From: a virus
Taxonomy: Duplodnaviria > Caudoviricetes
Strand: one strand, 5' to 3'
Length of the DNA: 58,329 bases
IMG/VR virus record: IMGVR_UViG_3300027833_000059
Span: 1 to 58,329 of that record
Positions 1-58,329 of this stretch are shown here, one piece after another (positions within the stretch are counted from its first letter, which is position 1; each line of letters begins with the position of its first letter). A program made the translations under genes and the position numbers. The notes under the pieces were generated by a model. The model worked only from the letters and a program-made list of their open reading frames with translations. It was not told the DNA's origin and searched no databases.

Positions 1-697
1 CGATTTCATACATAACACCATCTTCTTCATCTTCCATTTCTGGTTCCATGTCCATTTCTGGTTCCATATCCATTTCTGGTTCCATATCCATTTCTGGTTC
101 CATGTCCATTTCTGGTTCCATGTCCATTTCTGGTTCCATGTCCATTTCTGGTTCCATGTCCATTTCTGGTTCAGAACTGTTAGTGTTATTTTTAATCACA
201 AATTCTCCTGGTTCGTTTACCTTAAGGGTAACATCACCACTAGCATCGTCGATTACAACTTCGATTTCATCATCACCAGTTAACTTTTTGTAAACTGCCA
301 TAACGTTCTCATCAGATTCTCCAGTCATATCCATTTCGTACTCGTCTCCTGATACTTCAGTATCCATTCCAACTTCGTAATCACCAGTTAGGTCATCACC
401 TTCTACTGAGTCTTCAACTTCAATTTCCTCTTCAGCACTAACTTCTTCGTCTTCTACTTCATTAGCTTCATCACTAACTTCAGTATCATCAGATTCCATT
501 TCGTTACTTTCAACATCTTCATCTTCGATGTCTTCTTCTAAATAATCACCTTCTTCCAAAGATTCTTTCAGTACTCCATCAATTTCTTCTATAGCTACGC
601 TACGAAGTATTTCTTGTGTATTGGCATCAAGGGCCTCTTTAATTCTTTTAATATCTAAAAGAGAGTCCTCTAAAATTGATTTTTTCTTATCAGCCAT
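1..697 (-). CDS. Acidic prohead scaffold/core-like protein (runs off the window start)
   Basis: Not in the ORF track. ATG at 697 reads MADKKKSILEDSLLDIKRIKEALDANTQEILRS..., very Glu/Asp-rich and open to base 2. It lies directly downstream of the prohead protease, the T4 gp22 position. Confidence 0.7.
   Translation of the reverse strand, partial: MADKKKSILEDSLLDIKRIKEALDANTQEILRSVAIEEIDGVLKESLEEGDYLEEDIEDEDVESNEMESDDTEVSDEANEVEDEEVSAEEEIEVEDSVEGDDLTGDYEVGMDTEVSGDEYEMDMTGESDENVMAVYKKLTGDDEIEVVIDDASGDVTLKVNEPGEFVIKNNTNSSEPEMDMEPEMDMEPEMDMEPEMDMEPEMDMEPEMDMEPEMDMEPEMEDEEDGVMYEI
33..172. repeat. 18-bp tandem repeat, 7 full copies plus a partial copy, encoding EPEMDM
   Basis: Unit TCCATTTCTGGTTCCAT(G/A) starts at 33, 51, 69, 87, 105, 123, 141, 159. 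Confidence 0.95.
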
Positions 698-752
698 TTT
701 TTTTTCTTTCTTGATTTTTTATTATTTATTCTTTGGTTATTACACCATTTGA

Positions 753-762
753 TAATAAATAT
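753..762 (-). promoter_or_regulatory. Putative late promoter motif (A/G)TATTTAT, representative copy
   Basis: Same motif on the coding strand upstream of genes at 1522, 3213, 7363, 11895, 17072, 18273, 19343, 20255 (minus) and 24281 (plus). Confidence 0.6.
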
Positions 763-812
763 GTATTAATAACACAAAAAAACAATTTTTAATTAAAAAA
801 TATTAAAAATTG

Positions 813-1508
813 TTAATCTAGTAAAAATTTATTAATATTATCTACCATTAAGTTTTTAGTTATTTCTTTAGATTCAGTGTATTGTTTAGCTTGTTGAGGT
901 TGGTCAAACATCCAAGAACCTGGTGTACTAGGTGATGTTACAACATCCCAACAAATTATCTCAAAATCTTCTTGTACAATGTTATCACCATTGATTTCTC
1001 TTAAAGAACCAACACCTCTCGAAGAAACACCAATCATAATGTTGTTTCTAAGTAAATTAGCCACTTCATCACCCTTAGTTGAAACTATACCATAATTCAT
1101 ATAACCTGGACTCATAAGTATTTCCATTTTACCCATTAAGGTTTTTCCTTCCCACCAAGTTTCAATTATATTATGAGAAATTCTATCACCAGCAATTATT
1201 GAAGACTCTGGATGGTCTAATTCACCAATAGCCCTTCTTTGTTGGATTAATTCTTGATAGTTATTATTCTCTCTTTCTAATATATGTTTTGGATATATCC
1301 TACCGTTACGGTTTTTTACACTATGTTTTTGTAGAACAACATAGACAATGTAAGGGGCACCAACAACTGGTTGACCCTCACCTAACTTCTTAGCCTCAAC
1401 TATAAAAGCTTTATTCCTTTCATCATTAGGTGATATGTACCCAGCATCTTGTTCTATTAAAACACCGAACCCTGTTTTACCTGGTTTTATTATTTTTATA
1501 TCAGACAT
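813..1508 (-). CDS. Prohead core protease (T4 gp21-like)
   Basis: Motifs KNRNGRIYP, GELDHP, ISHNI, GVSSRGVGSL, WDVVTSPS. Confidence 0.93.
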   Translation of the reverse strand: MSDIKIIKPGKTGFGVLIEQDAGYISPNDERNKAFIVEAKKLGEGQPVVGAPYIVYVVLQKHSVKNRNGRIYPKHILERENNNYQELIQQRRAIGELDHPESSIIAGDRISHNIIETWWEGKTLMGKMEILMSPGYMNYGIVSTKGDEVANLLRNNIMIGVSSRGVGSLREINGDNIVQEDFEIICWDVVTSPSTPGSWMFDQPQQAKQYTESKEITKNLMVDNINKFLLD

Positions 1509-1542
1509 ATTAAATATTTATTAATAAATACATCTAGGATAT

Positions 1543-1570
1543 AAAAAAAACCTTGGATTACCAAGGTTTT
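1543..1570 (-). terminator. Intrinsic terminator
   Basis: AAAACCTTGG-atta-CCAAGGTTTT with a U-run on the minus strand. Confidence 0.8.
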
Positions 1571-1577
1571 AGTTTAT

Positions 1578-2018
1578 TTATTTTTTAACTTTATAAAATT
1601 TAAAGAATTTACTTTCATTTAATACTGATGTTATAATTTCATCGAGTATGTTATTTAAACTATCTTGTATTATCTTTTCCTGAATTTTAAATTTATGGTT
1701 TTGAAATAAAGTTATTTCACAATTCATATAACTTCGTTTACCATATGTTAATCCAGATTCTCTCATATCAAAGTCAACAATACTTCTATTAACATTGAAT
1801 AAGTGTTTATCTAATGTGTTAAATAGTCTATTCTTAATTCTTTTATTAAAATCTTTTATTACTTTTTTATAATTAACATCCTTTGAAATTAAAGGGTCTG
1901 CCCACCCAGAAATGGTTAAGTAAATTGACTTAGCGTTTTTATTATCTACTGTACCAGAAACTATGTTAAAATTATTAAAGTTATTAATCATTATTTGTTT
2001 ACCTTTTTTTGCTATCAT
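1578..2018 (-). CDS. Hypothetical protein
   Basis: 146 aa ORF colinear with the head genes, with its own TTTGAC...TATATTTA promoter-like sequence. Confidence 0.75.
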   Translation of the reverse strand: MIAKKGKQIMINNFNNFNIVSGTVDNKNAKSIYLTISGWADPLISKDVNYKKVIKDFNKRIKNRLFNTLDKHLFNVNRSIVDFDMRESGLTYGKRSYMNCEITLFQNHKFKIQEKIIQDSLNNILDEIITSVLNESKFFKFYKVKK

Positions 2019-2069
2019 ATAATTATATTTGTTTAAATATAATTATTTTTTTAAGATAAGTCAAATAAT

Positions 2070-2402
2070 TTATTTATTTAACGCAACAAAAATAGCAAAT
2101 GCTATTTGTACGACAGCCCATACTGTTGTTGCTACTGTTTTAAATGTGTTTAATTTTATAACATCTGATTTTAAATCTTTTAGTGTGTTTGGACTAGCAA
2201 CATCTTCCATGTATCTTTTCCATTTTAAAACTGATTCCATTTCTTTCTCAACAGCTTCAAACCTACTAAATTTCATATTTATTTCTGATAAAATTAGTAA
2301 TGTTTTTTCATCATTTTCGTTAAGTCTTTCTAATTCAGATATAACTAATTTTGAGTATTCGTTCCACCCATCTTGTTCGTCTGGTCTTTTCTCTATCGCC
2401 AT
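2070..2402 (-). CDS. Hypothetical coiled-coil protein with a C-terminal transmembrane helix
   Basis: Hydrophobic tail VATTVWAVVQIAFAIFVAL. Confidence 0.7.
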   Translation of the reverse strand: MAIEKRPDEQDGWNEYSKLVISELERLNENDEKTLLILSEINMKFSRFEAVEKEMESVLKWKRYMEDVASPNTLKDLKSDVIKLNTFKTVATTVWAVVQIAFAIFVALNK

Positions 2403-2406
2403 TACT

Positions 2407-3198
2407 TTATTGTTTTAAATCTTTTTTTAAGTTTAATATTTTTGTTATATCCTTTATAAATTTATCATCATTATATTCTCTACGTAATAAGTTATCCTTA
2501 GCCGCTAATAAACTTTCTTTAACTAATAAATCAGATGATACTAAAGTCTCATCAATCAGTGTGATACAATCTCTAATTGTATCTTTATAAAACTCTTCTT
2601 TTTCTTCTGATGTTGATTCAACAACAAGGTTAACTACTTTTAATTCAGACTCATTTAAATCTTTATATTTTTCGTTAAATTTTTCTACAAATACTGATGT
2701 TATCATACTATTAGGTACATTTAATCCTTCTGAAATATTATCATTGGATTTAGGTTTCTTACCCTTAATGTATTCACTAACTCTATAAGTAGCATCAACA
2801 ATGTCGTTAATGGTGTTAGCTTTTCTTTTAGTTAAAATTAATTTTGATATATCTTCATGCAATGCTTTTAACTTCTCATTACTACCATATATATCACCAA
2901 ACTCTTTACCTGAAAGATATCCTTCAAATAAAGAGTTATTAGCTTTTTCTATTTCTTTTGTAGAGTATTTATCCATTAAAGAAATATTCTCTTTAATCAA
3001 TTCAATAATCTTAGTTTCATTTTCTTCCACCATATCCTCAATATTTTTATAAATTAAAAATTGAGTACTTAGGATTTTATTTTCTTTAATTTGCTTAACA
3101 TAACCTTTAAATAAAGTTTTACCTTCATTTTTTTTAAGGGTTATACTTTCAGATAAAAGAATGTTAAAACTATTTTTTATTTTTCCAAAGTTTTTCAT
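2407..3198 (-). CDS. Hypothetical protein, probably head-associated
   Basis: Long helical ORF after the portal; ATG at 3198 preferred; late motif at 3213. Confidence 0.7.
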   Translation of the reverse strand: MKNFGKIKNSFNILLSESITLKKNEGKTLFKGYVKQIKENKILSTQFLIYKNIEDMVEENETKIIELIKENISLMDKYSTKEIEKANNSLFEGYLSGKEFGDIYGSNEKLKALHEDISKLILTKRKANTINDIVDATYRVSEYIKGKKPKSNDNISEGLNVPNSMITSVFVEKFNEKYKDLNESELKVVNLVVESTSEEKEEFYKDTIRDCITLIDETLVSSDLLVKESLLAAKDNLLRREYNDDKFIKDITKILNLKKDLKQ

Positions 3199-3242
3199 AA
3201 TCAAACATTTATTAATAAATATGTTTGTACTAATGAAAAGTC

Positions 3243-5243
3243 CTATTCATCTAAGATATTATCTATATCTTTAATCATCTCATTAATGGTATCATTAATT
3301 TTAAAATTCTTATTAGTTAACTTAACACGCTCATTCATAATTTCTTTAGGGGTTGGTTTAATTGAACCTATTAGATTATCCATCCTATTAACCTTAACAG
3401 TCTTATTTTTTTTAATTTTATTTTCAGTTATTATTTTACCCTTTTTCTTTATGTTTTCTTCAGTTGGTTCAGCATCACCTGAATCAAGGTCAACATCCTC
3501 ACTTCCAGCACCAAAATCATCACTTCCAGCACCAAAATCATCACCTTCTTCACCGAAATCACCATCTTCATCAGCACCTTCACCGAAATCTAAGTCACCT
3601 AGACCACCACCACCGAAGCTTCCACCAGCACCGCCAGAACCACCTTCTTCAGATTCATCTGTTTCAGAACTTTGACCACCTTCTTTAGCCACTTCAATAT
3701 CACCATAAACTCTATCAACTTGGTCAAACACTCCTGTATGTTTAATAACATTTGTTGTATTTTCTAATTCAGCTGATGCAGCTTTTTCCATTCTTTGTTC
3801 AAGTAAATCTTGTTTAATCTCATCATCCGACCAATTCAATATTTCCCTTTTAGCTCTAGTCATTGACATTGGTGCAAAACCATTACCAGCATCAGATACG
3901 GCATCCTTAAATAACGTAATTTTAGCTTGTAATAACTCATTCTTCATAGTTTCAGCTTGAGTAGATGGGTTATTCAATGTTAATGTAAAATTACTTAATT
4001 CATCTTCTAATCCAAGTAAAACTAAGTGTAATATAGCAATTTTATTTAACTCTTGAATCATAGCTTGTTGAATCCTATTTATGGTCCTACTAAATCTAAC
4101 ATCTTGTAAAGCTAAATTCTTTCCGTCACCCATAGCATCTTCAAAACCTAAGAAAGATTTAGGAACCCTTAACGCTGTAAATAGTTTTCTTTGTAAGTAT
4201 TCTATATCAGCAATTTGGTCTAAGTTTTGAGCTCCAGGTAGTGTATCAATTGGGTTTGGTGCATCTTCATTCCTAACTGGTATAAAGAAATCTTGGTCAT
4301 TAGCCATTTGATTATATTTTAAATCTATTTGACCTGTTTGAGGGTCTATGATTGGCATCCTTTTAAATCTATTAGCTATCTCATCAACATAAGCTGGTAC
4401 GTCATCGTCATTTATGTTACCAACATAAATCTTATAAACTCTTCTTTCAGGTGCTCTAGTAATACGGTAAATTAACATAGCATCCTCAGATAACAATAAT
4501 TGTTTCCATATTCTTCTACCTTTTTCTAATACTGATGTACCATAAGGTAATCTCCTATCATCACCAAGTAATCTAAAGTGTGCTACTTGCCAAGATTTAA
4601 ATTCAATATCTTTTCCTCTCCACCAAAATGTAACTTTATTATCTTCGTCTTCATTATTTACACCAATAACTCTATTGTATAAATCACCTTCTTTACGTTC
4701 TATTTCAAAATTAGGCATTTGTCTAGCACCTATAATACCAGCTTTATCATCTAGGTTAAGAAATACAAAATTATCACCGTACTTACAAGTGTTTCTTACC
4801 CACATTGGTAAAGTTGTGTGTATGTCTAACCTATTAAAAAATAAATCTTCTAAAATTGTTTTAACTCTCTTTGAATCTGAATAAACATTAAGAACCCTAC
4901 CCTTATCATTTGTAGTGGTAGATTCCTCCATCATTATATCCAAAGCGGCAGAAATTTCTGGATAAAACTCCATAGTTTCAAAATCAGAATATGACCCAAT
5001 ACGAGTAGTTTCATAATGTATTGATTTTTGAAACATTTCTCCATCAACCTTTCGCCACATCCCACCAATGTATTTATTTTGTTGGGCTTGTAATTTTGCT
5101 GTTTCATACTCCTGTTTATCTTTAGTTTTTATTAACGCATCGTTACCAATACTATATCTATTAGTACTATTCTTAGGTACATTAACACCATCTGGTGAAA
5201 ATATATTATTTAACCTTTGAAATACTGTTTGTTTTTTATTCAT
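3243..5243 (-). CDS. Portal protein (T4 gp20-like)
   Basis: Motifs PEISAALDI, EDAMLIYRITRAPERRVYKI, DFFIPVR, IDTLPGAQNL, YLQRKLFTALRVP; acidic Gly-rich tail. Confidence 0.95.
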   Translation of the reverse strand: MNKKQTVFQRLNNIFSPDGVNVPKNSTNRYSIGNDALIKTKDKQEYETAKLQAQQNKYIGGMWRKVDGEMFQKSIHYETTRIGSYSDFETMEFYPEISAALDIMMEESTTTNDKGRVLNVYSDSKRVKTILEDLFFNRLDIHTTLPMWVRNTCKYGDNFVFLNLDDKAGIIGARQMPNFEIERKEGDLYNRVIGVNNEDEDNKVTFWWRGKDIEFKSWQVAHFRLLGDDRRLPYGTSVLEKGRRIWKQLLLSEDAMLIYRITRAPERRVYKIYVGNINDDDVPAYVDEIANRFKRMPIIDPQTGQIDLKYNQMANDQDFFIPVRNEDAPNPIDTLPGAQNLDQIADIEYLQRKLFTALRVPKSFLGFEDAMGDGKNLALQDVRFSRTINRIQQAMIQELNKIAILHLVLLGLEDELSNFTLTLNNPSTQAETMKNELLQAKITLFKDAVSDAGNGFAPMSMTRAKREILNWSDDEIKQDLLEQRMEKAASAELENTTNVIKHTGVFDQVDRVYGDIEVAKEGGQSSETDESEEGGSGGAGGSFGGGGLGDLDFGEGADEDGDFGEEGDDFGAGSDDFGAGSEDVDLDSGDAEPTEENIKKKGKIITENKIKKNKTVKVNRMDNLIGSIKPTPKEIMNERVKLTNKNFKINDTINEMIKDIDNILDE

Positions 5244-5289
5244 AATACTTTTTTTTAAGTATAATCATTTATCTTTAAATAATCAATGA

Positions 5290-5541
5290 TTATTTTACAT
5301 AATCACACTGAACGTATGCTAATTTTTTTATTTGTCCAGCCTCAACCACAACAACATAACTATAAGTTGATATAAAATCATTACCTTGTTCACCTAAAGG
5401 TGTTACACAAAAATATTGGCTAATAGTTTTATTACTTTTTCTCTTTTTTTTATCCGCTTCACCTGGAGACCATTTATAAGTACCACCACCCTTTTGTGAA
5501 CCATTTTTTCTAACAAATACATTCTTTCCTTTTAACCCCAT
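5290..5541 (-). CDS. Hypothetical basic protein
   Basis: 83 aa ORF between terminase and portal. Confidence 0.65.
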   Translation of the reverse strand: MGLKGKNVFVRKNGSQKGGGTYKWSPGEADKKKRKSNKTISQYFCVTPLGEQGNDFISTYSYVVVVEAGQIKKLAYVQCDYVK

Positions 5542-5562
5542 ATCACTATTTTTATTTTATAA

Positions 5563-7353
5563 TTATTTACTACCACTGAATAACCACAAGAAATCACCGT
5601 TAGGGTCTTGCATATTTTTAGATATTCTACTATTAAATTTTGGTTTAGGTTGTAATTTTTTATCCTTACTAACAAAACCTGTTTCATAATTATCACTTGT
5701 ATCACGACTAGTCGTACCTACTTTCCAACTAGATAAAATAGCCTTAGTTTGATTATTAACTTTTTGTAATTTTTTAAATGAATGTTCTAACACCCAAAGA
5801 GGCATAGCTAATGCCATTAATAAATCATCATGGAACCCCTCAGCATGGTCTGGTCTACCATTCTTATAAACAAATGTTTTCATCTCACCAGTCATCCTAC
5901 TAGACCTTATTTTAATACCATTAGTTCTAATCATAAACTCTAAGTGGGATATCATTGTGATTCTAACACCGTTAGCGTGAAATCCAGGAGTTTTGTTATT
6001 TTTATTGTGAAACTCTAATTGGGCTTTTTTACTATTAAGTATTTTACCTTTTGGTTCATCGTAATATAAATTTGGGTAACCTAATTCAATTAATTTTAAA
6101 ACGGTAGCGACACCCATACCACCAGTAACATCAACAACCATAAGTGCATTGTATAAAACACCGTATTTATTGGCAATCTCACCTAACTTATCAGGTGGAC
6201 ACTTACCTTTGAACTCCATAACTTGTTCCATTGTGGTGAAATCTATAACGACAATAGTTGAACTATCTTTTCCATCACCTCTAGCGACATCAACACCCAT
6301 TATATACTCATGACCTTGTTCGGGTTGTTTCCAAATCCAGAATTCCTTTTCTCGACCATCAATCCACATAGGTTCTTTAACATTATTTTTTTCATGGAAA
6401 ACAATATCCTCATCAGCAATAACATTACCACCAGAACCTAAGAAAGATACATCTAACTCTTGTGCAATCTTCCTAGCGTTATTATTTAAGTTCATACACA
6501 TTCCCTCATACCAAGAAGATGTTGCTTTAAATCCAGCCTCAATCATTTTTTGATAATTGTCAACTATAAATTCAACCTCTTCGACTTGCTCACAAATCTC
6601 ACCTGTACTATCCTTTTTAATCCACCTTAAATCTTTATTATATCTAGGGTCTTCATACCACTTCATTTCAATTATATTGTAAGTGTTCTCACCGTCTTTA
6701 GATTGTTTATAAGTTTGATGGTATAGTGGGTCCATACCATTAGGTGTAGAAATAAGCATAACTCTACCACCCGTAGCACATGATGACATTGCAGCCGCAT
6801 AAACAGCATCCCCATTATCAATAAAGGCTGCCTCATCAAATATTAAGTATGTTGGTGTATAACCCCTAAGTGCATCTTCAGATGTAGCTACCGCAATTAT
6901 TTGAGTTCCATTGGGTAATTCAAGTTCAATCTTAGAATCACTTACAAATATGTTTTTAGCTAAATTTTCTTTACTACCATAATATTCTGGCCCCCAAAAC
7001 CATCTAGGTAATTGTAAAACGTAATCCTTAATACCCTTTAGGAATTTCTTTGCCAATGTTAATTTATTCGCAATTACTAATATTGTTTCAGGACTATCTT
7101 TGTCAGCCAATGCTGCCTTAATAGCCATATAAGCTTGTGTTGTGGTTGAAATACCAGCTTGCCTAGGTTTTGTAACTAAATTATAAGGATATTTTTCATA
7201 AGCCCTTACAATCTCCTTTTGTCTAGGGAATAAGTTAAAAGGTACAAAACCACCTTGTGTTAAATCCTTAGTTTGTAAGTAAGTACCTATTGCATAAATT
7301 GGGTCTTCTAAACACTTACCATATTCTGTTAATATTTCTAAATTTGTTAACAT
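5563..7353 (-). CDS. terL: Terminase large subunit (T4 gp17-like)
   Basis: KPRQAGIST Walker A variant, LIFDEAAF Walker B, ISTPNG coupling motif, nuclease motifs GVDVARG.G.D and HDDLLMA. Confidence 0.96.
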   Translation of the reverse strand: MLTNLEILTEYGKCLEDPIYAIGTYLQTKDLTQGGFVPFNLFPRQKEIVRAYEKYPYNLVTKPRQAGISTTTQAYMAIKAALADKDSPETILVIANKLTLAKKFLKGIKDYVLQLPRWFWGPEYYGSKENLAKNIFVSDSKIELELPNGTQIIAVATSEDALRGYTPTYLIFDEAAFIDNGDAVYAAAMSSCATGGRVMLISTPNGMDPLYHQTYKQSKDGENTYNIIEMKWYEDPRYNKDLRWIKKDSTGEICEQVEEVEFIVDNYQKMIEAGFKATSSWYEGMCMNLNNNARKIAQELDVSFLGSGGNVIADEDIVFHEKNNVKEPMWIDGREKEFWIWKQPEQGHEYIMGVDVARGDGKDSSTIVVIDFTTMEQVMEFKGKCPPDKLGEIANKYGVLYNALMVVDVTGGMGVATVLKLIELGYPNLYYDEPKGKILNSKKAQLEFHNKNNKTPGFHANGVRITMISHLEFMIRTNGIKIRSSRMTGEMKTFVYKNGRPDHAEGFHDDLLMALAMPLWVLEHSFKKLQKVNNQTKAILSSWKVGTTSRDTSDNYETGFVSKDKKLQPKPKFNSRISKNMQDPNGDFLWLFSGSK

Positions 7354-7392
7354 TCTTTTTAATATAAATATATAGTCACTTCATAAAACAAC

Positions 7393-7417
7393 AAAAGCCG
7401 CTAATATAGCGGCTTTT
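7393..7417 (-). terminator. Intrinsic terminator
   Basis: AAAAGCCGCTA-ata-TAGCGGCTTTT. Confidence 0.8.
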
Positions 7418-7431
7418 AAAGTTATTTATGG

Positions 7432-8589
7432 TTAAGATAATAAATCCATAGCGTCAAAACAACTATCACCCATAGTTTCATTAAATTCATCTTCCTTTAT
7501 CTCTTCTTTAATCTCATATAACATTTCAGAAATCATTTCTTTACCTTTTTTAGTTTTAGCTAAAATTTCCCTCATAGTTTCATTAAATTCATTTGACGGT
7601 AGTGAAGCTAATTCAGTATAAACATGATGTTTCATATTCTTATCATCTTCTGGTATCATACTACAGAATCTTTCCCAAATTGCTGGACCTAACCTCATAT
7701 CCCAAGGTTCAGCCTTAGTAAAATCAGCGTTATTACTAACATATTCAGCTATTCTATCATCTTCTGGTCTACCATGCATTGAAAGTAATTCCATAACACC
7801 CTTACATAACTCATGTACTAATACAGGAAAAGTCATACCTTGTGCTTTAACGCTTGGTTTACCGTTACCTTCTTCATCACCAAAAACCTCAGCTTCACAC
7901 ATACCAACTTGTACGTTATCGTCAGTGTCTGGTTTTATAAAATACATATAATCACCAGCTGACATCATTTTGTTATAAGCTTGTGGTAATCTTGGATTCA
8001 TGTTAGACAAATCTTTACGAACATTATGAAACATATGTTCAAGATTACTAGCAGCACCCTTACCCATAGCATTAAGTACCCTTCTCTTTTTAACCCCAGA
8101 GTTTGCCATTTTAATCTCATCATGGTCATTAAATTCTTCATCAACCAATTCTGGACTTTCTTTTCTACTATTCTTAAGGTTTATCTTAGGTCTTAATTCA
8201 GCAGTAAAATCAATAGAACCCTCTGGTATATCAAATTCTTCAGTCACCATTTTTATGGCTAATTCCTGAAGAGCTTTTTTATTAGGACCCTCCATTTTCA
8301 TAGTACTGTTAAGTAAAGGCATTTGTTCACTCATAATATGTTCATCATCTATGATATCCATATCAAATGCTTCTCTACACTTATAAACAACATCTTTAAA
8401 TCTTTCACGCATTAACCTAACTTCATTTGTGATTATATCTTCTTCTGGAAATATACCACACTCACCTAATGAATGTCTACCATCCCTAAGTTGTTCTTCT
8501 AACTCTGGGTGTATTCTTTCTTCAATACCCTCTTGATATAAAAGGTTTTCATTAAGTAACTTTCTAGCAATATTTTTATATTTACCCAT
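7432..8589 (-). CDS. Hypothetical virion-associated protein
   Basis: 385 aa in the head operon; N-terminal KLLNE; VHELCKG resembles a degenerate zincin motif. Confidence 0.65.
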   Translation of the reverse strand: MGKYKNIARKLLNENLLYQEGIEERIHPELEEQLRDGRHSLGECGIFPEEDIITNEVRLMRERFKDVVYKCREAFDMDIIDDEHIMSEQMPLLNSTMKMEGPNKKALQELAIKMVTEEFDIPEGSIDFTAELRPKINLKNSRKESPELVDEEFNDHDEIKMANSGVKKRRVLNAMGKGAASNLEHMFHNVRKDLSNMNPRLPQAYNKMMSAGDYMYFIKPDTDDNVQVGMCEAEVFGDEEGNGKPSVKAQGMTFPVLVHELCKGVMELLSMHGRPEDDRIAEYVSNNADFTKAEPWDMRLGPAIWERFCSMIPEDDKNMKHHVYTELASLPSNEFNETMREILAKTKKGKEMISEMLYEIKEEIKEDEFNETMGDSCFDAMDLLS

Positions 8590-8993
8590 TACTTTCTTAA
8601 ATTTTTAACTTTAATTACCTTAACAACTTTTCTAGATTTAGATTCTTTAACAACACTCTCAAAAGGTAAGTCAGATTTATCTGGACCCTTAGTTTTTTTC
8701 TCACCATATTTTATGGTAGCGTTATTCTTTAAAACCCCTTCTTCATCATAATTATCAACTGTACTTATTCCACTATCAATAGCCCTATTAACATTACTTT
8801 CTGAATCTTCCTTAACTGTTTCATCACCAGAAGACATAGAAGCTACAATATCTTTTGCTTTATCAGTGTCAACACCTACACTTTTTTCAACAGTATCAAC
8901 AAGATTATTAATATTCTTTTCAACTTCATTAGGGTCTAACATAGTTAAAGACTCTTTAATACTATTTTTAAAATCTTTCTTTTTAATTCTCAT
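8589..8993 (-). CDS. Hypothetical protein, candidate internal head protein
   Basis: Overlaps the next gene by one base; IKES and VVKES motifs. Confidence 0.65.
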   Translation of the reverse strand: MRIKKKDFKNSIKESLTMLDPNEVEKNINNLVDTVEKSVGVDTDKAKDIVASMSSGDETVKEDSESNVNRAIDSGISTVDNYDEEGVLKNNATIKYGEKKTKGPDKSDLPFESVVKESKSRKVVKVIKVKNLRK

Positions 8994-8999
8994 AACTTA

Positions 9000-9404
9000 T
9001 TAATTTTTAATATTTTCTTTATATTCTAATACAATATCATGCTCGTATAATGAATCATCAACATTTGATATAACCTCACCAAACTTAAAATAAAGCCTTT
9101 TCTCAGGGTATTCTTCATATTCTGATATATCCTCCCACCCAAGTGCTATAATACCGTCCACAGCGTCCCAAACTGAGAATGTGTCACTATCTTGGATAAC
9201 ATTTAATTTAAGTTCGGTAGTAACCCTACCTACTTTAACAATCATGTCTGATTTAGGTGGTGTAGGTTTACCCGATGCTGGGTAAGAATCCCAATCTTCT
9301 CCATCAATATTCTCAATTGTATTTGAGAATAAAAACTCATAAGCGTAATCACCAACCCAATTAGTACCCACTTTATTTATGTAAACTAAATATAACTTTT
9401 CCAT
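9000..9404 (-). CDS. Hypothetical protein
   Basis: 134 aa, tightly packed in the operon. Confidence 0.75.
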   Translation of the reverse strand: MEKLYLVYINKVGTNWVGDYAYEFLFSNTIENIDGEDWDSYPASGKPTPPKSDMIVKVGRVTTELKLNVIQDSDTFSVWDAVDGIIALGWEDISEYEEYPEKRLYFKFGEVISNVDDSLYEHDIVLEYKENIKN

Positions 9405-9405
9405 T

Positions 9406-10770
9406 TTATAGATTATCTATTATTAAATCGTGTATTAAATCAACATTATCTTCTTGAAATGCGTTTAACTCTTCATCAGACATAGGATTACCATCTACAT
9501 ATTCACCACTATCAACATATGCGTCAGCAAAGTCTGGATAATCTGTAATATCATACTTAATATCTAATGATGCTAAATTAACTTGATTTCCATTAAAGTC
9601 AATAGTTCCAGTATCTTCATTTTCAACTACATTGTTTTTCTTAGTAGGTTTAAATTCGAACATTCTATTTTTTCTTGAAGATTTAACTTCTTCGTTCTTT
9701 TTAACACAGTTTGGTACTTTTTTACCACCCTTATCTTTCATACCTATCATTTCATGACTATCCCAACATGGGTCATCATCCTCAACGGTTAAGAAGTTAG
9801 TTACCTCATCAGTATCATCAGTTGAAGTTGACACATGGTCTTTAGCCCAATCAGCATTTTTAAGTTTACCCTTTATAACGTCTTTATCCATTGATAGAAT
9901 TTTATCAATATCCATCTTCATATTATTTAAATTTTGCGAAAACATATTTTCTTCTTCACTTAATATATCAGATACTGACTTAGTTGACCACATTTTACAT
10001 GACCAATACCTAGCTTTAGTTTTAGGTCCTGGACTATCACACTTATGTCTAGCTCTAAACGATTTTCTTCTTTCTGGGTCATCTCTTTTAATCTCCATGT
10101 TTTTATCACCGAAATTAACCTTAACAACATTACCCTTTTCATTTTTAACGTAAACTTTATATTTCTTAACATCACCTCTCATTGGTTTATTAAGTTTAAC
10201 GGTTTTACCTTGGTACTCAGCTTCGTTTAAAGCTTCTAAATCATCAATAGGTTCTTCTTCACTAGGTTCTTCAGAATCAACTGACATTTCTCTATCAGCA
10301 TCATCACCTAAATCCATAGAATCATTATTTCCAGACTTATTAATTTTATCGATTATATCTTTCTTATCTTCCTCATCCATGTCACTAGAATTAGTTGCAG
10401 AAATCACAGAATTAATTGCAAATTTTTCTAATTCAAAATCTGGTTGGCCTAAATCTTCTGTATATTTTCTAAGTGACGTACCTAATTTACCAGATAATTG
10501 TTGGATGTACTTTTCAGGGTCTTCATCTTCACTAGCTTCAACACCAGCGTCGAATGGTTCATCATTAAAAGGTTTATCATCACCTTCACTACCAAAATCA
10601 CCTTCATCACCTAAATCTTCAAAATCATCAAGGTTATCATCGCCTAATTCATCACCACTAGAACCACCAAAAGCTGGCTCACTCTTAGGTGCGTCCAGCT
10701 TTAGTTTATATTTAGTTTCCTCTTCTAAGTTGTAACCATCTTCTTCATCTTCAAAAAGACCAGTTGTCAT
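9406..10770 (-). CDS. Multidomain acidic protein, candidate internal head protein; possibly the frameshift extension of 10791-11585
   Basis: Contains the modules EAEYQGKTVKLNKP...RRKSFRARHKC...YWSCKMW and PCW...GMKDKGGKKVPNCV, which recur in T4-like phage proteins. Confidence 0.7.
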   Translation of the reverse strand: MTTGLFEDEEDGYNLEEETKYKLKLDAPKSEPAFGGSSGDELGDDNLDDFEDLGDEGDFGSEGDDKPFNDEPFDAGVEASEDEDPEKYIQQLSGKLGTSLRKYTEDLGQPDFELEKFAINSVISATNSSDMDEEDKKDIIDKINKSGNNDSMDLGDDADREMSVDSEEPSEEEPIDDLEALNEAEYQGKTVKLNKPMRGDVKKYKVYVKNEKGNVVKVNFGDKNMEIKRDDPERRKSFRARHKCDSPGPKTKARYWSCKMWSTKSVSDILSEEENMFSQNLNNMKMDIDKILSMDKDVIKGKLKNADWAKDHVSTSTDDTDEVTNFLTVEDDDPCWDSHEMIGMKDKGGKKVPNCVKKNEEVKSSRKNRMFEFKPTKKNNVVENEDTGTIDFNGNQVNLASLDIKYDITDYPDFADAYVDSGEYVDGNPMSDEELNAFQEDNVDLIHDLIIDNL

Positions 10771-10790
10771 ACCATCAGAATGAGTTTCGT

Positions 10791-11585
10791 TTATGCTTTT
10801 TTTTTTAAGATACTTAGTATAGCATTTTTATCAGACTCATTTAAAGTATTTAAATCTATTGTATCAGTATTTTCTATAGATTCAACTATATCCACCATTT
10901 CAGCAACAGCCTTAGCTATACTAAAACCTTTTCTTGTTTCGTTAACTTCTACTTCTTCCTCAATAGTACAATCAGTTTCATCAGATAACATTTCATCAAT
11001 AGCCATCTCATTCTCACTTAACTTAACATCTTCATAATCACCAGATTTACCATCGGCAACATTATCACCAAAACCATCTTTTTCTTTACCTTCTTTTGAT
11101 TTATAATCTAACTTTTCACCAGACTTATCAACAACATATTCATCAGCGTCACCCATACCTTTAGTAGCACTTAAAGTGGCGTTTGGATTTATATCGTGGT
11201 GCTCATTTAATAAGTTATCATTAACAAAAACATTAACTTTACTACTAGAACCTTTAGCATCATTAAGGCTCATAAATTTAAGATTTAACATCTTAATAGC
11301 CTTAGCGTATGAAGGGTATGCTTTATCTTTTTTATTTTGAAGTCCACCCATGTAGTTAAAATCTTCAGTCATTAAGTTTGATTTCTTATCAGTGACTTTT
11401 ATGTAATACTCATGGTTTTCTCTAACAATACCATAAATCTTACCATCTGGACCTTCTTTCGTTATCTCAACAACTGAACGGCTAACACTTTCTTTAATAG
11501 GTGTGATGTCCATTAATTTTCTCATTCTATCAATTGCTTGATTCCCTTTTAAACCTGTTGGTTTTACTATATTATTCTTTCTCAT
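10791..11585 (-). CDS. Hypothetical protein, candidate internal head protein
   Basis: 264 aa with many (I/L/V)xE motifs; ends in an A10 run followed by GCA TAA. Confidence 0.7.
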   Translation of the reverse strand: MRKNNIVKPTGLKGNQAIDRMRKLMDITPIKESVSRSVVEITKEGPDGKIYGIVRENHEYYIKVTDKKSNLMTEDFNYMGGLQNKKDKAYPSYAKAIKMLNLKFMSLNDAKGSSSKVNVFVNDNLLNEHHDINPNATLSATKGMGDADEYVVDKSGEKLDYKSKEGKEKDGFGDNVADGKSGDYEDVKLSENEMAIDEMLSDETDCTIEEEVEVNETRKGFSIAKAVAEMVDIVESIENTDTIDLNTLNESDKNAILSILKKKA

Positions 11586-11607
11586 ATCTTTAATTTAATG
11601 ATTTTAA

Positions 11608-11865
11608 TTATGGGTTAGGTGAATTACTTAAGGATGGTGCACCAAATGCAACATCTCTTTTATCACCTAAAACAAAAACATCAGCCGTTGGACTAATGGT
11701 TCTAACTGTAATATCTAATGTAGTACTAGCACCCATTTTAACAACAACACCATTTATTGTTGGGGTTGAATCTGCACCAGCATATACTTGTATGTATACA
11801 TTATTATCGAAATCAGCATTAACGGCTTCATGTATTATTGAATTAACTCCAGTATTTAATGGCAT
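11608..11865 (-). CDS. Small beta-rich hypothetical (virion?) protein
   Basis: First gene after the late motif at 11895. Confidence 0.7.
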   Translation of the reverse strand: MPLNTGVNSIIHEAVNADFDNNVYIQVYAGADSTPTINGVVVKMGASTTLDITVRTISPTADVFVLGDKRDVAFGAPSLSNSPNP

Positions 11866-11914
11866 AATTTAAATGTTTTATAATTATTATTTAATAATAA
11901 ATATAATGAGAAAT

Positions 11915-11941
11915 AAAAAAAGCCTCAATAAAGAGGCTTTT
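11915..11941 (-). terminator. Intrinsic terminator after thyA
   Basis: AAAAGCCTC-aataaa-GAGGCTTTT. Confidence 0.8.
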
Positions 11942-11947
11942 GTTAAA

Positions 11948-12778
11948 TTATATTGCAATTTCTAATTTAGATTCTAATTTAGGTATCTTAGATGTGTTGA
12001 TTATAGCAAAGTCATCTATTGTGTAATCGTAAAAGTTTTTATTACCACTAATAATTAACATAGGGGTTTCTGCTAACGTAGGTTTTTTTATTAATTCTAA
12101 CATAGCTTCAGTATGTCTATCATATATGTGTAAGTTTTGAACCATATGTGAAAAATTACCCACACGATAATTTAAATGACCAGCAACCATCATTTGTAAT
12201 GCCACGTATTGAATTTTATTAATATAACCAGCCATTATATAATCATTACTTCTTTGATTTAATGTTAAATCCAAAAAATATTCATCATTAACTTTTCTCA
12301 CTGACCATAATGTTTCGAAAGCACATGGAAACAAACCCTTAGTTTCTTCCATATCTGGCTCTTGTAATAAATTCATAATGTGTCTTCTACCAAAAGGATT
12401 TTCCTTTAATCCCTTAAGTAACTTATTCATTAAATCATACTTTTTAACGGTAGCACCATATCTTTGACCAATGGTTCCGTCACCAATGTCCCATTCATCC
12501 CACCAATTAACACCAAGCTCTCTAGCGTCACTTAATTTATTACTTTGTTTCTGGTATATCCAAAATATTTCTTTAATACCAGTTTTAATTGCAGTTTTTC
12601 TTATTGTTGGTATGGGAAATTCACCATGTTGTATATTATACTTTTCAAAAACTTGGGTCATAAATAAACTATTAGCTTCTTCACCATCTTTATATCTTGG
12701 TCTAGGGTTTTCATCCCAAGTCCCAAAATCTAATATAAGTTTTAAATTTTCTTTATAATAACTATCCGCTTTATTCAT
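11948..12778 (-). CDS. thyA: Thymidylate synthase (ThyA)
   Basis: IGQRYG, FGRRHI, LFPCAF (catalytic Cys), LNQRSND, NLHIYDRH. Confidence 0.95.
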   Translation of the reverse strand: MNKADSYYKENLKLILDFGTWDENPRPRYKDGEEANSLFMTQVFEKYNIQHGEFPIPTIRKTAIKTGIKEIFWIYQKQSNKLSDARELGVNWWDEWDIGDGTIGQRYGATVKKYDLMNKLLKGLKENPFGRRHIMNLLQEPDMEETKGLFPCAFETLWSVRKVNDEYFLDLTLNQRSNDYIMAGYINKIQYVALQMMVAGHLNYRVGNFSHMVQNLHIYDRHTEAMLELIKKPTLAETPMLIISGNKNFYDYTIDDFAIINTSKIPKLESKLEIAI

Positions 12779-13206
12779 TATTTTCTCATTGTTTTATAGG
12801 ATGTTATCATATGTTCAAGTTGGTTAATCATTTTTAAATCGAAAGAACCATTAGTTAAGAAATCATCATTACACTTAACCATAAATTCACCCATACCAGT
12901 CTCAAATTTAACCAACTCTTCAATTTTAAGTTTCTTTATTCTATTAACAATTGCGTCAGCATCAACCTTATCACCCTTAGTAAAATTATAACTCTTTATG
13001 TTACTATTTAAGACTTTACCCTGACTTTCTGCCGTTTCAAATCTCATAAAATCACTATCAGTAACACCTTCATATATATAAGTGTTACCACCCTTAAATA
13101 TAACCTTTAATTCTTTACTACTTTTGTCATAACTTGATGCTATAACGTTTGAAGAATCGTAAACTCCCTTTACTAATCCATCCTTTTCTACTCTTTCTAA
13201 TATCAT
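12778..13206 (-). CDS. KTSC-domain protein
   Basis: SSNVIASSYD...L.VIFKGG.TY.YEGV...F..AESQGK.LN..IK. Confidence 0.85.
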   Translation of the reverse strand: MILERVEKDGLVKGVYDSSNVIASSYDKSSKELKVIFKGGNTYIYEGVTDSDFMRFETAESQGKVLNSNIKSYNFTKGDKVDADAIVNRIKKLKIEELVKFETGMGEFMVKCNDDFLTNGSFDLKMINQLEHMITSYKTMRK

Positions 13207-13385
13207 ATTACTTTAAATTTTTTAATTTCTTCTAATTTAAATACGTGATGTGTACCATCTTTACCTTCTTTAACAATTAAATAATTACCACTATAAATTA
13301 TACTTGAATCTATAAATGTAATTAAATTTGTTGTAGGGGTTAATGGATATTTTTCAACCAACTCAATTTTTTTATAATATATCAT
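13203..13385 (-). CDS. Hypothetical protein
   Basis: 60 aa, ATGA overlap with the KTSC gene, TATATTTG promoter upstream. Confidence 0.65.
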   Translation of the reverse strand: MIYYKKIELVEKYPLTPTTNLITFIDSSIIYSGNYLIVKEGKDGTHHVFKLEEIKKFKVI

Positions 13386-13493
13386 AACCTATTTAATTTT
13401 ATAGTACAAATATAGGATTATTAATTTATAAAATCAACCCTTGATTTTATGGATAATTAAAAGTATATTTGTTTTAAATAAAGACACTAGTAA

Positions 13494-16016
13494 ATGAAAA
13501 TAGAAGTATTACCTATAGTTAAAACTATCATGGCTAAGGCCAATGATGAAGCAATTAATTTTGATGATAAATCACTTAGACCAGAACATATTGTTATCGC
13601 AATATTAAACAATGAAGATAATGATGTTATAAAGGTACTTGAAGAATTATCTGTTCCTATCGATATAATAATAGTTCAAATACAAAAACGCTTAGTAGAC
13701 TACACAACAACAGTACAGGTCGGTAGTAAGTTAGCAAATAGAAGGCCATTTAGTAGTCTAACTAAAGAATGTTTTAACTTATTAGATAAAGAAACATTAG
13801 ATATGGGTGATAAGAGTATTAACGTCACACATATATTATTAACAATATTAAAATTTAATAATTGGACATTAGTTAAATTATTAAATAACAATAAATTAAA
13901 TTATAATAATTTTAAAGAAAAAATAAAAGAAATGGACGGTAAAGAATTTAAAAAAGAAATTGATGAGATTAAAAATTCTACATTCGGTGATGATAAATCA
14001 TTTGAATTTGGTGATGGAGTAGGCTCATTCAATAAGGATGACAAATCTGACAGTAAAAAAACAATGAAAACGCCAGTTCTAGATAAATTCTGTAAGAATA
14101 TTTCTGAACAAGCTGAAGAAGGTAATTTAGACCCAGTAGTTGGTAGAAAAGTTGAATTAAAGAGGGTTACACAAATTTTAGGTAGGAGAAAGAAAAATAA
14201 TCCAATATTAATCGGTGAAGCTGGGGTTGGTAAAACCGCAATCGTAGAAGGATTAGCTCAACTAATTAATGATGGTAAGGCACCTAGGGTATTGTTAGAT
14301 AAAAAAATATATTCATTAAACATATCACATATTGTTGCTGGAACAAAATATAGGGGTCAATTTGAAGAAAGAATGAAAGCGATTCTTGAAGAATTAGAAG
14401 AAAATGATAATGTAATTGTCTTTATTGATGAAATTCATACAATTGTTGGGGCTGGTAATGCACCAGGTGGTATGGATGTAGCAAACATTCTTAAACCAGC
14501 TTTAAGTCGTGAAGGTATTCAAATCATTGGTACAACAACACCTGATGAATATAGAGAAAACATTGAAAAGGATAAAGCTTTAGTTAGAAGATTCCAAGAC
14601 GTTACGGTTAATGAACCAACACATGAGGAAACCATTGAAATTCTTAATAATATTAAGGGTAAATACGAAAAGTATCATAAAGTAAAATACACTGATGAAG
14701 CAATCCAAGAGTGTATTAAAATGTCAGCAAGATATATTACAGATAGATTCATGCCAGATAAGGCTATTGATATTTTAGATGAAGCTGGTTCACAAACTAA
14801 TGTTAGTGAAGATAAACCACAAAATATTAAAAACCTTGAAACTAAGAAAAATAAAATTCATGGTCAAAAGTTAAATGTGGTTAAAGAACAAAAATTCGAA
14901 GAAGCTGCAAAACTTAGGGATGAAGAAAGAAAGGTTAACAGTAAATTAGATAAAGCAAGAGCTGATTGGACAGAAGCTTTAGATAAAGAAATTAATACCG
15001 TTGATGTTGATTTAATTGCTGATGTAGTATCAGTAATGACTGGTATCCCAGTTAATAAAATTTCATCACAAGAAACTAAGAGTCTAATGTCAATGGATAA
15101 AACCTTAATGGGTAAAGTTATTGGTCAAGATGAAGGTGTTAAAAAAGTTATTAAGTGTATTAAGAGAAATAGGTTAGGTATTAAAGACCAAAACAAACCA
15201 ATTGGTTCATTTATTTTCTTAGGTCCTACAGGTGTTGGGAAAACTTATTTAACTAAGTTATTAGCCGAAGAGGTATTTTCTGATTCTGATTCTTTAATTA
15301 GAGTTGATATGAGTGAATATATGGATAAGCATAATGTATCTAGACTTATTGGACCACCACCAGGATTTGTAGGTTATGAAGCTGGAGGTCAATTAACTGA
15401 AAAGGTTAAAAGAAAACCTTATTCTTTAATTTTATTTGATGAGATTGAAAAGGCTCACCCAGATGTTTTTAATGTTTTATTACAAGTATTAGATGAAGGT
15501 CACCTTACTGATGGTTTAGGTAGGAAAGTTGATTTCAAAAACTGTTTAATTATTATGACTTCAAATGTTGGTGTTAGTGATTTAAATACATTTGGTAAAA
15601 GTATGGGGTTTGATACTGATGCGACAATTGCAAATGAAGAACAAAAAAATCGTTCTATTATTGAAAAGGCACTTAAAAAGAAGTTTAAACCTGAATTCTT
15701 AAATCGTATTGATGAAACTATCATCTTTAATAGTCTAACTGAGGGTGATATACATAAAATTATATACAATGAATTAGATAGTTTAAAAGCTAGAGTTTTA
15801 GAAACTGGATTTACACTTAAAATTAATAAAAGTGTTATAGAGTATGTAGCAAAACAAGGTTACGATAAAGCCTACGGTGCTAGACCTTTAAATAGAGCAA
15901 TCCAAAGATATATTGAAAGTCCAGTTGCTGATGAAATTATAAGTGGTAAGTTTGTTGAAGGTGATACAATTAAAATTAGTTATAATAAAAAAAATGATAA
16001 GATAGTCTTATCATAA
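13494..16016 (+). CDS. clpC: ClpC-type AAA+ unfoldase (Clp protease ATP-binding subunit)
   Basis: Clp-N repeats; two AAA modules (GEAGVGKT/FIDEIH and GPTGVGKT/LFDEIEKAH); UVR-like middle domain FEEAAKLRDEE; MGF loop; GARPL. Confidence 0.93.
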   Translation: MKIEVLPIVKTIMAKANDEAINFDDKSLRPEHIVIAILNNEDNDVIKVLEELSVPIDIIIVQIQKRLVDYTTTVQVGSKLANRRPFSSLTKECFNLLDKETLDMGDKSINVTHILLTILKFNNWTLVKLLNNNKLNYNNFKEKIKEMDGKEFKKEIDEIKNSTFGDDKSFEFGDGVGSFNKDDKSDSKKTMKTPVLDKFCKNISEQAEEGNLDPVVGRKVELKRVTQILGRRKKNNPILIGEAGVGKTAIVEGLAQLINDGKAPRVLLDKKIYSLNISHIVAGTKYRGQFEERMKAILEELEENDNVIVFIDEIHTIVGAGNAPGGMDVANILKPALSREGIQIIGTTTPDEYRENIEKDKALVRRFQDVTVNEPTHEETIEILNNIKGKYEKYHKVKYTDEAIQECIKMSARYITDRFMPDKAIDILDEAGSQTNVSEDKPQNIKNLETKKNKIHGQKLNVVKEQKFEEAAKLRDEERKVNSKLDKARADWTEALDKEINTVDVDLIADVVSVMTGIPVNKISSQETKSLMSMDKTLMGKVIGQDEGVKKVIKCIKRNRLGIKDQNKPIGSFIFLGPTGVGKTYLTKLLAEEVFSDSDSLIRVDMSEYMDKHNVSRLIGPPPGFVGYEAGGQLTEKVKRKPYSLILFDEIEKAHPDVFNVLLQVLDEGHLTDGLGRKVDFKNCLIIMTSNVGVSDLNTFGKSMGFDTDATIANEEQKNRSIIEKALKKKFKPEFLNRIDETIIFNSLTEGDIHKIIYNELDSLKARVLETGFTLKINKSVIEYVAKQGYDKAYGARPLNRAIQRYIESPVADEIISGKFVEGDTIKISYNKKNDKIVLS

Positions 16017-16020
16017 CATA

Positions 16021-16051
16021 AAAAAAAGACCCACAATGTGGGTCTTTTTTT
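16021..16051. terminator. Bidirectional terminator between convergent genes
   Basis: AAAAAAAGACCCACA-a-TGTGGGTCTTTTTT. Confidence 0.85.
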
Positions 16052-16718
16052 ATTTTATATCATTTAACCTTCTCCTTATTCCAACAATGTAATGATGTTC
16101 GGATAATTCATTACCATCTCTCAAGTATTTTCTTAAACCACCCATCCCTATGTTATAACCAACTAAGGCTTTTAGTATTTTACGTTTACTTAAGTTATAT
16201 TTCATAATAAAACCCCACATAATAATATTATTATCTTTATTTGATAACCATTTTTTTGTTAATTTTATTTTACAACTCTTTGTTAAAGTTTCATCATAAG
16301 CAAACTTAAAATCAGTGGTACCTAATTTGTAAAATTCATTTACATCATCAATCTTTAGTAACCTAACCATACAATCTAGTCCAGTAGAACCTAATATCTG
16401 TGAAAATCCAATTGCACCAGTATTACTAATAACTAATTTACCGAATTTACCCTTATATCTATTGGTATAAGTGTGCTTAGCACCTGATTCTAATAATATT
16501 TGACCTAATAAATATTCTAAGTCAACTCTATTTTTATTTAAATTGTAATGATTGACAACCTTAGTGAAATTTTTTACTGTGAGACTATCTATTTCTGGAT
16601 TGTACTTCTTAAATGATTTATAGATGTAATCAAAATCTTTAGCTAAATCTTTTTCATTAATACTATTACAGTAAATTAAGTTAGGTATTAAAAATAATAC
16701 CATAATTAAATTTTTCAT
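16050..16718 (-). CDS. Secreted lytic transglycosylase (SLT-like)
   Basis: Signal-like N-terminus; ILLESG catalytic motif, GAIGFSQI, ALVGYNIG. Confidence 0.75.
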   Translation of the reverse strand: MKNLIMVLFLIPNLIYCNSINEKDLAKDFDYIYKSFKKYNPEIDSLTVKNFTKVVNHYNLNKNRVDLEYLLGQILLESGAKHTYTNRYKGKFGKLVISNTGAIGFSQILGSTGLDCMVRLLKIDDVNEFYKLGTTDFKFAYDETLTKSCKIKLTKKWLSNKDNNIIMWGFIMKYNLSKRKILKALVGYNIGMGGLRKYLRDGNELSEHHYIVGIRRRLNDIK

Positions 16719-16784
16719 AATTACATATTTTAAATGTTAAAGTACAAACTTACAAAAAAAATGTGTAATATCAAAATAATAAAC

Positions 16785-16816
16785 AAAAAAAGTTAGAAGG
16801 TATACCTTCTAACTTT
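16785..16816 (-). terminator. Intrinsic terminator
   Basis: AAAGTTAGAAGG-tata-CCTTCTAACTTT. Confidence 0.8.
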
Positions 16817-16841
16817 CATTTACTTGTTAAATAATAAGTAA

Positions 16842-17036
16842 TTACTTCTTAGTAATCGCCTTAATTGTTTTTTCTAATTTAGCTACTTTAGATTCCAAAA
16901 GTGTTGCTTTTTTAGCTTCTTGTTCAGCTATCCATTCAACTTTTTTCTTACCAACCGCTTCTACAACGATTTTATCTATTAAGTCTACTAATTCGTTCTC
17001 AGTAATTTTTACGGTTTTAATACTTTCTTTTGACAT
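16842..17036 (-). CDS. Small hypothetical protein, candidate head-targeted
   Basis: VKITENELVDLIDKIVVEA and LLES motifs; late motif at 17072. Confidence 0.7.
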   Translation of the reverse strand: MSKESIKTVKITENELVDLIDKIVVEAVGKKKVEWIAEQEAKKATLLESKVAKLEKTIKAITKK

Positions 17037-17091
17037 ATTTTTGTTGATTTTATAAAATTTTATTCGTCTTTTAATAAATATGTAAAAATTA

Positions 17092-17244
17092 TTAAAAAGT
17101 TACTTTTTTGACTTCATATATCATTAATAAATTAAATTTTGATAATAATTTAATTTGTGAAAAGTAATCAATAGCTTCTTCAATTGTATTTCTACCCGTA
17201 ATTTTACTAATAACTTCACCTTTTTTTGTTGTTAATTCATACAT
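17092..17244 (-). CDS. Small hypothetical protein (50 aa, not in track)
   Basis: MYELTTKKGEVISKITGRNTIEEAIDYFSQIK...; fills the intergenic gap. Confidence 0.6.
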   Translation of the reverse strand: MYELTTKKGEVISKITGRNTIEEAIDYFSQIKLLSKFNLLMIYEVKKVTF

Positions 17245-17274
17245 AATATATTAATTTAAATTAGTTACTTATTT

Positions 17275-17805
17275 TTAACTTCTACTAGCCTTATCTGCTG
17301 ATTTTGATGCAGCCCACGCATCTGGTTTAATTTTAAATTCATAACCCATACCTAAAATATAACCCACAGATTCAGATATAGCTTTATTTGATTCCCATTT
17401 AATGTCAGGGTTTATATCCGCATGAACTTCTAATGGTATTTCATATAAATCTAACAAGGGTGATATCTCATACGCAATCTCTATTGATTTACTAACTTCA
17501 TATAACATTCTTTCTTTAACACCAGCCTTAGTTTTTTTATACTTATCAGTAAAATGACTTATATACATAACCATTGTTCCTCTACCAACTACAACACCAC
17601 CACCTAAATCTTCAGACTTTGTGACATCAATAACTGTAGCAAAGTTATAACCCTTACCTTTTCTTTGTGAATCAGTACCGACAGCAACCTTTAGAGTCAT
17701 TCCCTTTTCAATTTCTTCATCAAACATTTTACTTAAGTAATCAAGTATTGGTTCTTTAATAGGTCCATGCCCCATTCTTTTCCAAATTAAATCATTTTTT
17801 TTCAT
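17275..17805 (-). CDS. RNase H-like YkuK/DUF458 family protein
   Basis: VAVGTDSQ, ERMLYEV..S, EVHADIN, KPDAWAASKSAD. Confidence 0.85.
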   Translation of the reverse strand: MKKNDLIWKRMGHGPIKEPILDYLSKMFDEEIEKGMTLKVAVGTDSQRKGKGYNFATVIDVTKSEDLGGGVVVGRGTMVMYISHFTDKYKKTKAGVKERMLYEVSKSIEIAYEISPLLDLYEIPLEVHADINPDIKWESNKAISESVGYILGMGYEFKIKPDAWAASKSADKASRS

Positions 17806-17873
17806 TTTAAAATTATTTTTTAATTATAACAAAAATACACCTTTTTTATTTAATAATCAACCCCCAATTAAAC

Positions 17874-17901
17874 AAAAAAAGTGTGGTAAAACCACACTTT
17901 T
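17874..17901 (-). terminator. Intrinsic terminator
   Basis: AAAAGTGTGGT-aaa-ACCACACTTTT. Confidence 0.8.
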
Positions 17902-17903
17902 AA

Positions 17904-18242
17904 TTAATCATAAAATCTTTTTAAGAAATCCTCGTCCAGATAACTCTCTACTCTATTCTTTAAAAACCATATTATTGATGACGAATATTCTTTTCTCTCA
18001 ATAATATCCAACATTACCTCATTTGGATTTTCACCATCAGTTAACCTATATTTAACTTCTTCGAACACATTATATAAACCTGAGTTTAATAATTCAGACA
18101 TAATTAAATTATAGATTTCCCACCTGTGAGTTTCTTCTTCATCAAGTTTGTTTAATGTTTCATTGATGAAATCTTTATACTCTTTATCTAGTCTTGTGTA
18201 AGAACCAGAATCAACCTTAATTGTGAAATTTAACTCTCCCAT
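17904..18242 (-). CDS. Hypothetical protein, paralog of 18322-18645
   Basis: Shared RW..YN..M.EL and Y.LTD..NP.EV motifs. Confidence 0.75.
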   Translation of the reverse strand: MGELNFTIKVDSGSYTRLDKEYKDFINETLNKLDEEETHRWEIYNLIMSELLNSGLYNVFEEVKYRLTDGENPNEVMLDIIERKEYSSSIIWFLKNRVESYLDEDFLKRFYD

Positions 18243-18321
18243 AATTAATAAATTTTACTTATGTTATTTAAAGATAAATATCTAAAATTTATCAAACCAA
18301 CCAAGGATAAGGTAACTTTTT

Positions 18322-18645
18322 TTAAAAATTTTTCATCTTATAATACAAACGCTCTAATTCATCATTTTTAACTGATAATTCACTTATTAATTCTATACAA
18401 ACTTCAGTAGGGTTAGAATCATCAGTTAATTTATATTGTAATTCTTTAACCTTTTCGTTGTTTTTTAAATTGTGTTTTAACTCTATCATCAATTGATTAT
18501 AAGTGGCCCATCTATCTTTATCAGTTAATGAACCATTTATTAATTTATTAGTCACCGTATCTTCATACTCAATCTCTAAGTTAGATTCAAATTCACCATA
18601 ATACTCCCTCAAGGTTTTTTTAATTTTACTCTTTAGGTCCATCAT
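18322..18645 (-). CDS. Hypothetical protein
   Basis: N-terminal IKKTLRE; paralog of 17904-18242. Confidence 0.75.
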   Translation of the reverse strand: MMDLKSKIKKTLREYYGEFESNLEIEYEDTVTNKLINGSLTDKDRWATYNQLMIELKHNLKNNEKVKELQYKLTDDSNPTEVCIELISELSVKNDELERLYYKMKNF

Positions 18646-18649
18646 TTAT

Positions 18650-18985
18650 TTAAGTGTTTAAAGAAATATTTTTTGATATATTATTATCGACAATTGAATC
18701 ATTACACCAATCGTCTAATAATTGTTTACTAAACTTTTGACCTAAAGTGTATTTATTTATAATATAATCCAATAAATCTCTAGGTGTGATTAATTCACCA
18801 TCAACAACAACCTCAAACATTTTTCTTTCCTTATAATCATTACCATCCCTATAAGTTTCTACTGTTTTCTTATAGTTCCTATTCAAATCATCTAAAACAC
18901 GACCAATAATAACTTCCTTACTGTTTTCGTTAATTAACTTAGTCAACATCTTATACTGTCTTTCTGATATTATTAATTTTTTCAT
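18650..18985 (-). CDS. Hypothetical protein, candidate head-targeted
   Basis: N-terminal MKKLIISERQYKMLTKLINE. Confidence 0.75.
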   Translation of the reverse strand: MKKLIISERQYKMLTKLINENSKEVIIGRVLDDLNRNYKKTVETYRDGNDYKERKMFEVVVDGELITPRDLLDYIINKYTLGQKFSKQLLDDWCNDSIVDNNISKNISLNT

Positions 18986-19002
18986 AATTTGATGGGTTTT
19001 AA

Positions 19003-19314
19003 TTATCTTAGGTTAGAAACAAACTCTTCTAACTTATCTTTTTGTACAACACCTGGAACTTTAGTTACCATTCTACCATCCTTAAACAAAACAGTTGTTG
19101 GAATACTCCTAATACCGTATTTAGAAGCCGTTTCTGAATTTAAATCTACATTAGCCTTAACTACTGTGATATCTTCATTATCAGCTTGGAAAGCGTCTAA
19201 TATTGGACTGTAAGTTTTACAAGGACCACACCATGGGGCGTAAAAATCTAATACAGTTACTCCACCTTTTTCAAGGATTTCATTCAATTTATCATCTTTT
19301 AATTCTAAAATCAT
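19003..19314 (-). CDS. trxA: Thioredoxin
   Basis: DFYAPWCGPCK, YGIRSIPT, FKDG. Confidence 0.95.
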   Translation of the reverse strand: MILELKDDKLNEILEKGGVTVLDFYAPWCGPCKTYSPILDAFQADNEDITVVKANVDLNSETASKYGIRSIPTTVLFKDGRMVTKVPGVVQKDKLEEFVSNLR

Positions 19315-19465
19315 ATTTATAATTTTTTAGTTACTTTTATACTAATAAATATAAAGAATTTACTAATAAAATCAAGGTATTATTAATTTTTTATTAAATA
19401 ATTTGCATTGTAATTTAAATTTACATATCTTTGTAAAAAGAATTTTTAATTTAAATAATTATATT

Positions 19466-19861
19466 ATGAATGAAAAACCAATTAAGGGTATAGGTGTTGA
19501 TGCTGGAACTAGAGGAAATCCAGGACCATGTTTTTATAGAGGTGTGTGTTTAGAGTCTGGTAATGTATTATTCTACAAAGAATTAGGTGTCGGGACCAAT
19601 AATATAGGTGAATTTTTAGCTGTTTGTCATGCTATACACTACCTAAAGAAAAGAAACATTAATACACCAATATATTCTGATAGTGTTACAGCAATTGCCT
19701 GGGTTAGACGAGCACAACATAATACTAAATTTAGGGGTGAAATAAATGAAAAATTAGATAGTGCAGTTGATTTTTTAAAGTCAAACACCTTCACTTATGA
19801 CGTTAAAAAATGGATAACTAAAGAATGGGGTGAAATTCCAGCAGACTTTGGTAGAAAATAA
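19466..19861 (+). CDS. rnhA: Ribonuclease HI
   Basis: VDAGTRGNPGP, TNNIGEFLA, IYSDS, WGEIPADFGRK; ATG at 19466 follows a TATCTTTG promoter. Confidence 0.9.
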   Translation: MNEKPIKGIGVDAGTRGNPGPCFYRGVCLESGNVLFYKELGVGTNNIGEFLAVCHAIHYLKKRNINTPIYSDSVTAIAWVRRAQHNTKFRGEINEKLDSAVDFLKSNTFTYDVKKWITKEWGEIPADFGRK

Positions 19862-19865
19862 TAAA

Positions 19866-20237
19866 TTACTTATTATTTGTGTATATTTCAGGATTTTGTT
19901 TACCAAATAACCTCATAATTACACCAGCAACAGCATTTGCTTCGTTTTCAATAGGTGAACCATCAGAACCATCTTCAGCATTACCAGATAATTTACCATC
20001 TTCATTCTGTTTGTGGTGAACCATCTCATGTGCTAGTGAACGCATAACATCCATTATGGCTCTATCTTTAATATAAACACATATTTTATAGTTAAATAGG
20101 TCATAATACGCTGTGGTAGTGATATCTTCCCTATCATTTGTCAAACGTATGTTAACTGGGGTAGTTATTTCTAAATATTCGCTTACGAAATCTATAAATT
20201 TACCCATAAGTACTTTATTTGTCATCCTATTTTGCAT
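19866..20237 (-). CDS. Zincin-like metallopeptidase-domain protein (start uncertain)
   Basis: LAHEMVHHKQ (HExxH) and ENEANA. Confidence 0.7.
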   Translation of the reverse strand: MQNRMTNKVLMGKFIDFVSEYLEITTPVNIRLTNDREDITTTAYYDLFNYKICVYIKDRAIMDVMRSLAHEMVHHKQNEDGKLSGNAEDGSDGSPIENEANAVAGVIMRLFGKQNPEIYTNNK

Positions 20238-20319
20238 ATTATTTAACATTTTTATAATAAATATTTGCAATAACCAATAAAATTAAATATATTTGTATAA
20301 TAACTAAAAATAATCGTTA

Positions 20320-20682
20320 ATGGCCACTAAATTAGAAAAAAACTTAGTACGTGAGTCCACAATTAAGGTGGATGATAAAGAAATCATAGTTACGCTAACC
20401 CCAGACCAAGGAATTAGTATGAAATTAAAGGGTATGAGGTCTGGTTCGGTATCAATACCAATCGAAAAATTATATTACCAACTAACTGGTAAAGAAAACC
20501 CCGAAATTAACAAACCAACAAAGTCAACTTCAATTCTAAGGAATAAAAAAGAGGATAAAAACAGTCTAATGATATCTCTTAACGACTTAAGAAGTCATAA
20601 TTTGATAACTCCAATGGATTTTGATACCAAAATGAAATTTGAACAAATAATATTAAGTGTAATTAATGCAAGTAAATTATAA
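20320..20682 (+). CDS. Hypothetical protein
   Basis: First gene of a plus-strand operon, with TATATTTG upstream. Confidence 0.75.
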   Translation: MATKLEKNLVRESTIKVDDKEIIVTLTPDQGISMKLKGMRSGSVSIPIEKLYYQLTGKENPEINKPTKSTSILRNKKEDKNSLMISLNDLRSHNLITPMDFDTKMKFEQIILSVINASKL

Positions 20683-20971
20683 TATGATTAAAAACTCATT
20701 ATTAAGTAAGTTATTGACAATTTTGAATAAAAAAACATATAATTACAAGAATATTGGTTTATATGTAAGTAAATTAGAGATAAATGGAGTAACACATAAA
20801 GTTACATCTGAAGTAGAATTGGTTAGAGAGTACTTAACTGGTCCAATTAATGAAGTTCAAATAAGACACAATAAAATTATTAAAATAAATAAAGGTTTAG
20901 AGAAAGATGCTATTAAAATTCTTCAAGAAGAACATCTTTTAGTTGAACCAACAGACGTTAAATGGAATTGA
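20666..20971 (+). CDS. Hypothetical protein
   Basis: Operon packing. Confidence 0.65.
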   Translation: MQVNYNMIKNSLLSKLLTILNKKTYNYKNIGLYVSKLEINGVTHKVTSEVELVREYLTGPINEVQIRHNKIIKINKGLEKDAIKILQEEHLLVEPTDVKWN

Positions 20972-21004
20972 TAAGAAAAATAAATTAATTAAATACTATA
21001 TTAT

Positions 21005-21244
21005 ATGCCACATGATATAACAATAAATGAATTAATAAATCGTGAAATAATTAGAGATGACCAATCTGAAGAATGGTTAAATAAAATGACTGATGAGGAA
21101 ATTGATGAATGGTTTGAAGAAGCTACTGAATTATGTGTAAATGAAGGTGTTAAAATAAAGTTTCCAGACATTAATTCATGTGTGCTAAGTAAAATTATTG
21201 ATATGACTATTCTTTACAAATTATCTAAAATGGAAAAATCATGA
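21005..21244 (+). CDS. Hypothetical protein
   Basis: Operon packing. Confidence 0.65.
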   Translation: MPHDITINELINREIIRDDQSEEWLNKMTDEEIDEWFEEATELCVNEGVKIKFPDINSCVLSKIIDMTILYKLSKMEKS

Positions 21245-21339
21245 AATGGTGGCAAAAGAAAGTTAAAGGATGGACAGTACCCTTTTGGTATACTGATACA
21301 CCATTATTTAGTAAAAGATTTTCTGACTTAAACAAATAA
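21241..21339 (+). CDS. Possible 32 aa Trp-rich peptide
   Basis: ATGA overlap with the previous gene; MKWWQKKVKGWTVPFWYTD... Confidence 0.4.
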   Translation: MKWWQKKVKGWTVPFWYTDTPLFSKRFSDLNK

Positions 21340-21382
21340 GAAGTAAATAAGTTAACTAACAAAATAAGAAAAAGTAGAAGGA

Positions 21383-22201
21383 ATGGAAATAAATAGGTTA
21401 AAAGTAGAAGAATTATTAAAATCAGATATCAAATCATTAACAAAGTATTTTAATGACGGATTAGATGGTTTTAATTATACCTCAATCGAACCTAGCGATG
21501 TTAGAGGACAAATGCTGAGTGTAATAAGAGCTTCTTTACCAACAGATATAGCGTATAATTCGGTTAGAGCAACAAAAACAACTGGTAATGACGTGGAGAT
21601 TGAAATTGGTGAATTAATATTAAATGTTAAATTATCAGTTAAGAATACTGGTGACATTAAAAAGGTTACTAAATTAAGGTCAAAACACGTTAAAACTTGT
21701 GGTAAATTTAAAATTGATAAGGTTATAGTTGATACCTATATGCCTTCTTTTGAATTAATTAAAAAGGGTGGTTTATTACTCACCTCAACTAATTGGGGTA
21801 GTAGAAACCCAGAAATTAACTTCGACAAGTCAGATTTAACTTTTGAAGAAATGCGTTATACTAAAAATTTAATTAAAGGTTTAAATGAAGCATTTAAGGT
21901 TGAACAAGAACGGAAATCTTCAAATCCTAAAGATATATGGGAAGCGTTAAAAGTCTCTATGATGCAACCAATAATAAAACCAATGCTACTTGGTAAATCA
22001 ATGAGAGGTACATTAGGAGGACCAAAATTCCCTAAAGAAAAAATAAGTGATTACATACCAGAACCTTATTTTAGTCAATTAGATGAGGAAGTGATAAGGG
22101 ATGACTTATTTGATATAGTTAAGGACTTTGTTTTTGAAGCTAATAAAGAAAATATAGATAAATATATTAACCAAATATTCAATCATTTATTATGGAAGTA
22201 A
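21383..22201 (+). CDS. Hypothetical protein
   Basis: 272 aa ORF. Confidence 0.75.
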   Translation: MEINRLKVEELLKSDIKSLTKYFNDGLDGFNYTSIEPSDVRGQMLSVIRASLPTDIAYNSVRATKTTGNDVEIEIGELILNVKLSVKNTGDIKKVTKLRSKHVKTCGKFKIDKVIVDTYMPSFELIKKGGLLLTSTNWGSRNPEINFDKSDLTFEEMRYTKNLIKGLNEAFKVEQERKSSNPKDIWEALKVSMMQPIIKPMLLGKSMRGTLGGPKFPKEKISDYIPEPYFSQLDEEVIRDDLFDIVKDFVFEANKENIDKYINQIFNHLLWK

Positions 22202-22767
22202 GCAAATTAAGAAAGAAATATTCAACATGGGATTTCTCAGAACACACCCATAAAACTGAACTATTTAAAAATGAAAATGGTGAGGAAATAAGAGTTGATA
22301 CACTTAGAAAGGGTAATAGTAGATATGGTTATGTTAGATTCGTAAATGATAGTGAAGGTTTATCAGTATTTGGTGACTTTGGTAATTGGATATTTTGTAG
22401 ACCATTTATCCCTTCAAAAGAAGGTTATGTGTCAGCTATGTATTGGACAGAGAAATTAGGGTATAGTTCAACCCAAGAATATAGTAAGTATGATGCTAAG
22501 GCTACTGAAGAAGAATTAAAAGAACAAATTAACCATAAGTTAGAAGAATATGGTCATACTGGTGAAGATTTAAAGCAAATGAAAGAATGGTACACTGATT
22601 TACTAGGTTATGTTGATGATGAAACTGAATACATCTATAAGGCCTTTAGAGATAGCCCATCAGAAATAGAAATAGATTATGAGGATATACCATACGTTAA
22701 AGAACTAAAATACCACTTGTATATAGTATTCGACGCTTTTAATGAAATGTGTAATAGAATAAAATAA
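22192..22767 (+). CDS. Hypothetical protein
   Basis: 191 aa; LSVFGDFGNWIF...YWTEKL motif. Confidence 0.75.
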   Translation: MEVSKLRKKYSTWDFSEHTHKTELFKNENGEEIRVDTLRKGNSRYGYVRFVNDSEGLSVFGDFGNWIFCRPFIPSKEGYVSAMYWTEKLGYSSTQEYSKYDAKATEEELKEQINHKLEEYGHTGEDLKQMKEWYTDLLGYVDDETEYIYKAFRDSPSEIEIDYEDIPYVKELKYHLYIVFDAFNEMCNRIK

Positions 22768-22770
22768 ATT

Positions 22771-23121
22771 ATGAATATAGAACAAGAAATTAATAGAAGG
22801 GTTAACTTTAAAATGAAAGAATTTAAAACTTCTTTTATAAATCACTTAGAATGGGCTAAACATAAAGATAAAGTTTCTTTAGGACACTTACATTATAGAG
22901 GAAAATTTGAAGCTTATACCGAAATAGAAAAGTCACTAGAAAAAGAAATTAACCTTCCTACAATTTATGATGGGGACTACGAAAAAATGTTACGTACTAG
23001 AAAAAATAAAATGATTGATGAACTATCGGGTAGATTATTAAAAATAGGTACTAGAGAATATGATAGTAATATAAGAGCTATCACAAATATTGTTGAAAAA
23101 TATTTAGAATATAACACATAA
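22771..23121 (+). CDS. Hypothetical protein
   Basis: Operon packing. Confidence 0.7.
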   Translation: MNIEQEINRRVNFKMKEFKTSFINHLEWAKHKDKVSLGHLHYRGKFEAYTEIEKSLEKEINLPTIYDGDYEKMLRTRKNKMIDELSGRLLKIGTREYDSNIRAITNIVEKYLEYNT

Positions 23122-23124
23122 ATT

Positions 23125-23358
23125 ATGAAAAACGAAGAAAGAGAAGTATTAGTCTTAATAAAGCAAAAATTGAGTTATGATAACGATGAACAAGCAATAA
23201 GAGTCTTAGAACAATATAAATACGAATTAACAAAGGATAATAATATGCTCAGAGAAGAATCCCTAAAAGAACTATTATTAGACTCATTTAAAGAAGGGTT
23301 TAAGGCCGCATCTGATGTGTTAAGTGAAGCATATGAAGCTAGAATTAAACATAAATAA
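23125..23358 (+). CDS. Hypothetical protein
   Basis: Operon packing. Confidence 0.7.
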   Translation: MKNEEREVLVLIKQKLSYDNDEQAIRVLEQYKYELTKDNNMLREESLKELLLDSFKEGFKAASDVLSEAYEARIKHK

Positions 23359-23361
23359 GTT

Positions 23362-23772
23362 ATGAAAAAACCTATACGAAAACCTGGTCTTATTAAATCA
23401 GAATCAAGTAAACTAAAATACGAAATTAAAGCATTAAAATCTAAGGTAAGTGAACTTGAAGAAAAATTATCCAATAGAGGTAAGACAATGTACTATTGGT
23501 TAAAACCAGATGAATCAATTTCAAACTTATGGGACGAAGAAGACCATAAGAAATACTTAAATGAAAATGATATAACCGATGCTGAAAATAATGGTTGGTC
23601 ACTTAAGACAATTAAAGTTCTTAATAAAGAAGAAGTTAATTCATATTCAGAAGAAGAATTATTTAAAATAATTCAATCATATGAAAAACATTGTATGGGT
23701 ATGAATTATGTTACAAGTAAGGAGATAATAGATAAAGATATATACGAATTTATATCAGCATATAAAAAATAA
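23362..23772 (+). CDS. Hypothetical protein
   Basis: Operon packing. Confidence 0.7.
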   Translation: MKKPIRKPGLIKSESSKLKYEIKALKSKVSELEEKLSNRGKTMYYWLKPDESISNLWDEEDHKKYLNENDITDAENNGWSLKTIKVLNKEEVNSYSEEELFKIIQSYEKHCMGMNYVTSKEIIDKDIYEFISAYKK

Positions 23773-23774
23773 AT

Positions 23775-24242
23775 ATGGCAAATTATTCATTTAATGAAGA
23801 TATTACGGACGGTGAAAGAGGTGAATCTATAGTTAGACGAGACCTGGAATCTAGAGGTGCAATATTTATATCCGATAATAAGGATTTTAGATATGACCTA
23901 TCAATGATTCTACCAAATAAAAAAGAAGTTAAATTCGAAATAAAAACCGATGTCTTTATCACACCAGAAAAAGATACACGTAATATGTTTATAGAATATG
24001 AATGTAGAGGTAAAGCGTCAGGTATCGCAGTAACTAAAGCAGAATTCTTTGTAACTTACTTCGCTAACTTAAATGAAATCTGGTACATATCAACAAATAA
24101 ACTAATTAATATTCTAAAGAATAACGATATTAGAACAACAAAATTCTCTGGAGATGCTGGTAGCAATACAAAAGGATACCTATTACCAAGATATAAATTT
24201 AAAGATTGTTTTAAAGTTAGAATAACTAAAGAAAAATGGTAA
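23775..24242 (+). CDS. PD-(D/E)xK-fold nuclease-like protein
   Basis: GE.GE...YDL...FEIKTD...NMFIEYECRGKASGI. Confidence 0.7.
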   Translation: MANYSFNEDITDGERGESIVRRDLESRGAIFISDNKDFRYDLSMILPNKKEVKFEIKTDVFITPEKDTRNMFIEYECRGKASGIAVTKAEFFVTYFANLNEIWYISTNKLINILKNNDIRTTKFSGDAGSNTKGYLLPRYKFKDCFKVRITKEKW

Positions 24243-24302
24243 TATTTTTTACTTGAGGACGACTTTACATAAAGTAAAAAATATTTATTATAAAAGGTAA
24301 AT

Positions 24303-24920
24303 ATGGAAAAAAAATGTAGGAAATGTGATATGGTTAAACCGCTTTCGGAGTTTAATAAAAAAAACACTAAACATGGTTACGAATTAGATTGTAAAATATG
24401 TTTTAGAGCTAATGAAAGAAAACGTAGGTTAGTTAGAATTATGAAAATTGACCCAGAACATGGGAATCGACTAGCTAAAATACAAGAAGAACGTGATAGT
24501 CGAGGTGAAAAACCTATTGAACATGCTTGGTGTTATAATTGTAAAATATATAAACATGAATCTGACTTTTCTAAATCTAATTTAAATAATAGTGGTCAAT
24601 GTCGGGAGTGTTCTAATGATAAAGACATTCAACGAAATAGATTATTAAAATTGAAGGCCATCGAATATAAAGGTGGGGTATGTGTTAGATGTGGTTTTGA
24701 TGGACATTATTCTAGTTTTGATTTTCACCACTTAAACCCATCAGAAAAAGAATTTATGTGGACTAAAGCTAGGAAGAGTACCTTTGAAAAAATAAAAGAT
24801 GAATTAGATAAATGTGATTTATTATGTTCTAATTGTCATAGTGTGGTTCATAGTAAATTAAACAATGATGGGTCATTAAATAAAGAATATGTAATAAGTA
24901 GTAAAAATGAAGAAAATTAA
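24303..24920 (+). CDS. Zinc-binding HNH endonuclease (homing-type)
   Basis: Several CxxC pairs; YKGGVCVRCG, FDFHHLNP, ELDKCDLLCSNCH. Confidence 0.85.
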   Translation: MEKKCRKCDMVKPLSEFNKKNTKHGYELDCKICFRANERKRRLVRIMKIDPEHGNRLAKIQEERDSRGEKPIEHAWCYNCKIYKHESDFSKSNLNNSGQCRECSNDKDIQRNRLLKLKAIEYKGGVCVRCGFDGHYSSFDFHHLNPSEKEFMWTKARKSTFEKIKDELDKCDLLCSNCHSVVHSKLNNDGSLNKEYVISSKNEEN

Positions 24921-25441
24921 ATTAGAAATAGAATTGATTCCTAAGAGCTGTTCATTCTCGAATGTTCGTTCTATGTTACCAAAAAAACACTGGGATATAC
25001 TAAGAACAAAATCATACGAAAAGGCAAATCACGTATGTGAAGTATGTGGGGATAGTGGTAAGAACCAAGGTTATAGACATAATGTTGAGTGTCATGAAAT
25101 ATGGGAGTATAATGATAAAGATAATATTCAAAAACTATTGGGGTTAGTATCGCTCTGCCCCTAAGTGCCACCAAGTTAAACACTTCGGTAGAAGTAGTGC
25201 AATAGGTAAACAAGCTGAGGTATTTAAACATATGGAAATAGTTAACAACTGGACCCATAAAGAATGCGTTACGCATGTAGCTCAAGCAATGATGGAATAC
25301 AGAGAAAGGTCCAAGAAAAAATGGTCCATAAATCTATCAGTACTTCACGAAATATACGAAGTACCAAAAAAATTAATAACCGAAGCTCAAAAAAAACAAA
25401 GAGTTATCAAAAAACCACACTGGAAAAGTAAAAAGAAATAA
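24907..25441 (+). CDS. HNH-family protein split by a +1 frameshift at CCC-TAA (25159-25164)
   Basis: CEVCG...ECHEIWEY...LVSLCP continues in the +1 frame as KCHQVKHFGRS...MEIVNNW, restoring the CxxCH motif. Confidence 0.8.
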
Positions 25442-25442
25442 T

Positions 25443-25613
25443 ATGGAAACAATTAAACACGCATTAGGACTATGCGGTGAAGGTCACCCATCAATACTAT
25501 GGCTACTAGGTGGTGGTAGCATTTTCTTATACCATATTAAACACAAAATACAATGGTGCTGGATAAAAGGATGTGATATGTGTAAGTCAAAATTAAAAAA
25601 TATTAAGAATTAA
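25443..25613 (+). CDS. Small hypothetical protein (56 aa, not in track)
   Basis: METIKHALGLCGEGHPSILWLLGGG... Confidence 0.6.
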   Translation: METIKHALGLCGEGHPSILWLLGGGSIFLYHIKHKIQWCWIKGCDMCKSKLKNIKN

Positions 25614-25671
25614 TTGCTTTTTAATAAATTAATTCGTATATTTGACTTATTATCAATATAAATTAATAATT

Positions 25672-25875
25672 ATGAATCAAATAGAATATTTCGAAAAAAT
25701 GTATGAAACATGGGATGGTACCCCAGAACATGCCATGGTTATATTAAGACACCTAAACTTAGCCAATAAGACCGTGTTTAAATTAGACCCAACATTTAAC
25801 TGTGAAATCGTAGATTCACTTATGAAACCAATAAGAGACCATGAAACCGATAAGGGTGAAACCCTATCAGAGTAA
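25672..25875 (+). CDS. Hypothetical protein
   Basis: ATG at 25672 follows a TATATTTG promoter. Confidence 0.6.
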   Translation: MNQIEYFEKMYETWDGTPEHAMVILRHLNLANKTVFKLDPTFNCEIVDSLMKPIRDHETDKGETLSE

Positions 25876-25949
25876 CTTACTCACATTATGTCTCAACATA
25901 ATGCTACCGCAAACGAAAATTTTTTTAACAAATTATTAATAAATTTAAC

Positions 25950-26348
25950 ATGGAAAATAAAACAATAACAATACCTTACAATGAATATAAGGGTATAGAA
26001 AAAAAGTTATTAGACCATTCAACCACAATACAAAATTTAGAAGAGGTGATTAGTGGTGATAGTGTATTAAGGGTCGAAATTAACCCACACAGATATTACG
26101 AAGCTCATAAATGCATTTATTATGGTAATGAAGATTTTTTATCACAACTTAGTGAAATCAAAGAATTAAATGACCGCATACATGATAGTAATAAACGAGA
26201 AAATTCAAAGTTATATAATGAAAATTTAAAGTTAAATGAAGAAAATAGAGTTTTAAAAATAGAACAAGAAAGTTTAAAGATTAAGAATATAAAGTTAAAT
26301 GATAAACTTAAAAATATAACTATATTCCAACTAATATTTGGGAATTAG
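25950..26348 (+). CDS. Hypothetical coiled-coil protein
   Basis: 132 aa ORF. Confidence 0.7.
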   Translation: MENKTITIPYNEYKGIEKKLLDHSTTIQNLEEVISGDSVLRVEINPHRYYEAHKCIYYGNEDFLSQLSEIKELNDRIHDSNKRENSKLYNENLKLNEENRVLKIEQESLKIKNIKLNDKLKNITIFQLIFGN

Positions 26349-26351
26349 TAA

Positions 26352-26873
26352 ATGATGGGTTTTAATGAAGTAAGAAAACACTGGGATATACTAGGAATAA
26401 AACAATATATAGAAGTAACTATGAATTTAGAAGAAGTAAAGGAACATTTTAAAAATGCAAAAGAGGTAAAGTGTTTGGTAGACAAGAAAATATACAATAT
26501 TGATGTAAGAGGGGGGTTTGAAAATTCCCCCAATCAAGTTGATTTTGGATTTATTGACCATCAACACGGTACCACTTGTGTAGTATTATATGTAACAGAT
26601 GAATTAGCAGAAATCATCTCTTACAAAGAATTTGAAGAAAGAGCTATGCTAGTTTCAGATGATGAAGAAATCTGGTACCGAAGAGTTGTCTTTATGGAAA
26701 AGAATAATCGATTTATTGCTTGGAACTATGCTAAAACAATAGAAGAAGCTGGTGGGATATGTAAGACTACGAATTGGACATACGCAAAAGAATTACCAAA
26801 AGAAATCGAGGTAACAAAAGAAGAGATAGCCAAGTGGAAAGGTTGTGATGTCGAACAATTAATAATAAAGTAA
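26352..26873 (+). CDS. Hypothetical protein
   Basis: 173 aa; C-terminal EVTKEEIAKWKGCDVEQLII motif. Confidence 0.7.
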   Translation: MMGFNEVRKHWDILGIKQYIEVTMNLEEVKEHFKNAKEVKCLVDKKIYNIDVRGGFENSPNQVDFGFIDHQHGTTCVVLYVTDELAEIISYKEFEERAMLVSDDEEIWYRRVVFMEKNNRFIAWNYAKTIEEAGGICKTTNWTYAKELPKEIEVTKEEIAKWKGCDVEQLIIK

Positions 26874-26874
26874 G

Positions 26875-27081
26875 ATGACGGAATGGATAAAAAAATTGTT
26901 TAGTGAACAATGGAAAGAGGTTGTTGGCGTAAATATAGATTTTAGTAAGTATGAACCTATAAGTACAAGTAATTCACTTCATATATTTGAAGAAAGATAT
27001 GAAATTGAAAACAACACATATAGGTTGCTTTACACTATTGGTAATGACAGTAAACCTAATGTTGAAGTTTTGATTAAATAA
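26875..27081 (+). CDS. Hypothetical protein
   Basis: Operon packing. Confidence 0.65.
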   Translation: MTEWIKKLFSEQWKEVVGVNIDFSKYEPISTSNSLHIFEERYEIENNTYRLLYTIGNDSKPNVEVLIK

Positions 27082-27188
27082 AGTAACTATGATTGAAAAA
27101 AAAAGAGTGCCTGGGGAAACCGATACTAGAATGGGATGAAGAAAAAGGAATTTATATAGAGGTGGATAATTAAGCCATTAATTTATTA

Positions 27189-27261
27189 CAAAAAATTCTA
27201 AAAAAAATTAATGGCAATAAGGTACTAATATAAATTAAAGCAAAAAATTCTAAAAAAAATT
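27189..27261. repeat. Direct repeat CAAAAAATTCTAAAAAAAATT, 2 copies, within an A-tract region
   Basis: Copies at 27189-27209 and 27241-27261. Confidence 0.8.
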
Positions 27262-27343
27262 TTAAGCAGTAAATTACCCCTAAGAAAAAACCAAAAAAAA
27301 TATAAAAAAATTTTTGTTCACGAATCCGATGGCCATATATAAA

Positions 27344-27416
27344 GGGTGTACGGGGGGTACTATAAGAGGGGTCACGGAGGGGGGTCTACGGGGGGGTATA
27401 AGGTACCCCTCCCCCC
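27344..27416 (+). other. G-tract island (potential G-quadruplex) at a genome-architecture boundary
   Basis: Five runs of 3-7 G followed by CCCCTCCCCCC, in otherwise AT-rich DNA. Confidence 0.7.
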
Positions 27417-27440
27417 ATTAGCATACATACATATAGAAAT

Positions 27441-27466
27441 AAAAAAAGCGTTCATTAGAACGCTTT
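27441..27466 (-). terminator. Terminator closing the cassette array
   Basis: AAAGCGTTC-atta-GAACGCTTT. Confidence 0.8.
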
Positions 27467-27480
27467 ATTTAAGTTTATCT

Positions 27481-28083
27481 TTATGCAGTTACAACTTCAT
27501 TTTTTTGTGGTTCAATTTTGATACCTTGAACACTTAAATTTTCATCGTTAGTAAGTTTAAATGTTTTATATTTCATTTGTTTAGATAACCTTTCAATTTT
27601 GTTTTTAAGTATCATATAAGGTGTTCTTTTGTCCTCTCCATACTCTCCAACTGAAACAACTTTTTTACTCATTAAAAGCCCCTTAAAATAAAGGTTAGTA
27701 TCTTTTGCGTTAAGTCCTTTAGCTATTGATACATAAGCATCGATTTGAGCTTGTGATTTAACCATTGTTTCGTCGCCTTGTTCTAATAACTTTGCTTTTA
27801 CTTCCTCGCTTGACGTTCTTTTAATAAGGCTTTTAACCAACTTGTTATATACTTTTTTAACTTCCTTTTTAGTTTCAGTTTTATATAGTTCTACTAATTT
27901 TCTTTTTACTGCTATTGATTTAAGAGAATTTAAGTCTTTTAATAGTCTTTTTTCATAGTTAAAACCTACTAATATAGATTGATTAGAAACTTCTCCTTGT
28001 GTATTAGTATAGTTCTTTATACCAATGATTGAAGCTCCTTTAATGTTTCTTGCTGCTACGATAGTTTTTACTGTGTTATTCAT
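27481..28083 (-). CDS. Cassette gene, hypothetical basic protein
   Basis: Own promoter at 28115. Confidence 0.8.
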   Translation of the reverse strand: MNNTVKTIVAARNIKGASIIGIKNYTNTQGEVSNQSILVGFNYEKRLLKDLNSLKSIAVKRKLVELYKTETKKEVKKVYNKLVKSLIKRTSSEEVKAKLLEQGDETMVKSQAQIDAYVSIAKGLNAKDTNLYFKGLLMSKKVVSVGEYGEDKRTPYMILKNKIERLSKQMKYKTFKLTNDENLSVQGIKIEPQKNEVVTA

Positions 28084-28461
28084 AATATAAGGTTTTTGTT
28101 GTTATTGTTCTCTACAAAGATACGACCTTTTATTGGATAAACAATAACTTATTCGATGAAATGCACAAATATTCGTTAAAGTGTATTATTAAAAATTAAT
28201 TGATAAAAAGTTTTGTAGAGTCGTTTATTTGTTGTAAATTTGTGTTGGTGCCTTAGAGTTAAATAAAATTTTGAGTTAATCCGTCATCGCAAGTTACGAC
28301 AATTTTTTTTAATATACAAATATAATTAGTTAAAATAATTATATTAAAAACTTTAACATAAAAAATTAGGATATTAAAATAAAAAGAAAGTGAAAGTTTT
28401 CCATTGTAGAACCGAAAAGATGTTGTATCTTTGTAGAGAACAATAACTAAAACCTTATAAT

Positions 28462-28806
28462 ATGTACGGAACATTCAACGGAGAAACAGCAGTAAAATTT
28501 AACGGAGTAACAACATTACCAGGATTAGCTAAGGCTACACTTAGGGTAGCAATGACTGAAGAAGGTTATGAGTTAACTAAGGATAGTACTAAGGCTTACC
28601 TTGAAGGTTGGGTTGAGACTATGATAGAGTGTGGAGATGGAGATGACACTGAATACACGATAGATGATGCCATAGACCAAGCGGCTAGTAATATTTGTTA
28701 TTCAAGAGATTTCTTTATTGACTTTAGGGATAACACTCAGATATCAAGTGCTGATAGAGAAGTAGTGTTTAATGAGATGATTAAGCTTCTAGAGATAGGA
28801 GCTTAA
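28462..28806 (+). CDS. Cassette gene in inverted orientation, hypothetical
   Basis: TATCTTTG at 28426 plus the standard leader; terminator hairpin at 28829-28856. Confidence 0.8.
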   Translation: MYGTFNGETAVKFNGVTTLPGLAKATLRVAMTEEGYELTKDSTKAYLEGWVETMIECGDGDDTEYTIDDAIDQAASNICYSRDFFIDFRDNTQISSADREVVFNEMIKLLEIGA

Positions 28807-28922
28807 TATTTCAAAGTTATTAATAGGATACACCTCAGCAATGGGGTGTTATTTTTGTTTGGTGTACACAAAAGTGTATAGAAATAAGTGTTAAATAATT
28901 TGTGTATGTTAATTTTTTATAT

Positions 28923-28986
28923 TATCTTTGTGATGGTGCCTTGGGGTTAGATTAATATTTCACACTAGGGCACCATCACAAATTTA
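28923..28986. promoter_or_regulatory. Convergent gene-less promoter pair forming an inverted repeat
   Basis: TATCTTTG-TGAT-GGTGCCTTGG ... CTAGGGCACC-ATCA-CAAATTTA. Confidence 0.7.
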
Positions 28987-29027
28987 CGACAATTAATTGG
29001 ATATACAAAATTTATATCCATTTATTT

Positions 29028-29171
29028 TCAATTGTTTTTATTTAGTTCTATTCTAGTATTTTGAAATATTCTTAACACGAAATAATATCTTTCAGTTTGT
29101 ATGTTTGAAGAGTTAACTAATTTTTCAGTTAATCTTTTTGCTTGTTCAAATTTTTCTCTAGTACTTTTCAT
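29028..29171 (-). CDS. Cassette gene, 47 aa (not in track)
   Basis: MKSTREKFEQAKRL...; promoter and leader at 29172-29203. Confidence 0.7.
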   Translation of the reverse strand: MKSTREKFEQAKRLTEKLVNSSNIQTERYYFVLRIFQNTRIELNKNN

Positions 29172-29254
29172 TTGTCTTGTGGTTTATGTTCTATACAAAG
29201 ATACGAATAATAACTGGATATCCAATGCGAATATCCAGTTAATTTTAATTATTT

Positions 29255-29428
29255 TTAGATTAACATCATATCCAGTAGTACTGATGGGTGACCATGTTCG
29301 CATACACCATCTGGTTCTACTTGACAACCTTCTGAGCAACATGCTGGTACTACTGATTCAAATACTACTTCATCTAAAGTAAGTCCTTCATTTTCTAATG
29401 CTTCATCTGCTGAAATTCTTTCACTCAT
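29255..29428 (-). CDS. Cassette gene, 57 aa Cys/His metal-binding protein (not in track)
   Basis: PACCSEGCQVEPDGVCEHGHPSVL; promoter at 29457. Confidence 0.8.
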   Translation of the reverse strand: MSERISADEALENEGLTLDEVVFESVVPACCSEGCQVEPDGVCEHGHPSVLLDMMLI

Positions 29429-29480
29429 AATATATGGTTTTAGTTATTGTTCTCTACAAAGATACGACTAATAAATGGTT

Positions 29481-29663
29481 CTACAAAGTAGAATGCCATT
29501 TATTTTTAACTTTAACACAAATAATAAATGCGTTATAACCTACTCTTTTACTAACTTTATCATAGTTGTTTCTAGTTGCATATTGTTTAGCACCTAATAA
29601 TGAATTAGAAACGTCTATATGTACTCCATCTTGATTTGTTACTCCGTAAACTGTTATTGGCAT
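29481..29663 (-). CDS. Cassette gene, hypothetical
   Basis: Own promoter and leader. Confidence 0.75.
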   Translation of the reverse strand: MPITVYGVTNQDGVHIDVSNSLLGAKQYATRNNYDKVSKRVGYNAFIICVKVKNKWHSTL

Positions 29664-29744
29664 GATAAGTGATTTTAGTTATTGTTCTCTACAAAGATAC
29701 GAATAATAAATGGATATCCAATACGAATATCCATTTATTATTAA

Positions 29745-29909
29745 TTATTTAGCATATTTTTTTCTTTTATTATTGAATATCAATATTAAAATCATTAACG
29801 ATGCTATTACTAAGCATAATAATGATTGAGCATCATTATTTATTGTGGTTATGTTAAATATTACAATTGATAATACAAAAATAGATGCTAGGTTTAAGAA
29901 TTTTTTCAT
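29745..29909 (-). CDS. Cassette gene, 54 aa two-helix membrane protein (not in track)
   Basis: MKKFLNLASIFVLSIVIF...LLCLVIASLMILILIFNNKRKK. Confidence 0.7.
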   Translation of the reverse strand: MKKFLNLASIFVLSIVIFNITTINNDAQSLLCLVIASLMILILIFNNKRKKYAK

Positions 29910-29998
29910 TATATAAGGTTTTAGTTATTGTTCCCTACAAAGATACATAAAAAAAACCTTACTACCAAATTATAGCAAGGTTTTTTTATCATTATTAA

Positions 29999-30310
29999 TT
30001 AAAATTTAACTTTTCTTTTTTTATTCTTATATTTGATTATTATGGTTACATTATTGATATACCCTTTGTTATATTTCATTATTTTAAATTCTGATAACAT
30101 ATCATAAGCTCGTTTTGTTGTGGCTTTAAACATCAGTGTATTGCTCTTAGATATCTTGGAGATAAACTTAATGTTATCAGCATAGTTACCGAATACAACA
30201 TCTTCAGCAGTTACTTTAGTTGTTTCTTTTACATTTTTAATTGGTTCACTTGAATAACCTTTAAGAGTTGCTACTAAGATAAAAATAAATACTAATACTA
30301 AATTTTTCAT
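29999..30310 (-). CDS. Cassette gene, secreted protein
   Basis: Signal peptide MKNLVLVFIFILVATLKGYS. Confidence 0.7.
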   Translation of the reverse strand: MKNLVLVFIFILVATLKGYSSEPIKNVKETTKVTAEDVVFGNYADNIKFISKISKSNTLMFKATTKRAYDMLSEFKIMKYNKGYINNVTIIIKYKNKKRKVKF

Positions 30311-30392
30311 AATTTATGGTTTTAATTGTTCGACACTTCAAAGATACAACTAATAAATGGATATCCAATACGAATATCCATTTATTTTTAAA

Positions 30393-31265
30393 TTATTTTA
30401 TTCTTTCAATTACATACATAACCATTTTAGCACCCTCGTTACCGTTTGGTTTAACATCTGAGTAATGAAATACTTCTTTTATTCTATGATTCTTACCGAT
30501 AGCATTAAAAAAGAAACCCTTAATAACCATATCGCTCATAACATTTCTATCTGAGTTATCTACTAACGATGCAAAATCGTTAAGTCTTTCATTGTGGGCA
30601 ATTTTTCTAAGTGTTCTAGTCATGGTAATAAACATCATACCACCAACTTGTAATAATTCACGTTCAATAGCATATTCTAATTCATCTACTATTGTATTAA
30701 GAGTTCCACAATAGTCTAAAATCATGTGTGAATATGATTCACGTTTAGCACCATATATTTTTTGGTTTACATCTCCATTAAATACTTCAAATGGTAACTG
30801 AGTTCCTCTAATAGCTTTACGCATATCTTTAAATGTATTCTTATCTCTTTCAACACCTAAAAAGTTATATGAGTTAGACTTATTTAATATCTTTTTTTCG
30901 ATAGTCCACGTTGAAAATGGTAACGAAAGTATTTTACCACTTAACTTACTATTAAGCACATAATCTACCATTTTGTTCCTAGCAATTTCTTTATTTACAC
31001 CACCCGAATTAACATAAGTGTTAGTTAATTTAGTAATACTTTTTTTATTCTTTTTAACTTCTTTTTTAACTTTGCTAATATCAGCTTCAATTTTCTTTAA
31101 GATATCAAAACTAGTAGCTTGTTTATTAACTTGTTTATTAAGTGCAATTTTGTTAGCAGATACTTTTTGTATTGTACACCCTAACATTTGAGATAGTTCT
31201 TTATTAGTAAGGTTAGGATTATTTTGAATAGTTTGTCTAACTGAGTTTTGAGTTAAGGTTTTCAT
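30393..31265 (-). CDS. Cassette gene, N-terminal HTH plus class I methyltransferase-like fold
   Basis: NPNLTNKELSQMLGCTIQKVS HTH; Rossmann-like pattern ILSLP, FLGVERD, FNGDV, MILDYCG, GGMMFIT. Confidence 0.6.
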   Translation of the reverse strand: MKTLTQNSVRQTIQNNPNLTNKELSQMLGCTIQKVSANKIALNKQVNKQATSFDILKKIEADISKVKKEVKKNKKSITKLTNTYVNSGGVNKEIARNKMVDYVLNSKLSGKILSLPFSTWTIEKKILNKSNSYNFLGVERDKNTFKDMRKAIRGTQLPFEVFNGDVNQKIYGAKRESYSHMILDYCGTLNTIVDELEYAIERELLQVGGMMFITMTRTLRKIAHNERLNDFASLVDNSDRNVMSDMVIKGFFFNAIGKNHRIKEVFHYSDVKPNGNEGAKMVMYVIERIK

Positions 31266-31343
31266 ATATATAAGGTTTTGTTATTGTTCTCTACAAAGAT
31301 ACAACCTTTTTCTGGTTCTGCAATGAAAAATTTTAATTATTTT

Positions 31344-31363
31344 CTTATTCATAATGATTCTAA
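31344..31363. promoter_or_regulatory. Imperfect 7-1-7 palindrome, Fur-box-like (other copies at 36303 and 37311)
   Basis: CTTATT(T/C)ATAAT-G-ATTCTAA located between tandem promoters. Confidence 0.5.
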
Positions 31364-31456
31364 GTGTTGACACTAAGGCACCATGACAAAGATACGAAAA
31401 TAAAACTTAATATAAAAATTGTTTTATAACTTTTTTTATATTAAGTTTGTAATAGA

Positions 31457-31816
31457 TTAATATACTTGAAACCTTATATTATATTCTTGTATTATTTCAT
31501 CTAATATGTTACCAATGTTAATGTGAGAGATACCATCACTAGTAAGTGTGTAGTATTCATTTCTTAGTGTGTTACCAGCTAATATATCAGTCTTAGCTTT
31601 TATCATTGCATTTCTTAATGTATTACCATCTTCTGGTGTTATATCACCTACATAGTCTGGATTTAATGAACCGAAGTAAACCTTACATGTTCCAGAGTCA
31701 GTAAACCAATAGTTTTTATTTACACCTCTTTTTTTAGTAGTTACAAACTTTACTTTAAATTCTGTGTCAAGTGGCTCGATGCTCAACCTTGTTTGTTTAA
31801 ATGCGGATACTTTCAT
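31457..31816 (-). CDS. Cassette gene, hypothetical
   Basis: Start moved to ATG 31816, downstream of the promoter at 31866. Confidence 0.75.
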   Translation of the reverse strand: MKVSAFKQTRLSIEPLDTEFKVKFVTTKKRGVNKNYWFTDSGTCKVYFGSLNPDYVGDITPEDGNTLRNAMIKAKTDILAGNTLRNEYYTLTSDGISHINIGNILDEIIQEYNIRFQVY

Positions 31817-31913
31817 ATGATTTTGTTTTACATGTACACAAATGTGTATATACTGTTGTTCTATACAAAGATACAACTAATAAATGGATATCCAATACGA
31901 ATATCCATTTATT

Positions 31914-32150
31914 TTACTCTATATTATACTCTTTTTTTATTGTATCTCTAATTTCCTCTTTACTATTAGCCATTAAGACAATTGAATTATCCTCACTTAT
32001 AGTGTGTTCAAATCTATTTTCTTTCTTTAAATAAGTAGCCTTAAACATCCCATTTAAATACTCTAAGATACCCACGTTAATATTAGAACGTTCTCCCCTA
32101 ACTATTATTCTATTTCTCCTATTTATTACCACTCTTTTTTTCCCGTACAT
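31914..32150 (-). CDS. Cassette gene, hypothetical
   Basis: Own promoter and leader. Confidence 0.75.
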   Translation of the reverse strand: MYGKKRVVINRRNRIIVRGERSNINVGILEYLNGMFKATYLKKENRFEHTISEDNSIVLMANSKEEIRDTIKKEYNIE

Positions 32151-32270
32151 AATATAAAGTTTTTGTTCTCTTCAAAGATACGAATAATTATTGGTTCTAC
32201 CAAATAAAAAGGGTAAGACTTTCGCCTTACCCATGAACAATATGGGAACCACCCCAATTATGAAAACAAA

Positions 32271-32474
32271 CTAATATTGTACTTCTATTTTATATTTTTC
32301 AACAACCCTTTTGTATTTACTTAACAAGTCGTCATACATTGGTTCATTAAGTGTCTTGAGGATATTCAATGATTTCCCGATATCAGCTTGTTCGGGACTC
32401 TTTCTACCTCCACGGATAGCTCTAATTCCACCCTCAATTCTACCAATATGTATTTCTTCTCTAGATTTTGCCAT
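32271..32474 (-). CDS. Cassette gene, hypothetical, probably leaderless
   Basis: TATATTTG-TAAC-ATG. Confidence 0.75.
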   Translation of the reverse strand: MAKSREEIHIGRIEGGIRAIRGGRKSPEQADIGKSLNILKTLNEPMYDDLLSKYKRVVEKYKIEVQY

Positions 32475-32624
32475 GTTACAAATATATGATTTTTTTAGTT
32501 AATTTACAAATTTATAGACAACTTTAAAATAATACTGAAGTGTAAGGTAAGATTTTTAGAATTCACACTTCAGCATTTTTGTTGTCAAACAATAAAACAT
32601 TTTTCAACTTACCTTTATTTTTTT

Positions 32625-33188
32625 TTAATTACCCTTTAAGGCCTCAACAAACATTTCATCTACATGGTCTTGGATATCATCCATATCATAAAACCCACCG
32701 CAAGAATCAATTATTTCACCATCTTTATCTTCTATTCTGAAACTATAAACTTCACCATTAATATACTTATTTAGAGTCTCAACTTCTCCTTCAACCATTT
32801 TATCAGCTAATTCTATATACTTCTTGGTTACTCTTTTTATGTTCCAATTTTCTCTAATTAGCTCTTTAGTTACTACAGCGAATCCTAACACACCTGAATC
32901 CCATCTACATTGGTATGGTGTTGTGGATATTAATAAACCACCGTGTGAGTATCCATATACTTTAGTTATTGTAGCAACATTTAATTTTATTTTGATTAAC
33001 TTCTCCAACTCATCCCAATTATCAGCGTCTTCAGTTTTAAATTCATGCTCATCACCTAAGTGTGAGTATTTACCTAAGAATATCATCTTACTAACGTTAC
33101 TCCATTCTCTAGGTGACTCAGTATCTGAATCTTGATATACCTTTAATGTATGTTCACCTAATGTAATTTCTTTAATTGAATCTGACAT
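32625..33188 (-). CDS. Cassette gene, conserved-looking hypothetical protein
   Basis: YSHGG..IST...WDSG..G...Y..GEVY...DSCGGFY motifs. Confidence 0.8.
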   Translation of the reverse strand: MSDSIKEITLGEHTLKVYQDSDTESPREWSNVSKMIFLGKYSHLGDEHEFKTEDADNWDELEKLIKIKLNVATITKVYGYSHGGLLISTTPYQCRWDSGVLGFAVVTKELIRENWNIKRVTKKYIELADKMVEGEVETLNKYINGEVYSFRIEDKDGEIIDSCGGFYDMDDIQDHVDEMFVEALKGN

Positions 33189-33259
33189 GTTAATTTGATT
33201 TAGTTGTTTGACTTTGTAAAGATAAGATATTTTTAGTTATAAACCAAATTAATTTAATA

Positions 33260-33343
33260 AAATCTTTAATGAGTTGCCGTTTTATGTTGTTCTCGTTTAC
33301 TCTTCCCACTCCGAAGTACAACTCATCAATAGATTTATTTATA
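33260..33343 (-). ncRNA. Candidate small hairpin RNA
   Basis: Promoter TATATTTG at 33348-33355; long closing stem AAAUCU.UUGAUGAGUUG/CAACUCAUUAA.AGAUUU; no ORF longer than 9 codons. Confidence 0.5.
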
Positions 33344-33388
33344 TTTGCAAATATACTAATAAATATATCAAAATTCTACTTTAAACCA

Positions 33389-33718
33389 TTAATTATTTCT
33401 TTCAAAATATTCATCTAAATCTCTTGTACATTTATCAATGTAAGATGAAATACCTGTTTCTTTAGCTTCTTGTAATTTAACCTTTAAATATGGTAAACAA
33501 TCTGAAATGTTATTACCCGCTAATTGTTTTGCTCTTTGCCCAAATTCAGCATCAGAGCAACGCATTAATAAATCCTTAGTTTCAGTATCAAACCAATAAG
33601 AAACACCCTCATCTTTTGTGTGTTCAACTAATATGGTATTGGTCATGTTGTACATACCCTTAGCCATTAAATTACCCTCATTTAATTTGAATTGCCCTAC
33701 TTGTCTTAATACTTTCAT
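33389..33718 (-). CDS. Cassette gene, hypothetical
   Basis: Own promoter and leader. Confidence 0.75.
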   Translation of the reverse strand: MKVLRQVGQFKLNEGNLMAKGMYNMTNTILVEHTKDEGVSYWFDTETKDLLMRCSDAEFGQRAKQLAGNNISDCLPYLKVKLQEAKETGISSYIDKCTRDLDEYFERNN

Positions 33719-33766
33719 TTGTCTTGTGGTTTATGTTCCTTACAAAGATACAACTAATAAATGGTT

Positions 33767-33982
33767 CTACAAAATACTTTTTAAGTTATTTTCAACCCTC
33801 ATATAAAATTTAATTTGATTTAAATTATCATTAGGGAATTGCCTCAAATCAGTCAAGACAATTTGAACTTCTTTTAATAATTGATTATCATTAATTTTAA
33901 GTCTACTCTTTTCAAATTCAATAAATTGATTAACTTGCTTTTTAGTAACGTAAATTAATTTCTTTACCATATTATATATCAT
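33767..33982 (-). CDS. Hypothetical protein
   Basis: Third gene of a three-gene cassette. Confidence 0.65.
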   Translation of the reverse strand: MIYNMVKKLIYVTKKQVNQFIEFEKSRLKINDNQLLKEVQIVLTDLRQFPNDNLNQIKFYMRVENNLKSIL

Positions 33983-34199
33983 TTATATTTATAGCTAATT
34001 TATCTAACAATGCTTGTTTATCGGTATAAAACAATTCCATAGCCACTAACATAGACATAACAACTCCCTCGGCATCTTCTAACCATTCATCCTCGTGCCA
34101 ATAACATACGTGATATGGTTCAACATCTTCTCCTAAGTCAAAATAAATATTAAGACTTTCATCATCTCTCGCTAATTTTAAATCTTCTAATTTTGCCAT
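33972..34199 (-). CDS. Hypothetical acidic protein
   Basis: Second gene of the cassette. Confidence 0.7.
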   Translation of the reverse strand: MAKLEDLKLARDDESLNIYFDLGEDVEPYHVCYWHEDEWLEDAEGVVMSMLVAMELFYTDKQALLDKLAININDI

Positions 34200-34200
34200 A

Positions 34201-34626
34201 TTATATTAAGTCTAATATTAATCTTTCTTTATTTCTAACATCATTATCCTTATACATTCTAATGATTTCTAAAACTTTTTCATCATCAGTAGTTGGAACA
34301 CAAATATGTGGTTGTCTACTTTCAACATAAGGCATTTTAACCCTCAAGTCAAAAGTAGACAACCATTTATTTGCCCTTGCTTGTTTTAATAATAAAGTTT
34401 CTATTAGTTCTCTATGTTCATCTGCATATTCACAATTACCTAAAGATGGTACATACCTATCTAATAATAGTAATTCCCTCATTTCAGCTAAATTTTCGGG
34501 TGTATTCCTAATTGAAGTTATTTCATTACAAATGATATAATATAGTCTACTACCACCGAGTATGTCATGTACTTGTTCAAAGTTCTCAACGTATCCGTCA
34601 CTATAATGTTTACATCTTTTTTCCAT
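34201..34626 (-). CDS. Cassette gene, hypothetical
   Basis: Own promoter and leader. Confidence 0.75.
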   Translation of the reverse strand: MEKRCKHYSDGYVENFEQVHDILGGSRLYYIICNEITSIRNTPENLAEMRELLLLDRYVPSLGNCEYADEHRELIETLLLKQARANKWLSTFDLRVKMPYVESRQPHICVPTTDDEKVLEIIRMYKDNDVRNKERLILDLI

Positions 34627-34706
34627 TTCTCTTGTGGTTTATGTTCCTTACAAAGATAATAAAAATTCCCTTACCAACCTAATGATAAGGGAAATATTTT
34701 ATAATT

Positions 34707-34910
34707 TTATCTTGTCATCATTAACATTTCGTCAACTTGGTCCGAGGTTACTACCTTAAACGTATTAACATCAACCTCTAAGTTACTACCTTGCTTCTTC
34801 CACTCATTTCTAGCGTTTCTAATAGCACCTTTCTTAGTCTTACCCCATACGGTATTCCATCCACCAGTTGTGAAGTTATACATGTATTGCTTTCTTTTTA
34901 ATTCTGCCAT
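34707..34910 (-). CDS. Cassette gene, hypothetical
   Basis: YMYNF..GGWNTVW.KTK..AI motif; own promoter. Confidence 0.75.
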   Translation of the reverse strand: MAELKRKQYMYNFTTGGWNTVWGKTKKGAIRNARNEWKKQGSNLEVDVNTFKVVTSDQVDEMLMMTR

Positions 34911-35046
34911 AATATCTTGTTTTAGTTATTGTTCTCTACAAAGATACAACTAATTTCTGGATTAACAATGGAATAATGTAAAAACTTTTTATAAAAATAA
35001 TTCATATTTTATTTGGTAGATATGAAGAAATGTTGTATCTTTACAC

Positions 35047-35109
35047 TGTAGGTGCGAAAGTGATACGGGTCTGGATAGAGATATTCGAAAGAGTAGACTC
35101 CAACCTACA
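35047..35109 (+). ncRNA. Structured small RNA, copy 1 of 4
   Basis: TTTG(35012)...TATCTTTA(35036) promoter; UGUAGGU/ACCUACA closing stem with inner stems conserved across the copies. Confidence 0.75.
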
Positions 35110-35166
35110 ACAAAGTCAAATAATTTACACTAAAAAATAAGGTACTAAATTAGTACCTTATCAATC

Positions 35167-35337
35167 TTAAACTCTATAGCTAATATGTTCTTCTAATGGT
35201 TCATACTCTACCTCAGTGTACGAATAACAATTAATTTTTTCATCCTTTAATAGAATCTCACTAACTTCACTAATTGTCTTATCAGACTCAACTAATATTA
35301 ATTGTTTACATTCAGTTAAAATTTCAAATACTTTCAT
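35167..35337 (-). CDS. Cassette gene, 56 aa (not in track)
   Basis: MKVFEILTECKQLILVESDK...; promoter TATATTTG at 35366. Confidence 0.65.
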   Translation of the reverse strand: MKVFEILTECKQLILVESDKTISEVSEILLKDEKINCYSYTEVEYEPLEEHISYRV

Positions 35338-35423
35338 ATGTTTTTGTTTTAATTATTCTACCTTACAAATATACTAAAAATAAATTAACCTACCTAATTT
35401 TAGATAGGTTAATTTTAAATTAT

Positions 35424-36224
35424 TTATATGTTAATTATGAAGTCGTTAGTTTCAACATTTTCTTTATTAACACCCTTGGTTCCTTTACCCGTCATAAGCT
35501 TATATTTAAGTCCTACAATAACGTTTTGTTCATCTAAGAAACGTAAGTCTGTTTCATCTCCATTGATAACCTTAAAACCTTTGTATTCACTTGGTAATTC
35601 ACTTCGTTTACTCATTGCAAATACCATTGAAACGTTATAACCTTTATTTAACATTTCAAACGACGTTTTATCATTGTCTTCTGCTCTACTAAACGTCAAA
35701 TGATAATTACTAGGTAACTTTTTTCTTAATCTACTATCAATTTTAGTATAATCATAAAATTGTATACCTGGAAATAGTTCGAATATATTCTTATTATCTT
35801 TATCTTTGTATCTAATGTTCTCAAATGGAACATCACTAGTACCATTTAAACGAATAGCAAACTTTTTATATCTTAATACCTTACCATTTAAAGATAGTTG
35901 CTCTAAACCTTTAATTTTAGTATGAGTATTAACTATTTTAGTAATTTCATTATATAACTGTTCCATAAAACCTACCATATTATCTAAAAAATATTCAGTT
36001 TTATTTATTTTACCTTGTTGTACGTTATCAAAACGAGCCGCACCGCTATTGAATAGACAAGCCTTAGCACAACCTTTACTTGCCTTAGCACAAAGGTTAA
36101 CACCCTTAGAGTTTTGCTTATGTGGTGCTAAATACATAATGTAAGTAGTGTAACCTACTTTTTCACCCTTAATAGTTTTTGCATTGTTAGTACTTAATAA
36201 ATTCTTAGGAATTGTGTAGTTCAT
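35424..36224 (-). CDS. Cassette gene, GP88-family (radical-SAM-like Cys cluster) protein
   Basis: NLC.KAS.GC.KACL, IRLNGTSD, FYDYTK, NYHLTFS, GDETDLRFLD, IVGLKYK. Confidence 0.75.
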   Translation of the reverse strand: MNYTIPKNLLSTNNAKTIKGEKVGYTTYIMYLAPHKQNSKGVNLCAKASKGCAKACLFNSGAARFDNVQQGKINKTEYFLDNMVGFMEQLYNEITKIVNTHTKIKGLEQLSLNGKVLRYKKFAIRLNGTSDVPFENIRYKDKDNKNIFELFPGIQFYDYTKIDSRLRKKLPSNYHLTFSRAEDNDKTSFEMLNKGYNVSMVFAMSKRSELPSEYKGFKVINGDETDLRFLDEQNVIVGLKYKLMTGKGTKGVNKENVETNDFIINI

Positions 36225-36428
36225 AATATAAGGTTTTAATTGTTCGACAAGTCAAAGATACAACCATTTATTGGATATACAAAACTTTTTATTAATTATT
36301 TTCTTATTTATAATGATTCTAAGTGTTGACAATAAGGCACCATGACAAATTTACGAAAAATAAATGAGAATACAAAATAAAAACAAAAAAAGATGAGACC
36401 TTAAACTCATCTTTTTTCTGAACAAAAC

Positions 36429-37232
36429 TTAAACGAACAACTTAACTTTTTCTTTAATCTCTTCTACTGTATATTTATCAGTATTATATTTTTTATTTAA
36501 TCCTTTAACTCTTCTTTCAGCATTCTTTTTATTAGCATATTGTAAATAAGGTCTACTACTATACCTATAACCATTTCGTGTTCTCTTAACAAAATAATCA
36601 TAATCAACCTTTATTGTGTAATACTTATCTACTTCAATTAAATTCTTTACTTTTGGTACTCTTGGAAAGTATCTTTTTCTAATCCATTTTGGACTATCTT
36701 TTAACATACCTCTAAATTCTATTGTAGGATATACATTAGTATCTTTAAATATCTCGTTACATTCAGCTACATACCTTAATAACTCTTCTTTATTTGTAAC
36801 TCTTTCACTTACATAATTACTAACAATAGTTCTATTATATGTATTAGTTACTACAATACTTACTCCAACTTCATTTAACTGCTCAATAGTTAAGGCTTTT
36901 TTAATACCAGTTTTAAATATACCCTTAAACATACCAAAAGTTGTATTATGTGTTCCCTTACCTCCAATAGCTATTGCACTAAAAAAACCAAAAGACTTAT
37001 CATTATACTCAGTATAACGTTTTTTATAACTATCTCTTATATTATCAGCGTAAGATAATAATTCATTTTCACTATATAATATTTGAGTAGTATCTCCAAC
37101 ACTTAATTTTGACCAATCTCTTACTCTTGCACCACTGTACTCGAATAAGTTACTTGACCCTATTATTACCATTGGTATAAACTTGTCTTCTACTTTAATA
37201 AATTGTTTATCGTAAATTAAATCGTAACTCAT
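36429..37232 (-). CDS. Cassette gene, hypothetical
   Basis: 267 aa; own promoter and terminator. Confidence 0.8.
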   Translation of the reverse strand: MSYDLIYDKQFIKVEDKFIPMVIIGSSNLFEYSGARVRDWSKLSVGDTTQILYSENELLSYADNIRDSYKKRYTEYNDKSFGFFSAIAIGGKGTHNTTFGMFKGIFKTGIKKALTIEQLNEVGVSIVVTNTYNRTIVSNYVSERVTNKEELLRYVAECNEIFKDTNVYPTIEFRGMLKDSPKWIRKRYFPRVPKVKNLIEVDKYYTIKVDYDYFVKRTRNGYRYSSRPYLQYANKKNAERRVKGLNKKYNTDKYTVEEIKEKVKLFV

Positions 37233-37446
37233 AATAAAAGGTTTTAGTTATTGTTCTCTACAAAGATACAACCAATTTCTGGATTAACAATGGGAATTCT
37301 TAATTATTTTCTTATTTATAATGATTCTAAACGTTAACACTAAGGCACCATGACAAATTTACAACAAATAAATGAGAATACAAAATAAAATGGACCCTTT
37401 TTTTATATTAGGACCCATTTTCAACTTAACCACAAGTTATATTTTA

Positions 37447-37725
37447 TTAATGGTAGCTAAAACCAACTTCTGTTATATAAAATTTACCACCATTATCCCT
37501 CAAGTAATAAAGGTCTAAATCGAATTTTACTAATTCATTCTCAACTGATGTTATCAATTGGTCATCTAAGTTAGGTAACTCATCTTTAACACACTCTTCT
37601 CTCTCATAGTCAGAAACTTTAACCTTACAACCGAATAGTTGTGATAGTTTTGTATTTAGGTCATGAGTAGTAAATCTACTACCTACTAATGATTCTGTTT
37701 TATTTGTGATGTCTTGATTTGTCAT
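37447..37725 (-). CDS. Cassette gene, hypothetical
   Basis: Own promoter. Confidence 0.75.
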   Translation of the reverse strand: MTNQDITNKTESLVGSRFTTHDLNTKLSQLFGCKVKVSDYEREECVKDELPNLDDQLITSVENELVKFDLDLYYLRDNGGKFYITEVGFSYH

Positions 37726-37779
37726 AGTGTTTTGTTTTAATCAAAGATACAACTAATTATTGGTTCTACAATACAATTT

Positions 37780-38103
37780 TTAATTTATTTTTTCACTAAT
37801 AACATCATCATAACCCATATCTACATATTTTCTAGCTAAAACATCTGCTTTATCTTTAGGTAAGTGAAAGTCATTAACCTCAACACCACCAACCCATACA
37901 GTATAAAGGTCAATTAGTTCCAAAGTATTTCGATTAATACTACATAATCTACCACTTTGCTCTTGTATTATAGGTTCTCCAGCTATACTTCTATTTAATA
38001 GAATACCAGTAACTTTTATATCATTGGTCATACCACAAGTTCCCATTGCAGTACATACTTTACCTACCATTTTTTCTAACTCTTGTTGTGATATGAATTT
38101 CAT
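37780..38103 (-). CDS. Cassette gene, hypothetical
   Basis: C-terminal YTVWVGGVEVND...GYDDV module. Confidence 0.75.
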   Translation of the reverse strand: MKFISQQELEKMVGKVCTAMGTCGMTNDIKVTGILLNRSIAGEPIIQEQSGRLCSINRNTLELIDLYTVWVGGVEVNDFHLPKDKADVLARKYVDMGYDDVISEKIN

Positions 38104-38122
38104 TTGTCTTGTGGTTTATGTT

Positions 38123-38701
38123 CTATACAAAGATACAAAAAAAATTTGGATTAATAAAACTTTTTTGACTATTTAATAGTTTAAATATTTCATTATATAT
38201 CTCTTCTCCCAATTGAGTCTTAGTAAAGTCAGCCATACTACCATGTAAATTTTCTTTATAACCTAACTCCTTATGCATATGCTCATCTATTTTTGGCATA
38301 TCGATTATTAATTCACCATTACATAAGCATACCCAATCAAAAAATAGTAATGGGTTTTTAGTCTTAAAACCATCTTGGAGTACCTTTTGTGATTCTCTAG
38401 TTAAATTAGACTTAATAGCCGCAGTGTGTATATTTTCTTTCCAATAGATAGCATTATTTGTAATTAGATATTCCATACAAATCTCTCTACCATACTTTAA
38501 ACTTGTCTCCCTTATATCTTGGAATACATCTTTAGTTGTAGGTATTTCTATTTCTACAATATCATAAGCTAGGGTTTTTTTATAACCCTCACCCTTAATG
38601 AAATATCTTAACGTATCATTAATTCCAAATACCTCTTGTGGGAATTTTAATGGTAAGAATAATTTTCTACTTCTGACGTAATAAGCTTGAATCTTTTGCA
38701 T
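38123..38701 (-). CDS. Cassette gene, hypothetical
   Basis: 3' end runs through the next promoter. Confidence 0.75.
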   Translation of the reverse strand: MQKIQAYYVRSRKLFLPLKFPQEVFGINDTLRYFIKGEGYKKTLAYDIVEIEIPTTKDVFQDIRETSLKYGREICMEYLITNNAIYWKENIHTAAIKSNLTRESQKVLQDGFKTKNPLLFFDWVCLCNGELIIDMPKIDEHMHKELGYKENLHGSMADFTKTQLGEEIYNEIFKLLNSQKSFINPNFFCIFV

Positions 38702-38822
38702 TGTCTTGTGGTTTATGTTCCTTACAAAGATACAACATTATTTTGATTCTACCAAATATATTTAAATAAAAAAAGGTGGGACCTTAAACCCACCTCTTTT
38801 CTGAACAAAAACAAACCTATTA

Positions 38823-39011
38823 TTATTCTTTAATCTCAAAACCTAATTCTTTTAACTTTTCAGTTAATACTTCTTCTATAACATTTTCAGTCGTAACCTC
38901 ATCTTCATCATCAGTATCGGTACAATCTTTAATTACCCCTTCAAGTACTAACTTATTAGTTATTTCGTATTTTATCTCATTGATAAAATCTTTACTTATT
39001 GTATTTTCCAT
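38823..39011 (-). CDS. Hypothetical acidic protein
   Basis: Leader present, promoter missing. Confidence 0.7.
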   Translation of the reverse strand: MENTISKDFINEIKYEITNKLVLEGVIKDCTDTDDEDEVTTENVIEEVLTEKLKELGFEIKE

Positions 39012-39036
39012 TTGTCTTGTGGTTTATGTTCCTTAT

Positions 39037-39387
39037 CTATTTTACCAAATTGTGTTCTCCATCGAACACTACACCATTCTTACCTCGATATACAACTAAA
39101 TCTCCACCCGCATACATCCAAGGATTTTCATTTTCACTACCATTTTTTTTGATATAATCAATATCAGCAGTAGTGGTGTACTCTAAACTATTTCCATCCT
39201 CTTGTTCAATACCAATTAAAACCTTAACGATACTATCACTTATTTCTAATTCAGCACCAACCCATAAAGGTTTTTTCTTTTCTTTTTCAACTTCTTTATA
39301 ATCCCAAGACTTACTATCTAAATAAGCCTTTAATTCTGCTAATTCTTCTCTTGAACAATTATGTGTATTTATTTCAATATTTTTCAT
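39037..39387 (-). CDS. Cassette gene, hypothetical
   Basis: Own promoter and leader. Confidence 0.75.
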   Translation of the reverse strand: MKNIEINTHNCSREELAELKAYLDSKSWDYKEVEKEKKKPLWVGAELEISDSIVKVLIGIEQEDGNSLEYTTTADIDYIKKNGSENENPWMYAGGDLVVYRGKNGVVFDGEHNLVK

Positions 39388-39430
39388 TTGTCTTGTGGTT
39401 TATGTTCCTTACAAAGATACAACTAATTAT

Positions 39431-39634
39431 TTAATCTACCAAATCTTTTTCCAATGAATTGAAAATTTCATAACATTTTTCATTAATTTCATCATCGGTC
39501 ATTGTTCTATTATTATTCCAAATATAAAAACACTTACTTTCTAACCTTGAACAAAACTTAATATACTTACCATTATTAGTGGTAATTAAGGATATTTGAT
39601 GTTCCAAGAAAAATTTAAAATTAGTTGAATACAT
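39431..39634 (-). CDS. Hypothetical protein
   Basis: Third gene of the cassette. Confidence 0.65.
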   Translation of the reverse strand: MYSTNFKFFLEHQISLITTNNGKYIKFCSRLESKCFYIWNNNRTMTDDEINEKCYEIFNSLEKDLVD

Positions 39635-39635
39635 A

Positions 39636-39815
39636 TTATTTAGCTCTTGTGATTACTTTATTATTTATACGTGTACTTTCCCCTAGTTCTAAACTCATAA
39701 GTTGCTTTAATGAAGTTTCAGAAGAGTATCTTAACCCATGTGATGTCCATAAAGATGTACTACCACTCCTAGTGAAAAACTTATCCTTTAATTGATTATG
39801 ATAAAAGTCTGACAT
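39636..39815 (-). CDS. Hypothetical 59 aa protein (not in track)
   Basis: MSDFYHNQLKDKFFTRSGSTSLWTS...; 1-nt spacing on both sides. Confidence 0.65.
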   Translation of the reverse strand: MSDFYHNQLKDKFFTRSGSTSLWTSHGLRYSSETSLKQLMSLELGESTRINNKVITRAK

Positions 39816-39816
39816 A

Positions 39817-39936
39817 TTATTTTCTTTTACGTTTTAGTTTCCTTTTTAATCTTCTTTTTTCACGACCACACATAATTGGTTCTTGCTCTTTAATTCTTAC
39901 ATCTTTATATGGGTCTGTTATTTTGTAACTTTTCAT
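39817..39936 (-). CDS. Cassette gene, 39 aa basic peptide (not in track)
   Basis: MKSYKITDPYKD...GREKRRLKRKLKRKRK. Confidence 0.65.
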   Translation of the reverse strand: MKSYKITDPYKDVRIKEQEPIMCGREKRRLKRKLKRKRK

Positions 39937-40010
39937 TTGTCTTGTGGTTTATGTTCCTTACAAAGATAATAAAAATTCCCTTACCAACCTAATGATAAGG
40001 GAAATATTTT

Positions 40011-40139
40011 TTAATGTCCACCAGTAAATGTTATTTCAATTCCACCATTCTTTTCTTCGGCTACAAAAGTAACACCACTCTTGATAAATCCTAATAACAT
40101 GTCGTTGAAAGTTTCTGTTGATACGAATAAAGTTTGCAT
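40011..40139 (-). CDS. Cassette gene, 42 aa (not in track)
   Basis: MQTLFVSTETFNDMLLGFIKSGVTF...IEITFTGGH. Confidence 0.7.
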   Translation of the reverse strand: MQTLFVSTETFNDMLLGFIKSGVTFVAEEKNGGIEITFTGGH

Positions 40140-40264
40140 AATAAGTTGTTTTAGTTATTGTTCTCTACAAAGATACAACTAATTATTGGTTCTACCTAAT
40201 AAAATGCAATAAAAAAAGGTGGGACCTTAAACCCACCTCTTCTCTGAACAAAAACAAACCTAAT

Positions 40265-40471
40265 CTAAATCTTAATTTCTTTATTTTCCAATTCGTCTAA
40301 CTTGACGATTGAATATACGTATAATGCAGTACCAATACCAACAAATAACCACATTAAATAAGATAGTACATCTACCTTTAATATCATTTCACTTTCAAAG
40401 ATGATGAAATAAAAACCTACAAAGGTTAAAATCATTCCTACTATCATAGTTGTAAAATACTTATCTTTCAT
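40265..40471 (-). CDS. Cassette gene, two-TM membrane protein
   Basis: Two hydrophobic segments. Confidence 0.7.
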   Translation of the reverse strand: MKDKYFTTMIVGMILTFVGFYFIIFESEMILKVDVLSYLMWLFVGIGTALYVYSIVKLDELENKEIKI

Positions 40472-40535
40472 AATATTAAGTTTTAATTGTTTGACACTTC
40501 AAAGATACAACCTTTTTTTAGTTCTACCAAATAAT

Positions 40536-40757
40536 TTATAATAAACTTTCTATTGGTTTAATCTCAATATGCATTCTATCTTCATCACCTCTAATCATAA
40601 TTGTATTAGACGTTACCAATGATACATCACAATTCCATTCCTCATTTAAACGAAATCTACTTAAATTATTATTAACCCAAATTGCAATCTTACTATTTTC
40701 AATCTCTTCATTAAAAAAGAAATGAGCCTTACTTCCGTTAATTATTAATTGTTTCAT
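40536..40757 (-). CDS. Cassette gene, hypothetical
   Basis: Own promoter and leader. Confidence 0.75.
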   Translation of the reverse strand: MKQLIINGSKAHFFFNEEIENSKIAIWVNNNLSRFRLNEEWNCDVSLVTSNTIMIRGDEDRMHIEIKPIESLL

Positions 40758-40834
40758 TTGTCTTGTGGTTTATGTTCCTTACAAAGATACAAAATAAAAA
40801 CCTTACCACCAAACAATAGTAAGGTTTTTTTTAA

Positions 40835-41116
40835 TTAATCTACTAATTTTATTTCGTAAGGTATATTTAAATCAGAAACTTCATAATCGTGTAATTCAGT
40901 CTGCATATCAAATTCAACTGTATAATACATTTTAATTGCATTTAAGTTACACCCATCGAAAATTTCATTTACTGTAATGCTACCAACACCTGTTTTAAAT
41001 AGTTGTTCTATTATAGACTTAGCCACACTATTTGCATTTTCCTCAATCTCTTGGTCTTGTCCGTGGTTAAAATACCACTCTAAAAATCTTTCTTTTGTAA
41101 TTGTTAACTTTAACAT
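40835..41116 (-). CDS. Cassette gene, hypothetical
   Basis: Own promoter and leader. Confidence 0.75.
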   Translation of the reverse strand: MLKLTITKERFLEWYFNHGQDQEIEENANSVAKSIIEQLFKTGVGSITVNEIFDGCNLNAIKMYYTVEFDMQTELHDYEVSDLNIPYEIKLVD

Positions 41117-41191
41117 AATCTTGTTGTTTTATTTGTTCTCTACAAAGATAATAAAAAATCCCTTACCAACCAAATGATAAGGGAATTATTT

Positions 41192-41434
41192 TTAATAAAC
41201 TGATTCAATCTGAATGCCATCCTCAGTATATAAGTCTTGTGACTCCCAATTAACTGAATAAGATAACTCTCCAGGCTCATATGAGTCGATTAGAGCGACC
41301 ATCTCATCGTCGTCATCACTTACTTCAAATACTTGTGTTCCATCGCATAAGAACTCACCATTTCGATACGGGTGGTTTATTGCAATCTTAAGGTCTTCTA
41401 AAGAATTGATAGTTGTATTCATATTTGCGTACAT
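41192..41434 (-). CDS. Cassette gene, hypothetical acidic protein
   Basis: Own promoter and leader. Confidence 0.75.
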   Translation of the reverse strand: MYANMNTTINSLEDLKIAINHPYRNGEFLCDGTQVFEVSDDDDEMVALIDSYEPGELSYSVNWESQDLYTEDGIQIESVY

Positions 41435-41480
41435 AATAAAAGAGTTTTAAAGTTCGACACTTCAAAGATACAACCTTTTT

Positions 41481-41672
41481 TTAGTTATCACAAGTTTTAT
41501 TTAAAATATCTTTAATATTTAATGGTAATACATCCTTTAATTCTGGCTTAACAAACTCAACTAATGCATCTTTAGGATGATAACTTAATATATCATTAAC
41601 TTGGTTATCTATTGTGGGTGAACTATCATTTAATAGATATCTCTTACCCTCTACCTTAAGAATAGTTAACAT
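41481..41672 (-). CDS. Hypothetical protein
   Basis: Overlaps the upstream gene. Confidence 0.6.
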   Translation of the reverse strand: MLTILKVEGKRYLLNDSSPTIDNQVNDILSYHPKDALVEFVKPELKDVLPLNIKDILNKTCDN

Positions 41673-41856
41673 CTACTTCATGTCTATGGATTAATAAAAC
41701 TTCTTTTGAAGAATCACAAATAACTGCTTGAAAATTCTCACACTTTATGTGTTCACATATAATATATGTACCAGTCACATTTCCACTAGAAACCAATTCA
41801 TCTTCTTCATTACAATGAGTAAAAATTTCTGCATTTTCTAATTCAATAGTTTTCAT
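41656..41856 (-). CDS. Cassette gene, hypothetical
   Basis: Start moved to ATG 41856, after a TATCTTTA promoter. Confidence 0.7.
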   Translation of the reverse strand: MKTIELENAEIFTHCNEEDELVSSGNVTGTYIICEHIKCENFQAVICDSSKEVLLIHRHEVDVNYS

Positions 41857-41884
41857 AATAACTTTTTTATGTAAAGATACAATA

Positions 41885-42355
41885 TTAAATTGACTCTGCC
41901 AAATCATTCTCTAAAAATGTTATAATAATATCATGGTCTCTATCTTCTCCTAATATTAAATCAATATCAATTTTCTCTACATCTCCATAAGTTTCCCACT
42001 TCTCCATTCTTTCATAACTCTCTTCCTCTTCATCAGTAGAAATATTTGCCATAAAACCTAAATCACATAACCATCTTTGAGATAATTCAAATACCATTAT
42101 TTGATATAATGTATTTTTTACATCATCATTATCTGAATCGTAAAAATGCTCATAGCAATCTTCTGCACTATCAACTTCAATAGCCTCAACAAACAGCCTA
42201 CCATCGTTTGTAAGAGCGTAAGACACATGGTCTTGGTGTTTGGTTACCGCATGATATAAAGCATTGTTAGGGTCGCTATAAATACCTAAGTTGGTTCTTG
42301 ATGAATGTTCTCCCCATGGGTTAGTTGAATATAATTGATATACAAAGTTTTCCAT
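41885..42355 (-). CDS. Cassette gene, hypothetical acidic protein
   Basis: Own promoter and leader. Confidence 0.75.
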   Translation of the reverse strand: MENFVYQLYSTNPWGEHSSRTNLGIYSDPNNALYHAVTKHQDHVSYALTNDGRLFVEAIEVDSAEDCYEHFYDSDNDDVKNTLYQIMVFELSQRWLCDLGFMANISTDEEEESYERMEKWETYGDVEKIDIDLILGEDRDHDIIITFLENDLAESI

Positions 42356-42431
42356 TGTCTTGTGGTTTTAATTATTATACTTCAAAGATACAAAAAATTC
42401 CCTTACCAACCAAATGATAAGGGATTTTTTT

Positions 42432-42659
42432 TTACAACCATATCATATCGTATTCCCTATCACCAAAACCATTGTTATCTAACCAATTTTGAATTTGAAC
42501 ATTAGTATAATCATCATTTCTAGCTTCAATATCAAACCATATCTTTGGTATATCGTTTACTATCTCATAAACTTGTATGGTTTTCCATCCAGTACATTCT
42601 TCAATTGTATCAATGGTTTGTGTTTGTTTTTCTACTGTGTAATAAAGTTTAGTACTCAT
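42432..42659 (-). CDS. Hypothetical protein
   Basis: Truncated leader, no promoter. Confidence 0.75.
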   Translation of the reverse strand: MSTKLYYTVEKQTQTIDTIEECTGWKTIQVYEIVNDIPKIWFDIEARNDDYTNVQIQNWLDNNGFGDREYDMIWL

Positions 42660-42671
42660 TGTCTTGTGGTT

Positions 42672-42857
42672 TTAAAATAATGTTAATTGATTAATTGGTT
42701 TCTTTTTTGGTTCATCCTTTGGTAATAATTTAACTAATGACCTTTTAATGTTCATTGTTTTTTTAGTGCTTGGTATATAAACATTCATAGTATGTGTATA
42801 AGTTTCCATTACTATACCTAACTTACCATTTATAATACTCTTCCTATGATTTCCCAT
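42672..42857 (-). CDS. Cassette gene, probably leaderless; C-terminal QLTLF clamp-binding-like motif
   Basis: TATCTTTG-AAGT-ATG; protein ends NQLTLF. Confidence 0.7.
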   Translation of the reverse strand: MGNHRKSIINGKLGIVMETYTHTMNVYIPSTKKTMNIKRSLVKLLPKDEPKKKPINQLTLF

Positions 42858-42894
42858 ACTTCAAAGATACAACTAATTATTGAATCTACCAAAT

Positions 42895-43254
42895 TTATTC
42901 TTCATCATCGTCTCTATTTTCGGTACAATTATCACATAATTTAACATCAGTTTCATATCTCCAAGGTATTATCTGCTCTTTAGGGAAGAATTCTAAACAA
43001 TCGTGACATTCTATGTTACCTATTGGTGGAACATTCATATCTGCCACCTCACAAGCTAAATTATATTCATTAGGGTTAGCTAATTGAACTGCACCTATAA
43101 ATTCAGAATCCCATTTATAACTATGCTTAATTAACTTAAATGCCTCTTTAATATCACTAAGTTTACTATCTGTCACAAATGCATATGGTGGAACTGTATT
43201 CACATATGTCATTAAGGTAAGGTCTATCAATTTTAATGCTTCATCTTTAGTCAT
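42895..43254 (-). CDS. Cassette gene with C-terminal zinc finger
   Basis: CHDC...CDNC. Confidence 0.75.
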   Translation of the reverse strand: MTKDEALKLIDLTLMTYVNTVPPYAFVTDSKLSDIKEAFKLIKHSYKWDSEFIGAVQLANPNEYNLACEVADMNVPPIGNIECHDCLEFFPKEQIIPWRYETDVKLCDNCTENRDDDEE

Positions 43255-43380
43255 AATATTTTGTTTTAATTTTTGTTCTCTTCAAAGATACAACTAATTA
43301 TTGGTTCTACCAAATAAAAACAAAAAAAAGAGTTAGGTCTGCAAACCTAACTCAATCACACATTTAGACAAAACAAAAAC

Positions 43381-43605
43381 TTATCTCTTAAATATTGCTC
43401 TCGGCTCTAATGAACCAAATGCCATCTCATCTAATTTATCCATTGATATTTGCTCAACGTCATCAGACTTATTTTCTATCTCTTTAGTTACCCTTTCACA
43501 AGTATTCATTATCTGAACATCTTGCTCATCTTGTGTTAAATCATCATCTACATTGACATAAACATAAAATGATGCTTGAACTACTACTCTCTTTACTTTT
43601 GACAT
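43381..43605 (-). CDS. Cassette gene, hypothetical
   Basis: Own promoter and terminator. Confidence 0.75.
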   Translation of the reverse strand: MSKVKRVVVQASFYVYVNVDDDLTQDEQDVQIMNTCERVTKEIENKSDDVEQISMDKLDEMAFGSLEPRAIFKR

Positions 43606-43669
43606 AATCTTGTGGTTTTAATTATTGTTCTCTACAAAGATACAACTAATTTTCGGTTCTCACAAGTTT

Positions 43670-43984
43670 TTAGTTAAGTAATTGAAATTTTAATTTAATC
43701 GTCTTTGGGAATAATAGATTAAGAAATGTACTATAACCACTCATCATAGGATATAAGTTACCCTTATAATATGCGTCAACATGATATAATTTATTATAAA
43801 TTACAACATCCCCACACCTGTTACGCCATGTAACACATGAATAGTCAATACCATGACTCTCTAAGACACTCTTTAGAAATGTTGTACCAATACAAAATTC
43901 ATTATCTAATAATCTTTCAGAACTAATATTAATAATCTTATTAGTCAATTTACCTTTCAAGTCTTGTATTTCCATAAGCCTCAT
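43670..43984 (-). CDS. Cassette gene, hypothetical
   Basis: Promoter 8 nt upstream of the ATG. Confidence 0.7.
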   Translation of the reverse strand: MRLMEIQDLKGKLTNKIINISSERLLDNEFCIGTTFLKSVLESHGIDYSCVTWRNRCGDVVIYNKLYHVDAYYKGNLYPMMSGYSTFLNLLFPKTIKLKFQLLN

Positions 43985-44010
43985 TGTTTATTCAAAGATA
44001 CAACTTTTTT

Positions 44011-44415
44011 TTAAAACCCACAAATTAATTGCTTACTTTTTTTAAGAACTCTATTAATTTGTCTTCTATTATCAAACATACCCATAAATCTACCCTCTAC
44101 TTTTGTTTCAATAAATAACACCTTAGTAAAGTAACTATCAACAAAGAATCTACTATTACATTGTTCAAGTACATTTCTACACGTTTCTTTTGAGGTTAAC
44201 AAACCACATAACCAATGACCATCACTATTTTGTTCAAGTAATACGTAAGGGTGTTTAAATACACTCGACATAAAGACATCACCAACCTTAAATTTAGTAG
44301 GCTTATTAGTGTTATTACTCTTTAAGGCATTCACCCAACCCATTAACTTTTTCTTACTTACTTTCTCATCTTCTTTTAATTTGTTAACTACATTAAATAA
44401 ATCTACCTTTTGCAT
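44011..44415 (-). CDS. Cassette gene, hypothetical
   Basis: Start moved to ATG 44415. Confidence 0.75.
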   Translation of the reverse strand: MQKVDLFNVVNKLKEDEKVSKKKLMGWVNALKSNNTNKPTKFKVGDVFMSSVFKHPYVLLEQNSDGHWLCGLLTSKETCRNVLEQCNSRFFVDSYFTKVLFIETKVEGRFMGMFDNRRQINRVLKKSKQLICGF

Positions 44416-44492
44416 GATATTGTTCTTTATGTTCCTTACAAAGATACAAAAAAAAATCCTTACTACCAAATGTAATAAGGATTATTTTATTA

Positions 44493-44981
44493 TTAATCTA
44501 CTCTATTTTCACCCTCACACCATCTTCTAAATGCTATATGAACATCTGTATCAGACCAACCATTTTGGTCAGCTGAATGTTCAACATCTTCAATACAATA
44601 CTTTACAATATCATCAATATTACTAGGTAAATCTAAACCTAACTTTGTAAAAATTTCACATACTTCTTGTCTAACTTCCTTTTTAAATTTTTCACTTTCC
44701 TTACAATTGTGTAAAAAAGTCAAAATACAATCGTATTCACTACCTTCCCAATGAACACTACTTTCCTTAAATTTAGAATATAATAGTCCAGCTTCAGAAT
44801 ACATCTCATCATAAAACATATTATTATCTATAATACCACAATCAATTGCTAATTTACACATTAAAAAAATTTGATAAGCATTAGTGTCACCAATTGATTG
44901 TGGTAAGCTAATAACTTGTTCACCGATTAAAGAGTCTAAATTTTTAAATTCTTGTTCTGTTCCTGAATATGCTTTTATCAT
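44493..44981 (-). CDS. Cassette gene; C-terminal domain shared with 51813-52337
   Basis: LG.D.P.NI.DIV.YC.ED....AD...WSD.DV.IAFRRW.EGENR. Confidence 0.8.
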   Translation of the reverse strand: MIKAYSGTEQEFKNLDSLIGEQVISLPQSIGDTNAYQIFLMCKLAIDCGIIDNNMFYDEMYSEAGLLYSKFKESSVHWEGSEYDCILTFLHNCKESEKFKKEVRQEVCEIFTKLGLDLPSNIDDIVKYCIEDVEHSADQNGWSDTDVHIAFRRWCEGENRVD

Positions 44982-45056
44982 TTTATTTTGTTTTTATTGT
45001 TCTATACAAAGATACAACTAAAAAATGGATATCCAATAAGAATATCCATTTATTTT

Positions 45057-45596
45057 TTAATAATTTTGTATCTGTTCGATAATGTATTTAGGGTTATAAC
45101 GACCACCACTACACTTACCACATGACCCTAACCTTTTTCTCTTCTTATGTGATGGTGTAGTCCAACCACAACTATTACACTTGAGTGTGTATTTACTCTT
45201 AATATCAGCCTTATAATCTACCTTACTACATCTATTACCATTACAACCTATTGATAAGGCTATATTTCTCCATGTTGTATCATGCTTACTTGTATTTCTT
45301 CTTTCAAAATCAATAGCATGAGCAATTTCATGTAACATTGTGTTAATCCAAGTATCAAAAGAATTATCAGTATTTTCAATCAACCACTTTGATAACTCTA
45401 TGGTCTTAACAATTCCATTAGCACTCCTTTTTCTCTTACACTTACCTAATGCTCTCTTTACACTATTGAATTTAAATTCCCACCCTAATTCAACTAAGTT
45501 AAAATCTCTACCATCATAAGTGAATGTAGTATTCATATACTTAGTAGCCATTTCTTTAATCTCAGTTAATGTAAATGTTTTAGTTGTTGTACACAT
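45057..45596 (-). CDS. SprT-like zinc metalloprotease
   Basis: KRALGKC, IELS, TMLHEIAHA, H...W...A..IG, C-terminal CxxC...CxxC ribbon. Confidence 0.85.
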   Translation of the reverse strand: MCTTTKTFTLTEIKEMATKYMNTTFTYDGRDFNLVELGWEFKFNSVKRALGKCKRKRSANGIVKTIELSKWLIENTDNSFDTWINTMLHEIAHAIDFERRNTSKHDTTWRNIALSIGCNGNRCSKVDYKADIKSKYTLKCNSCGWTTPSHKKRKRLGSCGKCSGGRYNPKYIIEQIQNY

Positions 45597-45678
45597 AATA
45601 AATGGTTTTAGTTATTGTTCCCTACAAAGATACAACTAATAAATGGATATCCAATAAGAATATCCATTTATTTTTAAT

Positions 45679-46203
45679 TTATTTTCTCCTTTGATTAAAT
45701 ATACTGACCTCAACTCCTACAAAACCACTGAATTTCCATCTATCAGTATCATAAACTAAATATAAATCGGGTCTTTCTGTTACTTGTAAATTTAAGACAA
45801 CCTTTAAGGTATCATTAAACTTATACTTTGTAAAGGCATTTGCACCCCAACAAAAATCAGTTAAATCTCTATCTATAAAACCATACGATGCTGACGCACC
45901 CATTTCTAATTTAGGTATAAATAATTCATTAAATACATAACCAACATTAGCAGTCCATCTTCTATATGGTTCTTCTCTTAAATCGGCATATTCAAATTCG
46001 GGATAAACAATCATATAACCCCATTTTTGTTGATTACCTTGCATTAAGATTGATACTGTAAAATCTAACATAGGGGAGCTAGTATCATCATACCCACCAA
46101 ATAACCCTAATTTAGCATCTTGCGTTAATTGAATTGAAACCTTTTCTTGTGAATATCCTAAACTTGTTAGGATTAATGTCATAATAAATAATACTTTTTT
46201 CAT
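45679..46203 (-). CDS. Secreted, probable outer-membrane beta-barrel protein
   Basis: Signal MKKVLFIMTLILTSLGYSQ; alternating beta-strands ANVGYVF, MGASASYG, FSGFVGVEVSIF. Confidence 0.65.
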   Translation of the reverse strand: MKKVLFIMTLILTSLGYSQEKVSIQLTQDAKLGLFGGYDDTSSPMLDFTVSILMQGNQQKWGYMIVYPEFEYADLREEPYRRWTANVGYVFNELFIPKLEMGASASYGFIDRDLTDFCWGANAFTKYKFNDTLKVVLNLQVTERPDLYLVYDTDRWKFSGFVGVEVSIFNQRRK

Positions 46204-46285
46204 TTTATTTTGTTTTAATTGTTCTACACTTCAAAGATACGAAAAATAATCCTTACTACCTAATGTAATAAGGATTATTTTATTA

Positions 46286-46657
46286 TTAATTAAGTACTTC
46301 TGAAATATCAACTTCAAAATAACATGAACTATCCCACTTACCAATAGCCTTATATGTAACTCTTATCCAAGTTTTATCATTTAAAGTCATTGCACTTATG
46401 GTAATTAAATCTTCATGTGAAAAGTAATGAATTTCATCTATTTCTTTACACTCATCATCATCTAATGTGCTATCGAATTGTTTTGTGTAAATTTCAACAC
46501 CATACTTAAGTGTAACCGAATCAATAACACCCTTATTCTCTAATAAAAGTTCCTTAGCTTTTTTAATTCTAGTACAAAGTTCCTCACTTAATGTGAATTC
46601 GCAACCCTCACTAAAAATCCCCTCTGTTGAATACTTATAATCTTTTCTTAATAACAT
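46286..46657 (-). CDS. Cassette gene, hypothetical
   Basis: Own promoter and leader. Confidence 0.75.
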   Translation of the reverse strand: MLLRKDYKYSTEGIFSEGCEFTLSEELCTRIKKAKELLLENKGVIDSVTLKYGVEIYTKQFDSTLDDDECKEIDEIHYFSHEDLITISAMTLNDKTWIRVTYKAIGKWDSSCYFEVDISEVLN

Positions 46658-46780
46658 AATCTTGTGGTTTTAATTATTGTTCTCTACAAAGATACAACTA
46701 ATTATTGGTTCTACCAAATAATAAACAAAAAAAAAGGTGCAACTTTGAGATGTGCACCCTTTTTTAAACTTAACCACAAG

Positions 46781-47146
46781 CTATAACCCTAATTTCTGTA
46801 ACCTTTCTTGTAACAATGGTTTTTCTTCATCACCTATACTATCCCAATAGCACATCAATTCATCATAACCATTTTTATATTTTTCAAGTTCGGCCTTTAA
46901 TCTCTCAATTTCAGTCCAATTTTCTTCATAACCAACCTCAATGTCTTCATCACTTTTAAGACCCTCAATATATCTTACATAAATCCCTTTACCTCCAACA
47001 TAGTCAATCAATTCTTGTATTTGTTTTACATCACTTTCAGCTTCCCAATCAATACCAAATAATTCAGTTGCTTCAGTTCCTAATTTATTACTATCTACAA
47101 AATCGTAAGTAGACATATATCTACCAAATGAAATACTTTTACTCAT
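46781..47146 (-). CDS. Cassette gene, hypothetical
   Basis: Own promoter and terminator. Confidence 0.75.
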   Translation of the reverse strand: MSKSISFGRYMSTYDFVDSNKLGTEATELFGIDWEAESDVKQIQELIDYVGGKGIYVRYIEGLKSDEDIEVGYEENWTEIERLKAELEKYKNGYDELMCYWDSIGDEEKPLLQERLQKLGL

Positions 47147-47236
47147 AATACTAATAGTTTTAATTATTGTTCTCTACAAAGATAATAAAAATAAACCTTA
47201 CCACCAAATATAATAAGGTTTATTTTAAATTAATTA

Positions 47237-47614
47237 TTAATTGAACTCTATAACCTTAGTAGAACCATTATCACGTACAAATAAAGACCTAACTTCTGGT
47301 TCTATAGTATATTCACACCCTATGTAGAAATCTACACTTAAATCGTCTGAAAATAAGTCTGTAACTAATAAGTCTTGTTTATAATCAGAACAAATCTCTT
47401 CATCAACTTTAAATGTAACCTCAACTGACATATTAAAGCTATCATAATCACTATTGAAACTATCTGTTACGAATTTTCTACCTCTACACTCTAACTCTAA
47501 TAAACCCATATCAAAGTTCATATCAATAACATTAGTGAAATTAGGTAACTTTAATTCAACTGAAAGTATATTAGCATCAGTAACATTCATTACTTGACTT
47601 ATTAAATCTTGCAT
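47237..47614 (-). CDS. Cassette gene, hypothetical acidic protein
   Basis: Own promoter and leader. Confidence 0.75.
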   Translation of the reverse strand: MQDLISQVMNVTDANILSVELKLPNFTNVIDMNFDMGLLELECRGRKFVTDSFNSDYDSFNMSVEVTFKVDEEICSDYKQDLLVTDLFSDDLSVDFYIGCEYTIEPEVRSLFVRDNGSTKVIEFN

Positions 47615-47690
47615 AATTTTGTGGTTTTAATTATTACTTATACAAAGATACATAATTAAAACCACACCACCAAATAATAAACAAACTTTC

Positions 47691-47978
47691 TTATAATGGA
47701 TATAACATTATAGTACCACCATCATACCATTCGAAAAACCAACCACGTTTTTTTACAAAGTTATTTAATTGATTGATAACACCATTACTATATGCTTTCC
47801 TGTCAACATAATATTTGAATATTAAATTACCTCTAGTATCAGTAGTCCCATCCTCAGCAGACATCCAAAGGCCATTCTCACACTCTTGTGAAAACTCTTC
47901 ACTGGCCCTAATATGTTGTTTTGGATATTTACCCTTAATTGCTTCAAGCATCTGCTCTCTAGTATAAATCTTTGACAT
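47691..47978 (-). CDS. Cassette gene, hypothetical
   Basis: GLW.SAE...F.YY...GV...GWF.EWYDGGT motif. Confidence 0.8.
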   Translation of the reverse strand: MSKIYTREQMLEAIKGKYPKQHIRASEEFSQECENGLWMSAEDGTTDTRGNLIFKYYVDRKAYSNGVINQLNNFVKKRGWFFEWYDGGTIMLYPL

Positions 47979-48051
47979 CTTAATTGTGGTTTATGTTCCT
48001 TACAAAGATACAACAAATAAACCTTACTACCAAATGGTAATGGATATATTT

Positions 48052-48228
48052 TTAATATAATAATTTGATTTTTTTTAAATCAATAATTATCGTTTCAACG
48101 GTTTTACGTCTTTCTTCAGCTAAAGCAGCCCCAATAAAATCACCTTGCTTTTGACATTCATTACTAGTAACCCCAGTCACTAAATCTGATTTTTCTAATA
48201 AATCAATATAAACTTCTAAATTATTCAT
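48052..48228 (-). CDS. Hypothetical 58 aa protein (not in track)
   Basis: MNNLEVYIDLLEKSDL...; truncated CCACAAG leader. Confidence 0.65.
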   Translation of the reverse strand: MNNLEVYIDLLEKSDLVTGVTSNECQKQGDFIGAALAEERRKTVETIIIDLKKIKLLY

Positions 48229-48240
48229 AACCTTGTGGTT

Positions 48241-48468
48241 TTAATTATTAATATACAGCGTATTCGATAAAAACCTTTCTACAATAATAATCATTAATAT
48301 TTTTTCGATTCTATTAATCCTATCACCAATCGTGTAAGTATCTTTACCACCACTAACATATTCTTTTATTATAGTGTTTTTAATATCTTGGTAATGTTCT
48401 ACCTCAAAAAATTGTTTTATTTCATCAGAACTTAAATTGATTAAATCTTCTTTTTTTATTTTAGTCAT
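48241..48468 (-). CDS. Cassette gene, hypothetical
   Basis: Own promoter and leader. Confidence 0.7.
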   Translation of the reverse strand: MTKIKKEDLINLSSDEIKQFFEVEHYQDIKNTIIKEYVSGGKDTYTIGDRINRIEKILMIIIVERFLSNTLYINN

Positions 48469-48541
48469 ATCAATTGTGTTTTATGTTCTATACAAAGATA
48501 CAAAAAATTCCCTTACCAACCTAATGATAAGGGAATTATTT

Positions 48542-49240
48542 TTAATTAATTTTATCCTCAATAGTATCTAAATACGTTATTGTATTATTCACTATTATAT
48601 ATGGTCGCCTATCCATTTCATCATCATACCATATAGTAGCAGTACCTATTTCACGACTATAAAAGTTAACATTTAATTTATGGTTAACCATATCAACTTC
48701 ATTATACCATAAACCTTTCTCTAATTTGCAAGATATATTATATAAACCATTCACAGAAATCATAGAATCGTTATAAACATAACAAGTTTCTCCATCAATA
48801 AACTTTACATAATTTCCACTTTCATCATTACATACTGAATATTCAGTTGATAACATTTCACCAGTATTTTCATCACCATAAGCTTCATCATCAGCTAATA
48901 ATAACTTACCACTAACACTACATTTACATATAGATTCATAATCATGTAAATCATCATTACTTAAATCATCTACCTCTAAAGCTACGCAAATCTCCTTATA
49001 TCTCTCAATGAATAACTTTAAATCATCAAAAGCCATTACACTAATACTAACACTTAAGTCTTTTTTTCTTATATCCCAGGAAAATGTACCAAACTCTCTC
49101 TCGAATTGGTTTTTCATATATTGGATACTTATTTTATTAATGTTTGGAAACGCATTAATAACATCTTCTACGAATACACATAGTATGTTATCTACATCGT
49201 AAAAGGTTCTCATCATTGGGTACTTAAAATTCTGTTCCAT
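48542..49240 (-). CDS. Cassette gene, hypothetical
   Basis: 232 aa; own promoter. Confidence 0.75.
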   Translation of the reverse strand: MEQNFKYPMMRTFYDVDNILCVFVEDVINAFPNINKISIQYMKNQFEREFGTFSWDIRKKDLSVSISVMAFDDLKLFIERYKEICVALEVDDLSNDDLHDYESICKCSVSGKLLLADDEAYGDENTGEMLSTEYSVCNDESGNYVKFIDGETCYVYNDSMISVNGLYNISCKLEKGLWYNEVDMVNHKLNVNFYSREIGTATIWYDDEMDRRPYIIVNNTITYLDTIEDKIN

Positions 49241-49336
49241 ATCTATATTAATTATTGTTCAATACAAATATACAAAATAAAAACTAACCCACCAAATAAA
49301 TGATGAGTTAATTTTATATTAGAACAAATTTACCAC

Positions 49337-49651
49337 TTACATATTAGTTAACTCTTTATATGTAATACTAGTAATTAATTTATAAAACTCTGGTAACTTA
49401 AAGAATACAAGTACACCATTAACAATAATACTACAATGAGCATCAGACCCATATTGACCTACCCTATTTAACTTATTAAGCCTAGATACACCTTCATTAG
49501 CTAATTGAATAAAAAAGTTATTAGACTTAACCCTAGCCTTCATCCCGTCAGCTTGTACCTCAATAGTATAATCCCCACCAAAAGCATCGCCTTCATTCAT
49601 CCTTCTATGCTTATATGCTTTAATGTTTTCAAATGTTATTGTATTTCCCAT
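49337..49651 (-). CDS. Cassette gene, hypothetical
   Basis: Own promoter and leader. Confidence 0.75.
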   Translation of the reverse strand: MGNTITFENIKAYKHRRMNEGDAFGGDYTIEVQADGMKARVKSNNFFIQLANEGVSRLNKLNRVGQYGSDAHCSIIVNGVLVFFKLPEFYKLITSITYKELTNM

Positions 49652-49708
49652 GTCTCATTGTTTTTATTGTTCCTTACAAAGATACAAAAAATAATCCTTA
49701 CTACCAAA

Positions 49709-50026
49709 TTATAGCAAGGTTTTTTTATCATTATTAGTGAGTTTTACACCTCTGTATCTTTCTATGATTCTCATGGCTTGTTCAAAGTCCCCATTTAAAA
49801 CCTCTTGACACATATGGTCAATGGCTATCGCATCACAATATACAGTTTCATATGATAATGTTTCATCATTATATGCTTTATATGTTGGTGTTTCTGCATC
49901 GGAATGAGAACCATTATACACATCTTCTACATCAAACCAATCAACTTCCTTATCAAATGGTATATTCTTAACTCCCCTAGCAACTAACTCTAACCAATCT
50001 TGTATCTCTTGTCTTACACTTTTCAT
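49709..50026 (-). CDS. Cassette gene, hypothetical
   Basis: Own promoter and leader. Confidence 0.75.
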   Translation of the reverse strand: MKSVRQEIQDWLELVARGVKNIPFDKEVDWFDVEDVYNGSHSDAETPTYKAYNDETLSYETVYCDAIAIDHMCQEVLNGDFEQAMRIIERYRGVKLTNNDKKTLL

Positions 50027-50114
50027 AATCTTGTGGTTTTAATTATTGTTCCTTACAAAGATACAATAAATAATCCTTACTACCTAATATAATAAGGATT
50101 ATTTTATAATTTAT

Positions 50115-50375
50115 TTAAAACATTTCATATCTCTCTAAGATAACTCTCCCTTTGTATTTCCCCTCTTCTCCGACGTAATCTACAAACTTAAGTAGTGTAT
50201 CATCATTTCTAACGTAAGCATCTTGAGATACCACATCTTTGGCTCTGTTAATCTCTAAGATTTGATTAAGTTCAAACTCAGCTGACTTCTTACTTGAAAA
50301 GTGTCTTGGTGTAAACGCATACTGATTTGTGAAACCATTTAAACTACCACTCTTAACTACATAAACATATCTCAT
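50115..50375 (-). CDS. Cassette gene, hypothetical
   Basis: Own promoter and leader. Confidence 0.75.
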   Translation of the reverse strand: MRYVYVVKSGSLNGFTNQYAFTPRHFSSKKSAEFELNQILEINRAKDVVSQDAYVRNDDTLLKFVDYVGEEGKYKGRVILERYEMF

Positions 50376-50464
50376 AACTATAAGGTTTTAAAATTAGACT
50401 TACACAAAGATAAACAAAATAAACCTTACTACCAAATATAATAAGGTTTATTTATAAATTTATT

Positions 50465-51010
50465 TTATGCGTCTTTATAAAGTCTCCAAGTTAATGATTC
50501 AATATCTAAGGTATCACAAGCAATTTCAATATTACTCATATGAGTCTTAATTTTACGTTCCCATGTATCTTGGTGCTTATTTGCCATTAACAATAAGACC
50601 TCATTAACTTCATCCATTATTAATTTAAATCTTCTATTAAAAGAATCCCCATTAAAATCAACATAAGATACAAAAGGCATACCAACTTTGTTACATAATT
50701 GTTTTAACATTTGTTCTGACATACCAACTTCATCTAATATATGTTCCATATATTCTCCATCAACCTCAATATCTTTTAATATATTAATGACTTTTCTAAC
50801 CTTTGTCCCATAGTCTGAACTAATTATTTCATGTAAGCCAACTGAATGTACATTTAAATCCTTATCTACTACCTTAACATACTTAGTTGGTGTATCATTG
50901 TTAGGTGTAGTTTCCTCAAAAAACTCTACAATAATAACCTCATCATTAGAAGTTAAATTTAAATCTGCCAATGCATCTCCCTTTAATTTTACTCTATCGT
51001 ATTTTTTCAT
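50465..51010 (-). CDS. Cassette gene, hypothetical
   Basis: Own promoter and leader. Confidence 0.75.
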   Translation of the reverse strand: MKKYDRVKLKGDALADLNLTSNDEVIIVEFFEETTPNNDTPTKYVKVVDKDLNVHSVGLHEIISSDYGTKVRKVINILKDIEVDGEYMEHILDEVGMSEQMLKQLCNKVGMPFVSYVDFNGDSFNRRFKLIMDEVNEVLLLMANKHQDTWERKIKTHMSNIEIACDTLDIESLTWRLYKDA

Positions 51011-51091
51011 CTTACCTGTGGTTTATGTTCCCTACAAAGATACAACAAATAATCCTTACTACCAAATATAATAAGGATTATTTTTAATTTA

Positions 51092-51697
51092 TTATACTTG
51101 TGCTAACATTCTATTATAAAACTTTTCTTTAGACGTGTATAAAAAACAATTTCTAATCTTTTCTCCACGATACGTTGAATGAATTGTACTATGTTCATCA
51201 ACTTTTATTACCTCAAGTCTTTTTTGTTGAACCATATAATTTCTAAAGATATAACGTTCTCCATATTTAATTTCTTTTTTAGGTTGAGTTCTACTAATGA
51301 AATCTTCACGATTTTTGTAAATTGTATATCCCAACATTGAACCACTATTACCAATCACATAAGAATAAGATGTCCAACCAACACCTATTGTAAATTTTAT
51401 TTTATCAATTTTACCTCGTTTTAATATAAAATTCTTATATGGGTTATCATTATGATATAAAACATCTTTTCCAATGTTATACTTATTATCTAAAATCTTG
51501 GTAATATCGTTACTAACAAACTTTTTCTTAATATCTTCTAAGTTATTACTACGCGAATAATCGTTTATCCCAAACCTAAGTCTTTCAATTGTTCCATCAG
51601 CTAACAGAGTACCCTCAATAGAAGTTATCGAACCTTGAGTTCTGTTATACTTTAACATTATTCTATCTCCTATATTGAATGGTAATGTAATTTTCAT
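51092..51697 (-). CDS. Cassette gene with repeated SH3/KOW-like beta modules
   Basis: FNIGDRI, YNIGKDV, IKYGERY repeats. Confidence 0.7.
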   Translation of the reverse strand: MKITLPFNIGDRIMLKYNRTQGSITSIEGTLLADGTIERLRFGINDYSRSNNLEDIKKKFVSNDITKILDNKYNIGKDVLYHNDNPYKNFILKRGKIDKIKFTIGVGWTSYSYVIGNSGSMLGYTIYKNREDFISRTQPKKEIKYGERYIFRNYMVQQKRLEVIKVDEHSTIHSTYRGEKIRNCFLYTSKEKFYNRMLAQV

Positions 51698-51812
51698 AAT
51701 CTTGTGGTTTTAATTATTGTTCCTTACAAAGATACAACTAATTATTGGTTCTACCAAATATTTTAATAGAAAAAGGGTACCACTTTGAGATGGGTACCCT
51801 TTTCAGCTCAAG

Positions 51813-52337
51813 CTATATTAATCTATTCTCTCCCTCAATCCAACGTCTGAATGCTATAATAACATCTCCATCAGACCAATTATCTTTATCAGCACATTCT
51901 AAAATGTCCTCAAAACAATATTGTACAATATCTGCTATATTGTTTGGTATATCCATACCAAGATAAGTTATTTTTTGTATGAGTATTTTTTTAACCTCAT
52001 CTTTTTTATTAAAATTTTCAAATTCCTCCCACTCTTCATCTTGAACATCAATATAGAACACCTTATAAGTGTCAAAACCATGTAACGAAACACTTTCTAA
52101 TCCGTTAACAAAAGAATTAAATTCTTCTTTAGTTTGGAACGTGTGGGATTCTAATGAATCATATATGTTATCTCGATTATCTGAAGAACCATCTTGTAAG
52201 TCATCTAATAATTCAGAAACTTTATTTAACTTATAAACGTTATTTTTAACAATATACTTTGTCCAAGAGATTTTACTCTTAAAAGATTCAATCGCTCCGT
52301 AATCATTTCCTTTAGTGTCAATAATAATATATATCAT
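51813..52337 (-). CDS. Cassette gene; C-terminal domain shared with 44493-44981
   Basis: Start moved to ATG 52337. Confidence 0.8.
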   Translation of the reverse strand: MIYIIIDTKGNDYGAIESFKSKISWTKYIVKNNVYKLNKVSELLDDLQDGSSDNRDNIYDSLESHTFQTKEEFNSFVNGLESVSLHGFDTYKVFYIDVQDEEWEEFENFNKKDEVKKILIQKITYLGMDIPNNIADIVQYCFEDILECADKDNWSDGDVIIAFRRWIEGENRLI

Positions 52338-52421
52338 AATATCTTGTGGTTTAATAATTAATATTTCAAAGATAATAAAAATAATCCTTACTACCAAATA
52401 TAATAAGGATTATTTTATATA

Positions 52422-52664
52422 TTACCATTCTACAATAATATATTCTGTACCATGACTATTGAAACCAAAAGTTATTTTATAACCCTTTTCTCGCAATAAA
52501 CGTATTGCCAAATCTTTTTCTTGAGGGCTACAAGTAACACCACTACAGTAGTGGGTAATTCTACCACTCTTACTTTTAATAATTTTATCACATACCCTAT
52601 GATAAAATTCTCTTGATACTTCTATCTTACTCTTTGCGTGTTCTTTAGCTGATGGCATCTCCAT
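52422..52664 (-). CDS. Cassette gene, hypothetical
   Basis: Own promoter and leader. Confidence 0.75.
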   Translation of the reverse strand: MEMPSAKEHAKSKIEVSREFYHRVCDKIIKSKSGRITHYCSGVTCSPQEKDLAIRLLREKGYKITFGFNSHGTEYIIVEW

Positions 52665-52754
52665 AATATTATTGTTTTAATTGTTCTACACTTCAAAGAT
52701 ACAAAAAATAAACCTTACTACCTAACATAATAAGGTTTATTTTATAATACTGTT

Positions 52755-52991
52755 TTATTTAATCTCAATTAATTCATCAAATTTACTATAATACTCACTA
52801 ACTAAATCTTCATTACATAAATTACTAAAACCACTTATACCACCATCACGAATAATAGTATCTATGTAACTATAATCCCCACCTAATATCATTTGCTCAA
52901 TTGTATCAATCTCATCAGAAACTAATCTATCTATAACTTCTTGTCTTGTTAAATCTTCCATATCTAACACTTTTTTAATTATCCTACTCAC
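52755..52991 (-). CDS. Hypothetical protein
   Basis: Second gene of the cassette. Confidence 0.65.
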   Translation of the reverse strand: MSRIIKKVLDMEDLTRQEVIDRLVSDEIDTIEQMILGGDYSYIDTIIRDGGISGFSNLCNEDLVSEYYSKFDELIEIK

Positions 52992-53160
52992 TTACTATTA
53001 ATCTTACTTCTCCATCCAATTCGTAACCACTCTGACCTTTACTTGATACTTCAATATTATTAACCCAAAGGTTTACTTCATCATCCCCAATTGGAACTCT
53101 AACATTTACACTCTTATCTTCAATTTTTTGAAGAGCATCTATTAAATCTTGTACACTCAT
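52984..53160 (-). CDS. Cassette gene, hypothetical
   Basis: Start moved to ATG 53160 (MSVQDLIDALQ). Confidence 0.7.
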   Translation of the reverse strand: MSVQDLIDALQKIEDKSVNVRVPIGDDEVNLWVNNIEVSSKGQSGYELDGEVRLIVSE

Positions 53161-53247
53161 AATATATTGTTTTAATTGTTCTACATTACAAAGATACAAA
53201 AAATAATCCTTACTACCTAACATAATAAGGATTATTTTATATATTTC

Positions 53248-53481
53248 CTACTCACCAGAACAACCTAAACATAAATCAGTATCATCATCATAACTAATAA
53301 TCTCACCAGAACTAAAACCACCACCACAATTATTACACATATAACCATCATCCAAACTTTCACACTCTTCAATCAAATCACACCTATCAACTAATAAGGC
53401 TTGGTCTATATCTTCATATACTGAATTATCTACCAAATAATCTGCTAACTCAAACTTATTCCAACTACTAAAATCTTTCAT
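53248..53481 (-). CDS. Acidic zinc-finger protein
   Basis: CNNCGG...CLGC. Confidence 0.7.
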   Translation of the reverse strand: MKDFSSWNKFELADYLVDNSVYEDIDQALLVDRCDLIEECESLDDGYMCNNCGGGFSSGEIISYDDDTDLCLGCSGE

Positions 53482-53494
53482 ATATAATACTTTT

Positions 53495-53803
53495 TTAATT
53501 ATCTAACCAACCTAATAAATTAACTGCCTCACCATACTCCAATTCCGAAAGTGAACCACTTATAATTTCACCATTACAACCCTCAGTTATACCAATAGCA
53601 ATATAATCACCACCCTTAATACTCATAACAGCATACTCGTCATAATGAAAATGCTTACACACCTTACTTACTCTTGGTACTTCATTCCTAACCTCAGAAT
53701 CAAAATCGTCAAATTCATCTTGTGTTAAAATAACCTCATCATAACTATTTAAAGCTTGATAAACTGAATCCATTAAATTGTGTACTTCTTTTGTTAAACT
53801 CAT
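53495..53803 (-). CDS. Cassette gene, hypothetical acidic protein
   Basis: Own promoter. Confidence 0.75.
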   Translation of the reverse strand: MSLTKEVHNLMDSVYQALNSYDEVILTQDEFDDFDSEVRNEVPRVSKVCKHFHYDEYAVMSIKGGDYIAIGITEGCNGEIISGSLSELEYGEAVNLLGWLDN

Positions 53804-53934
53804 AATATATCGTTTTAATTATTATACTTCAAAGATACAACATAAGAAAAGTTCCCACAACTACTTATAGTATGCAAAACAACTTTTTTAATTATCCAAA
53901 TTATTTATGTTAAAATTTTTAACCACGCATTTTA

Positions 53935-54132
53935 TTATAATCCATAATTATATACAAGAAAATCAAATATTTTCTCATCATCCCCAAATAGATTAGATTC
54001 AGGTAAATAATATTGCTTACCTCCATACTCGATACATTTATGGTCATCCATCATTAATTCAACATAATCACAGGATTCATTTTTTCTTACTTTTGTTCCT
54101 CTCTCTGTTAAAAATTCTTTAATTGTCTTCAT
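53935..54132 (-). CDS. Cassette gene, hypothetical
   Basis: Own promoter and leader. Confidence 0.7.
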   Translation of the reverse strand: MKTIKEFLTERGTKVRKNESCDYVELMMDDHKCIEYGGKQYYLPESNLFGDDEKIFDFLVYNYGL

Positions 54133-54277
54133 AATAAATTATTTAATTGTTCTACATTACAAAGATAATTAAACTTATTTAATAATCGTGCAGACTATAA
54201 GTAACACCAGTAAAAATATATTTTAAAATAATTTATATTTTATTTGGTAGAACCAATATAATGTCGTACCTTTACAC

Positions 54278-54340
54278 TGTAGGTACGAAAGTGATACGGG
54301 TCTGGAAATAACACTCCGAAAGAGTAGACTCCAACCTACA
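54278..54340 (+). ncRNA. Structured small RNA, copy 2 of 4
   Basis: TTTG...TACCTTTA promoter; same scaffold; followed by a U-run. Confidence 0.75.
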
Positions 54341-54426
54341 CCTATTTTTTTTACATACAAAACAAAAAAAAGAGCTAGGTAAAAACCTAACTCAATTTTG
54401 AACACAAACAAAACAACTATTATATT

Positions 54427-54997
54427 TTAAAACTCAATATTAATTTTTCTACTCTCAATGTTTTCAACTAAAACACTTTGCAAATAATCAACATCTGTTG
54501 GATTACCAACAAAATCAACATATCCTACCAAACTTTTTCTTAATCTCTTCTAAGATAACATTCCTATCTCCCTCTTTTAAATCTCCCAATAAATCTAATA
54601 TCATATCATTAGCATTTGAAACATTTAAATCCCTTAAACCACTATCATCACTATCAGCATATGACCAACCTTTAAGCCTATCCTCTAATTCCTTAGAACA
54701 TTCAGCCATAAAATACAAATCAAAACAAGTAGTATCAGTCGCTTCATCCCAACCTATCTCTTCAAAACCATTAGTCTTAACCAATGTCCTAAGATATAAT
54801 GAATTGTCAGAAAACATAATATTATCAACAATTTCAGTTATTAAACCATAAGCACCCACAGAACCATTTTGGTCTAACCAACCACCATACTTAAATCTAA
54901 TTATACTATAACTTTCACTTGTTACGGCTGAAATGATAAAGTCCTTATCCTCTCTTGCTTTTACCCTTAACGTTGTTTTTAATTGTTCTAATCTCAT
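54427..54997 (-). CDS. Cassette gene with an apparent +1 frameshift near 54530
   Basis: Frame stops at 54515, but the +1 frame continues VGYVDFVGNPTDVDYLQSVLVENIESRKINIEF to 54427. Confidence 0.6.
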
Positions 54998-55060
54998 CTT
55001 ACTTGTGGTTTTAATTATTGTTCTTAGCAAAGATAATACAAATTATTGAATCTACCAAAT

Positions 55061-55279
55061 TTATTTAAGTAATTCTGAAATATTATATATATCATCTACT
55101 TCCCATGATATATTATCATGCTCACATGTTATCGTCTTTAATTGATAATTTCTACCACCCCTAATAGCATCAGCAGTTAATAAAATAAACGCTTGTATAC
55201 CACCATTACAATTAACAGTTAGTGTATGTTCATATCCACGAACATCCCTAAATAAACCTATGTATGTATTTGTTCTCAT
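55061..55279 (-). CDS. Cassette gene, hypothetical
   Basis: Own promoter and leader. Confidence 0.75.
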   Translation of the reverse strand: MRTNTYIGLFRDVRGYEHTLTVNCNGGIQAFILLTADAIRGGRNYQLKTITCEHDNISWEVDDIYNISELLK

Positions 55280-55332
55280 CTTACTTGTGGTTTTAATTAT
55301 TGTTCCTTACAAAGATACAACATAATATTGGA

Positions 55333-55662
55333 TTAAACTAATTTTTTCTCTAAAAATTCATTAATTTCATCAAAAAATTCTCCATCCCATTGTCTACCCT
55401 CATTCATTAATTGAAACTCATTCGTAAGTTCCTCAGCTAATTCATATAAACCACCAGTACCTTGACTCTCATACCTATCCAATACCAAAGGCGACTCACA
55501 CTTATCTTGTCTCCAATAATATGTTATCTGAGACACAACCTCAAAATAAGTCTCAACCCAACCATTAAAACATATTTCAGTCGGTAAAGAATTATCACTG
55601 TTCTTTAATGCAAATTCTAAATTCTTAATTTGCTCATTACTACCTTGGAATAATATTTTCAT
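55333..55662 (-). CDS. Cassette gene, hypothetical
   Basis: Own promoter and leader. Confidence 0.75.
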   Translation of the reverse strand: MKILFQGSNEQIKNLEFALKNSDNSLPTEICFNGWVETYFEVVSQITYYWRQDKCESPLVLDRYESQGTGGLYELAEELTNEFQLMNEGRQWDGEFFDEINEFLEKKLV

Positions 55663-55758
55663 CTTACTTGTGGTTTTAATTATTATTATACTTCAAAGAT
55701 ACAAAAAATAATCCTTACTACCTAATATAATAAGGATTATTTTATAAAATTGTCTACA

Positions 55759-55995
55759 TTAAAAGTAAACTTCGTAACCCTCTACTTTCATTTGAATAAT
55801 ACATCGCTTGACATAGTTTATAGCCTCTTCTGTAACTATATAACCTCTAACACCTTCCTCAAGTTGGTAAGTAATTACGAAATCCTCATCAACTCCCTTA
55901 CCTACTTTATTACCCTCAACTTTAGAATAAAATTCTAATCTACCTTTAATATTTTCTATTGCTCTTGGTGCGAAATAATCTATTGGATAAGACAT
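55759..55995 (-). CDS. Cassette gene, hypothetical
   Basis: Own promoter and leader. Confidence 0.75.
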   Translation of the reverse strand: MSYPIDYFAPRAIENIKGRLEFYSKVEGNKVGKGVDEDFVITYQLEEGVRGYIVTEEAINYVKRCIIQMKVEGYEVYF

Positions 55996-56130
55996 AATTT
56001 GTGGTTTTTATTGTTCCTTACAAAGATACAACAAATAATCCTTACTACCAAATAATATACAATAAAAAAATAAATTAAAAATAATCCATTTATTCCATTG
56101 TAGAACCAATAATTATTCGTATCTTTACAC

Positions 56131-56195
56131 TGTAGGTGCTTAATAGCGATACGGGTCTGGAACTAACACTCCGAAAGAGTAGACTCCAACCTACA
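56131..56195 (+). ncRNA. Structured small RNA, copy 3 of 4
   Basis: TATCTTTA promoter at 56120; same scaffold with a variant first hairpin. Confidence 0.75.
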
Positions 56196-56314
56196 ACAAA
56201 TCCAGATTAAAATCTCAAACCAAAGCACCAACACAAAGATACAAAAAAGTTTTTAATAAAAAAAATAAATAAGACCCTAATTTTAATTAAAGCCTTATTT
56301 ATTTTATCTAATCC

Positions 56315-56779
56315 CTACCCTAATACAAATTGCTTTGCCTTAGCATAAACACCTAACTCTTCCCTAACTTTTGAATCTTTCCTAAAATACTCGTCATAAT
56401 ATCTAACCTTATTAAAATAATTAATATCATACACACCTAATTCACTCATCTTCTCACATACTTCATAACTTAAGAAAAATTGTATGGACTCAACCCTCTG
56501 TAATGGACTTGAACTTAACATACTACCATAAATGTCATCACTGAATAATGTACAACCATTATCATCAACTAATAACCTACCTACACTATAATCTAAACCA
56601 TAATTCATCTTAGGGTCTCTATCTACCTTAAAATACCTTACATCAACATAACCTAAACCATTCTTAATAATCCTACTACTACCATCCATAGTACCAAAAT
56701 GCTCGTATACACCCGATAATAACTCCTTAGCTAATTCAACACTAATCTCATTCGCTACTAATTCCTTTACTAATTTCAT
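56315..56779 (-). CDS. Cassette gene, hypothetical
   Basis: Own promoter at 56803. Confidence 0.75.
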   Translation of the reverse strand: MKLVKELVANEISVELAKELLSGVYEHFGTMDGSSRIIKNGLGYVDVRYFKVDRDPKMNYGLDYSVGRLLVDDNGCTLFSDDIYGSMLSSSPLQRVESIQFFLSYEVCEKMSELGVYDINYFNKVRYYDEYFRKDSKVREELGVYAKAKQFVLG

Positions 56780-56914
56780 AATATATGTGGTTTTTGTTCT
56801 CTACAAAGATACAACTAATTATTGGATAAACAATAACTTTTATACAAAAAAAAAATAATTTAATTTTTCTCACATATTATTTGGTATATCCAATATAATG
56901 TTGTACCTTTACAT

Positions 56915-56982
56915 TGTAGATGCTTAACAGCGATACGGGTCTGGTACTGAAATAACACCGAAAGAGTAGACTCCAACCTACA
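56915..56982 (+). ncRNA. Structured small RNA, copy 4 of 4 (most diverged)
   Basis: TACCTTTA promoter at 56904; same scaffold with a longer loop. Confidence 0.7.
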
Positions 56983-57280
56983 ACAAATTCAAATAACATC
57001 CCCAGCTATTTAGACTAAATTAAAATAAGAAATTTATTTGGTCAATTCATTTATTTGTTGTATCTTTGTTATGAAGACAGATACAAATCGTATCTAGTCC
57101 AAGTACTAATACAATAAATTCAAATCTATGAAATAAAAAAAGAAAATTTAACACTATAAGTTTGGTATATCAATTTATTTGTTGTACCTTAGCAAAACAT
57201 TATCTCGTCCAATAGAAACGAGACAATAACTTGCACTCTATACTCAACGTATCTAGAGCAATAACTTATACCCAACAACG

Positions 57281-58056
57281 AAATCCCCCAGGAGAAATCT
57301 CAAGGATAATCGAATACATAACTATACAATAAATTTATATGATAACTCATATACACAAATGTGTATATATAACACTATAAATTTAACCTATAATTTAAAA
57401 CAAAATTATAACAAGTATTACTACTGTATTCCAAATTAATATCAATACAGTATACAACACCAATAAACACAAGGAAATATGACAAAATAAAAAACAGGAA
57501 AATATAACAAGTTACTATTATACATAATATGAAATCATATATACAAGATTTTATATACATGTACACAAATGTGTATATATATCAAACATTATAATAGTGC
57601 AAGAAGGTACAATAAAATTTATATGAATTTATATAGCAAAATTACCCTATACTAAATTTAAAGGACATTTGCAAATAATTTCTCAGAATTTTATACAATT
57701 TTTGTTCACAAGTCAGATTAAACTTGCATATGTGGTAGATAAACTTGCATATAGGTTGCATAGGTTACTCATACACTACTCATACATTACTCATACACTA
57801 GTTCTATGGGGATATATAATATGATTTCCTAGGGGGATTTTCTAGTATTTTATTAAATTATAACTCATCCAGGATGAGTTCACGTCATAATCGTACATTT
57901 TACCACATTTACCCACATTTTACCCTATTTCTTTAAAAAGCTATAACGTGCTATCTAAGGGCTTATTTAGGTACCAAATGATATCTATTAGGTACAAGTT
58001 AATAAAGTTTCTTATATGGCTTTATTTTGATATACATGTACACAAATGTGTATATA
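57281..58056. repeat. Non-coding cluster of palindromes and short direct repeats
   Basis: TACACAAATGTGTA x3, TACTCATACA(C/T) x3 at 57766-57798, AAACTTGCATA x2, palindrome AACTCATCC-A-GGATGAGTT at 57862-57880, ACATTT(T)ACC repeats. Confidence 0.8.
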
Positions 58057-58081
58057 GATTACTTATATTATTTTATCTTTA

Positions 58082-58300
58082 TTAGTATCCATATTTTATC
58101 TTTATGCTTAATGTTTGTTGTATTGATTCTTCGGTATTAATTTGTTCCATTACATTTATTGCTATATCTGTATCTAGTTCACATATGATATTACTTATAT
58201 TGCTTAGTGTATCCTTATGGTTTGTTGTTAGGGATAATAGTTCTATTGTATCTTGTTTAATTGCGTTAGCTTTTTGTTGTCTTTCCTTATCTAGTTTCAT
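58082..58300 (-). CDS. Hypothetical protein
   Basis: 72 aa with an A-rich leader. Confidence 0.55.
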   Translation of the reverse strand: MKLDKERQQKANAIKQDTIELLSLTTNHKDTLSNISNIICELDTDIAINVMEQINTEESIQQTLSIKIKYGY

Positions 58301-58329
58301 GTTATTATTATTATTATTGGTGGGTTTTT

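Follow-up and report, generated by a model that had tools for sequence, protein, structure and literature searches.

Predicted self-contained promoter-terminator cassettes in a hyperplastic region of a marine phage and their probable reshuffling at repeated regulatory units

The window analyzed here, a 58,329-nucleotide stretch of the virus record IMGVR_UViG_3300027833_000059, carries a hyperplastic region in which small genes are separated by copies of a composite regulatory unit (Table 1). Comparisons of its sequence with those of metagenomic relatives suggest that these genes are organized as self-contained promoter-terminator cassettes that are probably reshuffled by homologous exchange at the units. 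The outcome of cassette exchange is seen in natural populations. As for the mechanism, units would recombine by homology, frequently at the invariant -7 core, and so delete, insert, swap or replace whole cassettes. Because the same unit stands on every cassette, whole-cassette exchange would leave expression unbroken.

Table 1. Positions of the array, its example units and the variable segments in the window
Feature	Position	Strand	Description
Conserved backbone	1..27081		Prohead protease, portal, T4-like large terminase, ThyA, Clp-type ATPase, thioredoxin, RNase H-like and HNH/EndoVII-like genes
Array (hyperplastic region)	27481..56850	-	69 small ORFs, 57 composite regulatory units
Type-A unit	50027..50104	-	Hairpin 50068-50104 with TTAGG (-33) in loop at 50083-50087; T-rich tail; -7 box TATCTTTG 50056-50063; leader 50027-50055; ATG at 50026
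Type-A2 unit	48469..48537	-	Arms TTCCCTTATCA / TGGTAAGGGAA flank TTAGGT; -7 box 48493-48500
Type-C unit	45597..45672	-	Arms AATAAATGGATATTC / GGATATCCATTTATT; ATTGG in loop and 3' arm; -7 box 45625-45632; predicted driver of SprT-like gene
Type-B unit, hairpin-less	46658..46718	-	TTTGGTAGAACCAATAATTAGTTGTATCTTTG
Two-ORF cassette, 409 nt	41464..41872	-	Both breakpoints in -7 boxes sharing TTGTATCTTT
One-gene cassette (119 aa)	42895..43279	-	Missing in L194; 36-nt junction overlap between two type-B units
Gene block	49737..50044	-	DNA 92.2% identical to G001, flanks unrelated
Insertion hot spot	47142..47208	-	Unit upstream of gene 46781-47146
Unit with insertion in L194	40149..40214	-	Extra complete cassette (91-aa ORF) in L194 between duplicated unit sequence
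Small non-coding unit, copy 1	35012..35160	+	Promoter 35012-35043, structured core 35045-35114 (~70 nt), hairpin 35140-35160
Small non-coding unit, copy 2	54243..54345	+	Core 54276-54345
Small non-coding unit, copy 3	56094..56200	+	Core 56129-56200
Small non-coding unit, copy 4	56880..56987	+	Core 56913-56987

The repeated unit and its predicted activities

The ORF set comprises the 69 minus-strand ORFs of at least 39 aa between 27,481 and 56,779 (median 92 aa, range 39-290), and the unit set comprises 57 units, each followed by an ORF of at least 30 aa; the coding fraction of the array is 78%. The initial annotation described a repeated unit ahead of the small ORFs, and a motif count bears this out. 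TTWGG-N19-TATCTTTG has 44 matches at no more than one mismatch against 0.35 expected, with none of 100 shuffles yielding as many, and the 39 matches on the minus strand all lie within 29,938-56,052. Exact matches number 32, all except one on the minus strand. Similarly, 39 of 43 early-like promoter matches are on the minus strand, 37 of these at 30-58 kb. A TAT[AC]TTT[GA] box of its own, ending no more than 35 nt upstream of the ATG, is present for 56 of the 69 ORFs, and the commonest box-to-ATG distances are 28 nt (17 ORFs) and 24 nt (12 ORFs).

Other elements of the original description also hold, including the five leader types, all of which were found, and the unrelatedness of the cargo genes, which include a single paralogous pair among 69 proteins. 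A G had been noted after four further bases downstream of the box, and the fifth base is indeed G in 81% of units and A in 19%. The estimate of roughly 60 cassettes requires some adjustment: the count is about 57, with 13 ORFs sharing a neighbor's unit. Unit types do not cluster significantly along the array (P=0.13 and 0.06), and a tandem-repeat search yielded nothing relevant.

By their sequence, the units appear to be Bacteroidota-type -33/-7 promoters of the sigma-A class. The host-phylum consensus as given in PMC6847099 is TTTG/TANNTTTG, with a -7 form of TAHHTTTG. The units match the sigma-A (sigma-ABfr) class described there, which is defined by TTTG at -33, TAHHTTTG at -7 and G at -5, and their position-by-position conservation agrees with TTTG/TANNTTTG, in line with the promoter type originally assigned. 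The E. coli-type sigma-70 consensus shows no enrichment (126 occurrences versus 142.6 expected). The invariant (G)TTGTATCTTTG would serve as the -7 element. The G at -5 places +1 at a conserved purine, and transcription is predicted to start at this purine, 5 nt past the -7 element. The G-poor and A-rich leader of ~20-24 nt is a putative Bacteroidota translation-initiation region that dispenses with a Shine-Dalgarno (SD) sequence. G accounts for 0-4% of bases at -19 to -6, whereas A makes up 93% at each of positions -13 and -12 and 77% at position -3, a pattern matching positive translation determinants published for Flavobacterium. The upstream half of a unit and its leader half combine independently of each other (P=0.62, n=28), a point in favor of shuffling.

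A hairpin of at least 8 bp occurs in 27 of the 57 units, compared with 1.1 in shuffles (maximum 4), and is lacking in the other 30. In 26 units the -33 box sits in the hairpin loop, and in one the hairpin is wholly upstream. Folding energies range from -14 to -19 kcal/mol for hairpin units, whereas the remaining units have values of about -1 to -7. Furthermore, an independent scan detected 19 terminator-like sites, 18 of them on the minus strand, against 3.3 +/- 1.6. The composite unit would extend over ~85 nt, about half of the copies opening with an A-tract followed by a hairpin and then a T-run. In this arrangement the loop would hold the TTWGG -33 box, with the 3' arm and T-run doubling as the promoter spacer. 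Most likely, the hairpin and T-run terminate the transcript of the upstream gene.

Four small non-coding units on the plus strand are located within the array and antisense to it. Their ~70-nt RNA unit is multi-copy and conserved, and it is also present in the arrays of relatives; comparison of the small RNA region with Rfam returned noise only. These four units, like the hairpin around the -33 box, had been overlooked in the initial annotation. With regard to the distribution of unit sequences, the extended type-B sequence has 8 copies in relative G005 and matched no other contig, and neither the exact 29-nt box-and-leader string nor the type-A hairpin pattern was found in other IMG/VR contigs. 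A degenerate box-and-leader pattern matched 74 loci, with at least three matches in only four contigs.

Phage lineage and cargo genes

The phage is best explained as a fragment of a distant T4-like jumbo lineage of ~300 kb with a marine Bacteroidota host, the window representing 18% of the genome. Its backbone, unlike the array, is syntenic in G001, G002 and G004 and carries a ATATTTATTA motif in place of the array unit. The Gp23 capsid family is found in G001, G002 and G003, and the terminase is at most 31% identical to those of T4-like phages. Among isolated phages, megablast with 1-12 kb segments revealed no DNA-level relative. No RNAP beta domain was detected in five records, one a complete genome, and the window has no tRNA genes and no Rfam family at gathering score. 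Membership in the bS21-phage clades, as these are described in PMC9723584, was also considered and is unsupported, the small plus-strand ORFs beside the structural genes having no match to bS21 or another Pfam family.

Array genes recur in G001, the nearest long relative (10 of 69), in G005 (7 of 69) and in G002 (3 of 69). Pfam assigns no family above cut-off to 67 of the 69 cargo proteins, and none of the PHROG matches has a known function. The SprT-like protein gave no match as a metagenome query, and a 267-aa protein has no usable Atlas match and a poor structural model. The suggestion that the array is a host-takeover or anti-defence library gained no support from homology, and in the screen of the cargo against defence systems PADLOC recognized 0 of 69 proteins. 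By analogy with T4, the cargo most likely consists of accessory genes for host adaptation that would be expressed early.

Cassette exchange among relatives

The units were originally proposed to be sites of cassette gain, loss and shuffling, and indels, swaps and alternative cargo are indeed found at them in metagenomic relatives. Cassette order is altered in L188, and the combination of identical order with breakpoints off the repeats is absent. Indels were scored as presence or absence between contigs, without polarity. The 409-nt cassette is present in X5, X6 and L188 and absent in X7, X19 and L194. The junction in contigs without it, which joins two -7 boxes with a 10-nt overlap, is the kind of repeat-junction event that the initial annotation had proposed to look for. 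This junction occurs in contigs from two sequencing studies, with sides of 255 and 173 nt, and again at locus L194 of a metagenome, and it is not a k=31 assembly artefact because the overlap is too short. At the insertion hot spot, L187 and L190 each hold an additional intact cassette, and the two are not the same (78 aa and 87 aa). Three insertions are complete cassettes with duplicated unit sequence on their flanks. The block shared with G001 begins in the leader and stops about 9 codons ahead of the stop codon, just before the hairpin.

Most candidate contig joints, with sides of 20-67 nt mapping in or beside repeated units, were dropped. The joints 37293->54225 and 40516->37300 contain intervening letters that match the window at about 34.97 and 36.26 kb, and therefore both represent cross-mapping of paralogous units. 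PeSLs, the regulatory units of T4-like phages discussed below, also give rise to mini-circles excised by recombination between units. Joints that go back in the present data, which are candidate circles or duplications, come from k=31 contigs with sides of only 30-67 nt within or beside repeated units.

The 16 unique junctions have 32 ends, of which 25 fall within unit intervals, and these intervals make up 18% of the array (uniform null, P=2.6e-13). Against an intergenic-only null the same 25 of 32 ends compare with 65% expected (P=0.078) and the 13 of 32 ends in the -7 core give P=0.063, neither of which is significant. The enrichment is lost because units occupy 65% of intergenic space, and the breakpoints could therefore lie where they do because selection keeps genes intact. 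This result favors an alternative, on balance improbable, in which the units are solely regulatory, their likeness stems from selection toward a single best strong promoter with its leader, and in-gene breakpoints are purged by selection. A plausible expression role can be given for each conserved unit position, and some indels fall off units, with off-unit ends at three junctions located at the small RNA 3' end (35121), at a gene 3' end (40274) and at an insertion within gene 47237-47614. However, the junction overlaps of 8-59 nt inside units, one being the exact 10-nt -7 core, the unit duplications on insertion flanks, and the differing cargo at one site are the products expected of within-repeat exchange. 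In addition, PeSL exchange was demonstrated by experiment in T4-like phages, as reported in PMC2839356. It is the overlap junctions and the flanking unit duplications, and these only, that argue for exchange within units.

The array was also first described as integron-like, and it does resemble an integron in its unrelated single-gene cassettes, its imperfect inverted repeats at cassette boundaries (hairpins in 26 of 57 units) and the alternative cargo at one site. An HNH/endonuclease VII-like gene also lies nearby (24303-24920). Even so, it is very unlikely that a dedicated site- or structure-specific recombinase acts on attC-like hairpins here. The IntI-type tyrosine recombinase family PF00589 was found in 0 of 5 records, the complete relative and the window (18% of the genome) included, with 14 of 14 controls detected, which upholds the earlier statement that the window has no integrase. 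More broadly, no tyrosine or serine recombinase was recovered from the window, the complete 353-kb relative or three other fragments, again with positive controls. The best-resolved junctions map either to a -7 box or to type-B units, which lack hairpins, and not to hairpins or attC-like folds. Finally, 56 of 69 ORFs have a unit of their own, unlike the promoterless cassettes of integrons. The integron comparison thus fails on both the recombinase and the cassette structure, and homologous exchange at the units is the preferred reading.

Promoter recognition and relation to known systems

The units would be read by host RNA polymerase carrying host sigma-A, and possibly also by a sigma-A-like factor of the phage itself. 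The initial annotation's label "immediate-early" derives from promoter type. Such sigma-A-like factors, with an altered region 2.4, are encoded by relatives, so the units may have a reader other than host sigma-A and the designation "early" is uncertain. Perhaps the phage factor is the main reader, and the array is a delayed-early or middle region with a private dialect (extended TTWGG / GTTGTATCTTTG) instead of an immediate-early one, although this can be proposed only tentatively. Sigma70_r2 ORFs are present in G002 (three), G001 (two) and G005 (one). The ~290-aa class is full-length and RpoD/RpoS-like, with 41-45% identity to ~287-aa Bacteroidota-type primary sigma factors; region 4.2 of the phage proteins is similar to the cellular ones, whereas region 2.4 is consistently unlike them. 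Moreover, conservation in the units extends to positions beyond those that the host consensus needs, and the box variant depends on the genome, with TATCTTTG used by the window and G005 and TATATTTG by G001 and G002. Yet both variants are compatible with the host consensus TAHHTTTG as stated in PMC6847099, expressing the phage sigma itself requires some host-read promoter, nothing links this factor to the array promoters, and no sigma gene is present in the window (18% of the genome). A bolder and rather unlikely proposal is that the phage sigma-A paralog, the loop-borne -33 box and the ~70-nt RNA, as a new small-RNA family, form a phage-private platform for cassette exchange and expression. 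The RNA would then regulate or take part in the process, and the module would be portable, expressible and exchangeable only by phages of the same clade.

The closest precedents are the PeSLs (promoter-early stem-loops) reported for the T4-like phages RB49/phi1, T4/PST and KVP40/nt-1 (Arbiol et al. 2010, PMC2839356; Comeau et al. 2014, PMC4122927). In both systems a composite terminator, promoter and translation start lies between small ORFans, the full set being present here in 26-27 of 57 units with predicted activities. Both cluster in the hyperplastic regions of T4-like genomes, have a genome-specific consensus, and place crossovers between the -10 element (-7 in the array) and the ATG. 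Both also show indels, replacements and displacements between close relatives at units, although the 25 of 32 ends observed here are not significant against the intergenic-only null. The initial annotation's choice of PeSLs as a precedent is therefore sound, given composite units and exchanges at units in a T4-like hyperplastic region. The PeSL stem-loop is located directly upstream of the promoter (PMC4122927), whereas that of the array surrounds the -33 box (26 of 57 units). The array also differs in its TTWGG / TATCTTTG (-33/-7) grammar in place of sigma-70 -35/-10 elements, its A-rich, Kozak-like leader without a Shine-Dalgarno sequence, its far greater density (57 units in 29 kb), its very distant lineage (terminase at most 31% identical to isolates), and a promoter and terminator that are predicted from sequence. 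Its promoter grammar is the host-phylum equivalent of PeSL sigma-70 and a separate sequence family.

The T4 early region contains small non-essential genes with strong sigma-70 early promoters, and the array likewise has many small genes on host-type promoters. T4 also has a separate late class with a single A/T-rich box, for which the candidate counterpart here is ATATTTATTA on structural genes. In contrast to T4, which to our knowledge has no primary-like sigma factors of its own, the array clade encodes such factors, and array timing is a prediction. The host-takeover module of SPO1 groups small early genes that each have a strong promoter and translation signals, and the array shares this arrangement of small genes with their own signals. 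The SPO1 module has no homology to the array and belongs to another host phylum, and we know of no recombination role for its repeats.

In the literature found, PeSL shuffling is reported only in T4-like phages that infect Proteobacteria, and a cyanophage and haloarchaeal viruses are also mentioned; among the matches listed, judged by title, none reports it in Bacteroidota phages. The array is a new form of PeSL-like system, with a different promoter grammar and a hairpin overlapping the promoter. It represents the same evolutionary device rebuilt in another phylum's promoter and translation grammar, in a lineage of uncultivated marine phages of ~300 kb and at very high unit density, and natural-population variants capture the exchange at base-pair resolution. 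For Bacteroidota genetics the array is a source of expression modules that are compact and insulated, and about 70 accessory genes are now mapped and ready for host-takeover or counter-defence screening. It also raises a testable question regarding the role of the phage-borne primary-like sigma factor.

The repeated unit and its cargo

The initial annotation described small genes that are almost all preceded by one repeated promoter-leader unit, and this repeat proves to be real and far beyond chance. The pattern TTWGG-N19-TATCTTTG occurs 44 times with at most one mismatch (0.35 expected) and 32 times exactly, with 31 of the exact matches on the minus strand. Among the 69 minus-strand ORFs between 27,481 and 56,779, 56 have their own TAT[AC]TTT[GA] box no more than 35 nt before the ATG, most often at 28 nt (17 ORFs) or 24 nt (12 ORFs), and 57 units are followed by an ORF of at least 30 aa. 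Three of the 13 ORFs without a box keep leader-like sequence, and all of the leader types first listed were found in the array. The cargo proteins are also as unrelated as claimed, with a single paralogous pair among the 69. They largely defy annotation: the Pfam cut-off is passed by two of them, 10 match PHROGs (all 10 families of unknown function), and a PADLOC screen of the 69 for defence-system genes returned no match. Strongly acidic proteins account for 24 of the 69. The label of an immediate-early anti-defence library is thus far unproven.

Alignment of the 57 units on the -7 box gives the consensus A-TT(T/A)GG-TAG ... TTG-TATCTTTG-(T)A-NN-G/A-AAC-AA. The primary-sigma promoter of Flavobacterium johnsoniae, as described in the accessible portion of its source, has TTTG at -33, TANNTTTG at -7 (refined to TAHHTTTG) and a G at -5 (PMC6847099). 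This published element places the predicted +1 exactly at the fifth base past the box, a position that holds G in 81% of units and A in 19%, and so the guanine initially noted beyond a four-base gap corresponds to a predicted +1 purine. Translation without a Shine-Dalgarno sequence (SD) in these bacteria favours A at -3, -6, -12 and -13, according to the same partial text (PMC6847099), and in the 57 leaders A reaches 93% at -12 and again at -13, with 77% at -3 and 58% at -6. Leader G content is 0-4% from -19 to -6, compared to a background of 18%. The E. coli-type promoter consensus is unenriched (126 found, 142.6 expected). From these matches we infer that the unit combines a near-ideal Bacteroidota primary-sigma promoter with a near-ideal translation-initiation region.

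An additional element, absent from the first description, is a hairpin that encloses the -33 box. Inverted repeats with stems of at least 8 bp accompany 27 of the 57 promoter matches, where shuffled sequences give 1.1 (at most 4), and in 26 of those 27 the -33 box lies inside the loop, with the 3' arm and a T-run forming the promoter spacer. Units with the hairpin have predicted folding energies of -14 to -19 kcal/mol, compared to about -1 to -7 for those lacking it. An independent scan for terminator-like sites between 37 and 57 kb yielded 19 sites, where shuffled sequences gave 3.3 +/- 1.6. The coding strand has 18 of the 19, and manual reading assigns 11 to unit hairpins. Most simply, the hairpin would serve as a terminator for the upstream gene, ending that gene's transcript and leaving each cassette transcriptionally insulated. 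The -33 box sits in a hairpin loop in 26 of 57 units in the window, 6 of 56 in G005, 3 of 78 in G002 and 0 of 22 in G001 (all IMG/VR relatives). On these counts, the overlapping design is typical of the window's phage.

The gaps of the array also hold, antisense to it, four copies of a conserved non-coding element of ~70 nt. Each copy has its own plus-strand promoter (TTTGG...TA(T/C)CTTTA), a hairpin follows copy 1, and the core ACGGGTC...GAAAGAGTAGACTCC does not vary. The element is predicted to fold into a three-way structure, and two of its hairpins show compensatory changes; in an alignment fitted to this model, pairing holds in 92.9% of cells, compared to 80.1% in shuffles (0/500) and 25-45% when slid. 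No Rfam family was found for the element, which on sequence grounds is a candidate for a new phage small-RNA family. Separately, a plus-strand promoter match with one mismatch (28899-28930) directly precedes a GC-rich hairpin, GATGGTGCC...GGGCACCATC; this stretch, which reaches to about 28975 and is located in a 550-nt array gap, may yield a further small transcript.

Coordinates and sequence types of features in the window and in related records
Feature	Record	Position (strand)	Sequence or remark
Prohead protease, portal, large terminase, ThyA, 840-aa Clp-type ATPase, thioredoxin, RNase H-like proteins, HNH/EndoVII-like protein	Window	1-27 kb	Backbone genes
HNH/endonuclease VII-like gene	Window	24303-24920 (+)	Backbone, few kb from array
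Candidate late box	Window	753-762, 1514-1523, 3213-3222, 11895-11904, 16506-16515, 17072-17081, 19343-19352, 20255-20264, 24281-24290	ATATTTATTA; backbone
Candidate late box	Window	33357-33366	ATATTTATTA; array
Type A hairpin			AAAATAATCCTTATTA / taTTWGG / TAGTAAGGATTATTTT (arm / loop / arm)
Type A2 hairpin			TTCCCTTATCA / TTWGGT / TGGTAAGGGAA (arm / loop / arm)
Type C hairpin			AATAAATGGATATTC / ktATT / GGATATCCATTTATT (arm / loop / arm)
Type B			TTTGGTAGAACCAATAATTAGTTG; hairpin-less
ORFs without box, leader-like sequence kept	Window	48052-48228, 42432-42659, 38823-39011
Sole cargo paralogs	Window	44493-44981, 51813-52337	56% identity over 62 aa
SprT-like cargo	Window	45057-45596	Passes Pfam cut-off
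GP88 cargo	Window	35424-36224	Passes Pfam cut-off
Small RNA core copies	Window	35045-35114, 54276-54345, 56129-56200, 56913-56987 (+)
Small RNA homologues	L150	17684-17752 (-), 16334-16374 (-)
Small RNA homologues	L177	18749-18812 (-), 17302-17368 (-)
Weak small RNA homologue	L148	16257-16313 (-)
Weak small RNA homologue	L152	2138-2199 (+)
Sigma-70-family ORFs	G002	257031-257927, 119310-120158, 7444-8184 (-)
Sigma-70-family ORFs	G001	783-1664, 93767-94516 (-)
Sigma-70-family ORF	G005	57577-58434

Phage lineage and promoter recognition

The window is the entire virus record (58,329 bases, ~28% GC), and its CheckV completeness of 18% implies a genome of roughly 300 kb. Its large terminase matched 2,841 phage records, mostly T4-like phages and every one below 60% identity; the nearest isolates by terminase, at ~30% identity, are a Microcystis phage, Flavobacterium phage 'immuto' and cyanophages. 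In IMG/VR, 61 loci carry a terminase 50-76% identical to that of the window, and four long relatives were compared whole: G001 (158 kb), G002 (353 kb), G004 (85 kb) and G005 (110 kb). Of these, G002 is complete, with direct terminal repeats and 100% completeness. The backbone is syntenic with those of G001, G002 and G004, with amino-acid identities of 41-79%. The T4 Gp23 capsid family is detected in G001, G002 and another relative, G003, at about 205 bits (cellular controls 0/14), and an RNA polymerase beta domain is absent from all five records examined, one complete genome among them. The phage thus belongs to a distant T4-like jumbo-phage lineage that the host RNA polymerase core must serve. 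The window holds no tRNA gene; between 100 and 250 kb of G002, the tRNA-like 10-mers GGTTCGAATC and GGTTCGATTC recur 25 and 16 times, which suggests a large tRNA gene set in that genome.

The array is a HYPERPLASTIC region. Its 69 genes have 10 homologues in G001, 3 in G002 and 7 in G005, in partly scrambled order, and none in G004, but the G004 contig perhaps lacks this part of the genome. The relatives have equal architecture, each with its own promoter dialect: G001 and G002 use a TATATTTG box with TTTGG 19 nt upstream and a leader with AACAATTAAAAC, and in G005 the window's pattern recurs exactly 37 times, beside 8 copies of the extended type-B sequence. Early-like promoters in the complete G002 genome peak at 260-320 kb, adjoining the structural block.

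Backbone genes lack the array unit, and many carry ATATTTATTA near the start codon, often shortly 5' of the start codons of structural genes. This sequence occurs 10 times (3.0 expected); nine of the copies are in 1-24.3 kb, and the tenth is in the array. Late promoters of T4 consist of a single box, and by analogy ATATTTATTA is a candidate late-promoter box. Its distribution in the backbone, set against that of the unit in the array, supports a temporal separation of expression, without amounting to proof.

The sigma factor that reads the array could come from the host or from the phage. No sigma gene lies within the window, a fifth of the genome, but other members of the clade have genes for proteins of the sigma-70 family: G002 three, G001 two, G005 one and G003 a weak one. 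One class of 282-298 aa is full-length and RpoD/RpoS-like, and a second, of ~247 aa and located in the conserved core, has weak similarity to sigma factors. The nearest cellular-scale proteins to the larger class are primary sigma factors of ~287 aa at 41-45% identity, one of them named from a Bacteroidota MAG; Bacteroidetes primary sigma factors lack region 1.1, as stated in the part of the source available (PMC6847099). Region 2 is nearly invariant between phage and cellular proteins and region 4.2 is similar, with one consistent difference in region 2.4, where WWIR is followed by QSIL in cellular proteins and by RYIL, SYIQ or RCIM in phage proteins. Judged from these sequences, a phage sigma could read the units, alone or beside host sigma-A. 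We consider early reading by host sigma-A slightly favoured, and a substantial involvement of the phage sigma possible, if rather doubtful.

Probable cassette exchange within units

The proposal that cassettes shuffle at the repeats now has population evidence at the base-pair level, consisting of overlap junctions, flanking unit duplications and alternative cargo. Near-identical DNA is present in marine metagenome runs of 7 studies, and contigs of four runs from four studies were compared over 37,001-57,000. One contig each in runs X7 and X19 connects 41463 directly to 41873 (sides of 255 and 173 nt, overlap of 10 nt), and contigs of X5 and X6 cross this region intact. The shared bases, TTGTATCTTT, are the -7 core of two units. 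The junction is not an assembly artefact, because a 10-nt overlap is far below k=31. In this variant the promoter is a hybrid, and two small ORFs are missing.

When metagenomes were scanned for the type-A unit pattern, 9 stretches in 8 loci (L187-L194) on 5 contigs came up; these stretches are mosaics of 67-96% identity to the window. Locus L194 also has the 41473/41873 junction, and it lacks 42895-43279, with a 36-nt overlap between two type-B units at that junction. The unit near 40175 holds an additional 91-aa cassette in this locus, and the unit 5' of gene 46781-47146 is occupied by different extra cassettes in L187 (78 aa) and L190 (87 aa). Each of these insertions is a complete unit and ORF between duplicated unit sequence. 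Cassettes have also been transposed and swapped, as is evident from the order in L188: 33.8-34.7 kb, small RNA, 50.06-50.47, 40.27-40.51, 39.96-40.19 and 41.43-42.8 kb. Within the units, the upstream half (hairpin/-33) and the downstream half (leader) are found in almost every pairing, with no statistical dependence between them (P=0.62, n=28); repeated crossovers in the invariant core would produce this pattern.

Chaining of these loci gave 17 junctions, 16 of them unique since L188 and L189 overlap. Breakpoint ends fall within unit intervals, which make up 18.1% of the array, in 27 of 34 cases overall and 25 of 32 in the unique set (P=2.6e-13 against a uniform expectation). Units occupy 65% of intergenic space, and under an intergenic-only null the 25 of 32 are not significant (P=0.078), nor are the 13 of 32 in the -7 core (P=0.063). 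It is therefore the overlap junctions and flanking duplications, rather than the statistics of where breakpoints fall, that carry the case for exchange within units. Off-unit ends include 35121, at the 3' end of the small RNA, and 40274, where a gene has its 3' end, 44 nt away from a unit. An off-unit indel at 47584-47605, in the 5' part of gene 47237-47614, adds 167 nt in L190 and replaces 20 nt with 68 nt in X7 and X19.

Transfer between lineages may also have occurred. At the DNA level, window positions 49737-50044 match G001 with 92.2% identity, against a terminase identity of only 75% in protein, and the DNA on either side is unrelated. From its start in the leader, the matching block reaches to ~9 codons short of the stop, where a hairpin unit begins. 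It looks like a recent single-gene transfer; strong purifying selection is a less likely source of the identity.

Relation to known systems

The array does not qualify as an integron, and the likeness to one is a loose analogy: every cassette has its own promoter, and no tyrosine or serine recombinase was found in the five records, the complete relative included. A weak, sub-threshold RecA/UvsX-like ORF in G002 and G003 is compatible with homology-driven exchange. A closer parallel is offered by the promoter-early stem-loops (PeSLs) of T4-like hyperplastic regions, which the available excerpts describe as small composite terminator/promoter cassettes whose stem-loop lies 'just upstream of' an early promoter of the sigma-70-like type; an AT-rich stretch, an SD and an ATG make up the rest (PMC2839356, PMC4122927). 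According to these excerpts, PeSLs work as both promoters and terminators, sit at indels between close relatives, and give rise to mini-circles by crossing over in the stretch from the -10 element to the ATG (PMC2839356, PMC4122927). The array resembles PeSLs in composition, location and association with indels. It differs in that its promoter grammar is not that of sigma-70, its leaders have no SD, and its hairpin surrounds the upstream promoter box, whereas the PeSL stem-loop precedes the promoter.

By title, the matches listed in the open literature for PeSL and phage concern Proteobacteria phages, a cyanophage, haloarchaeal viruses and a jumbo-phage review, and those listed for TAnnTTTG and phage include no description of such arrays. 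In the accessible text of a paper on bS21-encoding Bacteroidetes phages of ~300 kb, the words 'promoter' and 'early' are absent (PMC9723584). The PeSL device itself is known; what appears to be new is an array of this kind, in altered form, in a phage lineage and host phylum new to it.

Follow-up and report, generated by a model that had tools for sequence, protein, structure and literature searches.

Four plus-strand RNA copies found in a jumbo-phage fragment of 58,329 nucleotides (the window, i.e. the whole stretch of DNA that was analysed) belong to a large and apparently uncatalogued RNA family that is multi-copy in many marine phages. The core of the family is GAGUAGACUCC-NN-CCUAC, and its family-wide anatomy consists of a variable hairpin (P3), 2-4 purine-rich nucleotides, the near-invariant core, which is predicted to be single-stranded, and often a U run; a U run of at least 5 within 20 nt downstream is found in 63 of the 162 unique members. 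The window subtype adds P1, formed by a 5' strand and the CCUAC tail, and a small covarying hairpin (P2). The explanation that we prefer, with a confidence that stops somewhat short of an even chance, is that of a phage RNA that is autonomous, made early and active in trans, with its constant 3' module as a handle or seed.

The four copies in the window

A preliminary description of the window had proposed four promoter-linked, strand-specific copies in a minus-strand region. This is borne out by the coordinates (Table 1), the upstream motifs and a comparison of the 18-mer GAGTAGACTCCAACCTAC with shuffled sequences: the 18-mer has 4 matches with at most 3 mismatches, where 0.04 are expected, and none of 100 shuffles reached 4. 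The sequence GATACGGGTCTGG occurs exactly 4 times in the window. The motif TA(T/C)CTTTA ends 3 nt upstream of UGUAG in all four copies and is accompanied by an upstream element at about 20 nt upstream, which is TTTG in copies 1, 2 and 4 and ATTG in copy 3. The ORF list and the GC skew both identify the flanking 29-58 kb as minus-strand coding, and strict TTTG-N17-21-TAnnTTTG promoters in this early region number 34 on the minus strand versus 6 on the plus strand. Agreement with the consensus suggests that the motif upstream of copy 1 functions as a promoter; the same arrangement precedes 88 of the 162 unique family members. The promoter type, together with a homologue in a Tenacibaculum phage, supports the Bacteroidota-like host that had been proposed.

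The early region of the window is hyperplastic, with one promoter per small gene, and the four copies lie scattered at spacings of 0.7-19 kb, each behind a putative promoter of its own. Copy 2 is the sole window copy with a terminator-like U run (U8, 54345-54352); copies 1, 3 and 4 lack such a run, and the 3' ends given for them in Table 1 are thus provisional.

Table 1. Positions in the window of the RNA copies, their parts and their putative promoters
Feature	Position	Strand	Details
Putative promoter, copy 1	35012-35043	+	TTTG 35012-35015, 20-nt spacer, TATCTTTA 35036-35043
RNA copy 1	35047-35109	+	R1 match, 59.5 bits
Copy 1, 5' half		+	P1 5' strand 35047-35053; P2 GCGAAAGU 35054-35061; GAUAC 35062-35066; GGG 35067-35069
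Copy 1, 3' half		+	P3 UGGAUA-GAGA-UAUUCG 35072-35087; AAA; core GAGUAGACUCC 35091-35101; tail AACCUAC 35102-35108
Putative promoter, copy 2	54243-54274	+	TTTG and TACCTTTA 54267-54274
RNA copy 2	54278-54340 (with U run 54278-54352)	+	R1 match, 61.4 bits
Copy 2, parts		+	P3 UGGA 54303-54306, loop AAUAACAC (8 nt), UCCG 54315-54318; core 54322-54332; tail 54333-54339
Putative promoter, copy 3	56095-56127	+	ATTG-type upstream element and TATCTTTA 56120-56127
RNA copy 3	56131-56195	+	R1 match, 63.9 bits
Copy 3, 5' half		+	P2 GCU-UAAU-AGC 56138-56147; GAUAC 56148-56152; GGG 56153-56155
Copy 3, 3' half		+	P3 UGGA 56158-56161, loop ACUAACAC (8 nt), UCCG 56170-56173; core 56177-56187; tail 56188-56194
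Putative promoter, copy 4	56880-56911	+	TTTG and TACCTTTA 56904-56911
RNA copy 4	56915-56982	+	R1 match, 61.1 bits
Copy 4, 5' half		+	P1 5' strand UGUAGAU (one A/C mismatch); P2 GCU-UAAC-AGC 56922-56931; GAUAC 56932-56936; GGG 56937-56939
Copy 4, 3' half		+	P3 UGGU 56942-56945, loop ACUGAAAUAAC (11 nt), ACCG 56957-56960; core 56964-56974; tail 56975-56981

Structure on the motif strand

Fold stability alone would not carry the claim of a structured RNA, the folding energies of the whole window copies being modestly better than those of shuffles (z -0.9 to -2.1), but the comparative data do. The first hairpin of the preliminary description (P2), said there to covary, is 100% paired across 18 relatives, where 2 of its 3 pairs have changed in a compensatory way. 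The shared layout was found as described, except for a second hairpin and an unpaired variable segment, which are better read together as the variable hairpin P3. The second hairpin (ACUC/AUUC-(C)GAAA-GAGU) is missing in copy 4 and is 62.5% paired in 18 same-subtype relatives, without compensatory change, and the segment that had looked unpaired and guide-like is mostly the loop and stem of the covarying P3. The stem GGGUCU/AGACUC, also part of that layout, shows no covariation, because one side is invariant, and its outer pairs are broken in 3 to 10 of the 18 relatives. The closing stem P1 turned out to be a feature of the window subtype only, without compensatory change; no covariation support for P1 or for pairing of the GGG anchor was found among the relatives.

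Between copies 2 and 3 (UGGA/UCCG) and copy 4 (UGGU/ACCG) P3 shows an A-U to U-A compensatory change. Its loops in the family members fall into recurring types (UGAAAUA, UAACA and GNRA), so that the loop sequences are not free variation. A hairpin of at least 4 bp at the P3 position, ending 2-4 nt before the core, is present in 140 of the 162 unique members and is built from 101 distinct stems; in an earlier set, 52 of 54 members fold a hairpin before the core (mean z -2.28 versus shuffles). In 125 of the 162 the hairpin segment folds more stably on the motif strand, versus 33 in which the opposite strand has the more stable fold (Wilcoxon p 6e-14, only indicative since the sequences are related), and it contains 211 G-U pairs on the motif strand versus 97 on the other. 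Stems that covary and are strand-asymmetric, with many G-U pairs, point to RNA and not to duplex DNA.

These properties weigh against a DNA-level repeated regulatory cassette, acting as a recombination point for the shuffling of small early genes or being itself mobile, which we consider quite unlikely. The model for such a cassette is the promoter-early stem-loop (PeSL) of T4-like phages, described in PMC4122927 as a composite repeat of a terminator followed by a promoter that serves the flanking genes of hyperplastic regions and provides recombination points. The element resembles the PeSLs described there in being a short repeated unit with an early promoter and a stem-loop in a hyperplastic early region of small ORFs. 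A DNA-level cassette would also suit an element that has several copies, in both orientations, and recurs in phages unrelated to one another. Unlike in that description, the order here is promoter, structured RNA with the invariant 18-mer, and often a terminator, and the unit is antisense to its neighbours in 4 of 4 window copies; a terminator-then-promoter order co-oriented with the flanking genes was not found in the window copies. Moreover, copies from the same genome are old and differ from one another outside the core, and phages with almost no proteins in common have kept this same core, which argues against recent transposition or simple recombination repeats. Genes of the TnpB type are neither present in the window or in the Tenacibaculum phage Larrie, nor adjacent to the element elsewhere.

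Occurrence in phages and in bacterial genomes

The 18-mer core was found in 30 stretches of IMG/VR and at least 120 from metagenomes; pooling of both sets gave the 162 unique sequences. Part of the invariance of the core reflects ascertainment, since the core itself was used to collect the pooled sets; matches based on the covariance model show core variants such as GGGUAGACUCC, GAGUGGACUAC and GAGUUGACUCC, as well as other tails. The carriers include Bacteroidota jumbo phages, a Tenacibaculum siphovirus and large marine myoviruses with long tail-fibre genes. With the covariance model, four large phage records, three of them complete with terminal repeats, were found to have between 1 and 8 copies each; the copy that occurs alone is degenerate, and multiple copies cluster within 10-27 kb. 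One cultured phage, Larrie, also has the core, in three unannotated copies on the strand opposite its genes.

The novelty that had been suggested agrees with the lack of any match to Rfam 15 in the whole window at gathering thresholds and with the 0 tRNA or tmRNA genes predicted there by ARAGORN. Even at E up to 10 no Rfam match overlaps the element on its strand, around copy 1 or around a member of the class with a GYCCUAC tail. A tRNA-like reading was rejected: the 7 bp of P1 recall an acceptor stem, yet P1 is not a family feature, and ARAGORN found none. Fremin, Bhatt and Kyrpides (2023) list 10,006 candidate structured RNAs in viruses (PMC10690425), obtained by mining data of the IMG/VR type for covarying intergenic motifs. 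The family is not described in the main text of that paper; given the data that were mined, it could be one of the unnamed entries of the catalogue.

The family is essentially missing from bacterial genomes and nearly restricted to phage sequence. Among 185,579 species genomes the 18-mer occurs in 6 stretches, 4 of which are in phage-like contigs and 2 of which look like chance, and the covariance model matched 0 of 150 other Bacteroidota genomes. The 11-mer is present in 58 of 401 Bacteroidia genomes, a frequency that, judged by eye from the columns of the table, does not exceed that of the reversed-pattern control.

RNA anti-CRISPRs (solitary repeat units) are small, promoter-driven, multi-copy phage RNAs that mimic host CRISPR repeats and have been proposed to act as decoys. 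The RNAs described here are likewise small, promoter-driven and multi-copy, but the motif is missing from host genomes, and the analogy, which had been put forward earlier, is therefore disfavoured; a solitary CRISPR repeat mimic was rejected, as none of the 6 stretches with the 18-mer is in an array and the model finds no match in the 150 Bacteroidota genomes. Together with such a mimic, a handle or guide RNA for a protein of the TnpB/Cas12f type (including the dCas12f-sigmaE of Flavobacteriia) is the most improbable of the readings considered and already largely refuted. The dCas12f guide RNAs of marine Flavobacteriia are reported as 85-105 nt in total, and to combine a scaffold with a 3' guide of 14-16 nt, which is conserved, above all in its 5' seed (PMC13472631). 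The RNAs found here share with these, and with the hth-associated ncRNAs of the same report, the host group and a structured part with a conserved 3' segment, and the 5' part of their constant 3' module is likewise the most conserved portion. They differ from the reported guide RNAs in length (about 29-55 nt 5' of the core, as read from the sequences), in gene association and in the order of constant and variable parts: a guide would vary in its 3' part, whereas here that part is constant and the hairpin varies. This 3' part has no further match in the window, where no target site complementary to the core was found elsewhere in the 58 kb, and no enrichment in the 401 Bacteroidia genomes. An adjacent TnpB/Cas12f-family gene was not found in the window, in Larrie or in the phage records G001, G002 and G004; PF07282 (TnpB-like) has no match in the window, G004 or Larrie, and its copies in G001 and G002 lie kilobases from the RNA sites.

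Genomic setting and proposed mode of action

The units lie in either orientation, independent of the neighbouring genes. About 60% of those of the Bacteroidota type are antisense to both neighbours; the rest are co-oriented, usually with a further promoter between the unit and the next ORF. The flanking genes differ in identity and orientation between loci.

A position directly after a promoter-like motif, which the element always has, whatever the promoter type, would also suit a pause, antitermination (nut/put/ops-like), termination or insulator signal, of which the short RNA would be a by-product; we regard such a cis-acting role as unlikely. The succession of hairpin, 2-4 nt, 11-nt conserved stretch and U run resembles the layout of hairpin-dependent pauses or terminators. 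BoxB hairpins carry GNRA or GACAA-like loops, as do some P3 hairpins. In the large GYCCUAC class, all 14 of the 14 long loci have the element inside rows of early genes and in the same orientation as the genes downstream, and the majority show no U run in the inspected flanks; a longer mRNA could include the element in these loci, which would be compatible with a role in cis and equally with processing to an RNA that acts in trans. On the other hand, the promoter-proximal structured RNA has no co-directional downstream gene to regulate in the window, in Larrie or in the antisense majority of the Bacteroidota-type loci, and where such genes exist they usually have their own promoter. The hairpin is weaker on the opposite strand and, judged by eye, that strand of copy 3 lacks a U run after it, so that there is no obvious terminator for a convergent gene.

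A near-invariant purine-rich core with variable helices around it is typical of catalytic and ligand-binding RNAs. A small ribozyme or ligand aptamer (e.g. a signalling-nucleotide sponge), with the conserved core and GGG as active or binding site, is nevertheless very unlikely: the minimal family form is about 45 nt with a single helix, no gene association points to a ligand, and no tertiary or pseudoknot pairing is supported, anchor-tail and leader-tail complementarity being at shuffle level across the family. As the family is not in Rfam, it is not one of the known ribozyme or aptamer classes.

According to the preferred trans-acting reading, each of the four loci would be an autonomous small-RNA gene, in which an early promoter of the Bacteroidota sigma-A host type drives an RNA of about 63-75 nt from the strand opposite all neighbouring genes. 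This RNA would most likely act in trans early in infection, when a conserved partner, more likely to come from the host than to be a protein of the phage, would bind the constant 3' module as its handle or seed; the differing hairpins of the several copies per genome may provide stability or distinct specificities. Other short phage RNAs with their own promoter, lambda OOP and P1/P7 C4, are complementary to a specific adjacent phage mRNA. The RNAs proposed here would share with them an own promoter, the use of host polymerase and, in some cases, convergence with a neighbouring gene, but no site complementary to their conserved part was found in the window, and this part is conserved across unrelated phages, which RNAs of the OOP/C4 type are not known to be. 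C4, which is included in Rfam, has no match in the window at gathering thresholds.

A more far-reaching proposal, which we hold to be possible but doubtful, is a new class of phage effector RNA, in which the constant 3' handle GAGUAGACUCC-NN-CCUAC is combined with an exchangeable hairpin in several early paralogous genes of very different marine phages. Such RNAs would capture or redirect a conserved bacterial machine or defence component, toward which different hairpins would set different specificities.

The partner is not obviously phage-encoded. No shared partner protein was found near the family units, and a small protein that is frequent near one class is missing from 5 of 5 records of the other. 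A type III antitoxin RNA was rejected, given the dispersed copies with their own promoters and the lack of any toxin family among the neighbouring proteins. Only 7 of the 114 ORFs of Larrie match any of four sequence sets, and for 4 of these 7 (two ribonucleotide reductase subunits, a thymidylate synthase and a helicase) the match is in G002, a complete jumbo record.

Four RNA copies in the window and their surroundings

The preliminary description proposed a structured small RNA present in four copies on the plus strand of the window, and all four were recovered in place, with promoter and RNA both aligning (see the table). Their 18-nt 3' part, GAGTAGACTCCAACCTAC, has four matches in the 58 kb with at most three mismatches, against 0.04 expected. 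As had also been described, every copy is preceded by a promoter, in which the element TA(T/C)CTTTA ends 3 nt ahead of UGUAG and TTTG is located 20 nt upstream, the upstream element of copy 3 being ATTG instead of TTTG.

The window (G+C 28%; completeness 18% according to CheckV) is a fragment of a large phage, because a large terminase, a portal protein, a Clp-like ATPase and a thymidylate synthase are encoded on it. Past about 29 kb the minus strand carries every gene, and promoters of the form TTTG-N17-21-TAnnTTTG, one for nearly each small gene, number 34 on the minus versus 6 on the plus strand. The minus strand of 29000-56100 is an unusually dense early region, with 34 strict Bacteroidota-type promoters and proteins mostly of unknown kind. 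Each RNA unit stands back-to-back with the promoter of its left-hand gene, the distance from the start of the closing stem P1 to the start codon of that gene being 136-146 nt in all four copies, and faces the 3' end of its right-hand gene. Contigs from four DNA runs over 54000-57100 break at the repeats, with short-sided joints that are possibly assembly artefacts.

Positions of the RNA units and of other repeated or promoter-like elements
Feature	Record	Position	Strand	Remark
RNA copy 1	window	35047-35109	+	
RNA copy 2	window	54278-54340	+	
RNA copy 3	window	56131-56195	+	
RNA copy 4	window	56915-56982	+	
TTAGAATCATTAT(A/G)AATAA	window	36304-36322, 37312-37330, 31345-31363	-	second repeated element
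Near-palindrome T(A/G)TACACAAATGTGTATA	window	28863, 31833, 57350, 57560, 58037	+	five copies versus 0.03 expected
Promoter-like site TTTG...TATCTTTG	window	57037-57069	+	just past copy 4
Promoter-like site TTTG...TACCTTAG	window	~57161-57190	+	past copy 4
Three RNA copies	phage Larrie (ON950054.1)	16.9, 18.8, 19.4 kb	+	unannotated gaps of 0.3-1.1 kb

Several other elements recur in the same sequence. The second repeated element precedes three of the larger minus-strand genes (starts 36224, 37232 and 31265) by about 80 nt, and is also found after the RNA unit, on the unit's own strand, in the related loci L011, L015 (at 3840), L017, L037, L041 and L058. Possibly it represents a different promoter class, either phage-specific or middle/late. 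Three of the five copies of the near-palindrome are in the ORF-poor last kilobase of the window, and this sequence may serve as an operator-like or origin-like site. The two promoter-like sites past copy 4 are followed (within 57037-57300) by hairpin-forming sequence with neither an ORF nor the GAGUAGACUCC core of the RNA, and no convincing gene was found in 56983-58080.

Architecture of the RNA

The pooled family set of 162 unique sequences shares one layout: a G-rich anchor (GGG, or GCC in one class), the hairpin P3, 2-4 nt of linker (GAA in 96 sequences), the constant core GAGUAGACUCC, two variable letters (AA in 71, GT in 37, GC in 23, GA in 17 and AC in 11) and CCUAC. P3 is well supported. 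In 140 of the 162 sequences one hairpin with 4 bp or more ends 2-4 nt ahead of the core, with 101 different stems in all, and among the loops of 3-15 nt the types UGAAAUA (27), GNRA (14) and UAACA (13) recur; of the 54 sequences in the first set, 52 fold into the hairpin, with a mean z of -2.28. P3 was assessed by per-sequence folding in place of fixed columns. The fixed-column result on the model alignment is weak (only 60% paired, and no consensus predicted for P3 by RNAalifold) because the register of the stem shifts by one column between subtypes.

Folding of the P3 segment favours the motif strand in 125 of the 162 sequences versus 33, the p-value being only indicative since the sequences are related, and G-U pairs are twice as many on that strand. 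This asymmetry fits an RNA that is read from the motif strand, and it speaks against a PeSL-like DNA cassette or mobile element, which we regard as rather improbable.

In the window the P3 stems are UGGAUA/UAUUCG, UGGA/UCCG (twice) and UGGU/ACCG, and they replace what had been taken for an unpaired variable segment. P3 also takes the place of the earlier "hairpin 2", which, when the proposed stems were scored in 18 full-length relatives of the window subtype, had 62.5% of its cells paired and no compensatory change. Hairpin 1 (P2) held in the same set, with 100% of cells paired and compensatory changes in two of its three pairs. The closing stem P1 and the GGGUCU/AGACUC stem are largely paired (81% and 83% of cells, respectively), but neither displays a compensatory change, and the 3' strand of P1 is invariant. 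Across the family the tail shows no complementarity to the 5' leader, and P1 is therefore special to the window subtype: as a family feature leader-tail pairing was rejected (mean z -0.27, n=60), the window copies alone having strong values (z -3.9, -3.2, -3.7 and -1.8). Pairing of the GGG anchor with the tail in an outer helix was likewise discarded as a family feature, as it remained at shuffle level in 57 members (mean z -0.13), whose own tails did no better than the tails of others; striking single helices are AUUCGGG/CCCGAAU in the third copy of Tenacibaculum phage Larrie and GACGUG/CACGUC in locus L056. One subtype (loci L091, L096, L123 and L130) has a repeated TGCTATACAC motif inside P3, abutting CGGAA-GAGUAGACUCC; elsewhere this motif is found ahead of the RNA.

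Distribution and genomic context

The 18-mer was found in 30 stretches of IMG/VR contigs, many of them 100-340 kb long and several with more than one copy, and the looser pattern GAGTAGACTCCNNCCTAC in at least 120 stretches of metagenome contigs, most of which, among the matches listed, are marine or aquatic by contig name. The covariance model of the core (R1) gave 65 matches in the fetched loci, altered cores and tails included. Applied to four whole phage records, it gave 5, 8, 1 and 6; three of the records, of 339, 288 and 266 kb, are complete and have terminal repeats. Multiple matches in one record are clustered within 10-27 kb.

Among 50,697 cultured-phage records Larrie, a lytic siphovirus of 77.5 kb, is the sole carrier of the motif. 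A megablast of 4 kb against the cultured-phage collection gave no match, the sole match of a first scan with GATACGGGTCTGG...AGACTCC is inside a coding region and was judged to be chance, and for the class of units with a GYCCUAC tail the cultured phages gave chance matches only. All but one of the annotated Larrie genes are on the strand opposite to the RNA units. Seven of its 114 ORFs match any of four sequence sets, and four of these seven (two ribonucleotide reductase subunits, thymidylate synthase and a helicase) match the complete jumbo record G002. Larrie also encodes its own RNA polymerase. A term search of the Larrie paper (PMC10013915) found no mention of the RNA units.

The units could be sub-divided into two classes. 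Roughly 60% of the first, Bacteroidota-type units are antisense to both neighbours and the others are co-oriented; in the co-oriented cases a further promoter is usually located between the unit and the next ORF, and the unit is therefore no leader for the gene that follows. Runs of five or more U occur within 20 nt downstream in 63 of the 162 sequences. A cis-acting transcription signal, for which such U runs might speak, is in view of the intervening promoters an explanation that we consider unlikely. The second class has the tail GYCCUAC and a minimal RNA of about 45 nt, and is co-oriented with small early genes in all 14 long loci; the neighbouring genes encode long tail fibres, GroEL, a sigma factor and DNA ligase. 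Its contigs contain 0-1.5 Bacteroidota promoters per 10 kb, versus 7-20 in eight of the nine Bacteroidota-type loci compared (0.9 in the ninth, L009), and carry a repeated TGCTATACA motif instead. The family thus covers at least three very different phage types. A repeated short motif, AATGTTAAA, which may be the binding site of a regulator, is located between the U run of the unit and the next promoter in L009, L014, L020 and L030.

In bacteria, the motif is essentially missing from the genomes searched. In 185,579 species genomes the 18-mer was found in six stretches, of which four belong to phage-like contigs from metagenome bins and the other two are apparently chance matches; R1 matched none of 150 other Bacteroidota genomes; and the 11-mer core is present in 58 of 401 Bacteroidia genomes, which by reading of the table, its control columns unsummed, does not exceed the reversed control. 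These searches therefore found no host RNA, CRISPR repeat or conserved host target with the sequence.

Relation to known RNAs, possible partners and function

The suggestion that the element corresponds to no known RNA agrees with Rfam 15, which gave no match at gathering thresholds, nor on the element at E up to 10, and ARAGORN found no tRNA or tmRNA. Possible resemblances to the loop E strand of 5S rRNA (GAGAGUAG), to 16S rRNA (UAACAAGG), to the 3' end of the fluoride riboswitch, to the GTAG of REP/RAYT, to anticodon loops and to the Cas12a handle were all dropped, because neither a model match nor the host-genome searches backed them. A ribozyme or aptamer, to which the constant core might point, is improbable. 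Literature searches by sequence strings and by terms found no description of the motif; the 10,006 candidate viral RNAs of PMC10690425 may already include it without a name. As to its kind, we place the motif with stand-alone phage small RNAs or with repeated promoter cassettes, and there is a real chance that the family is something new in function.

The reading that we tentatively prefer is that of an autonomous early small RNA, which would act in trans via its constant 3' module; its transcription, ends, timing and any partner are inferred. The motif is nearly letter-for-letter constant among phages that share almost no proteins, and the genomes of the records searched have 1-8 copies each, in the early region. 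To our knowledge, a role has been established for few phage-encoded small RNAs, and hardly any is conserved across unrelated phages. Being conserved, multicopy, early and nearly missing from bacteria, the motif argues for an important step of infection in abundant marine bacteria. Even with an ordinary function, such as transcription punctuation, the family merits a model in the RNA databases, since annotations are now blank at these loci, the GenBank record of Larrie included.

Candidate partners were sought among the neighbouring genes. DUF932, GP88 (PF17338) and SprT-like proteins recur near the units, but their order and orientation vary. A family of 106-124 aa proteins is encoded at 56 of 209 sites (e.g. 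L079:272-625 and L145:9813-10139; alignment A4), always co-oriented with the unit in the GYCCUAC-class phages; it was rejected as a partner, being confined to the second class and absent in all five first-class records. Its motif is NFVVRKSWLGRNQVITF...YNHD...MPCWIKRGYWSQST; it has no match in Pfam, and against PHROG three of four tested members lack a match, the fourth being marginal (E 0.006).

It is very improbable that the element is an RNA anti-CRISPR, or that it serves an RNA-guided protein as guide or handle. The guide RNAs of dCas12f-sigmaE in Flavobacteriia (PMC13472631) resemble the phage RNA in host group and in the principle of a 3' segment that is conserved; length, gene linkage and logic are different, and no host matches were found for the phage RNA. 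TnpB-like (PF07282) genes are found in the complete 339-kb record G001 (eight) and in G002 (two), none of them next to a unit; Larrie and the window have no such gene. Since neighbours vary, the 106-124 aa family is limited to one class, Larrie has few matches and the TnpB-like genes are non-adjacent, a shared phage-encoded partner is unlikely at this sensitivity. For the preferred trans-acting small RNA, Larrie and Tenacibaculum larymnensis form a cultured pair in which direct tests are possible.
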